The notes under the pieces were generated by a model. It ran no database searches. It was not told where the DNA came from and worked only from the letters and a program-made list of their open reading frames with translations. A stretch of DNA of 64,000 bases, from the NCBI GenBank assembly GCA_001724265.1, contig MEDY01000032.1:1-64000 (forward strand), read 5' to 3'. Shown one piece after another: positions 1 through 64,000 of the stretch. The DNA comes from Rhizaria sp. SCN 62-66. Lineage: Eukaryota. How positions within the stretch are numbered: the first letter of the stretch is position 1; each line of letters starts with the position of its first letter. The translations under genes and the position numbers were made by a program.

Positions 1-1019
1 AATAAACCACGTAGTTTGATAACTTCTACGAAAGTGCGCCAAAGTCGCAAAAAAAGCGCGAAATCGCGTTTTTTAGTTGACGCTACATAGGGGTTATTAG
101 CTTTGTCGTAACTTTGTGCGAGGCTTGCGCCGTCGTTTGTTTCCACACATTCACTCGTCAGCGTCACGTGTACTACTTAATGTTAGTTTTGTCACTGGTT
201 TATTTTATATATTTTGTATAATCGTACGTGTTGTACGCACTTGTTTTTTTTAATTCGTTTGTTTTTGTTCTTCCTCTTCAGTTTTTCTCTTCTCTCAAAA
301 TAGTGATCATGTGCATCCTCTGCACTGTACTACGTCTGCTAGCGCACGTCAATTCAATTTCTTCACATCAAATTCTCTACAAATTAAGGTTCCATCGTAC
401 ACCTATCCCCCCTTCCCTTTGATTCACAACAAAAATCAACTGAGTCCCATCACCCAATCACAAGTCGCCACAAATGCCATTACCTCACCAACACGATTTG
501 CTGTAGTTTTTCATCACTTGTCTTGCTTTGATGTGTACCGCTGCCGTCCTATGCTGTAGTTTGCAGTAGTTGCATGGACTGTCTCGTGTTACGCAACTCA
601 GTTTGACTGAGTCCGGTTTTTAATCCCGCACGTTCTTTATAAGTGTTTGTTAACTCTTGCTCGCATCAGTGCTGGCACTTGCCCTTTGCTGCCGCGAGAT
701 TAATTTATATCCACACCCTACGTACGGGACTGGTTTCCTTTCTGAACTATGTTATCACGCGCGCTGTGGTGCGTGTGTTGGCTTTTGTGCTGCGTTTTTG
801 CAGACGTTGACTGTTTGAGTTGACTCCTTGAGTGTAGTTGATGTACTGAGCTGTTCTTTTTTGTTTGTTTGTTTGACGCCCGTACACCCCCTTTTTCATG
901 TTTTTTGAACTTCAAACATTCCATGTGATGCAGATACAGAATTATACTTTCTCCCTGTCCCTATACTCCCGATTATTTAGATCACCGATATGTGATCACT
1001 AATCCACGTGGGAAATGCA

Positions 1020-1052
1020 ATGCCCCCTTGTGACTATGCCCCCTTGTGACTA
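1020..1052. repeat. Perfect 16-bp tandem duplication (ATGCCCCCTTGTGACT x2) upstream of the glutathione reductase gene
   Basis: Read directly at 1020-1035 and 1036-1051. Confidence 0.85.
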
Positions 1053-1226
1053 CACTCCCAAAATGCATTAGTGGTGTTCGGGATTCACTTCGAGCAAGGA
1101 TGAATCATTGACTCAAGCACTGTCATAACAACGTCATTTTGCAGCATCATTCAGGTTATGTGCTTAAAAAACGCATTGTGTTACAAATATTGTTTTTAAT
1201 TCATTGCCCTTCTTCGTTTGTCGCAG

Positions 1227-3431
1227 ATGAACCCCACTAAGCTGAGCCACTTCGACGCTATCGTCATCGGCGGCGGCTCCGGCGGTCTCGCGGCCGCCCG
1301 CCGCGCGGCTCAGCGCGGTGCCCGCGTCGCGCTGGTCGAGATGGACGCGCTGGGCGGCACCTGCGTGAACCGCGGCTGCGTGCCTAAGAAGCTGATGTGG
1401 AACTCTGCTGGCATCATGTCGGACATGCGCCACCGCGCCACCGGTTTCGCCGTCCGTGGCATCGACGCCAGCGCCGCGCACTTCGACTGGGACGCCATGA
1501 AGGGTGCGCGCGAGGGTTACCTGGAGCGTCTGCACGGGATCTACCTCCGCAACCTTAAGAAGGACGGCGTGACGATCATCCGCGGCAAGGCGCGCTTCGC
1601 GTCCGTGCCCGAGTCTGCCACGGCTGCGCTCGCTGCCGAGGCGACGACCCCGGCCTTCACTGTGCACGTCGACCCCGTGCCGGGCGCGGACATGGGCTCG
1701 CGCACCACCGACGCTGCCTCGATGGTTATGGATACCCCCACCGGCGGCATCGTGTTTGACATCTTCCCGCAGTCGCTCCCGGCGCACGTCTACGGCGCCG
1801 ACGCCGCGCCCTCGGCCGCCGCAAAGGCCGACGGTACCGCCGGGTGCGTGATCCTCGCTTGCGGCGGCGCGCCTGTCCCCGTTTCGGCCCCCGGCGGCCA
1901 CCATGTGCTTGATTCCGACGCTCTCTTCCTGCTCCCCGACTTCTTCTCCAAGTCTCCCAGTCAGCCCCGCGTCGCCGTCATCGGCGGCGGGTACATCGGC
2001 GCCGAGATCGCGTCTCTGCTGACCGCGGTCCTGCCGCAGCGCGACGGCCCCCACGACGCGCGCGCCGGCGGCGCCGAGATCCCGCACCCCTTCATCGGCG
2101 CCGGCCCCGTCCGCTCACCGACGAACGCGGTCACTCTCATTGCGCGAACCTGCGTTCTCTCGTCGTTTGATGCTGATATCCGCGCTGCGCTTCACAAAGA
2201 GCTCTCGCGCGAGTCCATCGGTGTGGTCTCCGAGGCCGACGTGACGCACGTGCTGGCGCTGCCCCGCGGTGTCACCCCGGACACGGCGACTGAGGCACAG
2301 CGTGCGGCGTCCTGCGCGGCCCCCGAGATGAAGCCCAACAACAACAAGGAACACGTGACTGCCACGCGTGACTCGGCCGTCGACCGCTTCGTTAAGGATC
2401 GCGCCAGTGACCTCGTGTACTGGGTGCAAGTCGCAGTCCGCGGCGGTTCTATCGACGACTGCTCGTCCGCCCGCGGCGACCACACTCAGCGTGACGGCTA
2501 CACCGCCTGGTCGGGGCCGTACGACGCCGTGTTCTCCGCCATCGGCCGCGTCCCCGGACCATTTATCCCCGGCATCGACGACCTGGGTATTGCCCGCGTC
2601 ACCCGCAACACCGACCCCGTGACTGCGAACACCACTGCGGAGAACAACTGTGCGGCCCCCGCGTGGCCGGTGCGCGCTGCGATGCTCAACGACGCCCTCC
2701 GCGCGGCCGGGCTGGGCGCGCCCCCCGGGCAAGTGCTGGTTGATACGGCATGGCGCACCTCCGTTGCGGGCCTCTTCGCGGTTGGCGACGTGACCGACAA
2801 GCTGTCGCTGACGCCCGTCGCAATCGCGGCCGGCCGCCGCCTTGCGGACTGGGTTTGGGGCGGCCTGGGAACCGACACCGCGACGGGCGCGGACATGACG
2901 ACAGCGGAGGCGCTCACTGCCGCGCAGGGCGACGTGGCTCGGGCCACGGCGACGTTCGTGCCCGTGCCGATCAGCTGGGACGCCGTGCCCACGGTCGTTT
3001 TCACGCACCCACCCGTCGGGTCGGTTGGGCTGAGCGAGAAGCAGGCGCGCAAGGTGTACGGCGACAACGAGGACGCCGCGGCCGAGGGCGGGGTCAAGAT
3101 CTACAAGAGCGAATTTGTGCCCATGGACAACGCGTTTCAGGGGCTCGACGGCACGGACGAGGCTGAGATGCGCGAGCAGGCGGCGCAGATGACCAACAAG
3201 GGGTATGTGAAGCCGCGCACGACGATCAAGATGGTCTGCGCGCGCGTGCGCAACGCGGCGACGGGCAAGATCGACGAGCGCGTGGTCGGTGTGCATGTTG
3301 TAGGCGGCGGCGCTGATGAGATGACGCAGGGCTTCGCGGTGGCTGTCAACGCCAAGCTCAACAAGAAGCAGTTTGACCGCACGATTGCGATCCACCCCAC
3401 GGCGTCGGAGGAGGTTGTCACGATCGTCTAA
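1227..3431 (+). CDS. GSR: Glutathione reductase-like class I pyridine nucleotide-disulfide oxidoreductase (734 aa, with insertions)
   Basis: GGGSGG FAD loop, redox motif GGTCVNRGCVPKK, NAD(P)H loop GGGYIGAE, AVGDV, LTPVAIAAGRRLA, PTVVFTHPP and C-terminal HPTASEE. ATG at 1227 follows a pyrimidine tract and CAG, so an upstream exon or 5'UTR intron is possible. Ends in TAA. Confidence 0.9.
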   Translation: MNPTKLSHFDAIVIGGGSGGLAAARRAAQRGARVALVEMDALGGTCVNRGCVPKKLMWNSAGIMSDMRHRATGFAVRGIDASAAHFDWDAMKGAREGYLERLHGIYLRNLKKDGVTIIRGKARFASVPESATAALAAEATTPAFTVHVDPVPGADMGSRTTDAASMVMDTPTGGIVFDIFPQSLPAHVYGADAAPSAAAKADGTAGCVILACGGAPVPVSAPGGHHVLDSDALFLLPDFFSKSPSQPRVAVIGGGYIGAEIASLLTAVLPQRDGPHDARAGGAEIPHPFIGAGPVRSPTNAVTLIARTCVLSSFDADIRAALHKELSRESIGVVSEADVTHVLALPRGVTPDTATEAQRAASCAAPEMKPNNNKEHVTATRDSAVDRFVKDRASDLVYWVQVAVRGGSIDDCSSARGDHTQRDGYTAWSGPYDAVFSAIGRVPGPFIPGIDDLGIARVTRNTDPVTANTTAENNCAAPAWPVRAAMLNDALRAAGLGAPPGQVLVDTAWRTSVAGLFAVGDVTDKLSLTPVAIAAGRRLADWVWGGLGTDTATGADMTTAEALTAAQGDVARATATFVPVPISWDAVPTVVFTHPPVGSVGLSEKQARKVYGDNEDAAAEGGVKIYKSEFVPMDNAFQGLDGTDEAEMREQAAQMTNKGYVKPRTTIKMVCARVRNAATGKIDERVVGVHVVGGGADEMTQGFAVAVNAKLNKKQFDRTIAIHPTASEEVVTIV

Positions 3432-3769
3432 GTTGAAGTCTTGGGTAGACTTACGGCGATAGGCGTCTATGTAGCCAGAAGTGACCGCTGTTGAATGATT
3501 TGTTCTTATTGTTTTCTTTCTCTGTTAAACGTAATTTTGTTTGCAGGCTGAATATAAGCCTTGATACACGCTTTTTCAAGTTATATTTGTTACGCACCAT
3601 TATTTATTGATTGATATATCTCATTTTGAATCCGAGTGTGGTGACCGGTCAATTTTTGTGGCTCGCGCGCTCTGGCAGGTTCAAAATGAGCCTTCGTTCA
3701 AAGATATGATCTGGACTCAAAGTTCCGTTAAGCCAGTAGAGAACAGTATATCTATTGTGTATATAGGAT

Positions 3770-4628
3770 ATGCCCGAAGGTACGTTAATTATACACTCTA
3801 AAATGATTATTATCTTGCAAAATCCCGCCTTTCTTATCTCTCGCTCGCCAAACCTCATCTCCTTTCTTCTCACCTCTTCCCGACGTCTTCCACAGTTCAC
3901 TTTGTCGGCGAGATCACAGGTGCACTGGGCCTGGAGAGCCCCGACATCTTTGCCAAGTGGAAGATTGTGCCCGGCGGCGGCTCCCTCGCAGCCACGTGGC
4001 GCGTACTCGACGGCGATTCCTCGGGACAGACGTGGCTTGCACAGCGCGGAGGCGACAACCTGGAAGAAGGTGTCTGGAACGAGCCTATCGACGTCAATTA
4101 TGCGTGCACGGGCGTTGTCGGATGGCCCAAGCTCTTTGTTGAAGTATACTCTTCCGACTCAGACAATCAAGTCGATCTAGGTACGGCTAATCAAACCAAA
4201 GCAACCCAATTCATTGTTCATCTTTCGACTGCTCGATTCATTCATGCTTCTTGCTTTGTATGGTCATCACATGAAATCATTCAATTAAACGTCGAATAAC
4301 ATGTATGACGAAGTACTCTACATTGTTGGTGCTTTATCTTGTTTCTCTGTTGTTTTCATTTGATACCTTCGCAGCGGGCTACGCGTGGTGCCACCTGCCG
4401 ACGACACCTGGCGAGCACATGCGCGAACTCCCCGTCTTCCGTCCCGGCGGCTCCGTCTACGACGACGTCGCTGCGCTCTTTGTTGGCGGCCACCCACGGT
4501 ACCAGGAGCCGTCGGTGATTCTGACGCCGGAGTCGCGTACGGGACACGGCGTGCAGAGCGTCGGCATTGTGAAGCTGAACGTGAGCGTCGTGCTCAGGGG
4601 GTTCGGCGGTCATGTCGTCTTTGCTTGA
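3770..4628 (+). CDS. B9D2: B9 domain-containing protein 2 (ciliary transition zone); exons 3770-3779, 3896-4180, 4375-4628; 182 aa
   Basis: Splicing gives MPEVHFVGEITGA...WRVLDGDSSGQT...WNEPIDVNY...GWPKLFVEV...LAGYAWCHLPTTPGEH...FVGGHP, which matches B9D2/MKSR2 motifs. Both GT-AG introns preserve the frame. Ends in TGA. Confidence 0.9.
3780..3895 (+). other. Spliceosomal intron 1 of B9D2 (116 nt)
   Basis: GTACGT...CACAG with a pyrimidine tract. Removal joins MPE to VHFVGEI. Confidence 0.85.
4181..4374 (+). other. Spliceosomal intron 2 of B9D2 (194 nt)
   Basis: GTACGG...CGCAG. Removal joins QVDL to AGYAWC. Confidence 0.85.
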
Positions 4629-5602
4629 GCAATTAAACAGTCTTGATTCTTAATTGTCAATGTGTTGTTGCTATCATGATGATGCGTAATTGGGTCAGAA
4701 CCGCTTGGCAATCCTATTTCACTCAGTCGTTCGAACTCAGTACGATTTGGCCAGAAGCTTGCACCTATCACATCACGAGTGAAGTTCCTCGGCTTACGAC
4801 CGATGAGTGGAATAATACGAAGTTTATCTGATCATTACCACAAGTTATATCAGGATATTTGAATGTATTTTCTCTTGCGAATGAGACTAACATAAATTCC
4901 CGAATTATCACAGCAACAGTCAATACGAAGAGCTCATCTGACACACCGTCATATGGATTGCTCTCTCCATATCACATCGTAACTATTGCGGATCGTAGAT
5001 ATCTGGGAAAGTCGTGACACAATGTTTTGTGTATAAGCTTATATTCAAAAAAAAGTCAATGAAATCGCTTTAGGAGAGAAGTGGTGGAGCTATCAGGCCA
5101 AACGTTGATGGACTTGGTCGGGTTGTGATAGTGCAATATCAGTGGGACAGACATTTGCGCAGGTACTGTGATGCTGACGCTAATTGAAAAAACAAAAGAA
5201 GACACGAAGTACTGATGGTCAGAGAAACAAAGAGGGAACAAAACACGAGCAGGCATTTATACACATGGTGTACATGTGATTCCAGCGAAATGAGTGCTAA
5301 ACAGCGGAAAGTTTACTCTTCGCAATGTGAAGCTTCGTAATTCGGGGTCACATAGCCAACAGATGAACATGAAGAAACAAAAAACAGAGAGGTAATCATT
5401 GAAGTACATGGAAGAAACCAACCAAACGAAAGCAATTCACACAACACAGCCAAAAAATAATAATAGAGAAGCAGACCATATTTGTCAGGAAAAAAAGACA
5501 ATGGCAAAATAGCAACAGTAAGTACTGACACGACAAGTTGTAACATTGCGTAACAATGAGTACGTGCGACCGTAGCTGCGCGGAGATGTTTGTGCGTTGT
5601 GA

Positions 5603-5646
5603 CTGTGTGTGTGCGTGTGTGCGCGCGCGTGTGTGGGCGTGTGTGG
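5603..5646. repeat. Imperfect (TG/CG)n alternating purine-pyrimidine microsatellite in the presumed Cdc25 3'UTR
   Basis: tgtgtgtgtgcgtgtgtgcgcgcgcgtgtgtgggcgtgtgtgg read directly. Confidence 0.7.
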
Positions 5647-6491
5647 AAGTTTGCGATGTGGAATAAGAAAACGAGAGGAGCACAACAGATCATACAAAAA
5701 AGGACACATAACTAAAATCACTGGTGACAGAAGTGAAGTCAAAAGATTTACACACGAAAAACAAATACAGAGGTGGGAATCGTTTACGGGGGGATCCAAA
5801 TTACCATACGAGCAAACGCTGTAGTTGAGACTGAACATGACAAATACGAAGCAACGCAAAGCAAAAAGGTGTTAGTGCCCCCTTTACTATGCACAATCAT
5901 GGGCGAAATGGCAAGTGAGTTAGCGGAGAGTTCGCAATTGATCTGCTCTTGATTGACTATGCACACAGCACGTTAACACTGAATTGGTGTAACAAGAGCA
6001 TCCAAACGACGGATTCACGGGACACGCCAAAGAGGCGGAAATACATGATGATGCACAACAAAGAGTGAGAGCACATCATGCGTGCAGAGCGGCGTTGCAG
6101 TGGAGCGCTCAAAGTCAAGAGCATCACCACCGGAATCCAACGCTAAAGCAGCATGTTTCGAGCTTGAGATGATTATAATTGAGTGAAACTAACAAAGGAA
6201 TCGTAATTGGGACACGTGTACGAACACGTAGCACCAACGATTGTGTTCCTTGATCAACTTTTTTCTTTTTAAGTACAGAATAGATATAAACAGTGGGACA
6301 ATAGAAACTTAGAATCTCGACGACAAAAAGAAACCACAAAAAGAAGCAACATGAACAATAAACAAAAAAAGGAAAAGCTAAACATATCTTCAATCTAAAG
6401 TAAAATAAACGTGAGGCTTATCAAACAGAAAATCAACAGTTCTTGGACACATCCACACAGTTGAGTAGCAGTTGCATGTAGGTGTTTAGGT

Positions 6492-9156
6492 TTAGTTATC
6501 TCCCTCGTCGAAATCAAGCGCCTTGGTGGCACTCTTCTTCTTTCCGCGCTGGCCGGGCCGCAGCGCGTCGACATCGACATCGTCGCCGCAGTCGAGATAG
6601 CTTCCAGCGGCGTCGACAGCGGCGGCAGTCGCGGTGTTGACGGTGGCGGCCGCGGGCGAGTCAGTCATGCTGACCCCTCCCTGCGTCCGGGCACCAGACA
6701 TCGTAGCATCAGTGGCCGCGAGTCTGGTGTAAACTCTGTCGGCTCTTGACAGCACGGGCGTCACCGCAGCGCCGAGCGCAGCGCCCGTGCCCAATATCGG
6801 CGTCGGTGGCGTGTTCGGCACAGCCGCAGCGACACGCGTGCGCCTGTCGTCGCTGGCCGGGACTGTGCAGCCGGTGATAAGAGCCAACCACTGTTCCGTG
6901 GTGCCCAGCGCGGCCGAACGCGTCTTGTCGTCGTTCTCCTCGTTCTTGATGCACGCCTTGAGGAATTCCTGCGACCGGTGGTACCCGACGCGTGCGTAGA
7001 TCTCACGCTGGTCGGATTCATCGAGCGCGCCTTCGTAGTTGCGCGGGGTGCCTCCCAGAACGTCAGGCCAGAAGTCGTCGGGTGAGTCGTGCAGGAAGTC
7101 GATCAACAGCCCGGCGGTGAGGAGCGGGAGCGGGCCACACATGAATCGCACGTGGGCAACGAGCGCGGCGGAGCACATGGCCTTCGCGCGGCGGTAGCGG
7201 CGCACGAGCTCATCGCACAGAGCCTTGAGGCCGTCGGTGGAGCAGACGTGCGAACCGAAGTGCCAGTGGCGGGCGCCGTCGAGCATGGCGAAAGAGCGGT
7301 GAGCGCTGTTCTCATGTTTCAGCATCGTGTTGATGCCGAGCGAGGAGTAGAGAGCGGCGGAATCGCCGGTCAACGTCTTCGGAGCGGATCCCTTTGTGGC
7401 GGCAGCGTTGCAAGACGCGGCAGTGTCGGCCGAGGCACTGTCAATATTACCAAACGCTTTGTTCCAGTCAGAGGCAGTGCTGTGCATGTCCTTGGCGGTG
7501 AAGCAGAGAGCACTGTGCTCGGCCGGGTCAATGCAACATTGCACGAAAAGACTGTTGAGGCTCTCGTCAGACACGACACGGAGACAGCGGTAGCCGCACG
7601 CACTCGGCTTGATCATCGCAGTGGGCGTGTGACAGTGTTTGTGACCGTGTCCGTGCGCATGGGCGTGGGCATGCGCGCCGTGGCGTGCCGGGTTGACCGC
7701 GGTCATGGCAATCGCACCGGCGGGCACGGTGGACGTGAACATCACAGGCCGCATGTCGCCAGAGCGAGCACCCGATGGCGCCACAGGCTGCTGCTGTTGC
7801 GCAGCGGCCGTGTTGCTAACGCTCGCGCACGAGACCGCGGTGGCTGTGAAAGCACGGGACACACGTGAGATCTGGAGCACACCCGCCGCACCAGTGCCGG
7901 TTCTGACAGCGTCTCTCGACGCGACCGAGCCGTCATCGACGTCGTCGGTGTCGCTGTCGTTGGCGCCACCGCCGCCAGCCGCGTTTGTGGTGCCGGCCGC
8001 GTACGGCCCGGTCAGAGCAGCGGCGGCGCTGCCGATGTTACTGTTGGCGGTGAGGCTCAGCTCGCGCATGGACGCGATGGGCGTGCTGACAGTGTTGAAC
8101 AAGCCCGTCTTGGCGGCTTGATGCATCGACTGCTGTTGTGCGATCGGGGGAACGGTAGGGACACGCGGATTAAACGTCCTGTCGTTCGCAGCAACGCTAC
8201 TATTCGAGTCATCATGAGCAGGCACCGGCGCGCTGCCGACAGAGAGCAGCGACACACATTGGCGCAGCATACTCGACGACGGAGTCTCCGTGTCGGCCCT
8301 GTTGGCCGCCGCAGCGATCGCAGCAGCTGCGGCGACAGCCGCGCTCGACGCCGCCGCGGCGGACGAGCTCTGCCCAGCGACGTTGGCGTGAGGGTGGCAT
8401 CCAATGGCGACAGCCGCGGCAGCGGCAGCGGCGCCGGCCGGGGTGGCCAGTGCCATGCGACTGACGCCGCCGCCGCTGGATGCAACAGAGGGCGACTGCA
8501 TCGGCATCGCGCCAGACCGCGCAGTGTCGAGGCACGTCGTGTTGAACGAGTCGTTGACGTCCAGCCCGAGCGGCGCCTTGTAGCCCGCGGCGAAAAACGA
8601 CTGGTCGCCGATGACGGCGGTGTTGGCAAACGTGTCGTCCTTGTCCTCGTCCTCGTCGTTGTCATCGCCGCCGTTGCTGCCGCCGGACGCGCGACGCGAG
8701 TTAGCAGAGCCCTTCGGCCTCGCGGCGTTGCTCGCCAGCGCGACAGAGTCCGGGACAGATTCGACGTGGCGGTCGTCATAGTCGGAGTCCGACAAGTCAA
8801 CTGCCGCGCACGACGACCGGCGGCCGCGTACGGCAGCGAACGCGGAGATGTTGCGCCGGCCGTAGGATACGCTGCGACTCGTGTCGCGCACGGTCGCGGC
8901 GGTGGGCGGCCAGATGGTGCCACTACTGGGGACAGTGGTTGCGGTCAACAATGAGGTGGAGGAACCGGCGCCCGCGAACGTGCCCCCGCCCCAGGCGACG
9001 GCCGTAGCCTCGGCGCCCTCAGCGATCGTGTGCAGCGCGAGAGAGCCATGGGCGTCGTCGCCCATGCTATTGCCAGCAGCACCAGTAGCGGCGGCAGCAG
9101 CGGCGACGGCGTTCGCGGAGACAGCGCCGGGAGCAGCGCCGTCCACGGTGACGCCA

Positions 9157-9187
<31 letters not shown>

Positions 9188-12100
9188 GGTCGGCCAAGTC
9201 GGCTTGCACAGTGAGATGCCGCGGCGGCAGCAACGCGGCGTCGTGCCCGTCGGCGGAAAACGCACGACGCGACGAGTACGCCGCCGTCGCCGTGGACCCA
9301 GTGCCCGCCCCCGCGCCAGCGCCGGTGTGTGAGTGCGCAACGCTGTAGCGGATCGAACGCGCCTTGGAGCGGCAGGTGAGGCTACTCTGGCCACCGCTGC
9401 CGCCGGCGCCGCCGGAGCTTGTGACTGCGGTCGAGTGCCTGCGACCGACGGCGCCGTTCTCCGCGTAGCTGCCGTCAGCGATTCCACCGTTGCCGCCGGA
9501 GCCAGAGAGGCAGCACTGCGGGTCCCCTCCGTCGAGGCAGACTCGCGGTGTGGCTGAGGCGTAGCGCACACGGGACTTGTCGCCGCCCATCACTGAGTCA
9601 GCCGAGTCACCCTGCAAACCATGTGCACCGCAGCCGACGGCGGTGGACGTCAGCGGGCCCGAGAAGCTATGTGCGCACTGGTCCACCACGCCGGCCCCGC
9701 CGCCGCCGTGCAGGGCATGGGCGACCGCGACGTCGAAGCTGGCCGCCGAGTGCGGGTCCGCGTACGAGAAGCTCGTCGCGGACCGGCCGGCGGCGTGCGC
9801 CGCGCTGTGCATGTTGGCTGCGACCGCGTGCTTCGAGTCACCCGCGGCGGCGTCAGCGTCGGCGCCGGTGGGCAAGGAGGAGAGCGAGTGCGTCAGGCCC
9901 GGCACGGCGAGTGGGACTTGGGCGTGCGCGTGCGTGCCGGAGATGTTGTGGCTCCCCAGCGCAGGCGCGGCGGCGGCGCCGGCGGTGGCGGCGTGCGACT
10001 GCCCGTAATGCGAGGTGTTGCAGCGGTACTGCGAGGGGATCGCAGACTGCGAGCGCGTCACAAGTGCGGCGTACGTGCACGACTGCGGCGGATTCGACGC
10101 GTTGAGAGGTTTCTCATCGGCTAAACGCGGCCAGTGTTTGTTGAGCAAGCACTTGATGCGCTAGGAGTGCCAGTAGAAGTTGTCGTTACTGAACGTCGCC
10201 GAGTAGAGACACTGAAAGCGCGTGTCGAACATCTCCATGTAGTACTGCGGGGCGCAGAGATGCCGGAACTCGTGGTAGAAAGCGCGGTACCCGCCATGCA
10301 TCACGACGACTTCGGGGAACGACAAGTGTGGGCCTTGGTTGTGCAGCTTGTCAAGCTAGCTGAAGAAGTGGCACGCGCGCGGGCCGCGCAGCCGCGAGTA
10401 CTCGCAGTGAAACACAATCGCGAGCGGGCACTTGACCGTCTGGCGAAGGCCCACCTGACCGGCGGGCACCGCAGGCTACCCCGGCGGCAGGTAACCGGTC
10501 GGCGGCGGACTGTTCTGCACACCGCTGGCGAACGCGTTCGATGTCGCGCCGCCGAGCGCAGAAAACATGCCAGGGGCGCCGGGCGCGGGCGCGGCAGCGG
10601 AGGCCGCGTTGGAGGCCGTGGCGCGGCGCGGGTTAGCGGGCGTCGCGGGATCCCGCACGGCAAGGGAGACGCCGCCCATGGAGAACGCGCTGCCCTGGGG
10701 CAACTGCAGCGAACTACTGCTGTTGTGGTCGCTGCTGCCGCTGTTGTTGTTGCTGTTGTTGCTGTGAGGCGGACACGGGGTGGCAAACACGCCGGCGTTG
10801 ACTCTGTTGGGATTACTGGGACTGCTATGGACGGAGCCAGCAGCAGCAGGGCCGGTCACGGTAACGGAGGTCGCAGCGCCAGCCGCAGCGGCGTTGGCGC
10901 TCTGCTGCTGCTGCTGCTTCTCCTGGTCACACTTGAGCGGCATCAGCGCGGGGTCAGTGACGTATGCGTAGTGCTGGCGGAGGCACCTGTAAAGAGCGCA
11001 GAGGGCTTCGGGCTTGTTAATGTTAATTGCGGAGACAAGATGCCCGTTGTCAAATTCGTACAGAAAGCGCATGTCAACAATCAGGAACTTGCCAATATAC
11101 TTGTCGTATTTTCCGCAAATAAGCTCCGCAACGGTGTCCTTGGTCACACGCTGCACGTTATATACCGTCTTATTCTTTTCTGCGGGGTCCACCGGCGGAT
11201 AGTGGCGAGGGAGAACCCGTGTATAACCGTTGCCATCCGCGCGTGGCCCGAAGACAAAGACGCCGTCTTGACCGATGCCGTCGAGCGGGCGACACGCGCG
11301 CTCCGCCATGGGCACCGTCTAGGACGGCACTTGCGGGACGTTGTTGCTCTGCACGCTTTGGATGGGCGCGGGCACCGGCGCGGGGGGCACGTGCGGGGCG
11401 CCGTTCGCGGTCCCCAGTAGCGGGGGAATCATCGTTCCACTGTTGGCAGGAAGAGAACAACTATTGTTGTTGTTGTTGTTGTTGTTGTTCATGGTGGGAT
11501 ACCCGGTGCCAGCGGACGAACGTGCAAAGAACGATTTGTGTCCGGGCACACCGTCGATGGTGCCCGCAAACGGCAGGCCTCCATTATGCCCGAGACTGAC
11601 GCCGTTGCCGGCCGCAAGCGCGGCCGCAGCGGCAAGCACGCCGTTGGTTGGCGAGTTCGTCGGCGTTGTGTCGTTGCACATGTTCGCGCTCACAGACAGC
11701 GGTAGCACGCGCGCCACGGCCGGGAGGCTCCGAGTGCTGTCGCTGACGAGCGGCGCGGGCGCGGGCGCGCCGGCGGAGGCGCAAGCTGCAGCCGCCGCTG
11801 CTGCCATGTTGGCGGCATTTGAGTAGACGGGGGCCTGCAAAGGCATGACGTATGACAGCGCCCGTCCTGAAGCGGATGGCGCCTTGGCAGGCGTCACCAT
11901 GCACAGCCCCGCCTTCGTGGAAGACGGCGACGCACCGTTCGACCCTGTTGCGGAGGCCATGGGGCTCGCTGAATGCCGGCGTGACACCTCGAACAACTGG
12001 CAACTATTCGCACCCGAAGCAGCGGCGGCGGCGGCGGCTGCGACGGCGGCGGCGCTGGCGGGGGTACAGGCGCCGCTGGGGACGTTGCGCGTGAACGCCG

Positions 12101-13514
12101 AGCCGATGCCACCGACAGCGCGACCGAACGCGGGGCCTAGCGACGGGGACGACGGAGCGTTGACGAAGACATTGCGACGTGCGAGGGCGCCGGAGCTGTT
12201 AAGCGTCTCGACGTCGGTGTCGGTACGCGGGTGGCCGGCGCCCATTGTCGCGGGGGCGTCGTAGGACGCATGCTTGTTGATGCGAAACTCAACGCCAACA
12301 GCAGCAGCCGCATTCGCAGCCGTGGTGCCAGCGTTGACGCCGTGGCTACTCCAGGCGCTGGTGATGCCCCCGGGGTTGTGTGTCGAATGATTAAGCTTCG
12401 ACCCAGCGCCGCGTTGGTCGTCACACTCGTCTTCATCGTCGTCGTTGTTGTTGTCGTCCTCGTAGTCGTCATCGTCGTTGTCGTTGACGGGGTAGATGCT
12501 CGCAGTATCTTCAGTCACCGAATAGTCGCCGTACGTGCCGCCGCCGGGCGGGCCGGTCATTGCGCTTGAATCGCCGCCGTCAAAGTTGAAACTCGCGAGA
12601 CCGCCGGCGCCGGCAGTAGCAGGTCGCTGCATGACACATGCGTTGTTGTTGATGTTGTAGTTGTCCAGAGAGTCGCCAGCGACGATTACACCCCCGACAC
12701 CCGCGGTTGTCGTGACGATGGCCGCGCTGGACGACAACTGCGCGGGCGTGTCAGCTGCCCCGGCCGAGCCAGCCAGCGAGAGCGTTCTGACCGCTGTGTA
12801 ATTCGTCGTCGGGGCCAGCTGAGACCCGAGCGACGGCGGCTGTGACGGCGCGATGGACTGTGAGTGCGAGTGGGTGTCCGACAGAGTCAACGAAGCGGGG
12901 TTCGCGTTCCGTGCTGCTGTTGCGAGGCCGCCGTTGTCGTTGGAGCTGAGTGCTAGAGACACAAACGGTGTCGGAGACACGTACCCGCTGGCAAATCTGG
13001 CCCCACCCACACCGCTGCCACTGATGTTGTTGTTGGCTTTGCTCATGAAGCCGCCACCGTAGACGGTCGTCGCAGAGGGCGTGATCGCAACCCGTGACGA
13101 GAGAGTCGTCTTGACGCCGGTCTGAGCACCGCCGGGGCCCTCACTCGCCGCATCACTATTGGAGACGTGGCACAAGCACGCGTGCGCGGCATAGCCCGAG
13201 AGACAGCCGGCGCCCGTCATCGCCGCACCGGTGGCGGACGAGGATGAAGAGGGCGACGCGGAAGAAAGAGGGCGCTTGAGAGCACGTGCGGAGCCGGTGA
13301 CAGAGCTGCTGCCCGTGGTCGGCGGAAGCGTCGTCGTTGCGAGACCGCTGTCGCCGCCGAGCTGAAAGTCACCGGGAGAGCCCGCGCCGACAACGCCGCT
13401 GTTTCGGTGTTGCGCACGGCAGAAGGCGTCGGACTGCGGAGAGGTGAACTCGGTTCGACTGCGCAGTGGTGCAGCAGGGTCTCGATCCCCCGGGTCGCGG
13501 CCCGAATGCGACAT
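6492..13514 (-). CDS. CDC25: Cdc25-type dual-specificity phosphatase (rhodanese fold), about 2340 aa, read through four in-frame TAG codons
   Basis: ORFs 11319-13514, 10476-11315 and 6492-10148 share one frame and are separated only by TAG at 11319-21, 10476-78, 10356-58 and 10161-63. Motifs: FLIVDMRFLYEFDNGHLVSAINI, active site VFHCEYSRLRGP (HCx5R at 10386-10409, absent from the ORF track) and LSFPEVVVMHGGYRAFY...LCAPQYYMEM. Ends in TAA. Confidence 0.88.
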
Positions 13515-15150
13515 CGTGGTTCACACAGCGAGTCAAAAACGGAGGCGCAAGAAAAAAGACTGACGGGGGTAGTCCGCGGCCGAAGCGTAGGAAGAACCGA
13601 GTTTGTTCCGGGGCGGGACGGCAGAGCCGAGCGTTGCTAGAGGAGAGTGTCAGTCACGACTGGGACTGTGTCAGGAGAGGGAAAAAGAAGGGTAGTGGTT
13701 GATAACCACTACAAAACAGAAGAAAACACAATATTACAATATTATGCACAATGAACGCGCAAAAGAATGCAAATGTGGCACCATGGGTGTGAGAAAGAGT
13801 ATGGTAAAGTGGAATAATAAGTGTAAGTGAGCCACCCCTTAAGCATGGTATCGAGGTAGGCGGATATTGAGACTTTGGCAGCAATAACCGCGCATAAAGC
13901 AATAAATCTGCATATTAAAAGAACATAACTCAGTTTTAACAAGTAGTCAGTCTTGACTAATGTAACGAATTATCTAACCGGAAAAGACCTGGAAAAAACC
14001 CTCACCAGGCTCGTGTCGATCTGTAATGAGATTTTTCCCCAAGCCATTTCAGCACCAGTCCAAAGGCATAGACAGGGATACTTTGTAGGGACATGCTAAA
14101 CAGTCGCACATCCACCATAGCAAAACCGCATGCGCAGATGACACAATCCCGGCGTGATGCACGGGTCGGGAAATTCGGGGATGCCCCCCCTTGGGTGGGG
14201 TGCTTACCGGCTAACTGTTAGTCGTGATAGAAAGTGGTCGCGATGTCTTCGTAGAAGGATTACTTCGCTGCTGAGTGGAGAGAGCGACGAGGAGTCGGCT
14301 GCTATCTCCGTAGTCAACTTTAACAGCTCCAAGCAGGCGCTTGCCGTCGACAAATGAATGGTATATCCCGGTATGATATGTTCCTGTGAGGCTAGATGTA
14401 TATGGTATTTGTGATATTGCTTGCGCGCATATCCTACCCGGTCTATGCTGCTCTCGCAGATTCGTCTCCAGAGGGACGTCGCTTGCTCCTCCTCTCACAT
14501 GTTATTTGCAAACCACGGCGGTGTATATAATTTCAGAGTTCACTATAGTTTGGATATGGTGTTTTTCATGTGTGTACATCTCATGGCGTGCGCTGTGCTT
14601 CTCCCAGATTGATGTCCTTCTGTACTAACGCTTCATGGAAGTGCGATGCTTTTCACTGATCCACGCGCGTCTCGTCAACGCACGCAACAATGGATTCATA
14701 CGCGCACCTGTCAAGCGTGGCAGGATCCTCAACGACATGATATTGTTCTGCGGTTTGCTTTTTTAAGTTAAATTTCACTCACGGCTTCTTCTAATCTCGT
14801 CTACCCTGTTCTCGGTGCCCTTTCTCCGGTCACCTCCTTCGTAGCCCTCGCTTCCCTCGCAGCGCACGTTCAGGTCCCCAACGCTCTACAATACTCACTG
14901 AACGTTGAGCAGGCGTCTATTTCTTCCTTGCCCGCAATCCTGTAACCGGTAGTTTTTCGTGTGCACTTACTTCGGTCTAAGGTTCTTGTCTTTTGCTGTA
15001 TCGACAACAAAGACAACTAGTCTCAACACACTCACACACACACACGCAGACGCGCACTTAACTCTGCGGCGCACAGACACGACACGCACACCGTGACTTG
15101 AGCTCAGTCATCTTTGTTTTTGTGAACGCACAGCAACCACAGCTTTCAGA

Positions 15151-16034
15151 ATGTCTAACGCGAAGGACAAAGTCAAAGTTGTTTTGCTCGGCAAGTACTC
15201 CGTACGTTATCATTAAAGCAAAGCTTTGTCTTTTTACATTTAGATAACTTCCTCGATCTAAGCCCACGCCTCTGGTTTATAATGTATGCTGTTCGATTCT
15301 TACTCACTCTTCATTGTTGTCCCCTTTGTATTCTGCTTTTGTTCGTTCATGAAATCATCGCACTGCGTGTTCAGGCCGGCAAAACGTGTCTGATCGACCG
15401 CCTCGTTCACGAGCGCTTCCTGGGCCCCACGTCCTCTACCGTCGGCGCCGCCTTTAACGCCTTCGACGTCCCTCTCGACCCTCGCGGTGCCAAGAAGCTC
15501 ACCCTAGGCATCTGGGACACCGCGGGCTCCGACCGGTTCGAGTCCCTCACGAAGCTCTACTACAAGGACGCCGCCGCGGCGCTTGTGTGCTACGACCTCA
15601 CCGACGCGGACAGCTTCGAGCGCGCCAAAGCCTGGGTGCAGCGTGTGACGGAGACCGAGGCCGCATGCCTCATCGTGATCATTGGGACGAAGCTCGACCT
15701 AGTCGACGCTGGCGGCTCCCCGCGTGGCGTTCCTCTTTCACAGGCGCGCGCTTACGCAGCGAGCATCAACGCGCAGTACTTCGAGTGCTCGGCCAAGCTC
15801 GAGGATCAACTTCCCGGTGGCTGCCGCATTGGCGAGCCGTTCGAGTGGGTGGCGCGCGCCGTCGCCGCCAAGAAGGACGCCAAGTCAACCGCGGGCGCGG
15901 GCGGCGCTGCCGGCGGCGCCGGGACCGGGGGCGCCGGCGCGGGCGCGCAGGGCGGGGCTGCGGGGCAGCGCGCTGGGGCAACGGCGGTGCGGCTTGACAG
16001 CGCGGGCGAGCGCTCGCGCGGGCCGTGCTGCTGA
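15151..16034 (+). CDS. RAB24: Rab24-like small GTPase; exons 15151-15201 and 15375-16034; 236 aa
   Basis: Spliced P-loop VKVVLLGKYS/AGKT. TVGAAF, LGIWDTAGSDRF (Ser in place of Gln) and GTKLDL (Thr in place of Asn) are Rab24 signatures. ECSAK and a C-terminal CC prenylation site are present. Ends in TGA. Confidence 0.85.
15202..15374 (+). other. Spliceosomal intron of Rab24 (173 nt)
   Basis: GTACGT...TTCAG. Removal restores the GxxxxGKT P-loop. Confidence 0.9.
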
Positions 16035-16364
16035 ACGCTCCAAATGGGCTCAAGCCTCCTCTTTTTGTCTTGCGTACCATGAATGGCCGACTCGCAAATA
16101 TACTTTGAATTTGTTTATGTGATGATTTTTAAGCAATATATATTAGAACGTGTTTTCTATTTTGTTTTGCATGTGATTGATGATGGCCATGCACGTTGCT
16201 TGCGTTAATTAATACAAAGTACCTACGCATATCACTTGAAGGAAGCAGTGGCAGAGAGATGAAAAGAAAGCTAATGTATCAAAAGACGAAAATGAATCAT
16301 CGTCAAAACTAAATAGTTTAAAGTGTTCTAACGTAATGTAGGCGGTCGACTATTGCAATTGCTA

Positions 16365-19300
16365 TTATATTTGCTCCTGCTGTTGTTTCTCGTTTGCAGC
16401 AGCACCTGAATCCCCCGCAGCAGCAACCGCGGCAGCTGCCGCAGCAGCCGCTGCAGCCACTGCAGCCGCAGCCGCAGCGTCGGTAACCAACGTCGTTGCG
16501 GCCGGTGGGGGCGCCAACGACACGGGCCCAGTCCCGGGGGGCACAGAGGGCGCGGCAGACACTTGTGCTGCGCCGGGTGCCGCGGTCAAAGGCGACCCCT
16601 CGGGCGGCGCACTGTGTGCTGTGCCGCCAGAGAGTGCACTGGTAGGCGCAGCAGGTGATGTGCCGGGTGGAAGTGGCGCGGCGTTTGCCAGCGACGGGGC
16701 AGCGGTAGCTAATTGCGCAGTCCCAGCTAATTGCGCAGCGTGCGCAGCGCTCTGCAACTGTGCCGCCGCAGTCTGCATTTGCGTCGCGCTTGACAGCTGC
16801 GCAGCTGCACCAGGCAGCGCACTGGTCCCCGGCGGCAGCGTGGTCGCTCTCGGCAGCGCCGCGGAGCCGGACGGCAGCGGCGGTGCAGCGGCTGAGAGCA
16901 CGTAACCAGCCGGAGGGAGCCCGTGGCCGTGCCCGCCCTGTGGCGGCGGCGGGTGGCCGGGAGCGTGGCCGTAGTGATTCGGCGGCAGCGGCGGGTACAT
17001 CGGCAGCCCCAGCCCCGTCATCATCGTGATTGGAATCGGCAGCTGCCCGTATAAATGCGGCGGCGCGTGCGGCGGCCCGTGACCGTGGGCGTGACCGTGG
17101 GCGCTGGCGGCCGTGACCGGCAGCGCGTGCGTCGGCATTCCGGGCGGGAGCCGCATGGCGGCGTGTCCCTGCATCGTGTGTGCCGGTAACGCGTGCCCTT
17201 GCGCGTGCAGCGCGTGTCCCTGCATCGCCGCGGCGTGTCCCTGCATGTCGCGGAACAGCGCGTCGCCCATCCCCGTGGCTGACTGAGGGTGCGGCACTGG
17301 CGGCGGCGGCGGCGGCGCAGTGTGGGCCACGGGCGCGACAGAGCCGCCGCCAGCAGCACCGGCTCCTGACGCAGCGGCGGCGGCTGCGGCGGCCACGGCG
17401 GCGGCGGCGGCGGCGGCTGCCGCGGCGGACGACGGCATCCCCGAGTGCGTGTGCGCGTGTGCGTGAGGGTGCGCGTGGGCCGCCGCATGCACCGCCGCGT
17501 GCGCCGCGTGCGAGTGCATGTGCGAGGGATGCACCGGGAGCGGCATGAACTCGGCACCGGGAGCCATCGCCATGCCGCCCGCTGCTCCGGCCGCCGCAGC
17601 CGGCGCCGCAGCGGCGGGCGACCCAGCGCTGTGCGCGCCGTGGGCACCGGGGCGGGAGCTGTCAGCCGCTGCGGCGACACTCCGACCGGGCGCGGCGCCT
17701 GTGGCTGGCGCGGCCGCAGCAGCGGACGGCACAGCACCAGCCGAGGCCTTCGCGGCGGCGAGCGCTGCGGCTGCTGCTGCTGCTGCTGCGGCGGCGGCCG
17801 AGCCACCGCCGGAGACCTGCTGCGGCGCTGCGCCCGTGGCTGCTGCTGCGGCTGCAGCGGGGCTGACGCCCGTGAGGGCAGCGACAACATCCCTGTTGTA
17901 CGGATCGTTAAAAGCAATCGCTGCGGTGACGTCGTCGATGCCGAATGTGCGTGTGTGATACTTATCGAAACATGTGATGCAGAGCGGGACGTTGCAGGCC
18001 TTGCAGAGCAGTCGCGTAAGATACTTGCGTTTGTCATCTGGGGTCTTGAGCTTCTGGCAGTGCTTGCAGCGGCGAGATCCCTTTGGCAGCCGCACGGGCC
18101 AGTGCTGCGCGTGGGGCGGCACAACAGGGATATGGGCAACACGGTGTGCAGAGGACGCCGCAACAGACTCGTCGGCAGCGGCAGCGGCGGGCGCGACGGC
18201 GCGGCCGGACTCGTCGACGGTGACCCGGGCGTGCGGGGGAAATTCGAAGAACGAGTGCAGAATGCTCAACAGCGCCTCGCCAACTGGTGGCGACGACAAC
18301 ATTGATGACGACGATGATGACAACAAAGACGAACCCGTTGCCGCTGCAGAAGGTTGAGTCGCAGCTTGCGATGATGAGGACGCTGCAACAGCTGCTGCTG
18401 CGGCGGCGGCCGCGGCAGCCGCTGCTGCCGCAACGGAGGTCGGCCCACCCGAGGCGTTGCCACCGGGGGGCATCACCCCGTGCTGGTGGACGCTGCCGCC
18501 GACAGTCCGCGCCAGACCCGGGTGCAGCGCCAGCCCAAGCGCACCGGGACCGGCGGCGCTCGCGGTCGCGACGGTGCCAGTGCCGCCGCTACGGCTGAGG
18601 GACTCGAGAGGCGGGGGCAAATGGTCGACGTCAGAGCTGGTGCCGTAGCCGGCGGCAGAGCCGTTCGCAACGTCGTTGCCGTCGGTCATTGCAATCGCCC
18701 TGCCAGTGTGTCCATCTCTAACGCTGGTGGTGTTGTTGCTGTTGTTGTTGTTGTTGTTGTTGTTGATATTATTGTTGTCAGAGCCAACATGTTCGTGACC
18801 GTCGTCGCTGTCAGAAGCAGCGTCGGAATGCTCGTTATCATCGTCGTGGTCACTAGCATAGTCGCCTTCGTCAGCACCGTCATCGCTATTCATGCCGCTA
18901 TCATCATTTGAAGGGCGCCCAGTTCGTGAACGGCCGCCGACCGCGCCGTTGTGAGCACGCTTCAGTCCTCGACTCTTGTGACTCTGCTGATGTTGCTGTC
19001 GGGCAGCAGAGGCGGCATATCCCAAGTGTTCTGAACCGACACGATGCACCTGTTGCAGTTGAACTGGATGTTGATACTGGTATTGAATCTCATGCTGTTG
19101 ATACGGAGGTACTGCCATCTGTTGTCGCTGCACATCAGTCGTCGCCAGAGTCGGCATCAGCGCACCTTGCGTCGCAGTCGCCACACTCCTGAACGCAGCC
19201 GCGGCCGGACACGCGTTGGGGTCGTGGCCGATTTGACCACACAGGCGACACGCCTGCTGAAGCGCGTGGTTGCGGCCGGCAGCACTACCGTCATCACTTG

Positions 19301-20180
19301 CGTGTGCAGCAGCAGCAGCAGCAGCGCTAGCGTCGGTGCCAGAGCCAGGAGCATTGCTGGAAACGGTTGGGTCAGCGGTAGCTTGTGCGCTTGACGGCCC
19401 GCTCACAGATTCGCGAGCTGTCAAACCCTGCTTGCTGACTGAAGCAGAGCTAGTGCTGTTGTTTCCGACTGTGGCATCGTCGTTCGAGCCGCCACTGTCG
19501 CCAATGTGGGGTGCAGTTGCGCTCGCCCCGGCAGTTGCACCAGAATTGCCACTGGGAGCGGTTGCGCTGTTGCCTTCTGCGGCCGCTGACTTGGCTGCAT
19601 CAGCTGCAGAGTCTGCGGCCGCAATAGTCCCGGTCGAGGAGACGCCAGAGGGCACGGGCATGAGAGGCCCCATGGACGGGAAATGATGACCGTGTGCGCC
19701 AGAGGGCCAAAAGGCGGGCCCGTACGGAGGAACCGGGTGACTGTGACCGTGGGTGTGGCTGAGACCAGCAGCAGCAACAGCAGCAGCCGCGGCGGCGGCC
19801 GCAGCAGCGGCAGCGGCGGCGCCGGTGGGATTAGGATAAGGCAGCCCCGCCCCGGCCGCGGCTGCGGTGCCAGACGCGGCGGGCGGCGGCGGCAGCGGCA
19901 GGCTGTGGCTTTGACCGGTCTGGTGAGCGTGTAACTGAGAGTGTGAGAGCTGTGGCGGCTGCAAGTGACCGTGGGTGAGATGACTGTGTGCATGCGCTTG
20001 CTGCAGTGCCATCGGCGCGTTCTGATGACCGTGAGCAGCAGCAGCGGCAGCAGCGGTCGCAGCAGCAGCAGTGGCATTAGAGTGAACATGAGACGCCAGT
20101 GGATGCGATGCCAGTGTTGCACCAATACTAGCCTGGGCAGAAAGCGCTTGGTCGAGCTCAAGCTGTTGTTGTTGTTGTTG

Positions 20181-20219
<39 letters not shown>

Positions 20220-21227
20220 TTGTTGTTGTTGTGCCTCTGCGTGGCCGCTGACACTCTCGTTGCCGGCGATGGTGGTGTGGCTGCTACTGCCCTTGCCGTT
20301 ACTGCGAATGTACGCAGCGCCGTAGTGGGACAGATATCGCGGACATGTCTTGGAGTAGTGGCCCAGTCGGCCGCAGATGCGGCACTCGTGCGCGCGCCGG
20401 CCCGCGACCCCGGCACCGTTGGCGCCATCAGCGGCGCTCGAGTTCGAGGCAGCAGCACCCGAAGCAGCGCCAGGGCCGGTGCCGGAACCGCCGGAGTCAG
20501 GAAAGACAGCGGCGTCCGCGGCGGTGGAGTCAGGATCAGTGAACGCAGACGGTAGCGAAGGCGGGGCCAGCCGCGGCTCCACGTTGTTCGCAGAGGCCGC
20601 GGACGATGCGGCGGCGGCAGCAGCGGCGGCAAGCGCGGCAGCAGCAGTCGTTGCTGTGCTGTTTGCATCCGCGCCAACACTGCGGCTGGGGAAAGTGTCG
20701 GCTGATGCGTTGCGCTCGACAACACCGGCATTGGTGGTATCCCCGACCGCGGCAGCAATCGCAGCGGCCGCGGCAGCAACTGTCGCCGCCGAGGTAGGAG
20801 TAGAAGAAGACCCAGACGCGGGCGCATCAACCCCAATGCCGCTGCCCCCGCCAACCCCATCATCATCGCCGTCGTCATCATCGTCACTAGGATTGCCGCC
20901 GCCGTCCCCATTGCCGTTGCCTGCAGTGTCCGCGGCGTCCGCGGCGTCCGCGTCCGCGGCGTCCGCAGCGCCGGCGCGGCGCGGGACCCGCGGCAGCCCG
21001 GCGGCGCGCGCGGGGCAGGAACGCGCCGTGTGGCCGGCGCGCTGGCAGTGCGAGCAGCTGTACTTACCGCGCGGGCCGCGCCGCTTGATGGCGCGGCGCT
21101 GCTACGCCGGCAGCGGCACCACCGCGACGCCGCCACTGGCAGCGGCGGCGGGCACAGCAGCGCCGGGGGCGGGGACGAAGAGAGCGGCGGGGGCCGCGCC
21201 GGTGGGGTCTGTCATGGCGGAATACCC

Positions 21228-21258
<31 letters not shown>

Positions 21259-22139
21259 GTGGCGGCAAGGGTTGCGTGGTTCGCGGCGTTGAACGCGGCC
21301 AGCTGTTGCTGCTGTTGTTGCTGGTGTTGCATGTGTTGTTGTTGGAGGAGGTACAGCTGTTGCACAATACCGGCATTTGTGTGCGCACTAGTGTCAAGAC
21401 CAGAGCGAGATCCAACAGAAGTCCCTGTGACTACTGTGTTCAAATGTTCCGTTGCTGAGGCGGCACCCGTTGCTGCTGCGGCGGGAGCGGCTGTCGCTTT
21501 CTCAGACAGCGCAAGCCTGGTCTCCACAGCGGTGGGCGCGGCAGCAAGCGGCGGCAGCGTCGTTTGAGTAGGGGCAAACAGGCCCGGCACGCCGGGACCC
21601 TGTGCCAGACCCGGAGCGCTCGCCGACGGCGGCGCAGGGGCAGCACTCGGCTGGCGTTGCTCCGTCGAGTCTGAAGCGCGCACGGCAGCCGCAGCCGCAG
21701 CAGCAGCGGCGGCGGCGGCGGCGGCGGCGGCCGCTGCAGCTCCGGATTGCGCTGCAGAAACGTCTGAGACTGTGATCGGCACTGGGGCTGAGACAGGAAC
21801 GGACACGGAGGCCAGTGGGACCGAGGCGGAGTCAGGACGGTGGGAAATAGCCGAAGGTGGTGTCGGAGAGCCGGCTTGTGGGGGGATGGCGTGGGCGGTC
21901 AGAAAGCGGTCGACCTGAAAATGAGGGGCAATGCAAATGACATCATAGGGGCCAACGTGCCGAGACAGCGAGGAATCAGGGAGAAAGCAGGGATACGTGA
22001 AGGATTGAGATAGGAAAGGGCGAAATGCGTTGCGGAGAGCTGCTGAGTTGAAGAAAGGGGGACGTACAGTGAGTATGGGGCCAGGAGCAAGGGCATCAGT
22101 GCCGTGATAGGGCGCAATGCCGCTCGAAGCGTCTGCCAT
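16365..22139 (-). CDS. Low-complexity nucleic-acid-binding protein with three CCHC zinc knuckles and a piggyBac-type cysteine-rich domain, about 1924 aa, with one in-frame TAG at 21102-21104
   Basis: ATG at 22139 (MADASSG). The frame continues past the TAG into QRRAIKRRGPRGKYSCSHCQRAGHTARSC and on into ORF 16365-20582. Knuckles lie at 21015-21056, 20343-20384 and 19209-19250, and the Cys-rich motif at 17952-18104. Ends in TAA. Confidence 0.75.
20164..20232 (-). repeat. CAA/CAG trinucleotide tract encoding about 23 Gln
   Basis: (TTG)n(CTG)n(TTG)n on the plus strand. Confidence 0.9.
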
Positions 22140-23736
22140 CGCTGGCGGGTGGTATCTGGGGAAACCTGGAAGTCTGTGTGAGTGGTAAGAGTGACTGGCT
22201 GGAGGGGCAGATAGAGGGCAGGAAACAACAGAACAGAGGAGCATGTTTGAAACGTCGTAATTAGACGGGATAACACGTTAAGAAATATACAAGCGTGACG
22301 AGGTAATTATAAACAGTTACACGAACGCTCTAAGTCGGAAACAAGTTGATTCACGATTGCCTCGAGGCCCATTTTGAAATTAGAGAGAGCTTCGTTTGTG
22401 TCCCAACCAAATTAGAGTCCGCGCTGCGTCGTTGTTGGGGTTTTGGGGGCGCGGTTCTGAAAAAAAGCTCTGAAATTCAAAATCGAAACAGTCATCCTTG
22501 CGTATCTTATCGTCATAAAACCTGCGATGAGCTTGCACAGCACTTACCCGAGAAAGCTTGGAAATGCGATTTAAATATATGCGTACCTGTTTTTATCATT
22601 GTTTAGAGTCAAAGCGTTGCTTTCTCAAGTCGCCATCAAACCGGACGAAGCATCATTCGCGCGAGCATCACTTGTTGAGTGGACACTCTTCATTGAGCCA
22701 GTCTGCGATATAAAATCATGGCGTCATAGTGAGACAACAGTATGTCGTGTGGATCGATAAGACGATGCTCCTTTGTCACAGCTAATGTGTACTCATTTTC
22801 AACAGCCTTTAGTACGTTGCAATGACTAATAACTTCATCAACTGACTCTGCACACATCTCGTGATCGACAGCGCCATACGCAATATATTGTGAGGTAAAC
22901 CAATACATCTACAAGCATAACGTACTTCTATCAACTCTTAAGGCGTGAAAAATGCCATATGATGTTGAAATTCGTATCAAAGTCTGTTATGTCCATGAAC
23001 AGTGCTATCCTATTCATCGCAAACGTTGTGTAATTATGGCGTTGTATGCATGTTAATGGTTGCGAATGCATAGCATAATAAAATGTATCACATAGAATAC
23101 TCGTTTGAATGTCATGCCTAAAGACTGTACAGATGTATGCATAGGAAGACGGTGAAAGGCTTATAAATATCACATGACTATGTGCCGCGTCACTGGTGTG
23201 GTGAGAGCTCGTGGGTCTGCACTCTTTCTCTGCGTGGTCAAAAACGATTTGTGCATGATATCAAGTGATCGTCAAATCGTCTGCCGATGCGATTATTACA
23301 CGTACAATGCTCTTGTTGTTCCATTTCAAAGATTTTTTTGTCTGTACAAAGTCGGAATCATGTCTGAATTGTGTTAATGCTCTCACTCTACTTCGCAATG
23401 GTCGGCGTGGACAGCAACTGATCTCCTAGTCGGCCCTGGATACTGTCTAAGGTCATTCACATGTCAATATACCTCCTAACCAGTCGAACACGTGTTTTAC
23501 TTTTTGCGATCACTGTATTTTATCTCCCTAAGCATTCGCTCTGGTGAGTGTCAACACTCTTTTTCTCCGGTCTTGTTGTCAGTCATAACACCCATCCTCT
23601 CTCCTTGTCCCTCGCGGGACTCTCTGTCAAGCCACATCAGCCGGTTTCCGGCGCCCTCCGCCAAGCATATTGCGGCCCAACGGTACCTTTTTTCTTAATT
23701 GCGCGCCTTTGTACGCCGCTCTAAGCGCGTCCTAAC

Positions 23737-26700
23737 ATGGGAGCGTGTGTCTCGAAAGAGGCCAACAGCAACAGAGGCCCACACGCGCACCGCGGCGCTG
23801 CGGGGGGTTCAGGGCCAGATGGCGCGCGCGGCGAGCTCTCGCTAAGCAGCGCTGCGTCTCGCAACGGCGGTGCTTCGAACAGTGGTACGGTGCACTCTCT
23901 TTCTGCTCATATCGCCCCATTTTCGGTCTTAATTGTCTCCATCTCTAAATTCTCCGGGCTCGCTCATCATTCTCTGGTCATGACCCGCTACTGATCTACA
24001 CTCGTCTTTCATAGATGGCTCTGGCTTTGTGCCACGCCCCCACGCACTTGTGTTGTCCTCCGCGGTCGACACATGCCCCGACCTCGCAGTTGACACTGAC
24101 TCTGACGCTACTGCTGCCTCTGCGGCTTCGGCTCAAACTGCTGCTGCTGCTGCTACGGGCACTGATGACGGTGACAAGGCTCAGCATCCCACTCCCGCGC
24201 CCGCCCCGCCCCCCGCCGTGGAGTGCGCGGCCGCGACTCCCACGCTGCTCACACTCGGCGTAGGCCCAGCATCCGCGCTCGCTCTCGCGTTCCCGCCCAC
24301 CCAGCCGACCCTGCAGCCGCCGCTGCCGCCTCCGAGAGCCGCGGATCAGGCAGTGCAGTCGACGAGCGCGGCGCCGTCCGCTGCGACGACGACCGCAGCC
24401 GCGGGAGCCGCGTCGGGCGCGATGGCCGCGAGCCACAGCGGCGGCAGCAGCGCGGGCAGCAACGGCGGCGTCGGCAGTGGAATCAGCAGTGGCAGTGGCA
24501 GTGCTGAGATTGGCGAGAGCTTGGGCGAATTCCCGCTCTTTTCTAGCACCGGCGGCGGCATCCTTGCCAGCCCGGCTGACAGCTCCAGCGCCCTCATCAC
24601 CGGCAGCGGCGACGGCAGCGGCAGCGGCGGCGTCGGCGGCGGCTACATCAGCGCCGTCGACCTCAGCAATGTTGCACACGGCGGCATCGCGGGCGGCCTC
24701 GGTCCGCACACGCACGACTACAGCGGGCTGTACAGTGCGGCGGGCGGGTCGAGTTTGGCGGGCGCCGGCGTCGGCAGTTCGTTTGGCGGCAGCAGTTTGA
24801 CTGGAGCGTCGTCGTCCTCGTCGCTTCCTGCGACGGCGGCAACGGCGCCGCAAGGTCTGGGGCAGCAACTGCAGGTGACGCATCACCAGAACCCGCTCAT
24901 GTTGCTGGGCTCGGCGCCGACCAATCTCGCAGCAAGCACACACAACAACAACACCAACAACAATACTAGCACAGTAGCTGCTACTGCCACAGCGCCAGCA
25001 GCGGCGGCGGCAGCGTCGCCGTCCTCGACGCCGTCTGCGCGCGGCCTCCTCGTCGTTGGCACCGATCCCAGCGCGAGCACCGGGGCCGATACTGTGCTCG
25101 CCGTCACCGCGCCGCTCTCCGTTACCGCCGCCGGCTCTGCCGTGGTCGCGGGGACGGGCGCGGGGACGGGGATGTTCTTCCCGGTCAGACCCCCGCTCTC
25201 GGTCGCGCCGCTGTCGGTCAGTGCGTTTACTGTTGCGTCGCCCACCGCGGCCGCCGCCACTGCCGCCGCCACTGCCTCCAACGCCACGGCGTCGGGGGGC
25301 TCAACCGCGGTAGGTGTGAGTCCACTGAACACGTCCTTGGCCGCAGCCGCTGCAGCCGCCGTGGCCGCGCAGTCGCGGTCGAGCTCGCACTCGCTGCCGC
25401 AGTCGGACGCGCAGACGCCGCTGCAGCTCTCGCGGCAGCCTGACCTGGACGTCAGCCAGTCTCCTCTCGCCACGCTCGCGACTCCCCTGGTGGCCCCGGC
25501 GTCTGGCCCCAGACTGAGCGCGACCGCCACCGGCAGCTCCGCCGGCGCGAGCGCGGGGTTCTGGCTGCTCAACTCGCTGCGGTACGGGCACGATAGCGCG
25601 CGGACCGGCAGCCACACGCTCACGGGTAGCGCGCACAGCCACAGCGTCGGTAGTCACAGCGCGGGCGTCAGCGCGGGCGACCGCGCCGCGGGCAGCAGCG
25701 GGCGCGAGAACGAGCCCACGCACCTGAACATGCACGCGCTGACGCAGACCCCGACGCTAAAGTCCGGTGGCAGCGGCAGCTCTAGAGGCGGCGCGTTCGC
25801 GGCTTCGGCGGGGGCGCTCGGTGGGGCCGCCACGAGTGGCGACGCGGCGGTGAGTGGCGGAGGCGCCAGTGCTAGCGCCAACCCCAGCGCCGGCGATGGC
25901 GGCGCTGTCAGCGGTCGCGGCGGTGTGTTCGTCCTTGATAACACCACCACCAACGACGATAACGACGCGGCTGCGCTGTCGATGCGCACGCCGCCGCATG
26001 CGACTGCGTGGATCGATGTGAGTACTGTGTCAGAGCCACGGAGGGCGACAGCCGACGTGCCGCTCTCGTACGCGCAACAGCGTCAAAGCCAGCAGGATCA
26101 GCTGCTGCAGCTGTCGCTGCAGCAGGAGCAGCCGCAGCACCATGGCGAGCAGGAGACGCAGGCGCGGACGCAGACTCTAAGTAAGACGGTTAATCGACCC
26201 ACTCTTTACGCAGTGCAAAGCATGTTTGCTGAGACACTTGCCCAACAGCAACAACAACAGAAACAAAAACAACAACAACAAGAACAACAGAAACAAGACC
26301 TGCCCTGGCAGCAACAGCAGCAGCAGCAGCAGCAGCAGCAACATCAGCAGCAGCAGCCGCCGCAGCAGCAGAAAGCGCAGCCGCAGCCGAAAGACCGCGT
26401 TGATCTGCTGCGGGCCGAGTCCACCGACCGCGAGCTTGGTCAATCCTCCTCCGCAGCGGCACTGCACCCGCCGGGCCTCGCTCCTGCGCGCGCGTTCACA
26501 CTCCCGCACTCGCAGTCTCACGCGTCGCACGCGCTTCTCGAGTCGCACCGGGTCTCGGCGACCTCCGCGCCGCTCTCCGCCACGCCCTCCGGTCTGCGGC
26601 TGATGCTGCCCACGGCGTCGCCGTCGCCCGTCGCCGGCACGGCCACGGGCGGCGGACTCGATGGCAGCCGCGGCGGCGCCATGCCGTGCCTCAACGCGGG

Positions 26701-29700
26701 CTCGCCGGCGTCTTCCACCAGCACACCGACGGCGACGGCCGCGGTGGCGCAGGCGGGCCCGCTATCGCCCGCTGCGGGCGCTGCGAGACGCGCGCACTTG
26801 TCGGGGCCCGATACGATGCCCGGCGTCGAGCGCAGGGATGCTGAAGGTGGTGGCCAATCAAAGGGGCCCGACGTGGCGTCCTCGCAACTCACGTTTGTGC
26901 AGCAGCTGTTCGAGCAGCAGCAAGTCCAGCAGCAACAGCAGCTGTTTGGTGTCAGATCGCTGCAGACCCCGACGGGGCCTGTGACGGTCAGAGTCCCCCC
27001 TGTCAATTCTGCGTTGATGGCCTTCACCGACCAGTCCAACAACATGCAGACGCATGCTGAGGCGCAACCGCCCTCGCCACAACAACTACAGAGTCATCAG
27101 GCTGCGTATGCGAACGGGTATGCGCCCGCTTTCAGTGGCGACCTGTCCGTGCCCAAGGCCGTCGCCCTGATGCAGCAGTTGACGCAACTGCTCAGTGCGA
27201 TGCAGCAGCGGCAGCGCGAGCTCTCTCAGGGCGGTGCCGCCATCAGCAACAGCAACGGCGCAACTGGTGCGAGCAGCAAGCATAACAACGGCAACGGCGG
27301 ACGCAACAGCGTGAGCAGCCAGAGCCAGATGCGTCACAGCGGCAGCGGTAACGCCAACGCCAACGGCAACGGACACAGTCGCCAGACCCAGCAGCAGGGC
27401 TCTGGGCCGGCGTCGGGCGGCTCTCAGGCCACTCACGGTCAGTCTTTCGCCGCTACTGCTAACGGCGGCGGTTGGAACGTGAGCCAACTGGGCCGGCGCT
27501 CGCCCACAGTCACCACAGGCGGGACGCCGCTGTCGGTGCCTGACGACCACGTGATTGACACGGTCATGGTGAACGGCGAGCCAGTGTCGTTTATTCGCCG
27601 GGTGACGCCGCGTGACGCGCCCTTCACGCCCACCTCTGCGACGGGCAACGGCAATGCGATGCAGACCGGCAACGGCAGCCTTTACGACAACATCGACAAC
27701 ACTAACAACAATAACCGCGGCAACAGCCCGAACGACGGGATGATGGGCGCCAACGTCGTCCCTGTCGTTGGCCCCGGCGCCGGCGGGCCCCCTGGGGTCG
27801 GGTCTCTGCATGTCAACGTCAACGCCAGCAGTGTTGGCAGCAGCGGAAGAAGTATTGCCGCCGTCAGTGTCGGCAGTGGGTTCAATGAAAGCGGCCCTGT
27901 CGTCGGTGGCACTGGGAGTATCACAGTCAGTGGCGGCAGTCAGCAGCTGATGTTGACGCCGACGCAGTTCACGCCAGCGCTCACGATCACTTCCTCCGTG
28001 ATTACAAATGGCACGGCCAGCGGCACTGGTGCTACGCCGCCGGACGCGACTGGGTCTTACAGCAGCCCCGGCACTTCCGGTGGCACGTCGGTCCCCGTGC
28101 AAAGCGCCGCCGCCGCGAGTGGCGGCCAGTGGGGCGCGCAACACACAGGCGCGACTCCGCGGCCGCCGCCCGGGCTCCCCGGAGGCGGCGCGCCGCGGCC
28201 GCTCAACGTGCGCCCCCCGCCGGTCCCCGCGGCCGCCGGCGGCGGAAACGGCTCCGGCTCGACGCCTCCACTGGCGCCCGCAGGACCCTTGTCGCCCACA
28301 TCGCTCAACAGGACATCCATCGCGTCTCCTATGGCAAACAACAACGTCAACAGTCACACCGGCTTGCACGCGAACGTGAACATCAACAACCAGAGCAACC
28401 TCAGCAACGGTGCCACCACCGCCGTTGCGATGGCTGCGACCGCGGGCAGTGTGTCGACGTCGCAGGGCTCGTTCCGCTCCTCTCTGCGCGCCACAGGCCG
28501 CTCGGCTACCGGCGGCTCCGGGCTACCCGCGCTCAGCGCAACCGGCTCTTCGCACAGCATCGACGGGAGCTCGAGCTCCGGTGCCGGCGGTGTCGGCGGC
28601 GCGCCGCAGGACGCTGCCGTGCTGAACGCGGCGACGGCGCACGCGCTGATCCAGGTCATGGGCGGCGCGGCACTGACGCCGGAGCTGCTGAGCCAGCTGG
28701 CATGGCTTGTTGAGACCCTGGCGCCCAGCGGTCAAGCGCAGGGGCAGACACAGCAAACACTCGCGTTGCAACAGATTGCGGGCAACCCGGTTTCGGTTGT
28801 GAGCTCCAACGGCAGCAGCTCCGCAGCGGGGCTGACCGCTGGTGCGACCAACGCCGGCGGAAATCTCCAGTTGTTCCCATCGCAGTCGTATTCGTCATCG
28901 TATAGCGCCAGCGCGTCGTCCGCGCTTGGCAACGCCGCGGCCGCGCTCGCTGCACATGCCGCCGGCTCAAGCTCTGGCGCTGGCACAGGCTCTGGCACTG
29001 GACCAGCTCATGGCACTGGCGCTGGGCCAGGCTCCGGTTCGGGCTCCGGCTCGGGCTTCGGTGCTGGAAGTGCGGCCTCGTTTGTCGACGTTTTAGCTAT
29101 GGGTAGAGGACCGTTGACACACAACCGCAGCGCTTCCATCAGCAACATTAGCCTCGGTGGCTACCAACAACAACAACAGCAACATCAGCAACAGTTTGCT
29201 CCGGGGCAGCCACAGCACCAACAGAGACCGCACGGCGGTCCCGCGTCTGTGACCGGCCCGAGCCTCAACACGAGCCCAAACGTGCCCGCAAGCACGATCA
29301 GCGGCCCGCGCGCCGCGGTCGGCGTCGCAGACACTCCCACCCCGCCGTCCGCGGGCGGCGCTTCCGCCGGGGCGGCGCTGGAGCATATGCTTTCGCAGGG
29401 CGACCAGCAGTGGGCGGGGCGCGCGATCAGCCCGCCGCAGGCGCTGCAGCTGCAGCTGCCCGCCACCCTGTCTAGTTACGCCACGGGCTTGCGCGTCACG
29501 CCCCCAAAGTCACCGTCGCAGCCTCAGTCTCAGCCGCAGCAGCAGTTGTCGCAGACGCAGGTGCTGAACTCGGCGCTCCTAGCGCTGCAGCAGCAAATCC
29601 GACAAAATGCGGATGCGATTCAGACTGCATTGGCGCAGGCTGCGATGCAAAGCAACGCTCCCAGTTCGATGACGCTGCAGCAGCAGTACCAGCATTAGCA

Positions 29701-32700
29701 GGAGTATCTCGCCTTTCAGCAGCAGCAGCAGCAGATGCAGCAGATGATGACAATGCAGCTGCCGCAACAGCCGCGGCATATCGCAACGCGGTCGCCACAG
29801 TCGTCGCCGCCCGCGACGGACTCCGACACGAGCGTCGTGTCCTCGCGACCCGGCTTCACGGCGAGCGCGGTGATCTCCGTGCCGCCACTCAACAGCTCGC
29901 TCAGCGGCGGCAACGATGCCTCAGCACAGGCCCGCACTGTCCCGTCCACGCTGCGCACGGTCGCCGCAGCCGTGCCCAGCGGCGGCGCCCACTCGGGCGC
30001 GGGTCCCGGCGTCGGCCGCGCGACCTCACTGCAGACGGCGGCGACGACAATGCAGCAAACCGGTGGCGGGTTGAAGGCGCCGCCTGCGTTCGTGTTTGAC
30101 GTGCCACCGGTCACCCCCGCGGCCCAGCCGCTGTACGGCGCCCCGGGGACTTCCTACGGTCAGCCCTATGGCAACACGACGCAGCCGCAGATGCAGTCGC
30201 AGCCGGTCAACGGTTGGTACACCGCGCCGCCCATGGCTGCTATCACGCCGCAGCAGCAGTACGTGCCGACGATGCAGCCCGCGAACGCGAGCGGACAGTT
30301 AATGATTACGCTCCCGGGCACGCCTTCGCACGCACAAGGTTTCCCGCTGCCGTCGCCACTGAGCACCACTCCCAACCCCATGATGCAGCAGCAGTACATG
30401 GGGCAGCAGCAGCTGCAACAGCCGCAGCTGCCGATGCAGCAGCCACCGCAGCCCCAGCAGCAGTCGCCTGCGCCCATGAGCCCCAGTGCGCGCCTCGCGC
30501 CGGCGATGTCGATGGCGGAGGCGCAACTGCGGCAGCAGCTGATGTTCGTCAAGCAGCAGCAACAGCAGCTTTTGCTTGCGCACGCCCTCAACCTCAACGC
30601 TGGTCAGCAACAGGTGACGATGCAGCCGCCGGCGGGGCTGATGCTCACGCACGTCAACAGCGTCGGTCCCGGCGGCGCCATAGGCTCGCTTCTGAGTCCG
30701 ACGGCGGGCGGCCTCGCCGTCGCCGACCCGCCGCCTGTGTGGCCGTACCCTGGCACAATGCCCGCCACCGGTGCAGCGCAGGGCACACGCTCACAGTTGA
30801 GCGCGGCTAACGACGCCAGCGCGTTCGCGAACCCCGCAATGCAGACGGTCAGCTTCTCGACCGAAGGCAGTCTCGCGGCATCTGCGATCGAGGAGCAGCT
30901 GCGCGCTGTGGCCGCACTCGCAGTGCCCGTTCTGTCGCGCACCAGCACCGGGGTCACCGGGATGGGTCAGGGCAACACGCAGTCTGACTACACGAACACC
31001 GCTGGGCTCACGCCTGTGTATTCGCAACAGCAGCAACAGCAGCAACAGCAGCTGATGGTTCTGAGTCCGACGAACCTTGGAGTCACGGGCCAGCAGTCAC
31101 TTGGACCGCACCACATGATGTTGCATCATATGCCGCACGCGCAGCAGCACTACACGCAACCGCAACTGCAGCAACTGTCGCTGCAACAGCAGATGCAGCA
31201 GCAGGTTGGTGGCGTGTACTACCCCGCCGGCGCGAGCGTCACGCCGCGCGCAGTGCCCATGCAGTATGGCGGCGACGGCTCCGCGACCGTCGGCATCGTG
31301 CCGCCGCCGTCGCCGGGCGCCGGGCTTGCGCTGAGCTACGCGCCGTCGACCATCTCGCTGCTTGCGCCGACGCAGCTTGCGCCGACGCAGCTTGCGCCGC
31401 TGCAGATGGCCTCGCCGGCGGCGCTGCAAGATGTCGTGCTGCCGTTTCCGTCGCCCGCGGCCCTGACCATGGCCAGCAACGGCCCCGTGACGGCACAAGT
31501 CGTGCCAGTCATGTCTCCGCATGTTGCGTTCGGCCCCGGCGCCGCCGTCGTCGGCCCCGGTGGCAGCGGCAGCATCAGCGGCGCGACCGGCAGTTGCAGC
31601 GACGCTGACGACGTCGACGACACGTTGCTGGCGGGCCGGTACCGTCTGCTTAGCGCGCTGGGCCGCGGGTCCTACGGGCTGGTGACGCGCGCGCTCGACC
31701 TGTACACGGGCCGCATCTGCGTCATCAAGTCTATCAAGCGACCAGTGCTCGGTCTGCGCTCCGGTAGCGTGCTCTGGGAGCGGCTCGCGCGCGCGCACCA
31801 CATCGTGCGCGGCCACTTGGGCACCGCTGCGGCCGCCGCGGTCGCACCAGGACAGCCCGTCGTCGCGCTCCGCTCGCTGCGCGCGCTGATGCTGCAGGCG
31901 TGGCTCGTTCGCGACACGTCCGCGAACGGCGCTCTCGACAGCGCCCGCGGCAACGGCGAGGCGCGCTGCTCCCCCACCCCTGGCGGTGACGGCAACGGCG
32001 CGGGCGGCGCCGAAAACTCTCTTTCGCGAAGCCGCGGCGTAGGCTCCGGTTCAAGCGACGCGTCATCGTGCGCGGCGCTGCGCGTGTGGCGCGACCTCGC
32101 GCAGGGCGCCGCCGCGGGCCTTAGCGCCGGTGGCATGACAGCGCCCAACTCGTGGTTCAGCGAGAGTGAGATCCTGCAGTGCCTCGGCCGCGCGCCGCTG
32201 CCGCTTTCCGTGGGCGCGCGCGCTGACGAGACCGCTGCCGGTGACGCGACGGGCGCAGTGCTGTGGCCCGTCGGCGCGCACCCCGGTGTCGTGAAGCTGC
32301 TGGACGTGGTCGAGACGTGCCACTGCCGCACGCGCTACGCAGAGGCCGTCGCCGCGCGCTCCGCCGCGCTCGCCGCCGCCACGAACACCGCGGTCGACGC
32401 CAGCGAGCGGGTGAGCGCGGTGGCCAAGATCCTGGCGCTACCAGTGACCGTGGACGGACACCTGGCGCGCTGCGAGCTTGGGCTCGGCGCCGGGCTTGCG
32501 GACACGCCCTCGGACGCCGACACGAGCCACACGACCACGCCTCTCGGCTCGCCCACCGCCAGTGCTGGCGCGGCCGCCAATGCCGGCGCGGGCGTGATTG
32601 CCGGCGGCTGGGGCGCGGGGCTGGGCGCCGGCGGGCTCGGTGCCGGCCGCGTCGTCGGCAACAACGTCACGCACCTGGTGCTCGAGTACCTCCCCGGCGG

Positions 32701-35700
32701 CCCCGTCGTGCCCGCCACGACTGACGCGACCTTCACCGGCGGCGCCGACCCGTGGACGGAGCACTGGGGCCGCGTGGAGAGCTACATGCGCCGCATGGGC
32801 ACGGTGGTGGCTTACTACCGCCGTCGCCGGCTGCGCAAAGAGCGGCAGCTGCTCGAGGGCAACCCGTTCGAGTACAGTGGCGCCGATGACGGCCGCGCCA
32901 GCCCCAGCACTATGACACAGCCTGCGGCCGAGCGCCACTACCCGTGGTGCTCGATGGACCCCGTCTCTGTCGCGCTCAGCAACGACGCGCAACAGCAACA
33001 GCAACAACAGCAACAACAGCAACAGTCCGGAGACGGCACCAATGCCGCTCCTTCGAGTGCGTCGCCCGCAGGTCTGCCGATGCACTTGGTCTGGCTCTTT
33101 GCTCGCGACCTCGTGTCATCGCTTGACTTCATCCACCGCCGCGGTTTTGCACACCGCGACGTCAAGCCCGAGAACCTGCTCCTGGACTGGGGCGACACCG
33201 CGCCAGACCTCTACGCCGACGAAGCCTGTGGCCACAACGACGCTCCACTTGCCTGCGAGTCGCATGAGCTGACGCCCGAGCAGCGCGCACACGTGTGCCG
33301 CTCCTGCCTCTGGCGCCGGCCGCGCTGCGTGCTCGCCGACTTCGGTGCCGCGTGTGCAGTGCGGCAGTCGTCGTCGGGCCGCCAGCGCAGGCTGGGCGAG
33401 GCCGCCGCACTGTATGCGTCGCGTGTGCGCGCGATCACGCTGCACACGCGCGCGGTCGAGGCGCGCGTGTGGCGGCGCAACGTGGGGCTCACGCGCGCGT
33501 CGCAGAACGCATCGGTAGCGCTTGCGCATGGGGCCGACCCTGTCGCGGCCGAGGCGCAGCGCCGCCAGCAGCGCGCGCAACGTCGCGTGCAGGTGCGTGC
33601 GGTGGTCGTCGAGCGCAAGCGGCGCTGTCAGGAGGCCGCGACGCGGCTGCGGCTGACGCGCGAGCGGCAGCGCGAGCGCGACCGCGCGCGCAGGGGCGCG
33701 GGCCAGCGCCAGACGCGCGCGGGCGCAGTCGCCTCCGCCGTCGCGGTGGGCATGCTCGCGGCCACCGCGGCGGTCGACGTGGACCGCGTGGACACACTCT
33801 CGCCGCGCACCCGCGGCGTGGTCGGCGCCGCGGCCAGCCCCGCACTGGCGACTGCGACGCCGCCTCTTGTTGTGGCAACCGCGTCGCTGGGGCCCGCACC
33901 CCTCGCGCGCGAGCGCAAGTCTTTTATCGCGGCCGAGGGCGCCGCCGGCTTGAATACCGGCGTCGTGACTGTCGGCGTCGTGACTCCCCGGCGGCGCAAG
34001 CAGGCGCGTGCGTTCGACTCGCGCTCGCGCAACCCGTCACGGTCGCAGATGGAGAAAGTGCTCAACATCACGGGTACCCTGCCCTTCATGCCGCCCGAGG
34101 TGTTGCGCGGCGGCGACGCGGCGTCCGAGGCCGGCGACGGCGACGATGACGACGCTGCGGCGCTCACCGCGACGCGCGCCGGCGCGCGCCGGCCCCCCGC
34201 GCGGCCCAGCGCCGTCAGCCGCCCCGGTGCGGCGCACGGCGGCGCGGCGTCGTCGCGTGTGAGCCGCGCGCTGAGCACGGCGATGAGCCGCATTACTGCC
34301 AGCAAGGGCGTTGTGTGGCGTCGCGCGGACGCCTGGGCCGCCGGGCTCACTATCCACTCGATGCTGCACGGCAAGCTGCCCTGGCGCTCGCTGCAGCCCG
34401 TGCGCAACGGCGGCGCCACGCAGTCGGTGGACGACGACTTTGACGACGAAGAGGACGACGACGCCAACGGCTTCGGCAACGGTAGCCGCCGCGGTCTGTG
34501 CTCCCCCACCGGTGTGCACCCGGCCGCCAACAGCAGGCTCATCTCCGCCGCGACGAGCAGCCATAGCACGGCCAGCGGCGGCAGCGGTGTGAGCGGCGGC
34601 AGTGGGCTCAGCGGCGTCAGTGCCGGTAGCGGCGCGAGCAGCGGCGCCGCCAGCGCGGTAATCGCGGCAACGATGCTATCTCCCGGCACGCCCCCCGTGG
34701 GTCGAAGAGGCATCAACTCACGCCCGCTGCGCGCGCCGCACCCGCCCGCGCTGGCGCCACCCGCGTCGCAACCCCCGCGGCCGAGCCCGCGTCCGCCCAC
34801 CTCCGGCTCCTCCGCCGCCGCCGCCGCCGCGGGCGCGCTGTCCCCGTCGCCGCCCGCGCCCCCCGCGCAGCCAGCGCCGCCCGCGACGGGCGTGGCGGCG
34901 CTGCTTGCCGAGGTGTGCGACGCGACGGGCCCCGTGCGCGTGGCGCAGCGCCAGCGGCAGCGGCAGAGCGCGGCGTGGTGCGCGATGCTGCCGCGCTTCG
35001 CCAGCCTCACCAAGATGGACAGCAACAACGGCGGCAGCAGCGGTGCCGGTGCGGCGTGTGGTAGCAACAGCAACAACAACAAGTCCGCTGCTGCTGCTGC
35101 TGTCGCCAACGGGGCGCCGTGTTCTTCGTCGTCGTCATCGTCGTCCGCGGCTGCGGGCGCCAACAGCTGCGGCAACGGGTCTTGCTGTGCCGGCGCTGGC
35201 GCTGACTTGAACAGCACCCCCGCCAACGGTGACGCTGCCCCCGGCGCCGACGCGAACGCTGGCTCCGGCGCGAGCGCGAGCGCCAACGCGGGCGCGAACG
35301 CAGGCATCCCGCCGCGCGTGCGCGTGCCGACCGGTCTGCTCGAGCTCCTCGACGGGCTGCTCGCGCGGTCACCGCGCCAGCGCCTGTCGCTGCGCGGTGC
35401 AGGGCTTGACCGCTGGCTGACGCTCAACGGCCAGTGGCCGCTGCACGTGGAGCCCTCGCAGCGCGCCGTGGCTTGGCTGGCGGAGACCATGGACGGCCAC
35501 TGGTGGGGGCTCGGCGACGGCTGGGAGTTCGACCTCGGCGGCGACTACGACGACAGCGACAACGACGACGGCGACAATGACGACGTCGGCGCCGGCGCGA
35601 ACCACAACCGCCGCGCTGCGCGCGCCACGGCCCGCGGCGCGGGCGGCTGCGGCTGCGGCGACGCCTCGACTGCGGACGCCGGGTACGTCTCGAACAGTGA

Positions 35701-35985
35701 CGATAGCGAATGCGAGGTCGCGGCCTGCGTCGCGAGCGCCGACCTGGACACCGACTGGCTCAGCTCGAACGACGTCGACGCCGACGCCGACGCCGCGGAG
35801 CCCACGATTGCGCGCACGCGCGCCGAGACCGAGGGCAATGCGTCTCTGCGCTTGCGTGTGGGTGGCGAGCCCAGCGCCGCCACAACGGGGGCACTCGTGC
35901 CCGGCAAGGTCTCGCGCGCCGCGACAGTCGTCGTCACGGGCGGGCCGGCCACCGGCGAGACGCTGAGCCCGCGCCTCCACCGGTT

Positions 35986-36021
<36 letters not shown>

Positions 36022-36439
36022 GGCTGGGGGTGGCGCGGCCGGCGTGCGAGGCGCGCGGCCGCTGCCGGACAGCGCGAACTCGAGCTCGGGAGTGGCCACC
36101 GCGGGTGGCGCCGCTGCGGGACGGGGCCTGAGAGCCAGCGGCGGCAGCGGCGGGCCCGTGCCAGGCCACGGGCTCGCGCCCGGCGTAGGGCTGGGTCTGC
36201 GCGCTGTGTCCGCGGCCGCAGGCGGGAACTGGGACCGCGATAACCTAAGCAGCAGCGCTGAAGAGAGCGGTTGGGAGAGTGACGAAGGCTTCGGCGACTT
36301 GAACGAGGGCGTTGAAGAGGAGGAGCCCGAGGAAGACGGTGACGGCGACGGCGAGGCCGACGGGGCTGCTGCAAGCGACGACGAACGCGACGGCAGTGAC
36401 TGGAGCGAAGAGCACCAAAAGAGTGACCAGGACCTCTGA
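23737..36439 (+). CDS. Giant Ser/Thr protein kinase, CaMKK/SnAK-like, with predicted N-myristoylation and palmitoylation; exons 23737-23884 and 24015-36439; about 4190 aa; in-frame TAG at 29696-29698
   Basis: Starts MGACVSK. ORFs 24029-29698 and 29735-36439 are in frame and joined by TAG CAG GAG TAT CTC GCC TTT (CAG)6. Kinase motifs: LGRGSYGLV, VIKSI, HPGVVKLLDVV, LVLEYLPGGPV, HRDVKPENLL, LADFG, GTLPFMPPE, DAWAAG, GKLPW. Ends TGA TAA. Confidence 0.8.
23885..24014 (+). other. Spliceosomal intron of the kinase gene (130 nt)
   Basis: GTACGG...CATAG, pyrimidine-rich. Removal puts the MGACVSK exon in frame with the long ORF. Confidence 0.8.
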
Positions 36440-38465
36440 TAACGTGTCGCAACCCCTCTGAAGAAAGCGTGGCTCACCGTGTGCGCAAGGCTGCATGATA
36501 TTACACTGTTGAAAACTGAATTCTACTGTGTAGTGTGCACTATAACCGCAGTAGAGAAATAAGAGATTTGTACGGATGTGTGTTGGGCTGTTAACCTTGA
36601 TTTAAATTATGTCTATGTTGAAAATGTTTTCCTTGTTCGAACCGGGACCGTGCATTGGTTGCTTCTTTTTTTTTTTTATTTCGATGTTGGTGTGCTGTTT
36701 TTGAAACTCCCTCCCTTGCCCTGTGATTATTTTGGCATCGCTCCGCCGACTAATTTATTTTTCTGTTGCTTCAATTGCAACATTCTGCATGTTTTTATTA
36801 TTATTATGTATTTTCATGCTCCTTGTTATCTCCTCTTTTTTTTCTTGATGCGTATCTTCATCAATCTTTATCAACCTCTATGTTTTTGCGCATGTTGATC
36901 ATGTGCGTGTAAACGTACTATCTGATTTGTGTGTTTATCACTAGCGCTACACCGCACACGCACACCCACACGCCGCTCTTTGGTGTTTACGGTAAGCATG
37001 CAATCGTCTGTTTATTTCTCCGCGGTGCAGTTGTGGGTAACTGATGAGTCGCCCACAACGTGTAGCTTGACCGACGATAGACAAGTTTGTGCATGTCGAA
37101 CCGAGCACTGTGTGTGGATGCCTGAGCCTTGATATTTCTATGTACTGACGTCTAAAAGACGCTTGTCTATTTTGATTTGATTGTGCTGTTCTGTTATCTC
37201 GTGTTTTTTTGCGTTTGAAACCGACTCCCCTCGCTTCTGTACGGTTTATCTAGACCGTTGCGCGTGCCACCGCTGAGTGGCCGTGTGCGTAAGTCGCGCG
37301 AGATCTAGCGTGAACACGCGAGCCTTCCGTGTGCTGATGAATGTACTACACCTACTGCGCACAGTACAATCATTCGTCGCTGGCAAATTATTTTTTACTT
37401 GCGACGCGTGGTATGTTGTAACTGGTAAAAATCTGTCTGATCAAGTGATACAGTCTTCTTTTCCTTTCCATATCCTCCGACTATTCAACGTGTAATGTTC
37501 ACTGAGGCCTGAATAGTGTGGATACTCCTCTATGTGACTCAATCCTGGAGCTTTAATGAGCTTAGTATAACTGTAATGGAAACTTCTTCATTCACACATG
37601 AATTCAAGGAATATAACTCGTCGAGTCTTAACAAAACAAGGTTATTTACTAGAAAAAACAAAAACGAATTGGGTGGTAGAAAATTACTTCACTTGGACGT
37701 GTTTCATATCGGTTTTGCATCCGAATAAACGAAAAACTCGGTTGACTGTGTTACACTTGGGCAGAGCACACCCCGAGCTGTTTAACTGCGTTGCATCTCA
37801 TTGACAAAGAACACATTTCTATCAACCAACTCAAACCCGCGCAGCCTCAATCATCCCGGGCGATTGCTTTAACACGATAAACATCTTTCGCCTGTCGGGT
37901 TAGAAGCAACACGTTTGATAAGGTTTCTTGAGCTCCAGCGAGTAAAGTTTGTTCGCCATAACTTGCGGTGACGGAGCAAACTTTTGGTGAAAACTTAAAA
38001 ATAACAACGTTTTATAGGAAATAAAAGATCACTTAAAATCGCATTGAGGAGTGATGATTTCAACACACGTATGCATTATTAGTTTGTAGAGTCAAAAAAC
38101 TGCTGGGATTTTCGTTTGTGGTGGTTCACGGGGGTCGGTGTTGATGCAAACTCCGACGGTCAGTACCGCGATATTTTCTTCGTGAGTTGGACTGTCTGAT
38201 TATCTAGCGCAAATCAAACTCAATTATGTATACTATATTGTATTAATATGCCTTAAATCGCACGTTTAGCTCATTATCCTTCTCTATCTATTCCTGCTTC
38301 ACCGCCTTGCATCAACCTTCCTCCTCCTGACCTGCGTTTAGCAAGTCGTTACTGCACAAAAAACAGCCGGCTTCGTGACGACCGCCGTATCTTGGTTTAT
38401 CACACTCTACCGTCTAATTTCGGCGTATTTGTTGCATAAGGCTCCGCAACCCGCTTCCACCACCG

Positions 38466-40631
38466 ATGTTGACCGCACGTCGTGTCGTGGCCCGAGCCAC
38501 CACGCACTTTCGCGTGCACGTTCTCCCGCGATTGCGCACCGAGCTCCGGCCCGCCCAGCGTGCCTTTTCCTCACATGCGCGCACGATTACCGTCAACGTC
38601 CGCCAGTTTGCCGCTAAACGGCCGTTGTCTTTCGCCCTCGCACTCGCGGTTCCCGCCGCCGCCTTCGCGACAGGCAGCGCCACTGCAACATCATCAACAA
38701 GCGCTTCTGACTCCCACAGCACCACGGCGCCGCCTCCCAGCGCAGCGCGACCCCCGCGCCCCATTGCGCTCGAGGCGCTGGACTCTCTGTTTGCGCTTTC
38801 GATCACCGCGACTCCATACACGACTGGGCGCGTTGCGGGCATCGCGTACGCCGACTTCGACGCCGCGGCCTGCCCCAAGGACTGGAGTCTGTACGAACCC
38901 CCGCCCGCCGCGCCCGGGGTTGCGCCCGCGCCCGCGTCCGCCGTTACGCTCACGCCGCATGGTGCCGCGACTGGCGCCAGTGCCATCAGTGCCGCTGGTG
39001 CCGCTGGCGCTGGTGATGACTCTGGTTCTGGAGCTGGTGCGGTGCGTGTGACGACTCTCTCCGAGCCCACGTCGCTCTGGCTCTCCCGCGGCTCCCCGCT
39101 TCCCCTCTTGCCGCCCACCGAGACCTTAGCAGCGCACTCAACAGCGCATGCGACAGCGCAAGCGACAGCAAATGCGTCTGCGTCAGCGTCGTCGGCAGCA
39201 CCGGCGGCGGCGGGTTTGCCTGGTTTGCCTGAGCCCGACCTGACGCTGGTGTTGTGCCACGGCTTTGGACTCGGCGCGGGCATGTGGGCCTTCAACGCGG
39301 ACGCGCTGGCGAGGCACCCGCGCGTGCGGCGCATTGTTGCGCTCGACTGGCCAGGGATGGGCGCGTCTACGCGCGATCCCGCGGCATATGTCGCCACTAT
39401 TGCCGCCGCCGCCGTCACCGGTGCTACTGCCACTGGGCGATCCGCGCGGAGTGGACCGTTAACGCAGCCTACTAGCGCTGCCAAGACTGCGCCTGAGGAG
39501 AAGTCTCCGGTTGAGATCAGCTACTCTCACGGCTCCAATGCCTCCTCCAGTGTCTCGAGCGCTGGAGAGCTCGATAGACAGGATGTCGTGTCCACGCCCA
39601 CCGTGTCGGACCTCAACGCTGCGACCGCGGTGACGTCAGCGGCTCTCCAGGCCGTTACCACGCTCGAGGCGTCGCTGGCGACTAACACGGCCGCGGTGCC
39701 CACCGCCGCCGCGACTGCAGCAGCGGCGGCCGCCGCCGCCGGCGTCAGCGGGCAGCAGTCTCTGAGGGATCAGAGCGTGCCGCTGCTGCCGCCCGTGCGG
39801 CGCTGGTGGCATTCAGTCCCAACTGTCCCCACCGTATCCACTGTGTCAACGGGCTCTCTGTCCACTGGACCCACTTCTTTCACTGGCCCTGCTGCTCCCA
39901 CTGCGCCCACAGTCTCTGCTGCTATTGCAAACACCCCTTCATCGCCGTCATCAGACTCGGTCACCTCGGCGGTGAGCAGCAGTGGCACTGACAGCGCTTC
40001 CGATACCACTGCTGAGTTCTCGTCGTCTTCACCGCCATCGTCGCGGCTTAGCTTCCTCCCCGCCGCGCTGCGCCCGCTCGCCGCGTCGCTGACCCAGTCC
40101 CCCGCCCTGCGCAACGCGCTCTCCTGGGCCCAGTCAGCATCGGTTCCCGCGTCCGCGGCCTCCGCAGCGTCGGCGGCCGCGTCTGCGGCGTCGGCGGCTG
40201 CTGCGGCGGCGGTGGCAGCCGGCAGCAGCGCGTTGGCGGCGGTGGCACCCGCGTCGTCGTCGCCGGCGCAGGCGGCGCAGTTCTGCACCGACCCCATGGC
40301 GGCAGCGCTGCGGGAGCTTGGCGTGACGCCTGGGCGGTACGTATTGGTTGGCCACTCGCTCGGCGGGTATCTGGCCACGAGGTGGGCCGCGGACGTGCTA
40401 CACAAGGAGGCCGCACTGCAACAGCTGTATCAACCCCAACAACAACATCAGCAGCAGCAGTCTGGTGTGACTGGCAGCGATTCCTCCTCACAGTCCCAGC
40501 TGCAGCCACAGTCGGCGCTGCCCGGCGCTGGGGCGCGCGCGGCCGCGGAGAACTCTGAGATCCAGGCGCTGGTGCTAGTTTCGCCCATCGGCATCGTGCG
40601 CGGCCGCGGGGAGGACGACGAAGAGCGCGCT

Positions 40632-40699
<68 letters not shown>

Positions 40700-43064
40700 T
40701 GGCGGCTCAAGCTGCAAGCCGTGCTTCTCGTCTGTGAGCAAGAGCTCCTCGTCTTCTAATGCAGAGACCGTCACTGGCTCGCAGACAACCGCTACCGTGG
40801 ACTCGAACTCTCAACCCACCGTTGATCCTACAATTGCATCTGCTACACCAACGGCCGCAGCTGCGGACCAGAGTGGAGAGAAGTACAAGTCGCGTGCCCA
40901 AGTCATCGCCGAGATGCCTTTCGGCATCCGCACGCTCGACACGCTCTGGCGGCTTAACTTCACGCCGCAGGCGCTGGCGCGCGCCTTCACGCCGTCTCTG
41001 CCCAAGACCGACGCCGCGGTGGAGGCGGCGAGGTACGTGCCGCCGCTGCCGTCGCCAAACCACATCCTCGCACACTCACTGCTGCAGTCGCAGTCGCCGT
41101 CGCATGCACGGACTGCGTCGGCGGCGTTGCCTGACCGTGCGCGCTCTACTGCGGCCACTGGCACTGACTTGGCTCACGCGGCGACTGTGAGCGGCGGCGG
41201 CGGGCTCAACCACAGGCCGCCGGTGCAGAGCCGCATTACTGTCGCCAGCGACGCCGACTACATTACCACTGCAGCGAGCTTCGAGGGCTCTGCCTCTGGG
41301 TCGACTGCTGCTGCCGCTGGCAGCGGCGGCGTGGCGAGCGGCGGCAGTGCTGCGAGCAGGCGTTTCGCGTCGACGTGGATGACAGGAGTCGCGATGCGCG
41401 TCTTCGGCGAGCGGCACCTGCTCCCGGACTCGGCCCACGCGTTCGACTCCTACTCGCCCGCCGCCGCCGCGGCCGCCGCGGCCGCCGCGCCGCCGTCGGA
41501 GTCGAAGGCAAAGAGTAACGTCAACAGCAGCGCGTCGGACAAGAAGCAGAAACAGCAGCAGAAGCCTGCGTTGCCTCCTGTCGCGACCGCAGCGGCGGAG
41601 TATCTTGCCACAGTCACTCTGAGCCCCGGGCTGGGCGAGTTCGCGCTCAACTCGCTGCTGCACTGCGATTCGCCGTCCCCGCGCTACGCCGCGCTCGAGG
41701 CCACGCTCACCGGCAGTAGCAACCCAAGCGCTAGCCCGAAGGCCAGCGCGGGCAGCAAGACGGCGAGTGGCGCAGCAACCACTTCGTTTGACCCTGCGAC
41801 TGGCATCCTTCGCCCCGCCCCGGCAAGCGACATCGCCAGCGCCGCATATGACGGCACTGCTGCAACTGCTGTACAGAGCGGCGGCGCTTTGACTGCGGAG
41901 CAAGCGCGTACTCTCCTCCGCTCACGGCCCGACTCGCGCACTGTGGCCCTCGACACCGTTGCCGCCGCCGTTACCGCCACCACCAACAACAACGACAGTC
42001 TCACAGCGCAAGGCCCGTTCGCCGGCCGTCGCTTCGTCGCCGGCACCGCGTCCGGCGCCGCCCCGCGCTACGCCGGCGCGATGCGGTTCGGCGACACCAG
42101 CGGCGGCTGGGGCGGCATGGGCGCGCACGGGCTGACCGCGATGGCCCGGGCCAGCGCGCACGGGGAGCTCACCGCGGGCGCGCTGGTGGCGCTGCCAGTG
42201 CACTTCGTGTACGGCCGCGGCGACTGGCTGTACCAGCCGGAGATCCCGCTGATCGTCGCTGAGATGCGGCTGCGGCGCGCATATGACGCGCTCGCGGTCG
42301 CAGCCGCTGCTACTGTTCATGATCCCGCAGATGACTCGGCCAAGAGTAGTATAAGCAGTGCGGCCTCCACTGAGGGCAAGACCGCGGCTGCGACGACTGG
42401 AGCGGCGCATGCACCTGTCCCTACGCCTGTGTCTGTGCCAGCGCCAGCGCCGGTGACGTTGTCGGTGCTGCCCGACGCGGGGCACCACCTGTACACCAAC
42501 AATCCCGACGCGTTCGCCGAGACGCTGCACCACGTGTGCAACTCGATCCCGCTCAACCCGCACGCGTTCGGCCAGCCGCTCTACGCGGGGCGCGACGGCG
42601 ACGGCGATAGTTCCACCGCTGCCAAGGTTAAGAGCTGTGCGAGTGGCGCAACGGCCGCGAGTACAATGAAGCCGCCGGTGACGCTGTCGCTGGCGCAGCA
42701 GGCGCGTGCCTGGGGCGCCAAGGCGCGCGGCAAGGCCACCGCGGTCTGCGCAAATAACAATAACACCAGCAACAACAGCGGTGTGCATAGCGCAACAGCG
42801 ACGCTGCAGCAGATCCAACAGCAGCAACAACAGCAGCATCAGCAGTATCCGCGCAAGTCGAAGTGCGAATACGCGGACCTGTTGCGCGGCAAGGCCGACG
42901 CGCTGCGCGTGCTGAGCGCCAAGATCCTCGGCTCCAAGCGTGCTGCCAGCACGGCCACCGCCAGTGTGAGCGTCGCTGCCGCGAATGCGGCTGCACCTGC
43001 GAAGTCGTCGGGTGATAGAGTCGTCGACGAGCTCGCTGCGCCGCGGCATTCGACGATTATGTGA
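38466..43064 (+). CDS. Alpha/beta hydrolase, ABHD4/ABHD5/Cld1-like lipase, probably mitochondrial (1532 aa)
   Basis: LVLCHGFGLG, VALDWPGMGAS, nucleophile GHSLG (40350-40364), LVLVSPIG, FVYGRGDW (Asp at 42222) and AGHHLY (His at 42483). The Arg-rich, acid-poor N-terminus (MLTARRVVARATTHFR...RAFSS) resembles a mitochondrial presequence. Ends in TGA. Confidence 0.82.
40632..40697 (+). repeat. Perfect (GCC)22 tract within a 24-Ala run
   Basis: Counted directly; flanked by GCT codons. Confidence 0.95.
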
Positions 43065-43668
43065 TCTTTAGACCGTATCTTTTACAATTTTAGCTGATCT
43101 TCTTTTATTTAGCATGGCTAACGAAGGACAACAGAAGTGATGTATATTTTCCGTATGCGCTTTAATTTGGCTTGTGCCTCTTCGCATACATTTCATTTGT
43201 TTTGATCCTCTGATTTCAAGTGACTCATGTTATCTAGTCTACTTACCCAGTAACACTTAGTTTGACGCAATAAACGTGAAATACATCGACATATCGAGAT
43301 AATACAAAGGGATCCTGTTATACGTTATGATGCTAATGTTTAAGAAGTGTATTATCAACCACACGTTACATTCCGTTCAGCTGGAAACTGTACTCCAAAC
43401 AGAACTACATACTACGACACTAATAAAGACAAATATTATGATTAGAACCCACGGCACTCACACATACAGATGAGAAATATACGTACTAGTTCTTACTAGG
43501 TAAAAGAAATGGCCAACAAACCAGCTCAGAATACGTTGTTTCCGCGTTCATGCTTGTTTTGTTCGACCGATGCGTTTCGCAGACAGAGCGAGGAGAGGGA
43601 CACACAATTGCAAGCCGTACTTACACACGATATGATAATTCAAGCCACACCCCTTCAAGGTCGCCCCC

Positions 43669-44772
43669 TTAGAGGTCGTACTGGCGGCGCGTCTTGCCGG
43701 TGGTGTTGTTCTTGGCCCACTCGTACTCGCCCATCTGCTTGTCGAAGGTGCCGTGTTGAAGCCACATGAGCTTCATGGTGAACTGCGGACCAATCTCCTG
43801 GATGCGAGCGCGTACCTTGGCGTCGTTGATGATCATCTCGCCCGAGTACAGCTTCGGCGCGTCGCGCGTGGCGTCGCGGTACTTCTGCGAGCCCTTCTTG
43901 CCGAGCAGCATGCGGCGCTCGACGGCCTTGGCCTTGTCGCGGATGGCTTTCTCCTCGGCCGTCTCGCCCTCGAGCCGCCCGTCGGCGTGGCTGAGGCGCT
44001 CGAACACGTACCGGTGGTGACGGAAGAAGACGTAGTCGCGCTGGTTGTGGAAGGTCATGACGCGGCGGCCGCGGAAGAAGGGCTCGGGGTGGAAGAGCGC
44101 GCCGAGGATGCGGCCAACGCGGAGGCCCATGCGTGTGGTGAAGCGGTTCAGGATGACCTCGGGCTTGGCGACGAAGTTGATGTCGCCGGCGTCGGGGATC
44201 TCGCGGTTGAGCTTGACGTTGGTGAGCTTGAAGTAGCACGTGGGACCTTCGGGCAGGTGCACGACGGTGAGTCCGTTGATCTTCTTGTTGTCCTCGTTGA
44301 AGATGAGCAGGTCTGTAAAGCCGTCGTCGGAGCAGGTCTTGACCATGTCCTTCACCTTGCGGCGGTTGCGCTCGTGGTAGATCGAGTTGGGGAACACGTA
44401 TAGCAGGTCCTTCATGAAGTCCTTGAGGCGCGTCGACGCGCGCAGGCACGACGTGATGCACAGCTTCGGCGTCGCCTCGCCGCGGTAGTAGGAGGCGTAC
44501 TCGTCCATGGCGTCCTCACCAGCGACTTCCTCGTCGCCGAGCTGCACCTCGGTCTCCTCCGCCACGCGCATGCTCTCGATCGTGCGTGGCTTGGCGACAG
44601 GGGGCGCCTCGTCGCCGAGGATCTCGCGCTCGCGGAGGCGCTTCTTGCGCTCGAGAGCCTTGACGGCTTTCTTGACGGCGTCCTGCTTCTCGTGCATCTG
44701 GCGACGCTTCATCGCGTTGCCGATCTTGTTGACGTCCATCGCCAGAAGGCGCTCCTGGGCCTCGGACGGCAT
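43669..44772 (-). CDS. RPF1: Ribosome production factor 1 (Brix domain), 367 aa
   Basis: PRTIESMR, PKLCITS, HLPEGPTCYFKL, PEVILNRFTTRMGLRVGR, RRVMTFHNQRDYVFFRHHRY and IQEIGPQFTMKL...GTFD...GEYEW. Start placed at MPSEAQ, where coding-like composition begins. Ends in TAA. Confidence 0.92.
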   Translation of the reverse strand: MPSEAQERLLAMDVNKIGNAMKRRQMHEKQDAVKKAVKALERKKRLREREILGDEAPPVAKPRTIESMRVAEETEVQLGDEEVAGEDAMDEYASYYRGEATPKLCITSCLRASTRLKDFMKDLLYVFPNSIYHERNRRKVKDMVKTCSDDGFTDLLIFNEDNKKINGLTVVHLPEGPTCYFKLTNVKLNREIPDAGDINFVAKPEVILNRFTTRMGLRVGRILGALFHPEPFFRGRRVMTFHNQRDYVFFRHHRYVFERLSHADGRLEGETAEEKAIRDKAKAVERRMLLGKKGSQKYRDATRDAPKLYSGEMIINDAKVRARIQEIGPQFTMKLMWLQHGTFDKQMGEYEWAKNNTTGKTRRQYDL

Positions 44773-45499
44773 GGGCGGGGTCTGTGGACGGCGGGAGCGG
44801 TGCGGGACAGAGGGGCAAGGAGGGCACAGGAAGGCAATAGGGGGTGGTGGGTTAGAGGCGTAAAGATGTGTGCGAGGAATGTGAGAAACAGATTTAGAAA
44901 GAAAAAAGAGCGATACCACCATGAGAGTCAACAAACAGTGCATGGACGGACAAAAGAAGCCCGAGTTTGATTTGCCGTGACGCATGACGAGAGCTGCCCA
45001 CGGTCACCGACGAGAGCCTCCGTCTGCGGGTCAGAGCCGGTGGCCACAAAAACCGGCGGCAGCTGCTGCGAAGGGCGAGCATCAGCGAGTCCATTTCGAA
45101 CCGGGACCTTAAGGGAGATTGTGTGCCGTATCGCGCTGCCGTTTGGACCTGCATTTTATATATGTGCTATGAACGTAGGGATAAATACCGCTCCATGCAA
45201 TGGCCATCTTGAAACACCGGGTATTCTTGCAACACAAAGGTCTAGAACGTGGGATTGCTGAGATGGCAAGTGCCAAGCTGCATTCGCACGGTCTGTGCCG
45301 CCTCTCCGTGGCATCTCGCAGATTCAGCATATTTTCACTGCCCTCATGTTGATCCTCATCACTCACAAGTTCCACATTTCTCCTTGACGTGTTTTATCAC
45401 GCCTTAGTCCGTTTTTCTCGCTCTCAAACATCCCGTGGTCCGCGACCCACTCCGCTGACCCCGTCACCTCGCGCTCTCACCGCCAGACATCAAGTTGCT

Positions 45500-48400
45500 A
45501 TGGCGTCCCTTCGCGCTGCCGCTCTTTCACACGACGCCCCTAGCGGCGTCACTTCCGACTCTACACAGCCCGCTGCAGCCGCACACTATCCCACGGTGCC
45601 CAAGCTCGTTCCCGACGATGATGACCCAGCCGTGTCTGTCATGTATCATCCAGGCGGTACTTTCAAGTTCAGCAAGTATCTCCATTCCCTCGTCGAAGTT
45701 CGCGTTCCTGCAAAGTTTGTCACTTGCCGCAACCGCGAGCTTGCCACACGCCAAGTCTGGGGCGGTCGCTTCCCTGCCCGGCTGCGCAAACTCTTCCCGA
45801 ACGTCGAGCCCCCCTCTGGCAGTGTCATTTCTCCTGCTCCACTCGCTCCCGGCGCTACCATTCCCGCAGGCCTGATCCCGCTCGCCGCGTCCGCACAGAT
45901 CCCCGCCGGCGAGTCTGCGTCCGCGACAGAGGGCTCGTCGGCGACGGTGGCCGCCGTGAACCCTTTCACGCTGCACACGCCGCCCGCGATCTATTCGCTA
46001 TCCCCCCACCTCTACCACCCGGACTCGGACGCCGTCGCGGTACTGCAGCACGCCACGCACACGCTGCTCCGCGCCGTCCCGCCCTCGACCGTCGGGCTCT
46101 CGGTTATCTTCCGCGTCCTCCCGGCGCCCCCGCCGCTCTCGGCGCTTTCCGTTCTCGCCAAAGACTGCAAGAATAACGCATCTGCGGACGCCGACGACTG
46201 CGAGGAGTACCTGTCAGCCCACTCCTGCGCCGATCCTGAGGACCCTGACGACGTGGCAGGCTTTGCCGTCGACCCCGCGGTGCACGCCGACCAGATCTAC
46301 TACCCGTCTACCGTCGTCGACGGGTACGCCTCCCGCGCCGCGCTTGTCGACTCCGCCCCTCACCATGCCTCCTCGTCGAGCTCCGCCGCCTCTGCCGCTG
46401 CGCTGACGCCGCCCGTCTCCATGTCCGACTCCGCCGCCGCCGCCACCGCGAGCGGCTCCGGGTCCGCCGTCGCGTGCGCTGCTATGGCCGCCGCCCGCTT
46501 GCTGCCGCTGGGCGCGCGGTGCTGCCTGCAACTGGTGCGCACTCAAACGATCGACCGCGGACACATCAATAACCTGTACCGGCGACGCAAGCCGGCCTCG
46601 GCGTCCGCCACCGCCGCGGCCGCCGCTGCCGCAGCCTCCGCCGCCGCCACGGCCGCCGCCAACGCCGCAGCGGGCTCGTTTGCGCTCCCGATCGCCGCCT
46701 CGACAGCCTCCGTCTTCGTCACCGGCGCCGGCACCCCCTCGGGCGCTGTTCCTGCCTCGTCATCGTCCTCATCCTCCGCCGCGGCCGCCGCGGCGGCTGC
46801 CGCCGCTGCGGCCGCTGCTGGCAGCCGCGCGCGCGACGTGCGCCTGGTCCGCATGGCTCCGGGCTCCGCGCGTCCTTACCGGTCTGTGGCGGTCCGTGCC
46901 AAGCGCCGCCTGGTGCCGGGCGCGGCGATCGCGCACGCGCCCGGCGGGCAGGCGTCGCTGGCGTACGCGCTGCCCGCCGTCGCTGACCGCGGCGTCGCGC
47001 CTGGGGAGTGGGCAGCCGCCGCGCTCAGCACGCCGGGGCGGAGTGTCGTGCTGCAGCTGCCCGCCGCCGCGCTCGCCGCCGCCACGGCCGCTGTCGCCGC
47101 CTCTGCTGCTGCCACTGGCGCCGCGGCGGCATCCTCTGCTCCCGCTGCGAGCGCCGCCGCTGCGTCGACGCCGACTGTACCGACTGCGGGCGAGGGCAAG
47201 AAGGGCGCTAAGGGCGGCCGCGGAGGACGCAACGCGACCTCTGGCGCAATCAGCGCCGCCGCCGCGAGCTCCGTTGCTCCCACGGCGCAGGCTCCCGCGG
47301 CGACCGGCGCTGCAGCCGCGATGACCGACGACGCCGACAGCTCTGGCTCGAGCTCGAGCTCTGGTGTTGGTGCCAATACAGATGTGAACAACAGTGGGCG
47401 TGTGACGGTCAGCACTGTGGCCGTTGACCAAAACGCGCGTCTGCTGTCCGACATCGCTGAGACCACGCGCTACCACAACACCAACAGTAGCAACATCATC
47501 ATCAGCAGCAGTACTGGCACCGCCGCTGCAACGAGCGCGACCGCGACCGCAAGCGTGAGCAGCTACGACGACGAGTGGGCTTACATCGAGATCACCCTCG
47601 ACGCCGCCGCCACCGCCGCCGCGACGGCGACCGCGGCTGCCGTCGTGCTTTCGTCCGCGGCCGCGAGTCCCGTCGCGAGCTCCGCCACGACCACGGCCAC
47701 GTCGCTGTCGGCCGTCTCGGCCGTCTCGGCGCTGGACGGGCTGAGTGAGAGCGAGCATCAGACTGCCGTGACCGCTGCCATGCCGCGCTACCTCGTCGCA
47801 CCGGTGCGTCCTGCGTCGCTGCCGCTGCCGCTGCCCTTCGCGGCAACCGCGTCGTCGTCGTCGTCCGCCGCCGACGCCGCCAACGCCGAGGCATCGCCGA
47901 CCGCTAGCGCTCTTAGTGCTGCAACTGTGTTTGACGCCGGTTTCGTGTCTGCCGCGCGCGTGCCGACTCTGTTCGCGCCCTATACCACCGCAGCCGCCGC
48001 AATGCGTGCGCGCGTTGGCCGCGCCATCGCCAACGCCGCCGCCGCCGCCGCCGCCGCCTCCGCTGCCGCCGCAGCTCCCGCTGCCGCTGCCGCCCCTGCC
48101 GTCACCGCGGCCGCGCCGGCCCCGGGTTCCGCGAGCAAGAAGGCGCCCGCCAAGGGCCGCCGTGGGTCCGCCGGCGCCGGCAAGAGCGGCGTCGTCGAGG
48201 CCGAGGAAGCCCCCACCACGCCCAGCGCTGCCGCCGGCGCGGGCGTCATCACTGCGAGCGCCCCCGGGCCGTGTCCGTTTGACGTCGCCGAGGCTGTAAC
48301 CGTGAGCGCACTCCTGGCCTCACAGCGCAACAACACCAATGCTGCTACTGCTCCTGCTGCTGCCGCAGCGAGTGGTGCGACGCTGAAGTTCGACTGTCCC

Positions 48401-49969
48401 TACGCCGGCCCCGCGCCCGCACCCGCTCTATCCGCGACGCATGTGCTCCAGGACTCCACCGCGTCGGGCTCAGCCCCCGCGTCCGCGGCCGCCTCAACCG
48501 CCGCGTCCCCCGCCGCCGCTGTGTCGTCGTCGTCGTCCTCCCCGGCCGAGAGCGACATCGCCGCGTTCCCTGTCGCAGGCGCGGCGGCGCTGTCGGCGAC
48601 CGAGGCCGCGGCGGCGCTGGCCCCCGGCGCGGCGCTCGACGCGCGCCGCCTGCCCGGCCTCACCGCGCGGCAGGGCGCCGTCGTGGCAGCGTACTTCTCC
48701 GCGCTGGTCGACCCCGCCGCCGCGCGCCCGCGCACTGTGGACGAGCTCTACGCCGACGCCGGCCTCGGCGCATCTCCTGTCGCGGATCCTGCGGCCGCTG
48801 CTGCTGCTGCTGCTGCTGCGGCGGCTGCGGCGGCTGCGGCGGCGCCTGTTCCTAGCAAGGTCGGCAGCCGCAAGGCACCAGCGACTAAGGGCAGCAAGGC
48901 CAGCAGCGCCGCCGCCGCGGCCGCCGCCACCGAGGCTGATTCCGCGGCCGACAAGAAGCGCGGCGCCGCCGGTGGCGGCAGAGCTAGCGGGCGCGGCGGG
49001 CAGAGCGCACTGTGGGCGCAGGCCAAGCGGGCACTCGCGGAGCACGCCGTGGCCTCAGCCGCCGCGGCCGCCGCCGCCGCCACTGCCGCTGCTGAGGCCG
49101 CGGCCGCCGCTGCCGCTGCTGAGGCCGCTGCCTCTGCCGCGGCTGCTGCGGCTGCTAGCGCGATGACCGACGCCGACGCCGCCACCGGTGCTGACAAGAG
49201 CACCAGCGCTGCTGCCTCAAGCGGCGAGGGCGCCGCCGACGGTTCTTCCGGCGTTGCCTCTGGCGACACGGCTGCTGACGGCAGCGCCGGCAAGTCCACC
49301 AGCACAAGCGCGAGCGCGAGCGGCGGCAGCGGCGACGATGACGGCGAGGCCGAGGCCGACGGGGCCGCCGACGACGCGGCGGGCGACGGCGACGGCGCGG
49401 ACCACGCCGCGGCGCAGGCGCGCTCGATGCGGACTCTGAGCCGCGACGCGCGCATCCGCAATCGCCTGGGCGCGCCCGCCGCGGGGGCCAGCACCTCGGC
49501 GCGGCTCAACGTCGTGAAGGTCACGCCCGTGCCGCCGCTGCGTTGCGTGCTGCCGCGCGCCCGCCCCACCAGCGCCGGCGCTGGCGCCGCGAACATCAGC
49601 GATGACGGGGCCGCGGCCCCTGGGGCTGTGTTTCCGATTGCGGCCGCGGCGGTGGCGGCGCTGGGTGGGGCCGCCGCGGCCTTCCACCCGATCGCCCCTT
49701 ATCCCAGTCTAAGTAGCTCGACCGCAAGCGCGGAAGGCACCGCTAGCGCCGCGACTCCCGGCGCGGCGAGCTCCTGTGCGGCTGCTGTCGCTGCTGCTGC
49801 CATGGCGGCTGGCGTGCAGTCGAGCCTGCTCTGGCGCGAGATCGAGTGGGGCGCTGACTTTGTCGCTGTGCGCGGCGTGCGTTACGGTCCTATTCGCAAG
49901 ATGTATCTCTCTGAGCGCGACGAGGACGCGCTGCCCGTTGTGCCGCTGATCAAGCGCGCCCGCGCCTAA
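45500..49969 (+). CDS. RXT3-like histone deacetylase complex subunit (about 1489 aa)
   Basis: LVEVRVPAKFVTCRNRELATRQVWGG...YHPDSDAVAVLQH resembles the Rxt3 motif (VRIPA...QLWGTDIYTDDSDLVAVLMH, recalled). C-terminal LLWREIEWGADFVAVRGVRY resembles the end of plant RXT3-like proteins. Ends in TAA. Confidence 0.7.
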   Translation: MASLRAAALSHDAPSGVTSDSTQPAAAAHYPTVPKLVPDDDDPAVSVMYHPGGTFKFSKYLHSLVEVRVPAKFVTCRNRELATRQVWGGRFPARLRKLFPNVEPPSGSVISPAPLAPGATIPAGLIPLAASAQIPAGESASATEGSSATVAAVNPFTLHTPPAIYSLSPHLYHPDSDAVAVLQHATHTLLRAVPPSTVGLSVIFRVLPAPPPLSALSVLAKDCKNNASADADDCEEYLSAHSCADPEDPDDVAGFAVDPAVHADQIYYPSTVVDGYASRAALVDSAPHHASSSSSAASAAALTPPVSMSDSAAAATASGSGSAVACAAMAAARLLPLGARCCLQLVRTQTIDRGHINNLYRRRKPASASATAAAAAAAASAAATAAANAAAGSFALPIAASTASVFVTGAGTPSGAVPASSSSSSSAAAAAAAAAAAAAAGSRARDVRLVRMAPGSARPYRSVAVRAKRRLVPGAAIAHAPGGQASLAYALPAVADRGVAPGEWAAAALSTPGRSVVLQLPAAALAAATAAVAASAAATGAAAASSAPAASAAAASTPTVPTAGEGKKGAKGGRGGRNATSGAISAAAASSVAPTAQAPAATGAAAAMTDDADSSGSSSSSGVGANTDVNNSGRVTVSTVAVDQNARLLSDIAETTRYHNTNSSNIIISSSTGTAAATSATATASVSSYDDEWAYIEITLDAAATAAATATAAAVVLSSAAASPVASSATTTATSLSAVSAVSALDGLSESEHQTAVTAAMPRYLVAPVRPASLPLPLPFAATASSSSSAADAANAEASPTASALSAATVFDAGFVSAARVPTLFAPYTTAAAAMRARVGRAIANAAAAAAAASAAAAAPAAAAAPAVTAAAPAPGSASKKAPAKGRRGSAGAGKSGVVEAEEAPTTPSAAAGAGVITASAPGPCPFDVAEAVTVSALLASQRNNTNAATAPAAAAASGATLKFDCPYAGPAPAPALSATHVLQDSTASGSAPASAAASTAASPAAAVSSSSSSPAESDIAAFPVAGAAALSATEAAAALAPGAALDARRLPGLTARQGAVVAAYFSALVDPAAARPRTVDELYADAGLGASPVADPAAAAAAAAAAAAAAAAAAPVPSKVGSRKAPATKGSKASSAAAAAAATEADSAADKKRGAAGGGRASGRGGQSALWAQAKRALAEHAVASAAAAAAAATAAAEAAAAAAAAEAAASAAAAAAASAMTDADAATGADKSTSAAASSGEGAADGSSGVASGDTAADGSAGKSTSTSASASGGSGDDDGEAEADGAADDAAGDGDGADHAAAQARSMRTLSRDARIRNRLGAPAAGASTSARLNVVKVTPVPPLRCVLPRARPTSAGAGAANISDDGAAAPGAVFPIAAAAVAALGGAAAAFHPIAPYPSLSSSTASAEGTASAATPGAASSCAAAVAAAAMAAGVQSSLLWREIEWGADFVAVRGVRYGPIRKMYLSERDEDALPVVPLIKRARA

Positions 49970-52413
49970 GCGCTTCCACGCGTAAGTGCCAGGGTCTAAA
50001 CATACCAAACACTGTGTGAGCGTTTCCATGGAACAGAACAATGCGGAGGGGGAGTGAGTCACAACCTTTTGTAATGCGATGTCACATGTTGAATCTACGA
50101 TCCTTTAAGCATTTGATGTGATTTATCAATCATCAAATCCCACAATTAACTTCACCGATTGCATCGACTTTTTATCAACACCAAACGTGTGTGCACAGTT
50201 CTTTCGTTGATAAGGGCGTGCTGTATTTTTCTTTTCATCACTTTCTCCCACTTCTGTTTTCATTTTGTATTTGTATATGACCATGCGTTTCCTTTCATAA
50301 TGATTACTGATTGTGTCTTTTGCACTTTATTTCACTCCTTTTTACACCTTCATTTTGTTTGTTCTTATTCGCTTCAATTTCATGTTCTGTGTTGTGCTGT
50401 GTCTTGTTGTTCTGTGCTTTGTTTCGTTTTAGTTTGCGTTTCATGGCCAAATGTCGTCGCACAGCCAGCCCAACTTGCCAGCTCTCACTGTACTATCTTC
50501 GTGTACATCTCGATCTTTTATTTCGTCTGTGTTGTTTGCACCTTGTTTCCATTCCTCTTTTTGCGTTCTCGCAGCAGAAGGTGCACATTTTCATCATGGC
50601 CGTTGATTCTTTGAACTACGAGGTCACCTCGTAGTTGCGGCTGAGTCATGGTCTTCTTTATCAAAGCGCATCTAAGAGCTACTTATGTGTGCGTTCATCC
50701 TAGTCATCAGTTTCGCCATTTATTGCGGCGTTCACTCTTTCTTTTTCTTTGCTCCAGTTCAAACTGCTCTTTGTTTTCGTGATTGTGTTTCAAACGTGTT
50801 TGCTCGTCTGTCTTGCGTTCATTTGCTGCTGATCGTGTGTCCTCCGTGTGTGCTGTTCATTGTGCTTCTCTTCTGTCTGCCCAACTCACTAGGACCCGCG
50901 TGACTCATCATCGTTATTCACAAGCTTACTCGTTCAAGTACTTTTTGTTTTTTAAAGATCAAATACACAACATTATTGACCAGCGCATCAGTTTGCATTT
51001 TATGCGAATTTGTGAGGACAGGTGTATGTATTGATCGCTCCATGGGATCGAGAGACAGGACGGACACGTGACATCATAATAGCACGATAAGCTTGCGAAA
51101 TTAATACAATTACATAAACAAGAGGATATATGTGACGTATCATTTGATTAGGGGTGGATTTCTGTAACGTATATCACTTTTAGTATCATTACTTTGAGTA
51201 GTTGCAACCCAAAAGATGCAAACGAAACTGAGAGAAAATGAAAAAAAGAAATGTACGAGAACAAGAAAAAGAGAGACTTAACGGATTACAAAAACACTCT
51301 ATCACACGACAACTGCGGCTGAAACGCTCTTTATGTTCCGGCTTGACATGACTGTAATCGTCGGAACAGAAGCAGAGGTTGAGACTGAGACAGCATAGTC
51401 GAGAAGAGCACGAGCGTGAGTACGGAGCGTTGTGTGCATTTAGCTATACAATTTAATGCTATCACAAAACCCATGCTCAAAATAAAAGAGAATGACAACA
51501 AAATGAAAAGAACACACACAGAGAGTGGTGAGAAAATAAACTTGCGCGCACGGGAACACCCAACATACAAGACCACATTAGCGCCACCACAACACGAAAC
51601 CAACAACAACGCTGGCAGATCGTATGTGAATGTGCGCATGCGCGCCTTGAAATAAGTCTGTTAAGTGACGGCAGCGGCAGGCATTGATGACGTATGACAT
51701 TGAAAAGAGCGACGTTGCGTGGAGACGATATTACAACAATGCAATGACAAGCACCGTGAACACAACGCGAGGCTAAACAAAACACGAACCAAACGTGCTG
51801 TACAGTAACCAAAGTCATACTATCACAAAATAAACGAGGATATGAAAATATACACAGCCACAGAAACAAGCACGAACGATAGCAAAAGCAAAGAAAACCA
51901 ACGTATTTTGAAAAAACACGCAAACAACATTTGAAAACGAGACTAGTAATAATAAACAGTAACTATTTGGTTTGCAGGGTCTCAGAGCCGCGTGTGAATC
52001 ACGATACTGGACGCTGTCTCGTGACCCTTGCACTATGCGCGACTGCCTTACCATTGGCTGAGTCTCACAAAGGCACGCAAACCTTCACAATGAAGAAAAT
52101 ACAACATACAATACATCTCAAATTGAACGTATAAGCAGTGGTGAAATGAGTCGAGATGAAAGCTGAGCTAGACTTAAACAATGCACCCACATTAAAGGCA
52201 GTGGGAGGAACAACAATCGATGCGATAGTGAGAGCATGGCTGTGCCGAAAAGAAATACGTGTCAAAGGGCTGAAGAGCGCTGCAGTGAACACACTTAAGA
52301 ATTTGAAATGAAGGTCAACATAGACCAATAATAAGATAAACAATCATCGCTTGCTGGAACTAAATGACTTAAAATTTCACCAATGGTGGCTTAACTTCGC
52401 CGTGTCGACTCGA

Positions 52414-54198
52414 TTAACTCATGAGGTCGAACTGCAGCTGATCACGGTCATCATCGTCACCATCATCATCGCCATAGTCTTCACCGTCGTCGTGGTCGTT
52501 GGCCTGATGGGCACCAGCGTCAGTGTGGTGCTGTTGCTGGTGGTGGTGCTGCTGGTACTGGAACTGAGCAGCACCATGACTCATCGTCTCGAACCCCGCA
52601 GCGCCAGCCTCAGTGAAGTGGCCGTGGGCAGCCGCGTTATGGCCGTGGGCCGCGGCGGCCGTGGCAGTCGCCGAGTGACCGACAATACCCAGCCTCTCGA
52701 GCGAGCCGGGCGCGGCGTGCGCCAGCTGAATCATGTTGCAGTCGCCCTCGGCCGGGCTGTCATCGCAGCCGTCGTCCATCGAGACCTGGCCGCTCGGCAG
52801 CACAACCGGGCTGCCAGCAACGCGGCCAAAGCCGTACACGATGTCTCTGCCACCGGTACCAGAGGCCGACGCAGTGGCGGCATGCGCAATTGTGGTCATC
52901 ACTGGCGCGCCGAAGCCGAAGCCAGCGCGGGCAAACGCGTTCCCATTTGTAACGTTCGCCTCCGCAGCAGTGGATGCGTTGGCAGCAGCGATCGACGCTG
53001 TCGGCGACTGCGACGGCGCGGGGGACGAGTGCAGGAAGAAGCCGCCGCTTGGTGTCGCAACCGTGGTGGCAGGCGCAGGGTGCGCGTACGCGGGCGTAGC
53101 GTTGGCGCTGCCAAGATCAGCCTGCGAGTGGAAGTGCGAGTGCGAGTCGGCAAGCGAGAGCTGCTGCTGCTGTTGCAGGTGCAGCTGCTGCATCTGGTGC
53201 TGCAGTCGCTCCTGCTGTTGCTGCTGCAGCAGTCGGTACTGGTGTGAAGGTGAATACGGCGCCAGCCCAGCCGCAGCCGCCGCGGCCGAGGCCGCGGCCG
53301 CAGACGCTGCGGCAGCGGCCGCCGCAGCCGCCGCAGCAGCCGCGGCGGTGGCGGCGACGGAGGTGGCGTTGGACGCGACAGTGCGCGCGCTGTTACTGCG
53401 GCTGAGCACGTCGATGATGAGCGAGCCGCGCGGCGCGAGCGCGACGTCGTCGCCGCTGTAGCCGACCTCGTCCGCGGCGGCCACGGAGGCGGCTGTCACG
53501 GGCGCGCTCGGGTGGCCCAGCCCGGCGAGGAAGTGGCGGCGGCGCGCGGCGGCCGCGTCGGACATCGAGGGCGAAGACAGCGGGGACAACACAGAGGGCG
53601 TCCCGCTGCCGTTGGTGAGGGAGCGTGCGGGGCAGCCCAGCGAGGCGCCGACCCCGGAGCCGTAGCGGGACGGCATGCGCGGGGTCAGCGTGCTCGCCGC
53701 CGTTTGCGGGCTGCCTAGCGCCGATGGTGCCGTCGGATGCGACTGCAGCGCGCTGGGGACGAGCGGGACGAACGGGCCGTCCTTGGCGGCTGCGGCGGCT
53801 ATGAGATCGAAGCCCGGCACGCCTTGAGCCGCATGCGCCGCCGCACCAGGCGCGCGCGGGGCGTCCGGATGGGAAAGCAACACAGAGTCCTGCGGGAGAG
53901 ACGGCGGAAGGTCGAAGATCGGTGGGTCTGAGATACTGGCACGCGGGCGCGCGCTCGGAGGAGGAGGGAAAGGCTTTGTGGTCACCGCGACTGCCATGGG
54001 CGCGGTCCCAGCAGGGTTGCTGTAGACGGCGTCAAACGCAGGAACAGCAGGATGACCAAAGCCACGTACCCCCGTCGAGCCGTAGCCTCCGAGGCGACGC
54101 GCGTTGGGAGCCGAGGGTGAGTTAACAACGAAGGCGTCAGGTTGGCTTACTGAGCCCGAAGCTGCGACGCGGGCGTTGGCGGGGTAGCCGGAGTACAT
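52414..54198 (-). CDS. Hypothetical low-complexity, probably disordered protein (594 aa)
   Basis: The ORF matches a GC-rich island. The ATG has an in-frame TGA upstream. Ala/Gln runs resemble those of neighbouring genes, and there is an acidic tail. Ends in TAA. No domain recognised. Confidence 0.7.
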   Translation of the reverse strand: MYSGYPANARVAASGSVSQPDAFVVNSPSAPNARRLGGYGSTGVRGFGHPAVPAFDAVYSNPAGTAPMAVAVTTKPFPPPPSARPRASISDPPIFDLPPSLPQDSVLLSHPDAPRAPGAAAHAAQGVPGFDLIAAAAAKDGPFVPLVPSALQSHPTAPSALGSPQTAASTLTPRMPSRYGSGVGASLGCPARSLTNGSGTPSVLSPLSSPSMSDAAAARRRHFLAGLGHPSAPVTAASVAAADEVGYSGDDVALAPRGSLIIDVLSRSNSARTVASNATSVAATAAAAAAAAAAAAAASAAAASAAAAAAGLAPYSPSHQYRLLQQQQQERLQHQMQQLHLQQQQQLSLADSHSHFHSQADLGSANATPAYAHPAPATTVATPSGGFFLHSSPAPSQSPTASIAAANASTAAEANVTNGNAFARAGFGFGAPVMTTIAHAATASASGTGGRDIVYGFGRVAGSPVVLPSGQVSMDDGCDDSPAEGDCNMIQLAHAAPGSLERLGIVGHSATATAAAAHGHNAAAHGHFTEAGAAGFETMSHGAAQFQYQQHHHQQQHHTDAGAHQANDHDDGEDYGDDDGDDDDRDQLQFDLMS

Positions 54199-55297
54199 GA
54201 CAAATACGGATCAAGCTGGCAGCAAAAGCGGTTGCGAAAGAGCTCAGCGGCCAAGTTGTAGATACAGGGAGGGTCGGGTTGTAGAGAGAGGGAGACTAAC
54301 GTCCTCGGAGGAGCGAGGCGAGTCTACACAGTCAAAGATGTGCAACAGAAACAGAAGGATTCAGGAAGATCCCAGGGTTAGAATCGCGTGATAATTAGAA
54401 ACATAGATACAGTCGCACACCTACAAACTGGTGGTCCACATCAATAGTCCGTGATTTCGTAGAAAATGGCGTGCAATCTCATTTTCTTTTCGCGCCTTTA
54501 CCCGATCGATTGGCAGTGGCGGTTGCGGTCCGCAGTACGCCATATGGATGTCTCCTTTGAAAAGCTGCCAGATCACCACTTTGTAACCATACAATTGATT
54601 TTTTGTCGTTGCGTAAGGATAGTTCTAGTTGCAAGCCTTGCATATTAACTCATCCGAATCCCGCCAGCGCCCAGAATTGTGCAGATATCATTCGCTGCAG
54701 ATGTTCGCCCTTAGACCTTGGACTAAAGTGCGTGCCGTTATTGTGATAAGAAATGACGGCTTCCTAAGAGCTTTCCTCATTTTTCATTCATGCTAACTTG
54801 TGAAATTAGAAGCTTTTGATATGGTTCCGCAATTTAATCTTGATTACACAGATAACTGAGTCCTTGATCTACAATCTTGTTACGCAGTCAGATAAGCTGA
54901 CCGTGCACACCGTTTTTGACTGCAGCACGATTGTGGTCAGAATGAGTTTCCATGGTTACTTTATGTTAAAGCAGTGAGATATCCCAGCTTCAGGTTCTAT
55001 TTTTCATATGTTCACCGATGGCTACTGTTTAATATTATGGTGCTTTATTTTTGAGTTTGAATTTGTGTTCATCATTTTGTCTTCGCATTTGCGTAGTTAA
55101 GCAAGTTGTCAAATCTTGCTTAATTAGTTACCCGTCATTAGTGACGATTGATACCTTGTAATACATATCTTATCATACATACTATGCTCGTTGAAAAAAA
55201 TATATTTTGTTGATAGCAAATCGCGAGAGGCACAACCGGAAAGCCTCGCATTCTGAATTGGAGATCAGATACGACATGTAGCGGTGCACGATGAGAC

Positions 55298-58175
55298 TTA
55301 CTTGGCCGCCTTCTTGCTGGACTGCATGATCTCAGTCGGCCCCTCGGCAGCACGCTTGCGCGAGCCGGACTTGGGCGCCGGCGTCGCGCGACTGGCACTG
55401 CGCTTGCGCGCGGCCGCGCTCGACTTGCTCTTGCCTTCCTCATAGTCCTCGCCAGAGTCGTCGTCGCCGTCGTCGTCGCCGCCGTCATCCCCGCTCTCGT
55501 CCTCGAAGTCGTCGCCAGCCTTGTCGTCGTCCTCGCCGGCAGCGCCGCCGTCCTCGGCGTCGTCGCCGTCGCCTTCGCTGTCCTCCCCCGCGGCCGCGGC
55601 TCCGTCGGCCGCGTCGTCGCCGCCGTTATCCTCACCGCCGTCGCCGTCCTTGCCGTCCTTGCGCTTGCCGCCCTTGCCGCCCTTGAAGCTGGCGCGCTTG
55701 GAGCCGAGGTCGGACCGCACAGCGCGCACCCGCGCCACGCTCGCCGCGTCAACGGGCCCCGTCGCGACGCTTTCGCTCACCAGCACCACGTCTGCGGGCA
55801 ACTTGCTGCGGGACTTGACCGGCACGCCGTCGTACACGCGGCGCCGCGCGGCGTAGAGCTTCGCCGTCGCGGCCGCGCGGCTGGCCTCGTCGCTCTTACC
55901 GCCGGCCGCGGCGCCTGACGCGCTGCCGCCCTCGCCGGCGGCCTCGTCGTCCTCAGCGGCCGCGGCGGCAAGGACCTCATCGGCGTTGGCCTCAGCGTCG
56001 GCGGCTGCGATCGCTGCAAGTACCGCCGCCGAGAGGGGCTTGCTCGCCTTCTTACTCTTGCTGCCGGCGTCTTCGTCGTCAGAGAGGTCGTAGCCGCTCG
56101 AGTCGTCATCTTGCGCCGCCGCCGCTGCGGCATTCTTGGCCGAATCCTGGTCCGCCGGCTCGTCGGCGTCGTCACCCGCGGCCTCCGCCGCACCCTCACC
56201 AGGCGGTGTGCCCGCGGCGAGCGCGACGACCACGCGGCGCAGCAGAACCTCGTCGACAGTGACGAACTGCTTCGACGAGTTGGGCGCCGCGTAGGTCTTG
56301 ACAACGGCGCCCGCGGGCGGGTAGGCGGCGCCGCGGCCCGCGCGCGCGAGCAGCCGCTGCGAGCCCAGCTCGAGCTTGCGCTTGCGGGCGTCCTCGGCGG
56401 CTTGCTGGCGCGCGCGCGCCTGCTCCTCGGTCTCGTCGCGCTTGACGTAGCGCCGCTTGCCGCCCAGCTTGTCGCTCTCGGCGGCGCGCCGAGCGGGCTC
56501 GTCGTCGGCGCGCTGCGCCGGCTTGCGGCGGCCCGCCTGGCGCTGCCGTTCGCGCAGCCAGACCGTCTCCTGCGGCGTAGTCGCTGCCGCGATGGCAGCG
56601 CGGCCGAGCTCGCACTTTTGCGCCGCGGTCGCGCAGGCGGGGCAGAAGATGACCTTGCGCGAGAGGCGCACCACGTCGCGCGGTAGGCAGCGGATGTGGT
56701 AGCCCGTGGGGCAGGCGACGCACGAGATGACGAGGTTCTCGCGGCGAGAGCCGGAGGCTTTCTTGCCGCCCTTCTTGCCGTCGCCGCCGTCGTCGCCGCC
56801 GTCGTCGTCGTCATCGTCATCGTCGTTATCGTCGTCATCGGCGCCGTCGTCGTCGTCGCCGCCAGCGCCCGCGCCAGCGCCCGCGTCGCCCTTGGAGCTC
56901 GAGTTGGTCGACGCGCCGGCGATATTGGCGCCGACGGGCTTGGTCCCTGGCACGGAGCAGAGCGCACAGAAGTGCGCGCCGCAGCGGTAGGCCATGAGCG
57001 TGTCGCCCTTGCCGTAGAAGTGCGACGTCGAGAACTTGCGCGCGCACTCAAGGTGTGCCACGTGGCCGCACGACGCGACCGAGCAGTAGCGAACGATCGC
57101 GCCGACGCGGCCCAGAAGCGGGTTCGTCTCGACCTTGTCCTCGCCCTCGGCCGCGGGCGCGGGCGCCATGGACGTCACGGCGGCCGCGGCGACGGTCGAC
57201 GCGCGGCGGCGCTCGCCGCGCTCCTTGCCCTGCGGCGAGTCACTGTCCTCTGCGTCCTCGTCCGGGATCACGGCCGGGAACGTGCAGCCGAAGCAGCGCC
57301 AGTCGTACGTCTCGCACTCGCAGCACAGCCACGGCGTCTTGGGCTGCGCCAGGTCCGGCGCGCCAGGGATCTGCGCCAGCACGGCTGCGATCTCGCCGTC
57401 CGTCTTGCGGTCGCTCGTCTTCTTCGTCCCTACGGGCAGCGGGGCCTCGAGCGAGATCGTCACCTTGTCCAGCCCGGGCACGCCGACGGGCGGGCGCGAG
57501 GGCGCGACGTAGGTGTTGCTCGAGTAGGTCCCGCAGGCGGGGACGTTGCGCGGGAGGCACTCCGGGTGGAACACGCGGCCGCAGGGCCCGTCGCAGCCGA
57601 TGAGCTGCCCCGGGCAGTGGCACCGCGAGCAGAGCACGCCGTTGAATTGCTGCCGCGGGCCGCGCGTGCGCCGCGCGGGCGAGCCGCCGTAGTCGTGGGC
57701 GCCGTCGCCGCCGCCCGCGCCGCTGCTGCCGCGGCGCGCGGCGGCCGAAGCGCGGCGCCGCTCCGCGGGGTCCTCATAGTCGTCGTCGTCGTCTTCGGCC
57801 AGCGAGTACGTCACGTTGCTTGCGCGGCGCGAGCGGCGCACGTCGCCTCCCGCGCCCGCGGTGGCGGCGCTGCGGCGGGCCGCGCTGGCCGCCGCGGCGC
57901 CAGCGAGGTGGCGGCGACGGCCGGAGTCGCGGCCACTGGCGCCGCTGCCGCCGCTGCTGTGGCGTCCGCCGCGGCCACGGGGCCGGTCGGAGTCGGAGCC
58001 GCCGGAGAACTGGTCCTCGGAGTTGGAGCCGTCTTCGTCCTCGTCTTCGTCTTCGTCTTCGTCGTCGTCGGCGTCGTCGCGGTAGCCCCCGGCCGGCGCG
58101 TTGCTGGTGGTGAAGCGGCGGCGGCGGCGCATCTGCTGCAGCATCATCAGCGGCTGGTCGTCGTCGTCGCCCATC

Positions 58176-58219
<44 letters not shown>

Positions 58220-61200
58220 TTCGGGGTTGTGCACCTTGCGCGGGCGCCCGCGGCCGCGCTTGACGCCTGGCGGTAGCGGCGGCGGCGGCGGCTTGCGCAC
58301 CTGGAGCTCGCGCGGCACGCGCTGGCGGCGGAAGGCCATGGTCTCGATGTCAGTGAGCCAGCCGTCGGCGTCGCGGCGGTGGCGCTCGGCGAAGGTGGAC
58401 ATGGAGCCAAACTGGATCAGCAGGCCCACCCACTCGTCCGCGCCGTTGATCGAATCAGAGTCCGAGTCGAGGATGCGGTTGACACCCTCCTGCGAAACGA
58501 GTGCAAATAAACAACAAACAAAGACAAGATACATGAGGTGAGAAAGTATTTGAACGAAAAACATCGACATATGATAAATGCATGACATGTTACAGTTTTA
58601 GTTAGATATGACAGTCAAATAGCAGTTCTTGCGGTGATATGCGTACCTGCAGGTCGTTGAAGAAGTCCTCCTTGGCCACGGTCGACGCGGTCGCCGAGCC
58701 GTCCGTGAGGCGTGACAGCAGCGATGAAGCCGAGTAGCGCGCGTTGTCGGCGTCGCCGCCGCCGCTGCCGAAGACGCGGTCCCAGAAGTTCTCATCGTGG
58801 ATGTCGAGCTTCGAAGTCTCGGAGTCCTCGGCTGAGAAGTACTGCTTCGAGTAGACAATGCCGCCGGACGAGGCGACCTTCTTGCCTTCAGCCGTGGCGG
58901 CGGCGCCGTCGTCGTCCGCGGCGGCCTCGCTGCCGTCCTCGGCGCGCACCTTGTTGCTGATAACGTGCGTGTTCTTGAGCAGAATCTCCTCGATGTTGGA
59001 CTCGAAGAAGGTGCGGCGCTGCTCATCGTCCTGCTCTTCCATCAGCCCGTAGGCGCCGAGCTTGAGGATCTTGTCGATGTCGTCGTGGTCCTCGCGCTCC
59101 TCCGCGCCCGCCTCGAGCTTGCGTAACACGGCATGGTCGAGCCCGAGCTTCTTGGACGCGCGTGCAAACAGCTGCGACTCGTACGTGTTCCTCGTCACAA
59201 GGCGGTAGACCGAGACGGCGTTCTTCTGGCCGATGCGGTGCGCGCGCGCCTGCGCCTGCACGTCCATCTGCGGGTTCCAGTCCGAGTCGAAGATGATCAC
59301 CGTGTCGGCGCGCGTGAGGTTCAGCCCGACGCCGCCGGCGCGCGTGGTGAGCAGGAAGATGAACCGGTCCGAGTCGGGCCGCGAGAAGCGGTCGATGGCG
59401 GCCTCGCGGTTGTCGCCCGTGACGGAGCCGTCGAGACGCTCGTACTTGTACCCGCGGTGGCGGATATAATCCTCCAGGATATCGAGCAGGATCACCATCT
59501 GCGAGAAGATGAGCACGATGTGCTTGTCAGCGAAGAGCTTCGGCAGCAGCTTGTCCAGCAGCACGAGCTTGCCCGACGCCTGCACCGTCATGTTGTGGTA
59601 CTCCTCCTGCGTCGCGGTGGGGCTTACTTCGCGCTCCTCGGTGCCGTTGACCAGCCACGGGTGGTTGCACACCTTGCGCAGCTCGGCAGCGATGTTGATG
59701 AGCTTCGGCATGTTGGACTGCGACACACCCTGGCGCAGGAACTTGGCGTTCTTGTCGAAGATAGCGCGGTAGTACTTCTTCTGCATCGTCGTCAGCTCGA
59801 CGTCGATCACTGTCTCCTCCTTGGGCGGGATCGACTTCTCGACGCTTTCCTTCATACGGCGCAGGATGTAGGGCGCGATGGTGCGCTGCAGCTGGTCGAC
59901 CTTCTTGGCGTCGTCAAGCTCCTTGTACTTGTGCTCGAAGTCACGCTGCGAGTAAAACCGCTCGGGCTCGACGAAGTTGAGCAGCGTCCAAAGCTCCGTC
60001 ATATTGTTCTGGATCGGCGTGCCCGTGAGCAGCAGCCGGCGCGGGATCCCGAGCTGCATGAAGGCGTCCATGAGCCGCGCCGTCTTGTTCTTGAGACGGT
60101 GGCCCTCGTCGATGATGACGTACTTCCACGGGATCAACTCGAGGTCCGCGACGTCTGACAGCAGCATCTCGTACGACGTGATCAGGATCTGGAACTTGAC
60201 GACGTTGCTGTTGGGGTAGTAGAACTCGAACTCACGCAGCACGCGGCGGCCGTTGGCGCCGCCGGCGGCGTCGTGGTACACCACGACGTTCATGTCCGTC
60301 CACCCCTCGGCCTCGCGCTTCCAGTGCGTCAGCGTCGACAGAGGCGCCACGATCAGGAACGGACCGCGCAGCCCTTCCTCGCGCCGCAGATGCTCCAGGA
60401 AGGCCACGCACTGAATCGTCTTGCCGAGACCCATTTCGTCGGCCAGAATGCCGTTCTTGCTATTGAGGTACGACTCGATGAGCCAGTTGACGCCCTGGAT
60501 CTGGTAATCGCGCAACGCGTGGCCCGTCTTGAACTTGGGCGACTCCTTGTACCAGCGCGCAGCGCGGAGCTTGCGCACGTGCATCTGTTCCTCGGTGAAG
60601 CGCGGCTGCTCCTGAAGCTGAGCTGCCGAGGGCATGCGCGCGAAACGGCGGTACTGCGCAACCTTCATCTCGTCCTTGACATCGCAGGCAAACTCCCACG
60701 TCGCCTGTGCGTAGCCCAGACCTGCCCATTTGACCAGGTACACGGGTACGGCCACGCGGTCCGCGTCGTCGACCGACTCGCCGGGCGCGAGCGCGGGGAG
60801 AGTGGCCAGGTCCAGCGTCTCCGTGCCCGGCGCGGGGGGGCGCACCTCAATGCGCCCGTCCTCGGTGACCGTGGCGATGTGGCGGCGCGGGATGAGCGTC
60901 GCGCCGCATTGCGCGATGCTGCGGCCGTCGCCCTCGAGGTGGAACTGCTCCAGCGACAGTAGCGACACGTGCAGCTGCAGCACGCGGTCCACCTCGACGA
61001 ACCGTGGGTCGAAGGGCGCGCCGCCGTGGCGGTCCAGGTTCACGCTCTCGATCTCCTCGCGCTTGGTCTGGAACCGCTTCACGCGGTCGTTGGTCGCGCG
61101 CGCGCCGTAGCGCTGCCGCATCTGCACCTCAGAGAGCCACTTCGCGCGCTGGTATGACATGCCCACGTCCTTGATGAGGTACTGACGCGTCTCGACCACG

Positions 61201-63998
61201 GCCATGCCGTTGGCGCTGCGCACCGTGCCAGCGCCGCCGTTGCCGTTCTTGCCGCTGTCATCGGCCGTAACGGTCGCGGGGGCGTCGGCAAAGCGGCGGC
61301 GGCCGAAGCGCGTGGCGTTGTTGGCCAACGCGACGAGCGCGGCCGCGTTGTCGGATACGAGCGAAGTGGGCTTGACCACGCCTTCTGTCTTCACGTCGCC
61401 CTCGCCGTCCTCCATCTTCACGCCGCCCGCACTGGTGCTGGCGCTGGCGCTGGAGCTGGAGCTGGAGCTGGAGCTGGAGCTGGTGCTGGAGATAGCGCTG
61501 CTGGCGGCGAGGGGCTTGCGCGGGGACTGCGCGACGCGCGCGGCGCCCTCGCGCACCGGCAGCGGCATCTGCTCCTCCTCCTTCTTGACTGGGGCCCCGC
61601 GCAGAGCGTCGACCGCGGCGTGGCCCGCGGCGACGGGGTCCTCGCCCTTGGCCTCGGCCGCAGCGGCCGCGGCGGCGCGCGCGGCCTCCTCGGCGGCCTC
61701 CTCGCGGGCATCGGCGGCCTCTTGCTTGGCAATCTTGACGTCCATCGCTGCGCGCACGGCGTCGCGCTTGTCGGCGAGCCGCTTGGACCGCGCCGCCTCC
61801 TTGGCCTCGCGCGCGGCGAGCTCCGCGGCCGAAAGCTCGGCATCGGGGTCCACCGGGTCGTCGTCCTCGTCGTCGCTGCCGTAGCCGAACTCGGCAGCGA
61901 GGTCTTCATGGTCGCCACCCAGCGTGTAGTCGTCATCCTCGCTCAACACGTCGGCCATGCAGTCACGCAGCATGTCCTCGTACGCCTCCTGCACCGAGTC
62001 GCCGTTAGCCTCCAGGTCCGCGGCCGCGGCGGCCTCAAGCGTCGCCAGCTGCTGCGCCACCTTCGCCTGGTCGACCTCGCGGCCGTCCCACAGCAGCCGC
62101 ACACGCTGCTGCCGCGTGCGCACGGCCAGCACCTTGTCGATGCGGTGGTCGGGCACAAAGTCCGCGTCGTCGTCACCCGCGCCGCCGTCGCCGTCGCCGT
62201 CGCCGCCGTCGCCCTTGTCCTTATTGTCGTCATCCGAGTCGCTGGACACGAGGAAGTCGTCGTCGTTGCTGTCGTCGTCGGCGTACGTCCGCGTCGTCTT
62301 GGTCGCCAGCCGGCCGGACGCGCGGCTGTTGCTATTCGAACTACGGCTCGTCGTCACCAAGATCTCGTCCTCCTCCTCAGCGGTCAAGCCGAGCTTGTTG
62401 CGGTTCTTGGTGCCCGCCTTGCGGCCACCGCGCCCGCCACGCCCGCCGCCCGCCGCTGCGCCCGCCGCCACGCGGACCGACGCCGTGGCGGCCGAGATCG
62501 ACTGCCCGGGCATGCGGGCTACGAGGAGCCCCGACGCGCCGCTGCCGCCGAGGGGCCCGCCGTCGCCGCCCGCGCCAGTGTTGCTGTTGTTGCGGTGTTG
62601 CGCGCCGCCGCCCGCGCCGTAACCGGCGGCCGCGGCCGACTGGGACTGCACCGCGGGGCCACCCGAGGCCGAGAGGCCCATCGCCACGTTGTTGGCGACC
62701 AAGATGCGGTTGTTGCCCTTGAGGTACTTGTCCGTGTAGTCGCGCGGGCGGCCGCAGACCGGCGTAGGCGGCAGGATCACCGGCACGTCGAGGCTCAGAC
62801 CGGTGGAGGACCGGTGCAGCAGAGACTGCAGGTCGCGGCCGTAGATCGCCGACAGCGCCAGGATGGTCGCGAAACGCGCCTCGCAGTCGGCGGGCGAGTG
62901 GCGCACCGAGAGGAAGCGGTCGTGCACCGTCAGCGGCCACGAATCGAGGTTGTGGCGCGTGGCAAACTCAAGCAGTGCGATCGTCTCGAGCAGCGTCCAG
63001 TGGCCCAGAGGGTCTTTATAGAGCGTCTCGTACTCGAACGCGGTGAATTGCGCGATTCCCAGCGCCGCGAACGACCAGGGCTCCTGCGTGCGGAGCTGGC
63101 CCGCGGAGATCACGTCCACGATCGCCGTCGCGGGGGACGCGCGCACCGCAGCGACAGCGGGCTTGGCCTCCTCGCCGTCAGTCTTAGTATCAGCGGTCTC
63201 GTTGTTGTTGTCGTCGACGGGCGGGGCGTGCGCCTTGGCGGCGGTCACGGCGGCCTGCGCGGCGGCGGTGTCAGTAAGCTGCGGCAGTGCAGCCAGTGCG
63301 CGCGCAGCCGCGGCGATGGGGTCCGCCTGTGCGGCCGCGGCGGCGACGCTCTTGATGGCGGCCGCGCACTCGGCCGAGGCGTCGCGTCCGGCGACGCCGC
63401 TCGAGCACTGCGCGGGCAGCGCCATGCCGTCCCTGGGCCACGCGCCGCGGCCGAGGACCTCGCCCTCGTTGCTGGCAAGGACGTGCGCCGGGTCCACAGA
63501 GGCGGCGGTGCACACGGCCCACTCGGGGTCGTCTTTGGCGATGACCCCGTACTCAGCGTGGGCGGCCATCGCCTCCAGAGTGCCGCGCTCGCGGGCAAAC
63601 ACGCGCCACTGCGGCTCCGTGCGCCCGCCCAGCGGGCCGGCGTTCTCGTCCGCTGCAGCGGCGTCGGCGGCGTCGGAGGGAAGGAAGTCCTCGGGGAGCC
63701 ACTCAGTGATGCGGGCCTGCAGTTGCGCGATGTGGTCGGCGCGCTCCAGCTCTACCATCGACGCGTACAGCGTCTCTTGGCGCAGGTTGTGGGACGCAAC
63801 GCGCGTCTCCTCGGCGCGCACGTCGTCCTCGTCGAGAAGTTCTTCGCTGCTCACCGTCACGTACTCGCTGTCACCGTCTACACCTTCGTTGTCCTTGCTC
63901 TCTGCGGCGCTCTCAGCGGTGCCAGCAGCAGCGCTCTCGGCAGCGGGGGCAACGACGACAGTCTTGAGTTGCTCGGGGGTGAGCGTGGCGCGCAGCAC
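55298..63998 (-). CDS. CHD-family SNF2 chromatin remodeller, 5' end outside the window; exons >63998-58647 and 58489-55298
   Basis: Tandem chromodomains (RIDKVL...QYLIK...WLSE and EVDRVL...YLVKWAGLGYAQATWE). ATPase motifs LRDYQIQGVNWL, GILADEMGLGKT, IIDEGHRLKN, LLLTGTPIQNN, LRKVCNHP and DSDWNPQMDVQAQARAHRIGQ. C-terminal AT-hook and PHD cluster. Ends in TAA. Confidence 0.92.
58490..58646 (-). other. Spliceosomal intron of the CHD gene (157 nt, phase 0)
   Basis: CAG/GTACGC...TTTCGCAG/GAG on the minus strand. The intron is AT-rich and joins two long GC-rich ORFs in frame. Confidence 0.88.
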
Positions 63999-64000
63999 GC

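Follow-up and report, generated by a model that had tools for sequence, protein, structure and literature searches.

In-frame UAG codons, probably translated as sense, in a GC-rich eukaryotic contig of wastewater and bioreactor metagenomes

The 64-kb stretch of DNA analyzed here (the window) raises the question of how the eukaryote that carries it decodes UAG. According to the initial annotation, six in-frame TAG triplets in three genes are read as sense codons, with glutamine as the probable residue, while UAA and UGA remain stops. Our analysis indicates that UAG is probably translated as sense and that UAA and UGA terminate, a reading supported by six codons in one 64-kb window. The organism is an uncultured, intron-poor, GC-rich eukaryote with UAA as its preferred stop.

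Results

The ten open reading frames (ORFs) counted, 16,154 codons in all, contain six internal TAGs and neither TAA nor TGA. Re-reading of the ORFs confirmed all six TAGs at the coordinates originally assigned to them, and the peptide contexts claimed for them agree with the sequence. Four are located on the minus strand in a Cdc25-like gene (6492..13520, minus strand), an ORF of 2342 codons with its first ATG at residue 3 and a terminal TAA at 6492-6494. They are found at 11319..11321 (residue 734, in the context VPS-TAG-TVPM), at 10476..10478 (residue 1015, in the low-complexity insert that divides the Cdc25 domain in two), at 10356..10358 (residue 1055, in the catalytic half, 10 residues past the HCX5R motif), and at 10161..10163 (residue 1120, at the C-terminal edge of the domain, in the context YWHS-TAG-RIK). 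The fifth TAG (21102..21104, minus strand) is residue 392 of a zinc-knuckle, low-complexity gene (16365..22277, minus strand), where it reads PLPA-TAG-QRR; this ORF ends with TAA followed by TAG. The sixth (29696..29698, plus strand) is residue 1905 of a giant protein-kinase gene (23984..36439, plus strand) and is embedded in a CAG-rich tract, QQQYQH-TAG-QEYLAFQQQQQQ. The kinase ORF ends with TGA followed by TAA, and since its first 146 codons contain no ATG, the start of the gene is probably upstream of the ORF. All three TAG-bearing genes are long and consist largely of low-complexity sequence, and four of the six TAGs belong to a single one of them; the housekeeping genes for the glutathione reductase (GR), Brix, CHD, and Rab proteins carry none.

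The frame remains open far beyond the last TAG of each gene, for 1222 codons in the Cdc25-like ORF, 1578 in the zinc-knuckle ORF, and 2246 in the kinase ORF. Because TAA and TGA together occur off-frame about once per 55 to 68 codons (239 and 294 per 16,154), frames that stay open beyond every TAG are not explained by chance (P < 1e-7, our own arithmetic from the off-frame stop rate). No frameshift was found across the 2342, 1970, and 4151 codons of the three ORFs (~8,460 codons), and GC3, calculated in the same frame over 100 codons on either side, is 0.65 to 0.85 for all six TAGs (0.72 and 0.78 flanking the TAG at 21102). The earlier claim that no TAA or TGA interrupts any gene is valid for the GR, Brix, SNF2/helicase, Rab, and Cdc25 domains, all of which are uninterrupted by these codons, but it is partly circular for the ORFs as such, since TAA and TGA themselves delimit them. 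In a codon-usage scan for any stop with coding-like flanks, all six TAGs ranked 17th or better out of 408; equally high scores are reached in antisense frames of GC-rich genes, and the scan is not discriminating.

We counted ten gene ends in the window rather than the 11 initially proposed, given that the CHD ORF and the PHD ORF belong to a single gene with a 157-nt GT..AG intron between them and that the TAA closing the CHD ORF is intronic. Seven genes end with TAA, three with TGA, and, as originally stated, none with TAG, although ten genes are a small sample. Two of these ends are supported by homology. The alignment of the GR-like gene extends to the penultimate residue of solved GR chains (449 of 450 and 477 of 478) and ends one residue short of the TAA at 3429..3431 (plus strand). 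The Rab5/Rab21-like GTPase terminates at the TGA at 16032..16034 (plus strand), directly after a C-terminal ...GPCC, the CC of which we take to be the Rab prenylation end. Together with the tally of ends, the two genes bear out the proposal that UAA and UGA remain stops.

An intronic location of the TAGs was also considered and rejected. Their surroundings are coding and GC-rich (GC of 0.58 to 0.82 within ±150 nt), whereas the two introns found, of 157 and 173 nt, both starting with GTACG, are AT-rich (GC of 0.36 and 0.39).

A phmmer search of a protein library returned 2278 proteins matching the Cdc25-like gene at E ≤ 0.001, and one HSP to P0043 covers residues 788-1102 of the ORF. The N-terminal half of the Cdc25/rhodanese domain is encoded at 10998..11156 (minus strand), where query residues 55-107 align to CDC25B/C, and the catalytic half, with the pattern HCEYSRLRGP ... 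GGY..F ... C.P..Y..M, at 10164..10424 (minus strand). Human CDC25A/B/C chains match both halves (E values from 1e-20 to 2e-22), which are separated by about 190 low-complexity residues; as this insert splits the domain, the Pfam Rhodanese profile scores below its threshold (18.1 versus 22.2 bits). The HCX5R site (HCEYSRLRG) and the near-invariant residues 3′ of the TAGs are intact. According to a conservation table of 148 homologues, the residues kept here upstream of the TAG at 10356 are H (144/147), C, E, and S (147/147 each), R (147/148), and P (148/148), and those kept downstream are D, P, G, and Y (148/148 each), F (147/148), C (143/144), and M (145/145). Because near-invariant residues are kept on both sides, the domain is equally constrained 3′ and 5′ of the TAGs. 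The alignment to human CDC25 is gap-free across the TAG at 10356, which is therefore not in an intron. By its fold, its HCX5R site, and its conserved residues, the gene with four TAGs qualifies as a putative Cdc25 dual-specificity phosphatase, and the comparison with homologues shows that UAG would have to be read through for a working enzyme to be produced. A gene caller relying on the standard code chopped the gene at the TAGs into P0005, P0012, and P0006; P0005, a public gene call of 277 aa, ends exactly at the TAG at 10476.

The residue could be assessed at two of the TAGs, only one of which, at 10356, has a well-populated aligned column. This column contains N32, K30, Q22, E22, S16, R13, A4, G3, D2, T1, L1, and M1 (n = 147), with Glu in human CDC25B/C. 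Variable and polar, it fits Gln, Glu, Lys, or Asn and disfavors Leu, Tyr, and Trp. At the TAG at 10161, where only eight homologues align, the column holds two R, two E, and one each of N, T, K, and Q, with no Leu. Two further TAGs adjoin Gln codons in Q-rich sequence. The assignment of UAG to Gln by the initial annotation is hence compatible with a polar Cdc25 position, but the same column accommodates Glu, Lys, and Asn, so Gln is not singled out; Q is as frequent there as E and less frequent than N and K. A naive-Bayes guess from the neighboring residues was uninformative, with M, L, H, and C on top and Q best at two sites only. If UAG is indeed translated, Gln is most likely the residue on prior grounds, and the polar character of the sole informative column argues against Leu; Glu would be unlikely, Lys or any residue other than these and Leu still less likely, and Leu very improbable. 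With Gln, the code would correspond to NCBI translation table 15, the UAG=Gln code. That code is cited for phages in the source excerpts.

TAG is also the easiest stop to reach from the codon usage of the window, which makes TAG exclusivity alone weak evidence. With this usage, TAG would account for about two thirds of nonsense mutations arising at random, and the probability that all six would be TAG is 0.076 when all one-step neighbors are considered and 0.099 for transitions only. The base following the sense TAGs is A at 11319 and C at the other five sites, while the ten terminators are followed by G, A, A, T, T, T, G, G, T, and G. The difference in C (5/6 versus 0/10; Fisher p = 0.0014, binomial p = 0.0047) was noticed post hoc and concerns six sites.

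Sequencing runs place the organism of the contig in wastewater and bioreactor metagenomes, in studies from different years (runs with a small share of the contig were left out of this habitat reading). Four of the six TAGs (11319, 10476, 10356, and 29696) are unchanged in contigs from other sequencing studies. There are 0 differences in the contigs of run X3, from a different study, which span 10223-11449 and 28213-29800, or in those of run X5, from a third one, which span 10203-10712 and 11123-11442. A contig of the polyA-RNA library X9 (29142-29727) retains the TAG at 29696; it extends only 29 nt beyond the codon and possibly originates from contaminating DNA. Depth in X9 is zero over some intergenic bins and is not usable as evidence of transcription. 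In the four runs compared, which were Logan contigs and not raw reads, none of the TAGs has a listed variant, and no listed contig piece is shown to cover 10161 and 21102.

Searches for the decoding machinery within the 64-kb window found no tRNA gene, no Rfam family at gathering score, and no eRF1 or rRNA gene. An exhaustive phmmer search for close relatives of the Cdc25-like gene returned only the window's own fragments and distant Cdc25 homologues with at most 44% identity, and word-indexed searches with the Cdc25 domain and the C-terminal fragment (lengths 256-816 and 669-2132 aa) returned self only. Metagenome contigs scanned for a close relative of the Cdc25 catalytic half and of the neighboring Rab, used as a synteny anchor, yielded nothing close (0 of 74 stretches in one scan and two loci, at 41% and 25% identity and left aside, in the other), and two scans of prokaryote genome contigs for mis-binned eukaryotic DNA gave nothing relevant. 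As no orthologue of the TAG-bearing genes was found, no TAG could be matched to a sense codon of a relative; no internal paralogue spanning a TAG was found in the window either. The CHD gene has relatives at 90, 75, and 77% identity, whose ORFs show no break attributable to TAG. A quick single-gene CHD tree weakly suggests a rhizarian affiliation: the rows with which the contig groups include no named members other than Rhizaria (SH-aLRT 98; no sainouroid named). Literature searches on code changes in genomes of Rhogostoma or sainouroids returned nothing beyond PMC5304391. The Brix protein matched the ESM Atlas at the family level only, with no taxonomic information.

Discussion

The most probable account of these genes is that UAG is translated. 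It would be decoded by a dedicated tRNA with a CUA anticodon, which could read UAG without reading UAA, and eRF1 would recognize UAG poorly or not at all; the inserted residue would most likely be Gln. Since UAG is rare (6 in 16,154 codons) and C follows five of the six but none of the ten terminators, the release factor may still compete at UAG, in which case the reassignment may be young or incomplete.

The same two features can be turned into an argument for an ambiguous UAG, one that still terminates some genes and is decoded only in a favorable context, before C, whether by a scarce suppressor tRNA or by near-cognate tRNAs. The codon is indeed absent from the conserved housekeeping genes here, and context-dependent stop/sense codes have been reported elsewhere, e.g., in karyorelict ciliates and Blastocrithidia, in the excerpts consulted. 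We nevertheless regard such ambiguity as unlikely: TAG is found at none of the ten gene ends, the statistic on the following C is post hoc on six sites, and a single Cdc25 mRNA would need four read-throughs, so that leaky decoding would leave almost no full-length protein. Under the standard code, the three genes would instead be pseudogenes or tolerated nonsense alleles, to which the accumulation of four TAGs in one gene, the ease with which random nonsense yields TAG, and the length and low complexity of all three genes lend themselves. Decay of this kind is difficult to reconcile with ~8,460 codons devoid of frameshift, TAA, or TGA, with a maintained GC3, with Cdc25 catalytic and near-invariant residues kept on both sides of the TAGs, and with the recurrence of the same TAGs, where covered, in contigs of different studies and years. 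Moreover, three of ten neighboring genes killed by TAG only, together with the lack of any TAG end, are jointly improbable, although the first point alone has a P of ~0.08 to 0.1. Altogether, we consider this explanation improbable.

UAG could also encode Leu, as in the sainouroid rhizarian exLh, if the contig came from that described lineage or a close relative. The grouping of the CHD helicase with Rhizaria would agree with this, and sainouroids (Rosculus and Guttulinopsis) are common in wastewater plants according to extracts of PMC8827150. Genes of exLh likewise end with UAA far more often than with UGA (56 and 15) and, in extracts of PMC5304391, never with UAG. However, Leu accounts for 1 of 147 residues at the TAG at 10356, against Q22, E22, K30, and N32, and for none of eight at 10161. 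UAG is also frequent in exLh, with 384 occurrences in 71 transcripts (PMC5304391, in extract), as opposed to six in ten much longer genes here, and the CHD tree is weak and without a named sainouroid; we find a Leu assignment very improbable. Least of all do we expect the TAGs to be assembly or sequencing errors or mRNA-edited sites. The source is a metagenomic contig and the comparison runs are all contigs themselves, yet four sites show 0 differences across studies, variants are listed at none of the six, and the RNA-library contig over 29696 retains the TAG.

Sense decoding of UAG, with UAA and UGA as stops, thus remains our preferred reading. More tentatively, and less likely than not, the window may represent an independent, so far undescribed UAG reassignment, possibly in a rhizarian wastewater protist, at an early or incomplete stage in which UAG is confined to long and poorly constrained genes and accepted mostly at sites where the next base, C, makes the release factor less effective. 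Another case in which UAG and UAA are split, in a very different genome (GC3 of about 0.8 and long low-complexity proteins), would provide an independent data point on stop-codon capture. Should the low UAG frequency and the C bias at +4 extend genome-wide, they would mark a stage where tRNA and release factor still compete, and, if the early-stage reading is true, a natural intermediate in this process. In practical terms, standard-code calls split such genes in public protein collections, as with the three fragments of the Cdc25-like gene, so the wastewater contigs of this lineage are mis-annotated.

Known systems offer several points of comparison. Trypanosomatid genes are organized in polycistrons, unlike those of the window, whose strands alternate. 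The Blastocrithidia-type code (UAR=Glu, UGA=Trp, with UAA also a stop) is, as excerpted, alike in having a stop read as sense and UAA as the preferred terminator; it differs in that no internal TAA or TGA is present here and TGA ends three of ten genes. A long, multi-gene, GC-rich contig with introns such as those found here is unlike ciliate macronuclear DNA. Phyllopharyngean ciliates share the UAG-only change and UAA as the preferred stop (PMC11687900, in extract), with Gln as the residue in Hartmannula and Leu in TARA phyllopharyngeans, but differ from the multi-gene GC-rich contig described here, of at least 64 kb (up to ~121 kb) and with introns of 157-173 nt.

Codes in which UAG alone is reassigned and UAA is the principal stop have been described, in the extracts available, for Iotanema and the rhizarian exLh (PMC5304391) and for phyllopharyngean ciliates (PMC11687900). 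The list of uncoupled cases in the initial annotation, limited to the first two, is out of date, as several phyllopharyngean ciliates have been added (PMC11687900), and nuclear codes that give UAG and UAA different meanings are rare, with about half a dozen lineages named in these sources (PMC5304391 and PMC11687900). Iotanema spirale (Fornicata; UAG=Gln, UAA and UGA stops; PMC5304391, in extract) is similar in its UAG-only change and scarce UAG, and would share the same translation table if the residue here is Gln. It is a different kind of organism, whereas the GC-rich window has long low-complexity proteins and a CHD gene that gives no indication of a metamonad. Rhizaria sp. exLh (Sainouroidea; UAG=Leu) resembles the window in its UAG-only change and in the gene ends described above, and may belong to the same supergroup, as the CHD tree weakly suggests; its UAG codons are frequent and occupy conserved Leu positions in the transcripts reported (PMC5304391, in extract), whereas UAG is rare here and its informative position is polar.

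Results

The window is made up of GC-rich blocks (0.6-0.76) with AT-richer spacers (0.41-0.49) between them. The blocks correspond to long ORFs, alternating between the strands, whose products are eukaryotic proteins, most of them swollen by low complexity rich in Ala, Gln and Ser. They comprise a glutathione reductase (GR)-like flavoenzyme (1227-3431, plus strand, ending in TAA), a Cdc25-like phosphatase (6492-13520, minus strand, 2342 codons), a Rab5/Rab21-like GTPase (15151-16034, plus strand, with a 17-codon first exon, ending in TGA), a zinc-knuckle protein (16365-22277, minus strand, 1970 codons), a giant protein kinase (23984-36439, plus strand, 4151 codons), an alpha/beta hydrolase (38466-43064, plus strand, 1532 aa), a Brix protein and a CHD-type SNF2 helicase with a PHD tail (minus strand). 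Long low-complexity inserts also enlarge conserved enzymes, i.e., the GR-like protein (734 aa versus 450-480 in solved chains), the hydrolase and the Cdc25 domain (9921-11318, minus strand). The first 146 codons of the kinase ORF (23984-24425, plus strand) lack an ATG yet are coding-like, and the true start probably lies on an upstream exon or elsewhere. Within the 64-kb window, no tRNA gene was found and no Rfam family reached its gathering score.

On re-reading of the sequence, in-frame TAGs occurred exactly at the positions and in the peptide contexts described in the initial annotation, four in the Cdc25-like gene (11319, 10476, 10356 and 10161, minus strand) and one each in the zinc-knuckle (21102, minus strand) and kinase (29696, plus strand) genes. 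With TAG left unread, these three genes are indeed unbroken, without a frameshift in about 8,460 codons, and TAG is, as had been claimed, the only internal stop in ten ORFs totaling 16,154 codons (6 TAG, 0 TAA, 0 TGA). The frames remain open for 1222, 1578 and 2246 codons past the last TAG of each gene; since off-frame TAA and TGA together occur once per 55-68 codons, we calculate a probability below 1e-7 for such continuation by chance. GC3 (GC at third codon positions) in the TAG-bearing frame is 0.65-0.85 over 100 codons on either side of all six TAGs. As a sense codon, UAG would have a frequency of 0.37 per 1000 codons, and the housekeeping genes of the window (GR, Brix, CHD and Rab) are without it.

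The organism has spliceosomal introns. One, at 58490-58646 (minus strand; 157 nt, GTACGC...TTTCGCAG, GT..AG, GC 0.36, phase 0), separates the CHD and PHD parts of the helicase gene, while in three public relatives (P0155-P0157; identity 90, 75 and 77% over the helicase region) the CHD part continues into the PHD part as a single ORF without the 157-nt segment. The TAA at 58602, which closes the CHD ORF, is thus intronic, and the 11 gene ends first proposed are therefore reduced to 10 genes. The other intron (15202-15374, plus strand; 173 nt, GTACGT...GTTCAG, GC 0.39) interrupts the GxxxxGKT P-loop of the Rab gene (LLGKYS|AGKT); the first five bases of both introns are GTACG. The possibility that the TAGs themselves lie in introns was rejected, as their surroundings are GC-rich (0.58-0.82) and coding, whereas the introns are AT-rich and filled with stops.

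The absence of TAG from gene ends withstood this correction, in a sample that is small (n=10; 7 TAA, 3 TGA, 0 TAG). UAA still terminates, given that the GR alignment ends at the last-but-one residue of solved GR chains, one before the TAA, and so does UGA, which follows the Rab C terminus ...GPCC. TAA is preferred (7/10) despite a GC3 of about 0.8, and two genes carry tandem stops, TAA TAG at 16362-16367 (minus strand) and TGA TAA at 36437-36442 (plus strand).

An exhaustive phmmer search with a 466-residue segment spanning three of the TAGs matched 2278 proteins at E<=0.001. Solved chains of human CDC25A, B and C match at E 1e-20 to 2e-22, aligning to both halves of the domain, the N-terminal one at query 55-107 and the catalytic one at query 299-385. 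TAG 10476 lies in the low-complexity insert of about 190 residues that splits these halves, TAG 10161 at the domain's C-terminal edge, and TAG 10356 lies 10 residues past the HCX5R motif, where the alignment to CDC25B and CDC25C is free of gaps. The active site HCEYSRLRGP is intact, and all near-invariant residues downstream of TAG 10356 are kept (D148/148, P148/148, G148/148, Y148/148, F147/148, C143/144 and M145/145 in aligned homologues). The standard code breaks the domain: a public gene caller gave products of 277, 46 and 1218 aa (P0005, P0012 and P0006). Judging from this alignment, the TAGs in the Cdc25 domain would have to be translated. Public protein collections hold the gene only as these three separate pieces, cut at TAGs, one of which begins at a non-ATG codon; this points to eukaryotic DNA having been annotated in prokaryote style with the standard code. 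No orthologue of the TAG-bearing genes was found in protein collections or metagenome contigs.

Contigs from other public sequencing runs carried the sequence unchanged, with 0 differences over 10223-11449 and 28213-29800 in a run of another study (X3), over 10203-10712 and 11123-11442 in one of a third study (X5), and over 29142-29727 in a polyA RNA library (X9), which may contain DNA. All comparisons were made with contigs, and none of the four runs compared had a variant listed at a TAG, the listed pieces not being shown to cover 10161 and 21102. The stretch 9900-11500 was present in wastewater and bioreactor runs, five entries having at least half of the sampled words. Near-identical sequences came from several studies dated 2015-2025 and labelled bioreactor, wastewater or activated sludge, and the organism seems to recur in systems of this kind.

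Of the six TAGs, 10356 alone aligns with a well-filled column (147 rows: N32, K30, Q22, E22, S16, R13, A4, G3, D2, T1, L1, M1), a variable polar position, with Glu in human CDC25B and CDC25C and without Tyr or Trp; the column at TAG 10161 has 8 rows (R2, E2, N, T, K, Q). The former column fits Gln, Glu, Lys or Asn and weighs about 20 to 1 against Leu. CAG directly follows TAGs 21102 and 29696, the latter within a CAG-rich tract, which fits CAG-to-TAG transitions and proves nothing. Since Gln is the commonest result of UAG reassignment in eukaryotes, we favor it with moderate confidence; Glu is possible though unlikely, a residue not named here or Lys doubtful, and Leu highly improbable.

The base after the six sense TAGs is A, C, C, C, C, C (C in 5/6), and after the ten terminators G, A, A, T, T, T, G, G, T, G (C in 0/10); this bias, noticed post hoc at six sites, gives a Fisher p of 0.0014 and a binomial p of 0.0047 against a 25% background. 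In eukaryotes, termination is weakest where C follows the stop. Together with the rarity of UAG and its absence from housekeeping genes, the bias suggests that a release factor may still compete at UAG.

Discussion

We consider it likely that UAG is decoded as sense, because the lack of frameshifts, the conserved catalytic residues past the TAGs, the involvement of three genes, the independent recurrence and the lack of TAG terminators hold jointly. A small share of this confidence belongs to an ambiguous, context-dependent form of sense decoding. Exclusivity for TAG is weak evidence by itself, as 65-68% of random one-step nonsense mutations under the codon usage of the window yield TAG; decayed genes would show six of six with P = 0.076-0.099. 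That the TAG-bearing genes are pseudogenes is nonetheless improbable, their frames being free of frameshifts over that length and catalytic residues being conserved beyond the TAGs. Assembly artefact or editing is more improbable still, considering that the same TAGs recur in independent contigs with no variant listed.

The affinity of the organism bears on the comparison with known codes. In a quick, single-gene CHD helicase tree of 55 rows picked from the 120 hits listed (named plus best unnamed), the window and its three relatives fell within a 22-row clade (SH-aLRT 98), the only named rows of which were two labelled chlorarachniophyte, one label being cut short at 'Gym', which we take to be Gymnochlora; oomycetes and a labyrinthulid formed the sister group. 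This weakly hints that the organism may belong to Rhizaria or SAR. The hint matters because Rhizaria sp. exLh, with UAG=Leu, is a sainouroid according to passages of PMC5304391, and sainouroids are described as common in wastewater plants in passages of PMC8827150.

The same passages of PMC5304391 describe a reassignment of UAG alone, UAA being the principal stop, in Iotanema spirale (Gln) and exLh (Leu), and the abstract of PMC11687900 describes UAG-only changes in phyllopharyngean ciliates, to Leu in three taxa and to Gln in two. In the literature listings, abstracts and passages covered, no such code was described for a wastewater protist or a GC-rich non-ciliate one. The polar column and the frequency of UAG, far higher in exLh (384 in 71 transcripts, PMC5304391) than in the window, argue against a code shared with exLh. 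The window shows UAG in frame within conserved sequence but at none of its gene ends, where UAA and UGA terminate, and probably represents a further UAG-only code of a known type, in a GC-rich wastewater eukaryote.

Follow-up and report, generated by a model that had tools for sequence, protein, structure and literature searches.

In-frame UAG codons in a Cdc25-like gene and in two further long genes of a rhizarian suggest that UAG is a rarely used sense codon

Very few eukaryotes have been described in which the nuclear genetic code is changed for UAG only, and one of these is a rhizarian: UAG reassignment has already been published for exLh, a member of the Sainouroidea (Cercozoa). In the parts of that report considered here, UAG is decoded as Leu and UAA and UGA are the stop codons (PMC5304391; Panek et al., 2017). 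There, 384 in-frame UAG codons were found in 71 genes, with UAA (56) and UGA (15) as terminators, and UAG was suggested to be less efficiently translated than the six standard Leu codons (PMC5304391). The mechanism proposed there is a tRNA with the anticodon CUA together with a release factor sparing UAG; according to the authors, identification of the tRNA involved has to wait until a genome is available (PMC5304391). The same parts of the report describe the fornicate Iotanema spirale as reading UAG as Gln while UAA is kept as a stop (PMC5304391). For ciliates, the sections considered from two further papers state that UAG can change its meaning apart from UAA (PMC11687900, PMC10553269). Our literature search for the organism studied here, or for a UAG code in cercozoans or from wastewater, yielded only the 2017 exLh paper and the ciliate papers.

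We analysed a stretch of 64,000 nucleotides (the window) from an uncultured rhizarian eukaryote of probably cercozoan affinity. For two of the window genes relatives with names were obtained, and all of these are Rhizaria. The window is GC-rich, contains long genes and shows frequent strand switches. The same organism recurs in public metagenome data sets from wastewater and bioreactors that stem from several studies and years. A trypanosomatid affinity was considered and dropped because of the frequent strand switches, the rhizarian named relatives and the flavoenzyme encoded at 1200-3431, whose match to glutathione reductases (E 1e-65) is much stronger than that to trypanothione reductases (E 1e-34). 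The organism has introns, one of which could be mapped exactly (58490-58646); it is 157 nt long, AT-rich and has GT..AG ends. A tRNA scan found no tRNA genes in the 64-kb window, and an RNA-family scan found no match to Rfam families including rRNA. A scan of prokaryote-labelled assemblies with P0276 yielded no genome of a relative, the matches being confined to three bacterial helicase loci (24-30% identity).

Altogether, about 16,000 codons of the window contain six in-frame TAG codons and neither an in-frame TAA nor an in-frame TGA. A TAA at 58602 was not counted, since it is located inside the mapped intron. Ten window genes, a small sample, terminate with TAA (seven) or TGA (three) and never with TAG. 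As far as the exLh report was considered, the two organisms are thus alike in being rhizarian, in having UAG alone in frame and in using only UAA, the majority, and UGA as terminators (UAA share 79% in exLh, 7/10 in the window). Both also use UAG unevenly among their genes. They differ in abundance, the 384 UAG codons in 71 exLh genes being far above the six found here, and in habitat and material: according to the same parts of the report, exLh is insect-dwelling and represented by transcripts only, whereas the window organism comes from wastewater and bioreactors and is represented by genomic DNA. Iotanema spirale, as described there, shares the reassignment of UAG only, but it belongs to another eukaryotic supergroup, whereas two window genes point to Rhizaria; the ciliates of the sections considered are likewise a lineage unrelated to the window organism.

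At ~0.4 per 1000 codons, the frequency of TAG (six occurrences) is about that of the least used ordinary codons, ATA (10) and TTA (13). Downstream of all six TAGs the codon score is positive and best of the three frames in frame 0, GC3 is 0.70-0.92, and the following 60 codons contain neither TAA nor TGA. The same analysis was applied to the terminators of nine of the ten genes (the TGA of the Ras gene was left out); past all nine, every frame scores approximately -1, GC3 is 0.30-0.45 and additional stops occur. The surroundings of the TAGs are GC-rich and contain nothing resembling an AT-rich GT..AG intron. Only one of the six TAGs is located in a conserved domain, where it occupies a variable column. 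The base at position +4 is C after five of the six in-frame TAGs and after one of the nine stops compared, one of which later proved to be intronic. At least five C in six has a probability of 0.005 given the overall first-base frequency and of 0.039 given the frequency after NNG codons. None of the 120-nt stretches past the six TAGs folds better than shuffled sequences (z -0.43 to +1.49).

Four of the six TAGs are located in a Cdc25-like gene (Table 1). These are the only interruptions of its reading frame, which has its first ATG at codon 3, ends with a TAA at 6492-6494 and contains no TAA, TGA or frameshift in between. If UAG is sense-decoded, the gene encodes one intact protein of 2340 residues. 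The four TAGs lie within 387 codons, a clustering for which the roughly corrected P is about 6.5e-4. Downstream of the fourth TAG, 1222 more GC3-rich codons follow in frame. For the arm that they encode, comparison with two long Cdc25-like proteins found no homology (best E 1.4 for P0166 and 2.9 for P0125); the arm matches no Pfam family, and its Atlas scores of at most 0.82 are at noise level. The public protein collection contains the gene in pieces only, of 277, 54 and 46 residues.

Table 1. Location of the Cdc25-like gene, its parts and the six in-frame TAG codons (positions in the window).
Feature	Position	Strand	Remarks
Cdc25-like gene with long low-complexity arms	6492..13520	-	one 2342-codon reading frame
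TAG, codon 734	11319..11321	-	in frame, ~55 codons ahead of the Cdc25 domain
Cdc25/rhodanese domain, N-terminal half	10998..11156	-	residues 55-107 of the 385-aa stretch; Pfam Rhodanese
Low-complexity insertion, ~190 residues	10425..10997	-	in frame, GC3-rich; parts the two domain halves
TAG, codon 1015	10476..10478	-	in frame, at the end of the low-complexity insertion
Cdc25/rhodanese domain, C-terminal half	10215..10424	-	residues 299-368 of the 385-aa stretch; contains TAG 10356-10358
Catalytic HCX5R motif, H-C-E-Y-S-R-L-R	10386..10409	-	intact
TAG, codon 1055	10356..10358	-	in the catalytic domain, helix following the active-site loop
TAG, codon 1120	10161..10163	-	in frame, directly past the Cdc25 domain
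TAG, codon 392	21102..21104	-	in frame, zinc-knuckle protein gene 16365-22277
TAG, codon 1905	29696..29698	+	in frame, 4151-codon protein-kinase gene 23984-36439, Gln-rich stretch

The peptide that a first-pass annotation had reported for 10161-10478, with stops at both ends and a TAG inside, was reproduced letter for letter by translation of the minus strand. To compare the region with known structures, the 385 amino acids encoded by 10164-11318, with X entered for the TAG, were searched with phmmer against all PDB chains (E<=1). This gave 16 matches; the best 12 are catalytic domains of CDC25A, CDC25B and CDC25C (E 1.6e-22 to 1e-19), as the annotated identity as a Cdc25 active site predicts. 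Each of the 12 aligns in two stretches, residues 55-107 (i-E 1e-5 to 4e-6) and 299-364/368 of the query, the second without a gap across the TAG column (i-E 3.6e-14 to CDC25C). The Pfam match, to Rhodanese (PF00581), is weak, exceeding the cut-off of 22.2 bits with a score of 23.6, and is restricted to the N-terminal half; the C-terminal half has 2001 matches at E<=0.001 in a representative protein library. The alignments thus place in the middle of the protein a putative phosphatase domain of the Cdc25 type, with HCX5R and a predicted rhodanese fold. With human CDC25A/B/C (3op3, 1ym9, 1c25) it shares the HCX5R loop and both rhodanese-like halves in the right order; it differs from them by the ~190-residue insertion between the halves, by D-M-R in the N-terminal half where other sequences carry D-C-R, and by its position in the interior of the protein, since the domain is at the C-terminus in the human enzymes.

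The two sides of the TAG at 10356-10358 were also searched separately. The 39-aa piece upstream alone found seven CDC25 matches (E 0.0013-0.0033), its residues 18-38 corresponding to 92-112 of 1ym9; the 64-aa piece downstream alone found 12 (E 4.4e-7 to 1.2e-4), its residues 2-47 corresponding to 116-161. Since each side is in CDC25 register on its own, a single residue of 1ym9 (114) is left for the TAG, which follows the intact HCX5R by 15 residues and occupies one alignment column. The annotated claims that the codon fills exactly one residue and that an intron does not account for it are borne out by this register, and by the mapped intron, which looks different in composition and ends. By its offset from HCX5R, we take the TAG column to be Glu489 of CDC25B, in a numbering counted from Cys473; Glu had been annotated for this column, and the human CDC25 chains indeed carry it. 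In the parts of the literature considered, R488, R492 and Y497 are the remote substrate-docking hotspots of CDC25B (PMC6406801), and the TAG column sits between the first two of these.

Conservation was examined in an alignment of the best 150 of the 2001 library matches, with columns counted over 149 rows. Of 22 columns with a conservation of at least 85%, the window protein keeps 20: seven of eight ahead of the TAG and 13 of 14 past it, where the sole change is Arg to Lys. In a second alignment of 38 sequences, all 16 invariant columns are kept, including seven past the TAG; the C, E, S and R of HCX5R are invariant there, as are D82 and R84. Conservation hence continues past the TAG, as had been annotated. 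The docking hotspots R488, R492 and Y497 are replaced by Ser, Lys and Gly; in the 149 rows, these columns carry Arg in 148, Arg in 145 and Tyr in 104 cases. The best library match, a Cdc25-like protein of the cercozoan Mataza sp. D1 (P0125, EukProt; E 5.3e-20 and 53% identity in the C-terminal half), carries Gln, Arg and Trp at these positions. Because Mataza likewise lacks the Arg of R488 and the Tyr of Y497, the changes look like divergence of the lineage and not like decay. The Mataza protein (1418 aa) also has the domain in its interior, but it lacks a large insertion at the corresponding place, carries Asn, encoded by an ordinary codon, in the TAG column, and has a C-terminal arm without similarity to that of the window protein. 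The representative library contains nothing closer than this 53% identity. A word-indexed protein search for close relatives was swamped by low-complexity words and gave only the window's own fragment. Scans for Cdc25 relatives found one distant AT-rich homologue in metagenomes, with 44% identity and Gly in the TAG column, and none in viral contigs.

Tabulation of the residues in the TAG column, suggested in the first-pass annotation, revealed a variable, polar column (N30 K27 E24 S20 Q17 R11 A8 D5 T4 V2 G1) without Leu in 149 rows; one of the two Val rows is the rhizarian Paulinella. The profile probabilities are 0.126 for K, 0.118 for E, 0.085 for Q and 0.032 for L, so that Gln is ~2.7 times and Glu ~3.7 times as probable as Leu. 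A variable polar column of this kind is weak evidence against Leu. The annotation had argued against Leu more firmly, which is overstated: the lack of Leu stands, and the variability, the two Val and the rhizarian precedent of UAG as Leu, in the parts of PMC5304391 considered, speak for caution. For exLh, Leu was demonstrated according to the same parts, whereas the window offers this one informative column. By our estimate, which is not a computed one, Leu would be a tentative assignment based on the rhizarian precedent, and Glu, Lys or another residue an equally tentative one based on the column. Gln, the assignment described for Iotanema spirale in the portion of the report considered, would suit the column as a polar residue and is nearly as probable, likewise as a tentative assignment.

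The TAGs were compared with other sequencing runs at the level of contigs. A DNA run from a study other than the likely source (X3) contains a contig covering 10223-11449 that spans three TAGs with 0 differences. A run labelled as cDNA (X5) contains a contig covering 10203-10712 with two TAGs and 0 differences; X5 and a further run, X6, are flagged as "probably DNA". Both contigs are collinear with the low-complexity insertion. Variant letters were not reported at any of the six TAGs. In the polyA-RNA run X7, a contig covering 29142-29727 contains the TAG at 29696-29698 intact and ends 29 nt past this codon, where 31 nt had been set as the criterion; among the listed contigs of X7, none covers the TAGs of the Cdc25-like gene. 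X5, X6 and X7 have zero depth in two intergenic bins (14003-14669 and 22674-23340) in which the DNA run X3 has a depth of 2.9-6.6. The zero depth is a weak hint that the former three represent RNA and is not counted as evidence here.

Taken over the whole window, it is likely that UAG is a rare sense codon of this organism and that UAA and UGA are its terminators. The case is carried by the window-wide TAG evidence, because one site alone cannot exclude a young pseudogene; the annotated interpretation of the TAG in the catalytic domain, as the strongest single proof of sense decoding, is supported when the other sites are included. A Cdc25 copy in decay, its four TAGs being nonsense mutations and the other two accidents or gene boundaries, would explain why four stops are clustered around the domain of one gene and why the protein lacks a nearly invariant Arg and a conserved Tyr. 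TAG would also be the commonest nonsense product here, with 64% of random nonsense mutations under the window's codon usage, so that four of four TAG have P about 0.18 and six of six P about 0.07. We nevertheless consider such decay improbable. Only ~2% of random substitutions would give a stop, so that four stops would imply in the order of 180 substitutions, along with which several indels would be expected, but there is no frameshift over 7 kb of indel-prone low-complexity sequence and 20 of the 22 strongly conserved columns are kept. Mataza, the closest named relative, lacks the same Arg and Tyr, in two other long genes the coding signal is likewise present before and after a TAG, and none of the ten terminators is TAG.

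The TAGs might instead formally be stops that are passed in a programmed or leaky manner, owing to a weak context and a near-cognate tRNA, with little full-length protein as a regulatory outcome. C at position +4 weakens termination in eukaryotes and follows five of the six TAGs; moreover, TAG codons are very few, and most of them fall in one dose-sensitive regulator. Four successive readthrough events per mRNA would, however, yield hardly any product if each were not close to complete, and readthrough as efficient as that would amount to sense decoding. In addition, TAG does not act as a normal terminator in any of the ten genes, and a stimulating RNA structure was not found past the six TAGs, so that we regard readthrough, too, as having little probability. 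That the TAG is spliced out as part of a small intron, is edited in the RNA before translation or reflects an error in the assembly is very improbable. The organism does have introns, but the CDC25 alignment requires exactly one residue at the TAG, and the surroundings are GC-rich in contrast to the AT-rich 157-nt intron with its GT..AG ends. The identical contigs of the independent DNA run X3 and the cDNA-labelled X5, and the lack of variant letters at any of the TAGs, also speak against these possibilities.

With UAG as a rare sense codon, an amino acid would be inserted at each of the few UAGs and translation would continue. The TAG at 10356-10358 would then supply one surface residue adjoining the substrate-docking hotspots of the phosphatase. 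By analogy to the proposal for exLh in the parts of its report considered, decoding may involve a tRNA with the anticodon CUA and a release factor sparing UAG; the window contains the gene of neither. Rare and probably slowly decoded UAG codons, clustered in a dose-sensitive activator of the cell cycle, may limit its output. A more specific version of this reading is speculative and on balance unlikely: it might be a second, independent reassignment of UAG in Rhizaria, to Gln, Glu or Lys, which would be at an early stage, with a codon whose use still matches that of the rarest sense codons, that is placed mostly before C, the weakest context for termination, and that is concentrated in a Cdc25-type activator of the cell cycle, the output of which would be throttled by slow decoding.

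A rhizarian with in-frame UAG is now available in the form of long genomic contigs of up to 120,876 bases. Its genome, the gene for the tRNA with the anticodon CUA and eRF1 are probably recoverable without a culture, by binning from the DNA runs X1-X4, in which the window is present. Standard gene callers truncate the proteins of this organism at each TAG. Its low and clustered use of UAG would make it a useful case for the study of stop-codon capture.

The first-pass annotation had presented a Cdc25-like peptide from 10161-10478 with an inner stop. This peptide matches the minus-strand translation letter for letter, and the stop is indeed a TAG, at 10356-10358 (codon 1055). We searched all PDB chains with a 385-residue query (10164-11318) in which the TAG was entered as X. 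Sixteen sequences matched at E≤1, and the 12 best are catalytic domains of CDC25A, B or C (E 1.6e-22 to 1e-19). Each CDC25 sequence matched in two stretches, query residues 55-107 and 299-364/368, the second of which spans the TAG without a gap, with Glu in the TAG column of the human chains. The flanks were also queried apart, so that neither side could borrow score from the other. Alone, the 39 residues upstream matched seven CDC25 sequences (E 0.0013-0.0033) and the 64 residues downstream matched 12 (E 4.4e-7 to 1.2e-4). Residues 18-38 of the upstream piece align to positions 92-112 of 1ym9 and residues 2-47 of the downstream piece to positions 116-161, which by counting leaves exactly one residue, position 114, for the TAG. 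Both the proposal that the TAG fills a single Cdc25 residue and the proposal that no intron lies there are borne out by this alignment register. The catalytic signature H-C-E-Y-S-R-L-R is unbroken at 10386-10409. An in-frame TAG within a Cdc25-type domain, far beyond chance, is thus confirmed.

With the C-terminal half as query, HMMER was run in full against 1.84 billion representative sequences; 2001 matched at E≤0.001, and the best 150 of them were aligned to the query (162 rows). Among these best 150 of 2001 matches, columns conserved to at least 85% number 8 before the TAG, of which the query retains 7, and 14 after it, of which it retains 13, the sole departure there being Arg to Lys; conservation past the TAG had been noted in the first-pass annotation. 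A separate 38-sequence MAFFT alignment showed agreement at all 16 invariant columns, seven of them after the TAG. The TAG column itself is variable and hydrophilic (N30 K27 E24 S20 Q17 R11 A8 D5 T4 V2 G1; 149 of the 162 rows, from 148 proteins). In the other 13 rows the column is a gap: 12 belong to a repeat protein and one is the fragment from the window itself. Paulinella, a rhizarian, accounts for one of the two Val residues. Since the column is variable and the profile from these 149 rows is spread (K 0.126, E 0.118, S 0.094, N 0.091, Q 0.085, L 0.032), the site accepts many residues. The column does lean away from Leu, as had been argued, but only about 3-fold, which makes the argument weak. 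Candidate residues would be Leu, by analogy with a rhizarian precedent, or Gln, Glu or Lys, as suggested by the column. P0126, an 839-residue database protein, is built from some 13 copies of a 62-residue unit in tandem, and every copy resembles residues 50-91 of the Cdc25-like C-terminal half (42% identity); its sequence suggests a piece of a related gene that was amplified and is read as protein.

Altogether, ten genes were identified in the window. The Cdc25-like frame is interrupted by four TAGs only (codons 734, 1015, 1055 and 1120), and the Cdc25 domain occupies its middle, with about 190 in-frame, GC3-rich, low-complexity residues separating the two halves. In the flavoenzyme the glutathione-reductase homology is likewise interrupted by large insertions, and a 57%-identical relative (database protein P0004 and its cluster, 708-764 aa) is equally expanded. 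Tracts rich in Ala, Gln, Ser, Gly and Asn lengthen window genes to 1500-4150 codons; large low-complexity insertions are a general trait of the organism's proteins. Genes have a GC3 of 0.65-0.90 versus an equivalent of 0.30-0.45 in the AT-rich spacers and intron, so that coding and non-coding sequence are readily separable. Removal of the intron fuses the chromo-SNF2 and PHD frames, in phase, into one helicase gene, and P0274, a database protein of 2839 aa with 90% identity, is continuous across the junction. The match of the Ras-like gene begins at profile position 10, and a first exon and an intron probably lie upstream of the matched part. A pyrimidine-rich stretch directly precedes its G-K-T motif (about 15159-15400, plus strand).

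Features of the window and their positions
Feature	Position	Strand	Remarks
Glutathione-reductase-like flavoenzyme	1200-3431	plus	743 residues vs about 450 in solved enzymes
Cdc25-like frame	13520 to 6492	minus	2342 codons, ATG at codon 3, TAA end
Cdc25 domain, N-terminal half	10998-11156	minus	PDB match
Cdc25 domain, active-site half	10215-10424	minus	PDB match, contains TAG
Ras/Rab-like GTPase	about 15159-15400, end at 16034	plus	Pfam Ras, E 1.9e-35; TGA terminator at 16032-16034
Zinc-knuckle protein gene	16365-22277		contains TAG 21102-21104
Protein-kinase gene	23984-36439		contains TAG 29696-29698
Chromo-SNF2-PHD helicase	SNF2 frame 58647-63998, PHD frame 55298-58489	minus	
Intron	58490-58646	minus	157 nt, AT-rich, GT..AG, phase 0
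Alpha/beta hydrolase; Brix protein; two genes without family			remaining window genes
Tandem stop	16365-16367		TAA-TAG
Tandem stop	36437-36439		TGA-TAA
Tandem stop	6492-6494		TAA-acc-TAA

All six in-frame stops in window genes are TAG, four in the Cdc25-like gene and one each in the zinc-knuckle and kinase genes. A seventh apparent one, TAA at 58602, is intronic and thus no true in-frame stop. The ten genes terminate with TAA (seven) or TGA (three), never with TAG. A codon-usage score trained on TAG-free genes was applied after TAGs and after terminators. After every TAG, frame 0 is best and positive, with GC3 at 0.70-0.92 and the next 60 codons free of TAA and TGA. After all nine scored TAA/TGA terminators (the TGA of the Ras-like gene was left out), all frames score about -1, GC3 is 0.30-0.45 and more stops ensue. 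With six occurrences in about 16,200 codons, TAG is comparable to ATA (10) and TTA (13), the sense codons used least. When one base change turns a codon into a stop, TAG is the outcome in 64% of the possible cases under this GC-rich usage, so that six of six alone has a P of about 0.07; the absence of TAG among ten terminators has a P of 0.02-0.11, varying with the expected share. In three of nine contexts inspected, a second stop follows at most two codons past the terminator, and such tandem stops may be a back-up against readthrough.

Reading UAG as an amino acid would leave the Cdc25-like gene intact, with the TAG at 10356-10358 supplying one surface residue; a tRNA-CUA and an altered release factor would be parts of this mechanism. 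Support comes from six codons in one window, and we consider it likely that UAG is a sense codon in this organism, in line with the sense decoding proposed in the first-pass annotation. That the gene is instead a pseudogene seems decidedly improbable: it runs for 7 kb without any frameshift, retains 20 of 22 conserved columns and has unusual residues in common with the cercozoan Mataza, and TAGs occur in other genes too. The clustering of four TAGs inside 387 codons (about 6.5e-4 under an even spread, after rough correction) is the one observation that is also compatible with damage to the gene. Leaky readthrough of a TAG that is still a stop would agree with the rarity of the codon and with the C that follows five of the six TAGs (P 0.005 if compared with first-base frequencies overall, 0.039 if compared with those after NNG codons). 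It is nevertheless improbable, since little product would remain after four such events in a row, TAG terminates none of the ten genes, and no outstanding RNA structure was found downstream of the TAGs.

An intron, editing or an assembly error at the TAG is hardly credible, as the alignment register demands a residue there and independent contigs carry the TAGs. The window DNA is present in 13 listed public runs from eight studies (bioreactor, wastewater, sludge), and contigs from four runs were compared over 10001-30000; no variant letters at TAGs were reported in them. In X3, a DNA run from a study other than the probable source, one contig (10223-11449) spans three TAGs with 0 differences and a second (28213-30000) includes the kinase TAG. 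A contig of X5 (10203-10712; cDNA-labelled library, probably DNA) has 0 differences across two TAGs, and the TAG at 11319-11321 is included in one contig each of X5 and X6. Unchanged TAGs in contigs of other runs exclude sequencing error. The polyA RNA run X7 gave pieces within the Cdc25-like gene (11504-11860, 13047-13295 and 13313-13673) and a contig (29142-29727) with the kinase TAG unchanged, which ends 29 nt past it, just short of our criterion for bridging. Transcripts likely keep the UAG.

No rRNA or tRNA genes were found within the window. Among genuine Cdc25 relatives, that of Mataza sp. D1 is closest (53% identity), and Paulinella chromatophora gives two further matches; a source was named for three of the 18 Cdc25 matches looked up, all cercozoans. 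SNF2-region relatives show 90, 79 and 76% identity. In a FastTree tree of up to 121 sequences (rows with >30% gaps removed), the window's SNF2 falls in a 22-tip clade (support 0.997) whose six named members are all Rhizaria (including Amorphochlora, Gymnochlora, Mikrocytos and Nonionella, twice); oomycetes adjoin it. The Cdc25 relatives and the SNF2 clade indicate that the host is an uncultured rhizarian, to judge by these sequences probably a cercozoan.

The precedent is exLh, a rhizarian of the cercozoan group Sainouroidea, which the consulted parts of Panek et al. (2017; PMC5304391) call free-living or coprophilic. As described there, 71 exLh genes contain 384 in-frame UAG read as Leu, common in proteasome and rare in ribosomal protein genes; UAA (56) and UGA (15) are the only terminators, tRNA identification awaits a genome, and Guttulinopsis, the closest sampled relative, appears to use the standard code. 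Going by these parts, both organisms are rhizarians with UAG alone in-frame and UAA-dominated terminators (7 of 10 in the window, 79% in exLh), whereas UAG use is far lower and the habitat different in the window organism. Our literature search turned up no subsequent description of a UAG code of this type in a cercozoan or a wastewater organism. The window case is probably another UAG-only reassignment in Rhizaria, of a kind already known, and could be an independent, early-stage variant.

By the offset from the HCX5R signature we take the TAG residue to correspond to Glu489 of CDC25B, between R488 and R492, with numbering from Cys473. The three remote docking hotspot positions are Ser, Lys and Gly in the Cdc25-like protein and Gln, Arg and Trp in Mataza. 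R488 and R492 are named as docking hotspots of CDC25B in the part of PMC6406801 consulted. The active site is predicted to work as in Cdc25 and substrate docking may be different; the protein is classed as Cdc25-like, not as proven Cdc25. In the public protein collection the gene exists only as P0123 (277 residues), P0124 (46) and P0394 (54), fragments that end at TAGs. Standard gene calling leads to wrong annotation for this organism.

Follow-up and report, generated by a model that had tools for sequence, protein, structure and literature searches.

A TAG Codon between Two Giant Frames

What does a TAG codon mean when it lies in frame between two giant open reading frames? The question arises at positions 29696..29698 (forward strand) of the window, the whole 64,000-nucleotide stretch of DNA analyzed here, which comes from an uncultured single-celled eukaryote in wastewater sludge. 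Two stop-to-stop frames, one of 1904 codons (23984-29698) and one of 2246 codons (29699-36439), meet at this TAG and form a single frame. Our answer is that UAG probably encodes glutamine in the nuclear code of this organism, with only UAA and UGA serving as stops. As will be seen, the strongest evidence for read-through is found not at this glutamine-rich site but in a Cdc25-like phosphatase gene elsewhere in the window.

The site reads CTG CAG CAG CAG TAC CAG CAT TAG CAG GAG TAT CTC GCC TTT (CAG)6 ATG CAG CAG, with C as the +4 base. A preliminary description had quoted these letters, with the TAG in frame, and the same letters are present in both the window and a contig from run X3, which stems from a study separate from the one behind the possible source run. 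The X3 contig spans 28213-30089 with no differing letters; the TAG is therefore not an assembly error. The TAG had also been placed within a polyglutamine tract, which is accurate in that the surroundings are Gln-rich (19 of 60 flanking codons), but its 5' codon is His and the tract is not pure polyglutamine. Does anything at the site resemble a gene boundary? No drop is seen either in GC (0.57 to 0.80 in 90-nt bins from 29336 to 30055) or in GC3 (0.67 to 0.93), in keeping with the earlier statement that no AT-rich spacer, untranslated region, or intron lies here, although the kinase gene does have an intron far upstream (23885-24014). At the off-frame stop density, the probability of 2246 further open codons after the TAG is about 1e-18. 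X5, a polyA RNA library, contributes a contig that spans 29142-29727 with no differing letters. This contig offers a weak hint of an unspliced, unedited UAG in mRNA, as DNA may contaminate the library and the contig extends only 29 nt beyond the TAG, short of the 31-nt bridging rule. Among the contigs listed, none from X4 or X6 covers the site.

If read through, the TAG is codon 1944 of a kinase gene spanning 23737..36439 on the forward strand. Exon 1 (23737..23884) has a putative start and begins MGACVSK, in which Gly2, Cys4, and Ser6 form what we take to be a predicted myristoylation/palmitoylation signal; the N terminus is probably acylated. A 130-nt intron (23885..24014; GTACGG...CATAG; GC, 0.48) restores the frame, and exon 2 (24015..36439) is open apart from its one TAG and ends with TGA, followed by TAA. 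The coding sequence comes to 12,573 nt, or 4190 amino acids. The Ser/Thr protein kinase domain (31661..35383) lies 3' of the TAG and is interrupted by long low-complexity inserts. It displays, in order, the Gly loop, Lys, HRD, DFG, an APE-like end of the activation segment, and subdomains IX and XI, and it matches Pfam Pkinase at 2.8e-12. Its best PDB match is Chk1 (2.7e-06); the N-lobe stretch alone matches no PDB entry and no kinase Pfam family. Motifs had suggested a CaMKK/SAK1-like kinase, a suggestion left unsupported by the PDB ranking, in which Chk1, BRSK2, and MNK come first. A weak, crowded search among proteins of 1053 to 3005 amino acids found no orthologue.

Does the TAG then fuse the two frames into one kinase, as first proposed? 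The site itself argues for this less strongly than first asserted. Each of the seven kinase motifs is 3' of the TAG, and with an ATG at 29735 the second frame would by itself encode a complete kinase. Support for a single kinase of about 4190 amino acids comes mostly from elsewhere in the window, namely, from the TAGs in the Cdc25 and zinc-knuckle genes and the lack of TAG at all 11 gene ends. The TAG at 29696 would then be a rare glutamine codon in a protein whose N-terminal part is very long and disordered.

TAG Codons across the Window

Six TAGs occur in frame in the window, carried by 3 of its 11 genes. Gene ends, by contrast, are TAA in seven cases and TGA in four, with none being TAG, albeit in a small sample. 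Ten coding stretches totaling 16,003 codons are free of frameshifts and of in-frame TAA and TGA. TAG accounts for 6 of 16,003 codons and for less than 1% of glutamine codons in a genome whose GC3 is about 0.8. A codon-usage score, trained on stretches that included the tested regions, is positive over the 40 codons following each of the six TAGs (0.08 to 0.71) and negative after all 10 of the gene ends that were scored (-0.60 to -1.05). Past the last TAG, the frames stay open for 1222 to 2246 codons, for which the chance probability is 1e-12 to 1e-18. Five of the six TAGs recur unchanged in X3 or X6 contigs, which come from two studies that did not produce the possible source run. These TAGs are real, lie in coding sequence away from splice sites, and end none of the 11 genes.

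All three carriers encode regulatory proteins. Besides the kinase, they are the Cdc25-like phosphatase, described below, and a zinc-knuckle low-complexity protein (16365..22244, reverse strand; TAA end) with a single TAG whose first base is 21104, 16 codons ahead of a CCHC knuckle, and which an X6 contig covers. Two TAG-free genes on the reverse strand, both ending in TAA, served as phylogenetic markers: RPF1, a Brix protein (43669..44772), and a CHD-type SNF2 remodeller (55298..64000) with two exons and 2847 codons. The nine intergenic spacers measure 330 to 3060 nt (GC, 0.37 to 0.55), the largest of which turned out to contain a small gene; the five introns measure 116 to 194 nt (GC, 0.36 to 0.48), and all start with GTACG. 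A tRNA scan of the window returned no tRNA, and neither a tRNA-Gln(CUA) gene nor an eRF1 gene lies in it. An Rfam scan of the window gave no match, and repeat searches revealed only trinucleotide-type low-complexity repeats.

A Cdc25-Like Phosphatase with Four In-Frame TAGs

The Cdc25-like gene (6492..13514, reverse strand) comprises 2340 codons, including four in-frame TAGs with first bases at 11321, 10478, 10358, and 10163, and ends in TAA. Judged by its rhodanese fold and His-Cys-X5-Arg loop, the product is a Cdc25 phosphatase whose activity is predicted; both halves of the domain match human CDC25A/B/C (E value, 2e-22). The TAG at 10356..10358 falls within the catalytic domain, 9 codons beyond the final Arg of an intact Cys-X5-Arg loop. 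It stands opposite a Glu of human CDC25B/C in a region that aligns to human CDC25C without a gap (E value, 1.1e-15). A TAG inside a catalytic domain with no gap in the alignment must be read through rather than spliced out, which makes this codon the strongest evidence for read-through. The TAG at 10478 also divides the two halves of the domain. The codon at 10358 is identical in the X3 contig, while that at 10163 is covered by none of the contigs listed. When the Cdc25 piece was used in a profile search, no close relative emerged, and no other match exceeded 54%.

Which Amino Acid Might UAG Encode?

Only one of the six TAGs, that at 10358, falls at an alignable position, and none was seen at an invariant glutamine. 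Across 148 homologues, its column holds N in 33, K in 28, E in 23, S in 18, Q in 14, R in 12, A in 9, D in 4, T in 4, V in 2, and G in 1, with no L, Y, or W. It is thus polar and variable, with glutamine in the minority. The near-invariant Arg columns that adjoin it are Ser and Lys in the host of this DNA, and, given this loss, the column may be relaxed. At the other five sites, sequence context favors glutamine over Glu by 9- to 13-fold, over Lys by 2- to 8-fold, over Tyr by 2- to 5-fold, and over Ser by 3- to 87-fold; it does not separate glutamine from leucine (likelihood ratio, 0.7 to 1.7). In similarly Gln-rich contexts of the window, the central residue is Gln in 169 of 288 cases and Leu in 27, or, under a stricter match, Gln in 50 of 118 and Leu in 13. 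Glutamine, as originally suggested for the kinase site, is probably right and is the likeliest residue as judged from six codons, but context over the five sites fits leucine as well. Leucine is disfavored only by the one Cdc25 column: the total of 34- to 86-fold against it comes from the penalty for finding it in 0 of 148 homologues, capped by hand at ln -3.

How might such decoding work? By analogy with a mechanism proposed for Iotanema (PMC5304391), UAG could be read by a tRNA-Gln whose CUA anticodon differs from CUG by one change, while eRF1 would no longer stop at UAG. The rarity of the codon may mean that the reassignment is recent or incomplete. A part-way state, which we regard as rather unlikely, would be one in which gene ends have lost UAG, possibly throughout the clade, and the codon has sparsely re-entered coding sequence in this species, nearly always before C, within the genes for the cell cycle phosphatase, the kinase, and the zinc-knuckle protein. 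Decoding as glutamine would be inefficient there, perhaps with no CUA tRNA devoted to it, and these regulators could be limited in dosage as a result.

Could UAG instead be a leaky stop? Here, eRF1 would still partly see UAG, and the near-cognate tRNA-Gln(CUG), aided by a +4 C and Gln-rich mRNA, would pass it, inserting mostly glutamine; the organism would have dropped UAG as a gene end and would put up with it in a handful of regulatory genes of low dosage. The great scarcity of TAG and the regulatory nature of its carriers suit this idea, as does the placement of four of the six TAGs in Cdc25 (P = 0.005 for Cdc25; P = 0.055 for any gene). So does the +4 base, which is C after five of the six TAGs, against a background of 25% (P = 0.005) and 0 of the 10 true stops scored. 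An excess of C is, however, expected of glutamine codons anyway, as C follows 53% of them (P = 0.14 for five of six). Beyond this base, the six 3' hexamers all differ, no consistent fold emerges at the six sites (folding z-scores, -2.0 to +0.5), and there is no Rfam match. The kinase site, being His-TAG-Gln, does not conform to QXQ. The Cdc25 catalytic domain requires three TAGs to be passed, none in a Gln-rich setting (the gene has 48 CAG and 13 CAA in 2340 codons), and at the few-percent rates of yeast its product would fall to around 1e-4 or less. Leakiness is rather unlikely. We consider it unlikely that UAG is leucine, as in a sainouroid rhizarian from Lygus hesperus, possibly through the same event. 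In its favor, no other nuclear code change in a rhizarian was found in print (PMC5304391), the host is itself probably rhizarian, leucine is the second commonest central residue in Gln-rich contexts, and it fits the five-site context as well as glutamine does. Against it are its absence from the Cdc25 column, which is one column only, and the run of +4 C, unusual after leucine codons (31%; P = 0.012), or P = 0.07 after CTG.

A different residue, whether Lys, Glu, Tyr, or Ser, is quite improbable. In the Cdc25 column, Lys and Glu are at least as good a fit as glutamine, and UAG as Glu is known in a ciliate (PMC11687900), but the context counts against Glu (about 10-fold), Ser, and Lys, as given above, and Tyr is missing from the Cdc25 column. 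Very improbable, in turn, is a standard code in which the TAGs are nonsense alleles of decaying genes, or in which a separate kinase gene begins at the ATG at 29735. Most random nonsense changes would be expected to give TAG here (65 to 67%; all six being TAG has P of about 0.08 alone), the entire kinase is downstream of the TAG at 29696, and Cdc25 has lost conserved Arg residues. Decay, however, hardly yields six stops without a frameshift, frames that stay open so far with codon bias maintained, the same alleles in other studies, and an intact Cdc25 catalytic loop, nor does spacer-like sequence precede 29735. Could the TAGs be removed from the message by splicing or edited to CAG? This is extremely improbable. 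Formally, 121 GT..AG pairs would remove the TAG at 29696 in frame, but the nearest donor of the GTACG type used by the real introns lies 583 to 3628 nt upstream of the six TAGs, the Cdc25 alignment has no room for an intron, and the unchanged polyA contig hints, if weakly, at an unaltered message.

The Host and Its Relatives

Gene trees place the host in Rhizaria, likely in Cercozoa. In the CHD tree, its clade (SH-aLRT, 99) has only rhizarians as named members (Gymnochlora, Amorphochlora, Mikrocytos, and Nonionella); in the RPF1 tree (support, 98), Amorphochlora is the sole named member. Both are quick, single-gene trees made without bootstrap, and from them the host is probably a rhizarian, and probably a cercozoan within that group. 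It is probably also flagellated. Sainouroid sequences do not appear among the named matches in this work.

An RPF1 scan of metagenome contigs found at least five relative loci (L001-L005) from four organisms or fewer; the host and its close sister P0275 are not among the matches listed. These loci show no internal TAG in 5562 codons, which is uninformative about their code, given P = 0.12 at the window's TAG density. None of nine clear gene ends is TAG, a count that omits two L004 frames reaching TAG (3-1238 and a Ubc12 gene) because the TAG may fall within an intron. Searching prokaryote genomes and viral contigs with the CHD helicase region brought up no more DNA of the host lineage, and the ESM Atlas returned only generic Brix and kinase clusters.

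Comparison with Known Codes

Nuclear codes that change UAG while keeping UAA as a stop are rare; two reports name one rhizarian (leucine), one fornicate, several ciliates, and one green algal genus (PMC5304391, PMC11687900). The fornicate, Iotanema spirale, has 204 UAGs in 126 genes, with glutamine at 22 of 28 hyperconserved columns (PMC5304391). Like the host, in the reading favored here, it reads internal UAG as glutamine, uses UAA as its main stop and UGA as its second, and ends no gene in UAG; unlike the host, with six TAGs, none at an invariant column, it belongs to an unrelated lineage. The ciliates Hartmannula sinica and Trochilia petrani (Protocruzia tuzeti is also named) likewise combine UAG as glutamine with UAA and UGA as stops, but there UAG makes up 18.5 to 31.8% of glutamine codons and 78 to 84% of genes carry one (PMC11687900), whereas here the codon is confined to 3 of 11 genes, in a GC3-rich genome. 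The rhizarian from Lygus hesperus (Sainouroidea) has leucine at 82 of 86 hyperconserved UAG positions (PMC5304391). It shares with the host a rhizarian nucleus, a UAG decoupled from UAA, and uneven UAG use among gene classes, in contrast to the lack of leucine at the one alignable column here. In yeast, Gln-context stop read-through reaches a few percent, in engineered or mutant alleles of a standard-code cell (PMC13192750). The Gln-rich mRNA, the +4 C, and the inserted glutamine match what is proposed here, but such read-through fails to explain four TAGs in the Gln-poor Cdc25 gene or the absence of TAG ends.

Iotanema and some ciliates are known to combine UAG as glutamine with UAA and UGA stops; no rhizarian with this code was found in the literature. 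Were glutamine true, this would be an independent event in Rhizaria, where the one case in print is leucine; were leucine true, the code of the Lygus rhizarian would extend to a free-living inhabitant of sludge. Because UAG is used so little, this genome could serve to test “codon capture” against an “ambiguous intermediate” with public data: the host genome is present in several sludge metagenomes and in a 121-kb contig. Standard gene callers split TAG-bearing genes, and Cdc25 fragments of this kind already sit in protein collections.

Internal TAG codons

Eleven genes lie in the window. They belong to a eukaryote with few introns and GC-rich coding sequence, and most are single giant exons enlarged by repeats of Ala, Gly, Ser, and Gln. 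Across 16,003 codons in ten coding stretches, TAG occurs in frame six times, TAA and TGA never: the Cdc25-like phosphatase gene (6492-13514, minus strand; first bases at 11321, 10478, 10358, and 10163) has four TAGs, and a zinc-knuckle gene (21104, minus) and a kinase gene (29696, plus) have one each. The count left out the Rab24-like gene, the B9 gene, and the kinase first exon, in none of which an in-frame TAG was found. All 11 genes end at TAA (seven) or TGA (four), never at TAG. A codon-usage score, the training stretches of which include the tested regions, is positive 3' of each of the six TAGs (0.08 to 0.71) and negative 3' of each of the 10 scored gene ends (-0.60 to -1.05). With this codon usage, two thirds of random nonsense changes would be expected to yield TAG, and six of six has a p of ~0.08 taken alone. 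The internal TAGs are real; five of the six are unchanged in contigs from sequencing runs X3 and X6. Tandem stops are seen at the ends of the kinase gene (TGA TAA, 36437-36442, plus) and the zinc-knuckle gene (TAA TAG, 16362-16367, minus).

The kinase gene (23737-36439, plus) begins with a 148-nt exon, followed by a 130-nt intron (23885-24014, GTACGG...CATAG), and ends at TGA 36437-36439. Its TAG (29696-29698) is in frame, with 1904 open codons 5' and 2246 open codons 3'; read as sense, it is codon 1944 of a 4190-aa protein. The preliminary description had quoted the surrounding sequence correctly, and its statement that no AT-rich spacer is present agrees with the coding-like composition that persists across the site. 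Its proposal that the TAG fuses two giant ORFs into one kinase holds as to the shared frame, but the polyglutamine site alone does not prove the fusion, because the downstream frame contains all seven catalytic motifs. An assembly error does not explain the TAG: a contig from X3, a run outside the study of the possible source run, agrees with the window across 28213-30089 with zero differing letters.

Most weight falls on TAG 10358, which lies past the intact Cdc25 catalytic loop and aligns gap-free opposite a Glu of human CDC25B/C, while TAG 10478 sits between two halves of the same domain. A low-complexity insert of ~170-190 aa interrupts this rhodanese domain.

Identity of the inserted residue

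Which amino acid does TAG specify? From 150 Cdc25 hits, the organism's own fragment (P0125) was removed, and 148 of the remaining 149 aligned. The column at TAG 10358 contains N33 K28 E23 S18 Q14 R12 A9 D4 T4 V2 G1, with L, Y, and W absent (0/148). It is a guide rather than proof, because the homologues are interrelated and because the window protein has Ser and Lys at two neighboring, near-invariant columns that are Arg in 147/148 and 145/148 homologues. At the other five sites, a leave-one-gene-out context model favors Gln over Glu (9- to 13-fold), Lys (2- to 8-fold), Tyr (2- to 5-fold), and Ser (3- to 87-fold), but context alone does not separate Gln from Leu (0.7 to 1.7). Once the Cdc25 column is added, with a penalty cap set by hand, Gln is favored over Leu 34- to 86-fold. 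In 288 contexts comparable to the kinase site, the residue is Gln 169 times and Leu 27 times. Five of the six TAGs are followed by C, which is typical of Gln codons (53%) and less so of Leu codons (31%). Given the column, context, and +4-base results, Gln is the sole candidate disfavored by no test. The residue is most likely Gln, and we consider this insertion fairly likely with full and leaky reading taken together.

Sense codon or leaky stop?

A nonstandard nuclear code is very probable if leaky reading is included, and TAG as a full sense codon is, by itself, still likely. UAG would then most probably specify Gln as a full sense codon, decoded by a putative tRNA-Gln(CUA), with an eRF1 that would retain UAA and UGA, by analogy with the model proposed in the available text of PMC5304391; neither gene lies in the window. 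The chief alternative is that UAG is read leakily by a near-cognate tRNA. TAG makes up <1% of Gln codons, is mostly followed by C, and clusters in regulatory genes, with four of the six in Cdc25 (p = 0.005 when that gene is considered, 0.055 when any gene is). Yeast inserts Gln at 2-8% at stops in Gln-rich mRNAs, according to the available part of PMC13192750, and such a level could suffice for the kinase but would hardly be enough for three successive TAGs in the Gln-poor Cdc25. An Rfam scan and folding found no shared 3' RNA element after the six TAGs.

Could the TAGs instead be spliced out or edited in RNA? This is unlikely. All five introns (starting at 3780, 4181, 15202, and 23885, plus, and 58646, minus) are AT-rich, 116-194 nt long, and begin with GTACG, and the nearest such donor lies 583-3628 nt from the six TAGs. 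At TAG 10358, the gap-free Cdc25 alignment means that an intron, which would leave a gap, cannot be the explanation. Furthermore, a contig from a polyA RNA library matches 29142-29727 unchanged. This contig ends 2 nt too early to satisfy the bridging rule, and DNA may be present in the library, although the library has zero depth in two intergenic bins covered by X3 and X4.

Comparison with known codes

The available text of PMC5304391 reports UAG=Gln, with UAA and UGA kept as stops, for Iotanema spirale, whose code this organism would share if the Gln reading holds; that of PMC11687900 reports it for Hartmannula sinica, Trochilia petrani, and Protocruzia tuzeti. The rhizarian change in the same portions of both papers is UAG=Leu, whereas Gln is most likely here. 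No rhizarian with UAG=Gln was found in the full-text literature searched; subscription papers or survey supplements may mention one. On the Gln reading, the code would be of a known type that occurs here in a new lineage, and its use of TAG is unusually sparse. Giant-virus genomes are reported in the available part of PMC13524828 to be best annotated with single-stop reassignments.

The organism and its relatives

Eleven of the 12 listed runs, from seven studies, contain part of the region (contigs were compared with the window for four of the 12), and the runs that contain more of it are recorded from bioreactor, wastewater, activated sludge, and microbial fuel cell. Two X4 contigs carry many differences from the Rab24-like gene (15371-15660), most of them at third positions, which suggests related species (or paralogues) within that sludge sample. 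A quick tree of 52 CHD helicase-domain rows places the window in a 24-row clade (SH-aLRT 99), the named members of which are Gymnochlora, Amorphochlora, Mikrocytos, and Nonionella, and, with less support (86), in a 12-row subclade together with the two chlorarachniophytes. The quick RPF1 tree, built on 78 rows, puts it in a clade of 34 rows (98), with Amorphochlora the only named member and Spongospora outside, and there in a long-branched group of nine metagenomic proteins (100); all eight that were aligned share a ~55-aa insert. A B9-C2 ciliary transition-zone gene (3770-4628, plus; introns 3780-3895 and 4181-4374), too fragmented for the ORF list, suggests from its sequence a flagellate cell.

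A close sister is represented by a single recorded protein, P0275, with 90% identity across the helicase region. The window's CHD-type remodeller (58647-63998 and 55298-58489, minus) includes a PHD finger of NSD-like type. The sister's version was called as a single 2839-aa frame and so lacks the intron. In four metagenome contigs of more distant relatives (L001-L004), none of 5562 codons is an internal TAG and none of nine clear ends is TAG. The absence of internal TAGs (p = 0.12 at the density seen in the window) says little about the code of these relatives. The count of ends leaves out two ambiguous TAG-ended frames of L004, which is only 46% identical to the window organism in RPF1. At 1197-1210 (plus) and ~5900-5910 (minus), both of these frames continue with the same, intron-branch-site-like letters, and the apparent stops may be introns. 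In both the window (43669-49969) and L004 (7015-11086), RPF1 sits beside a gene that is transcribed divergently from it and has no Pfam match. By eye, Ala-Thr-Gly-Ala-Ala recurs in low-complexity parts of several unrelated window proteins and of P0275.
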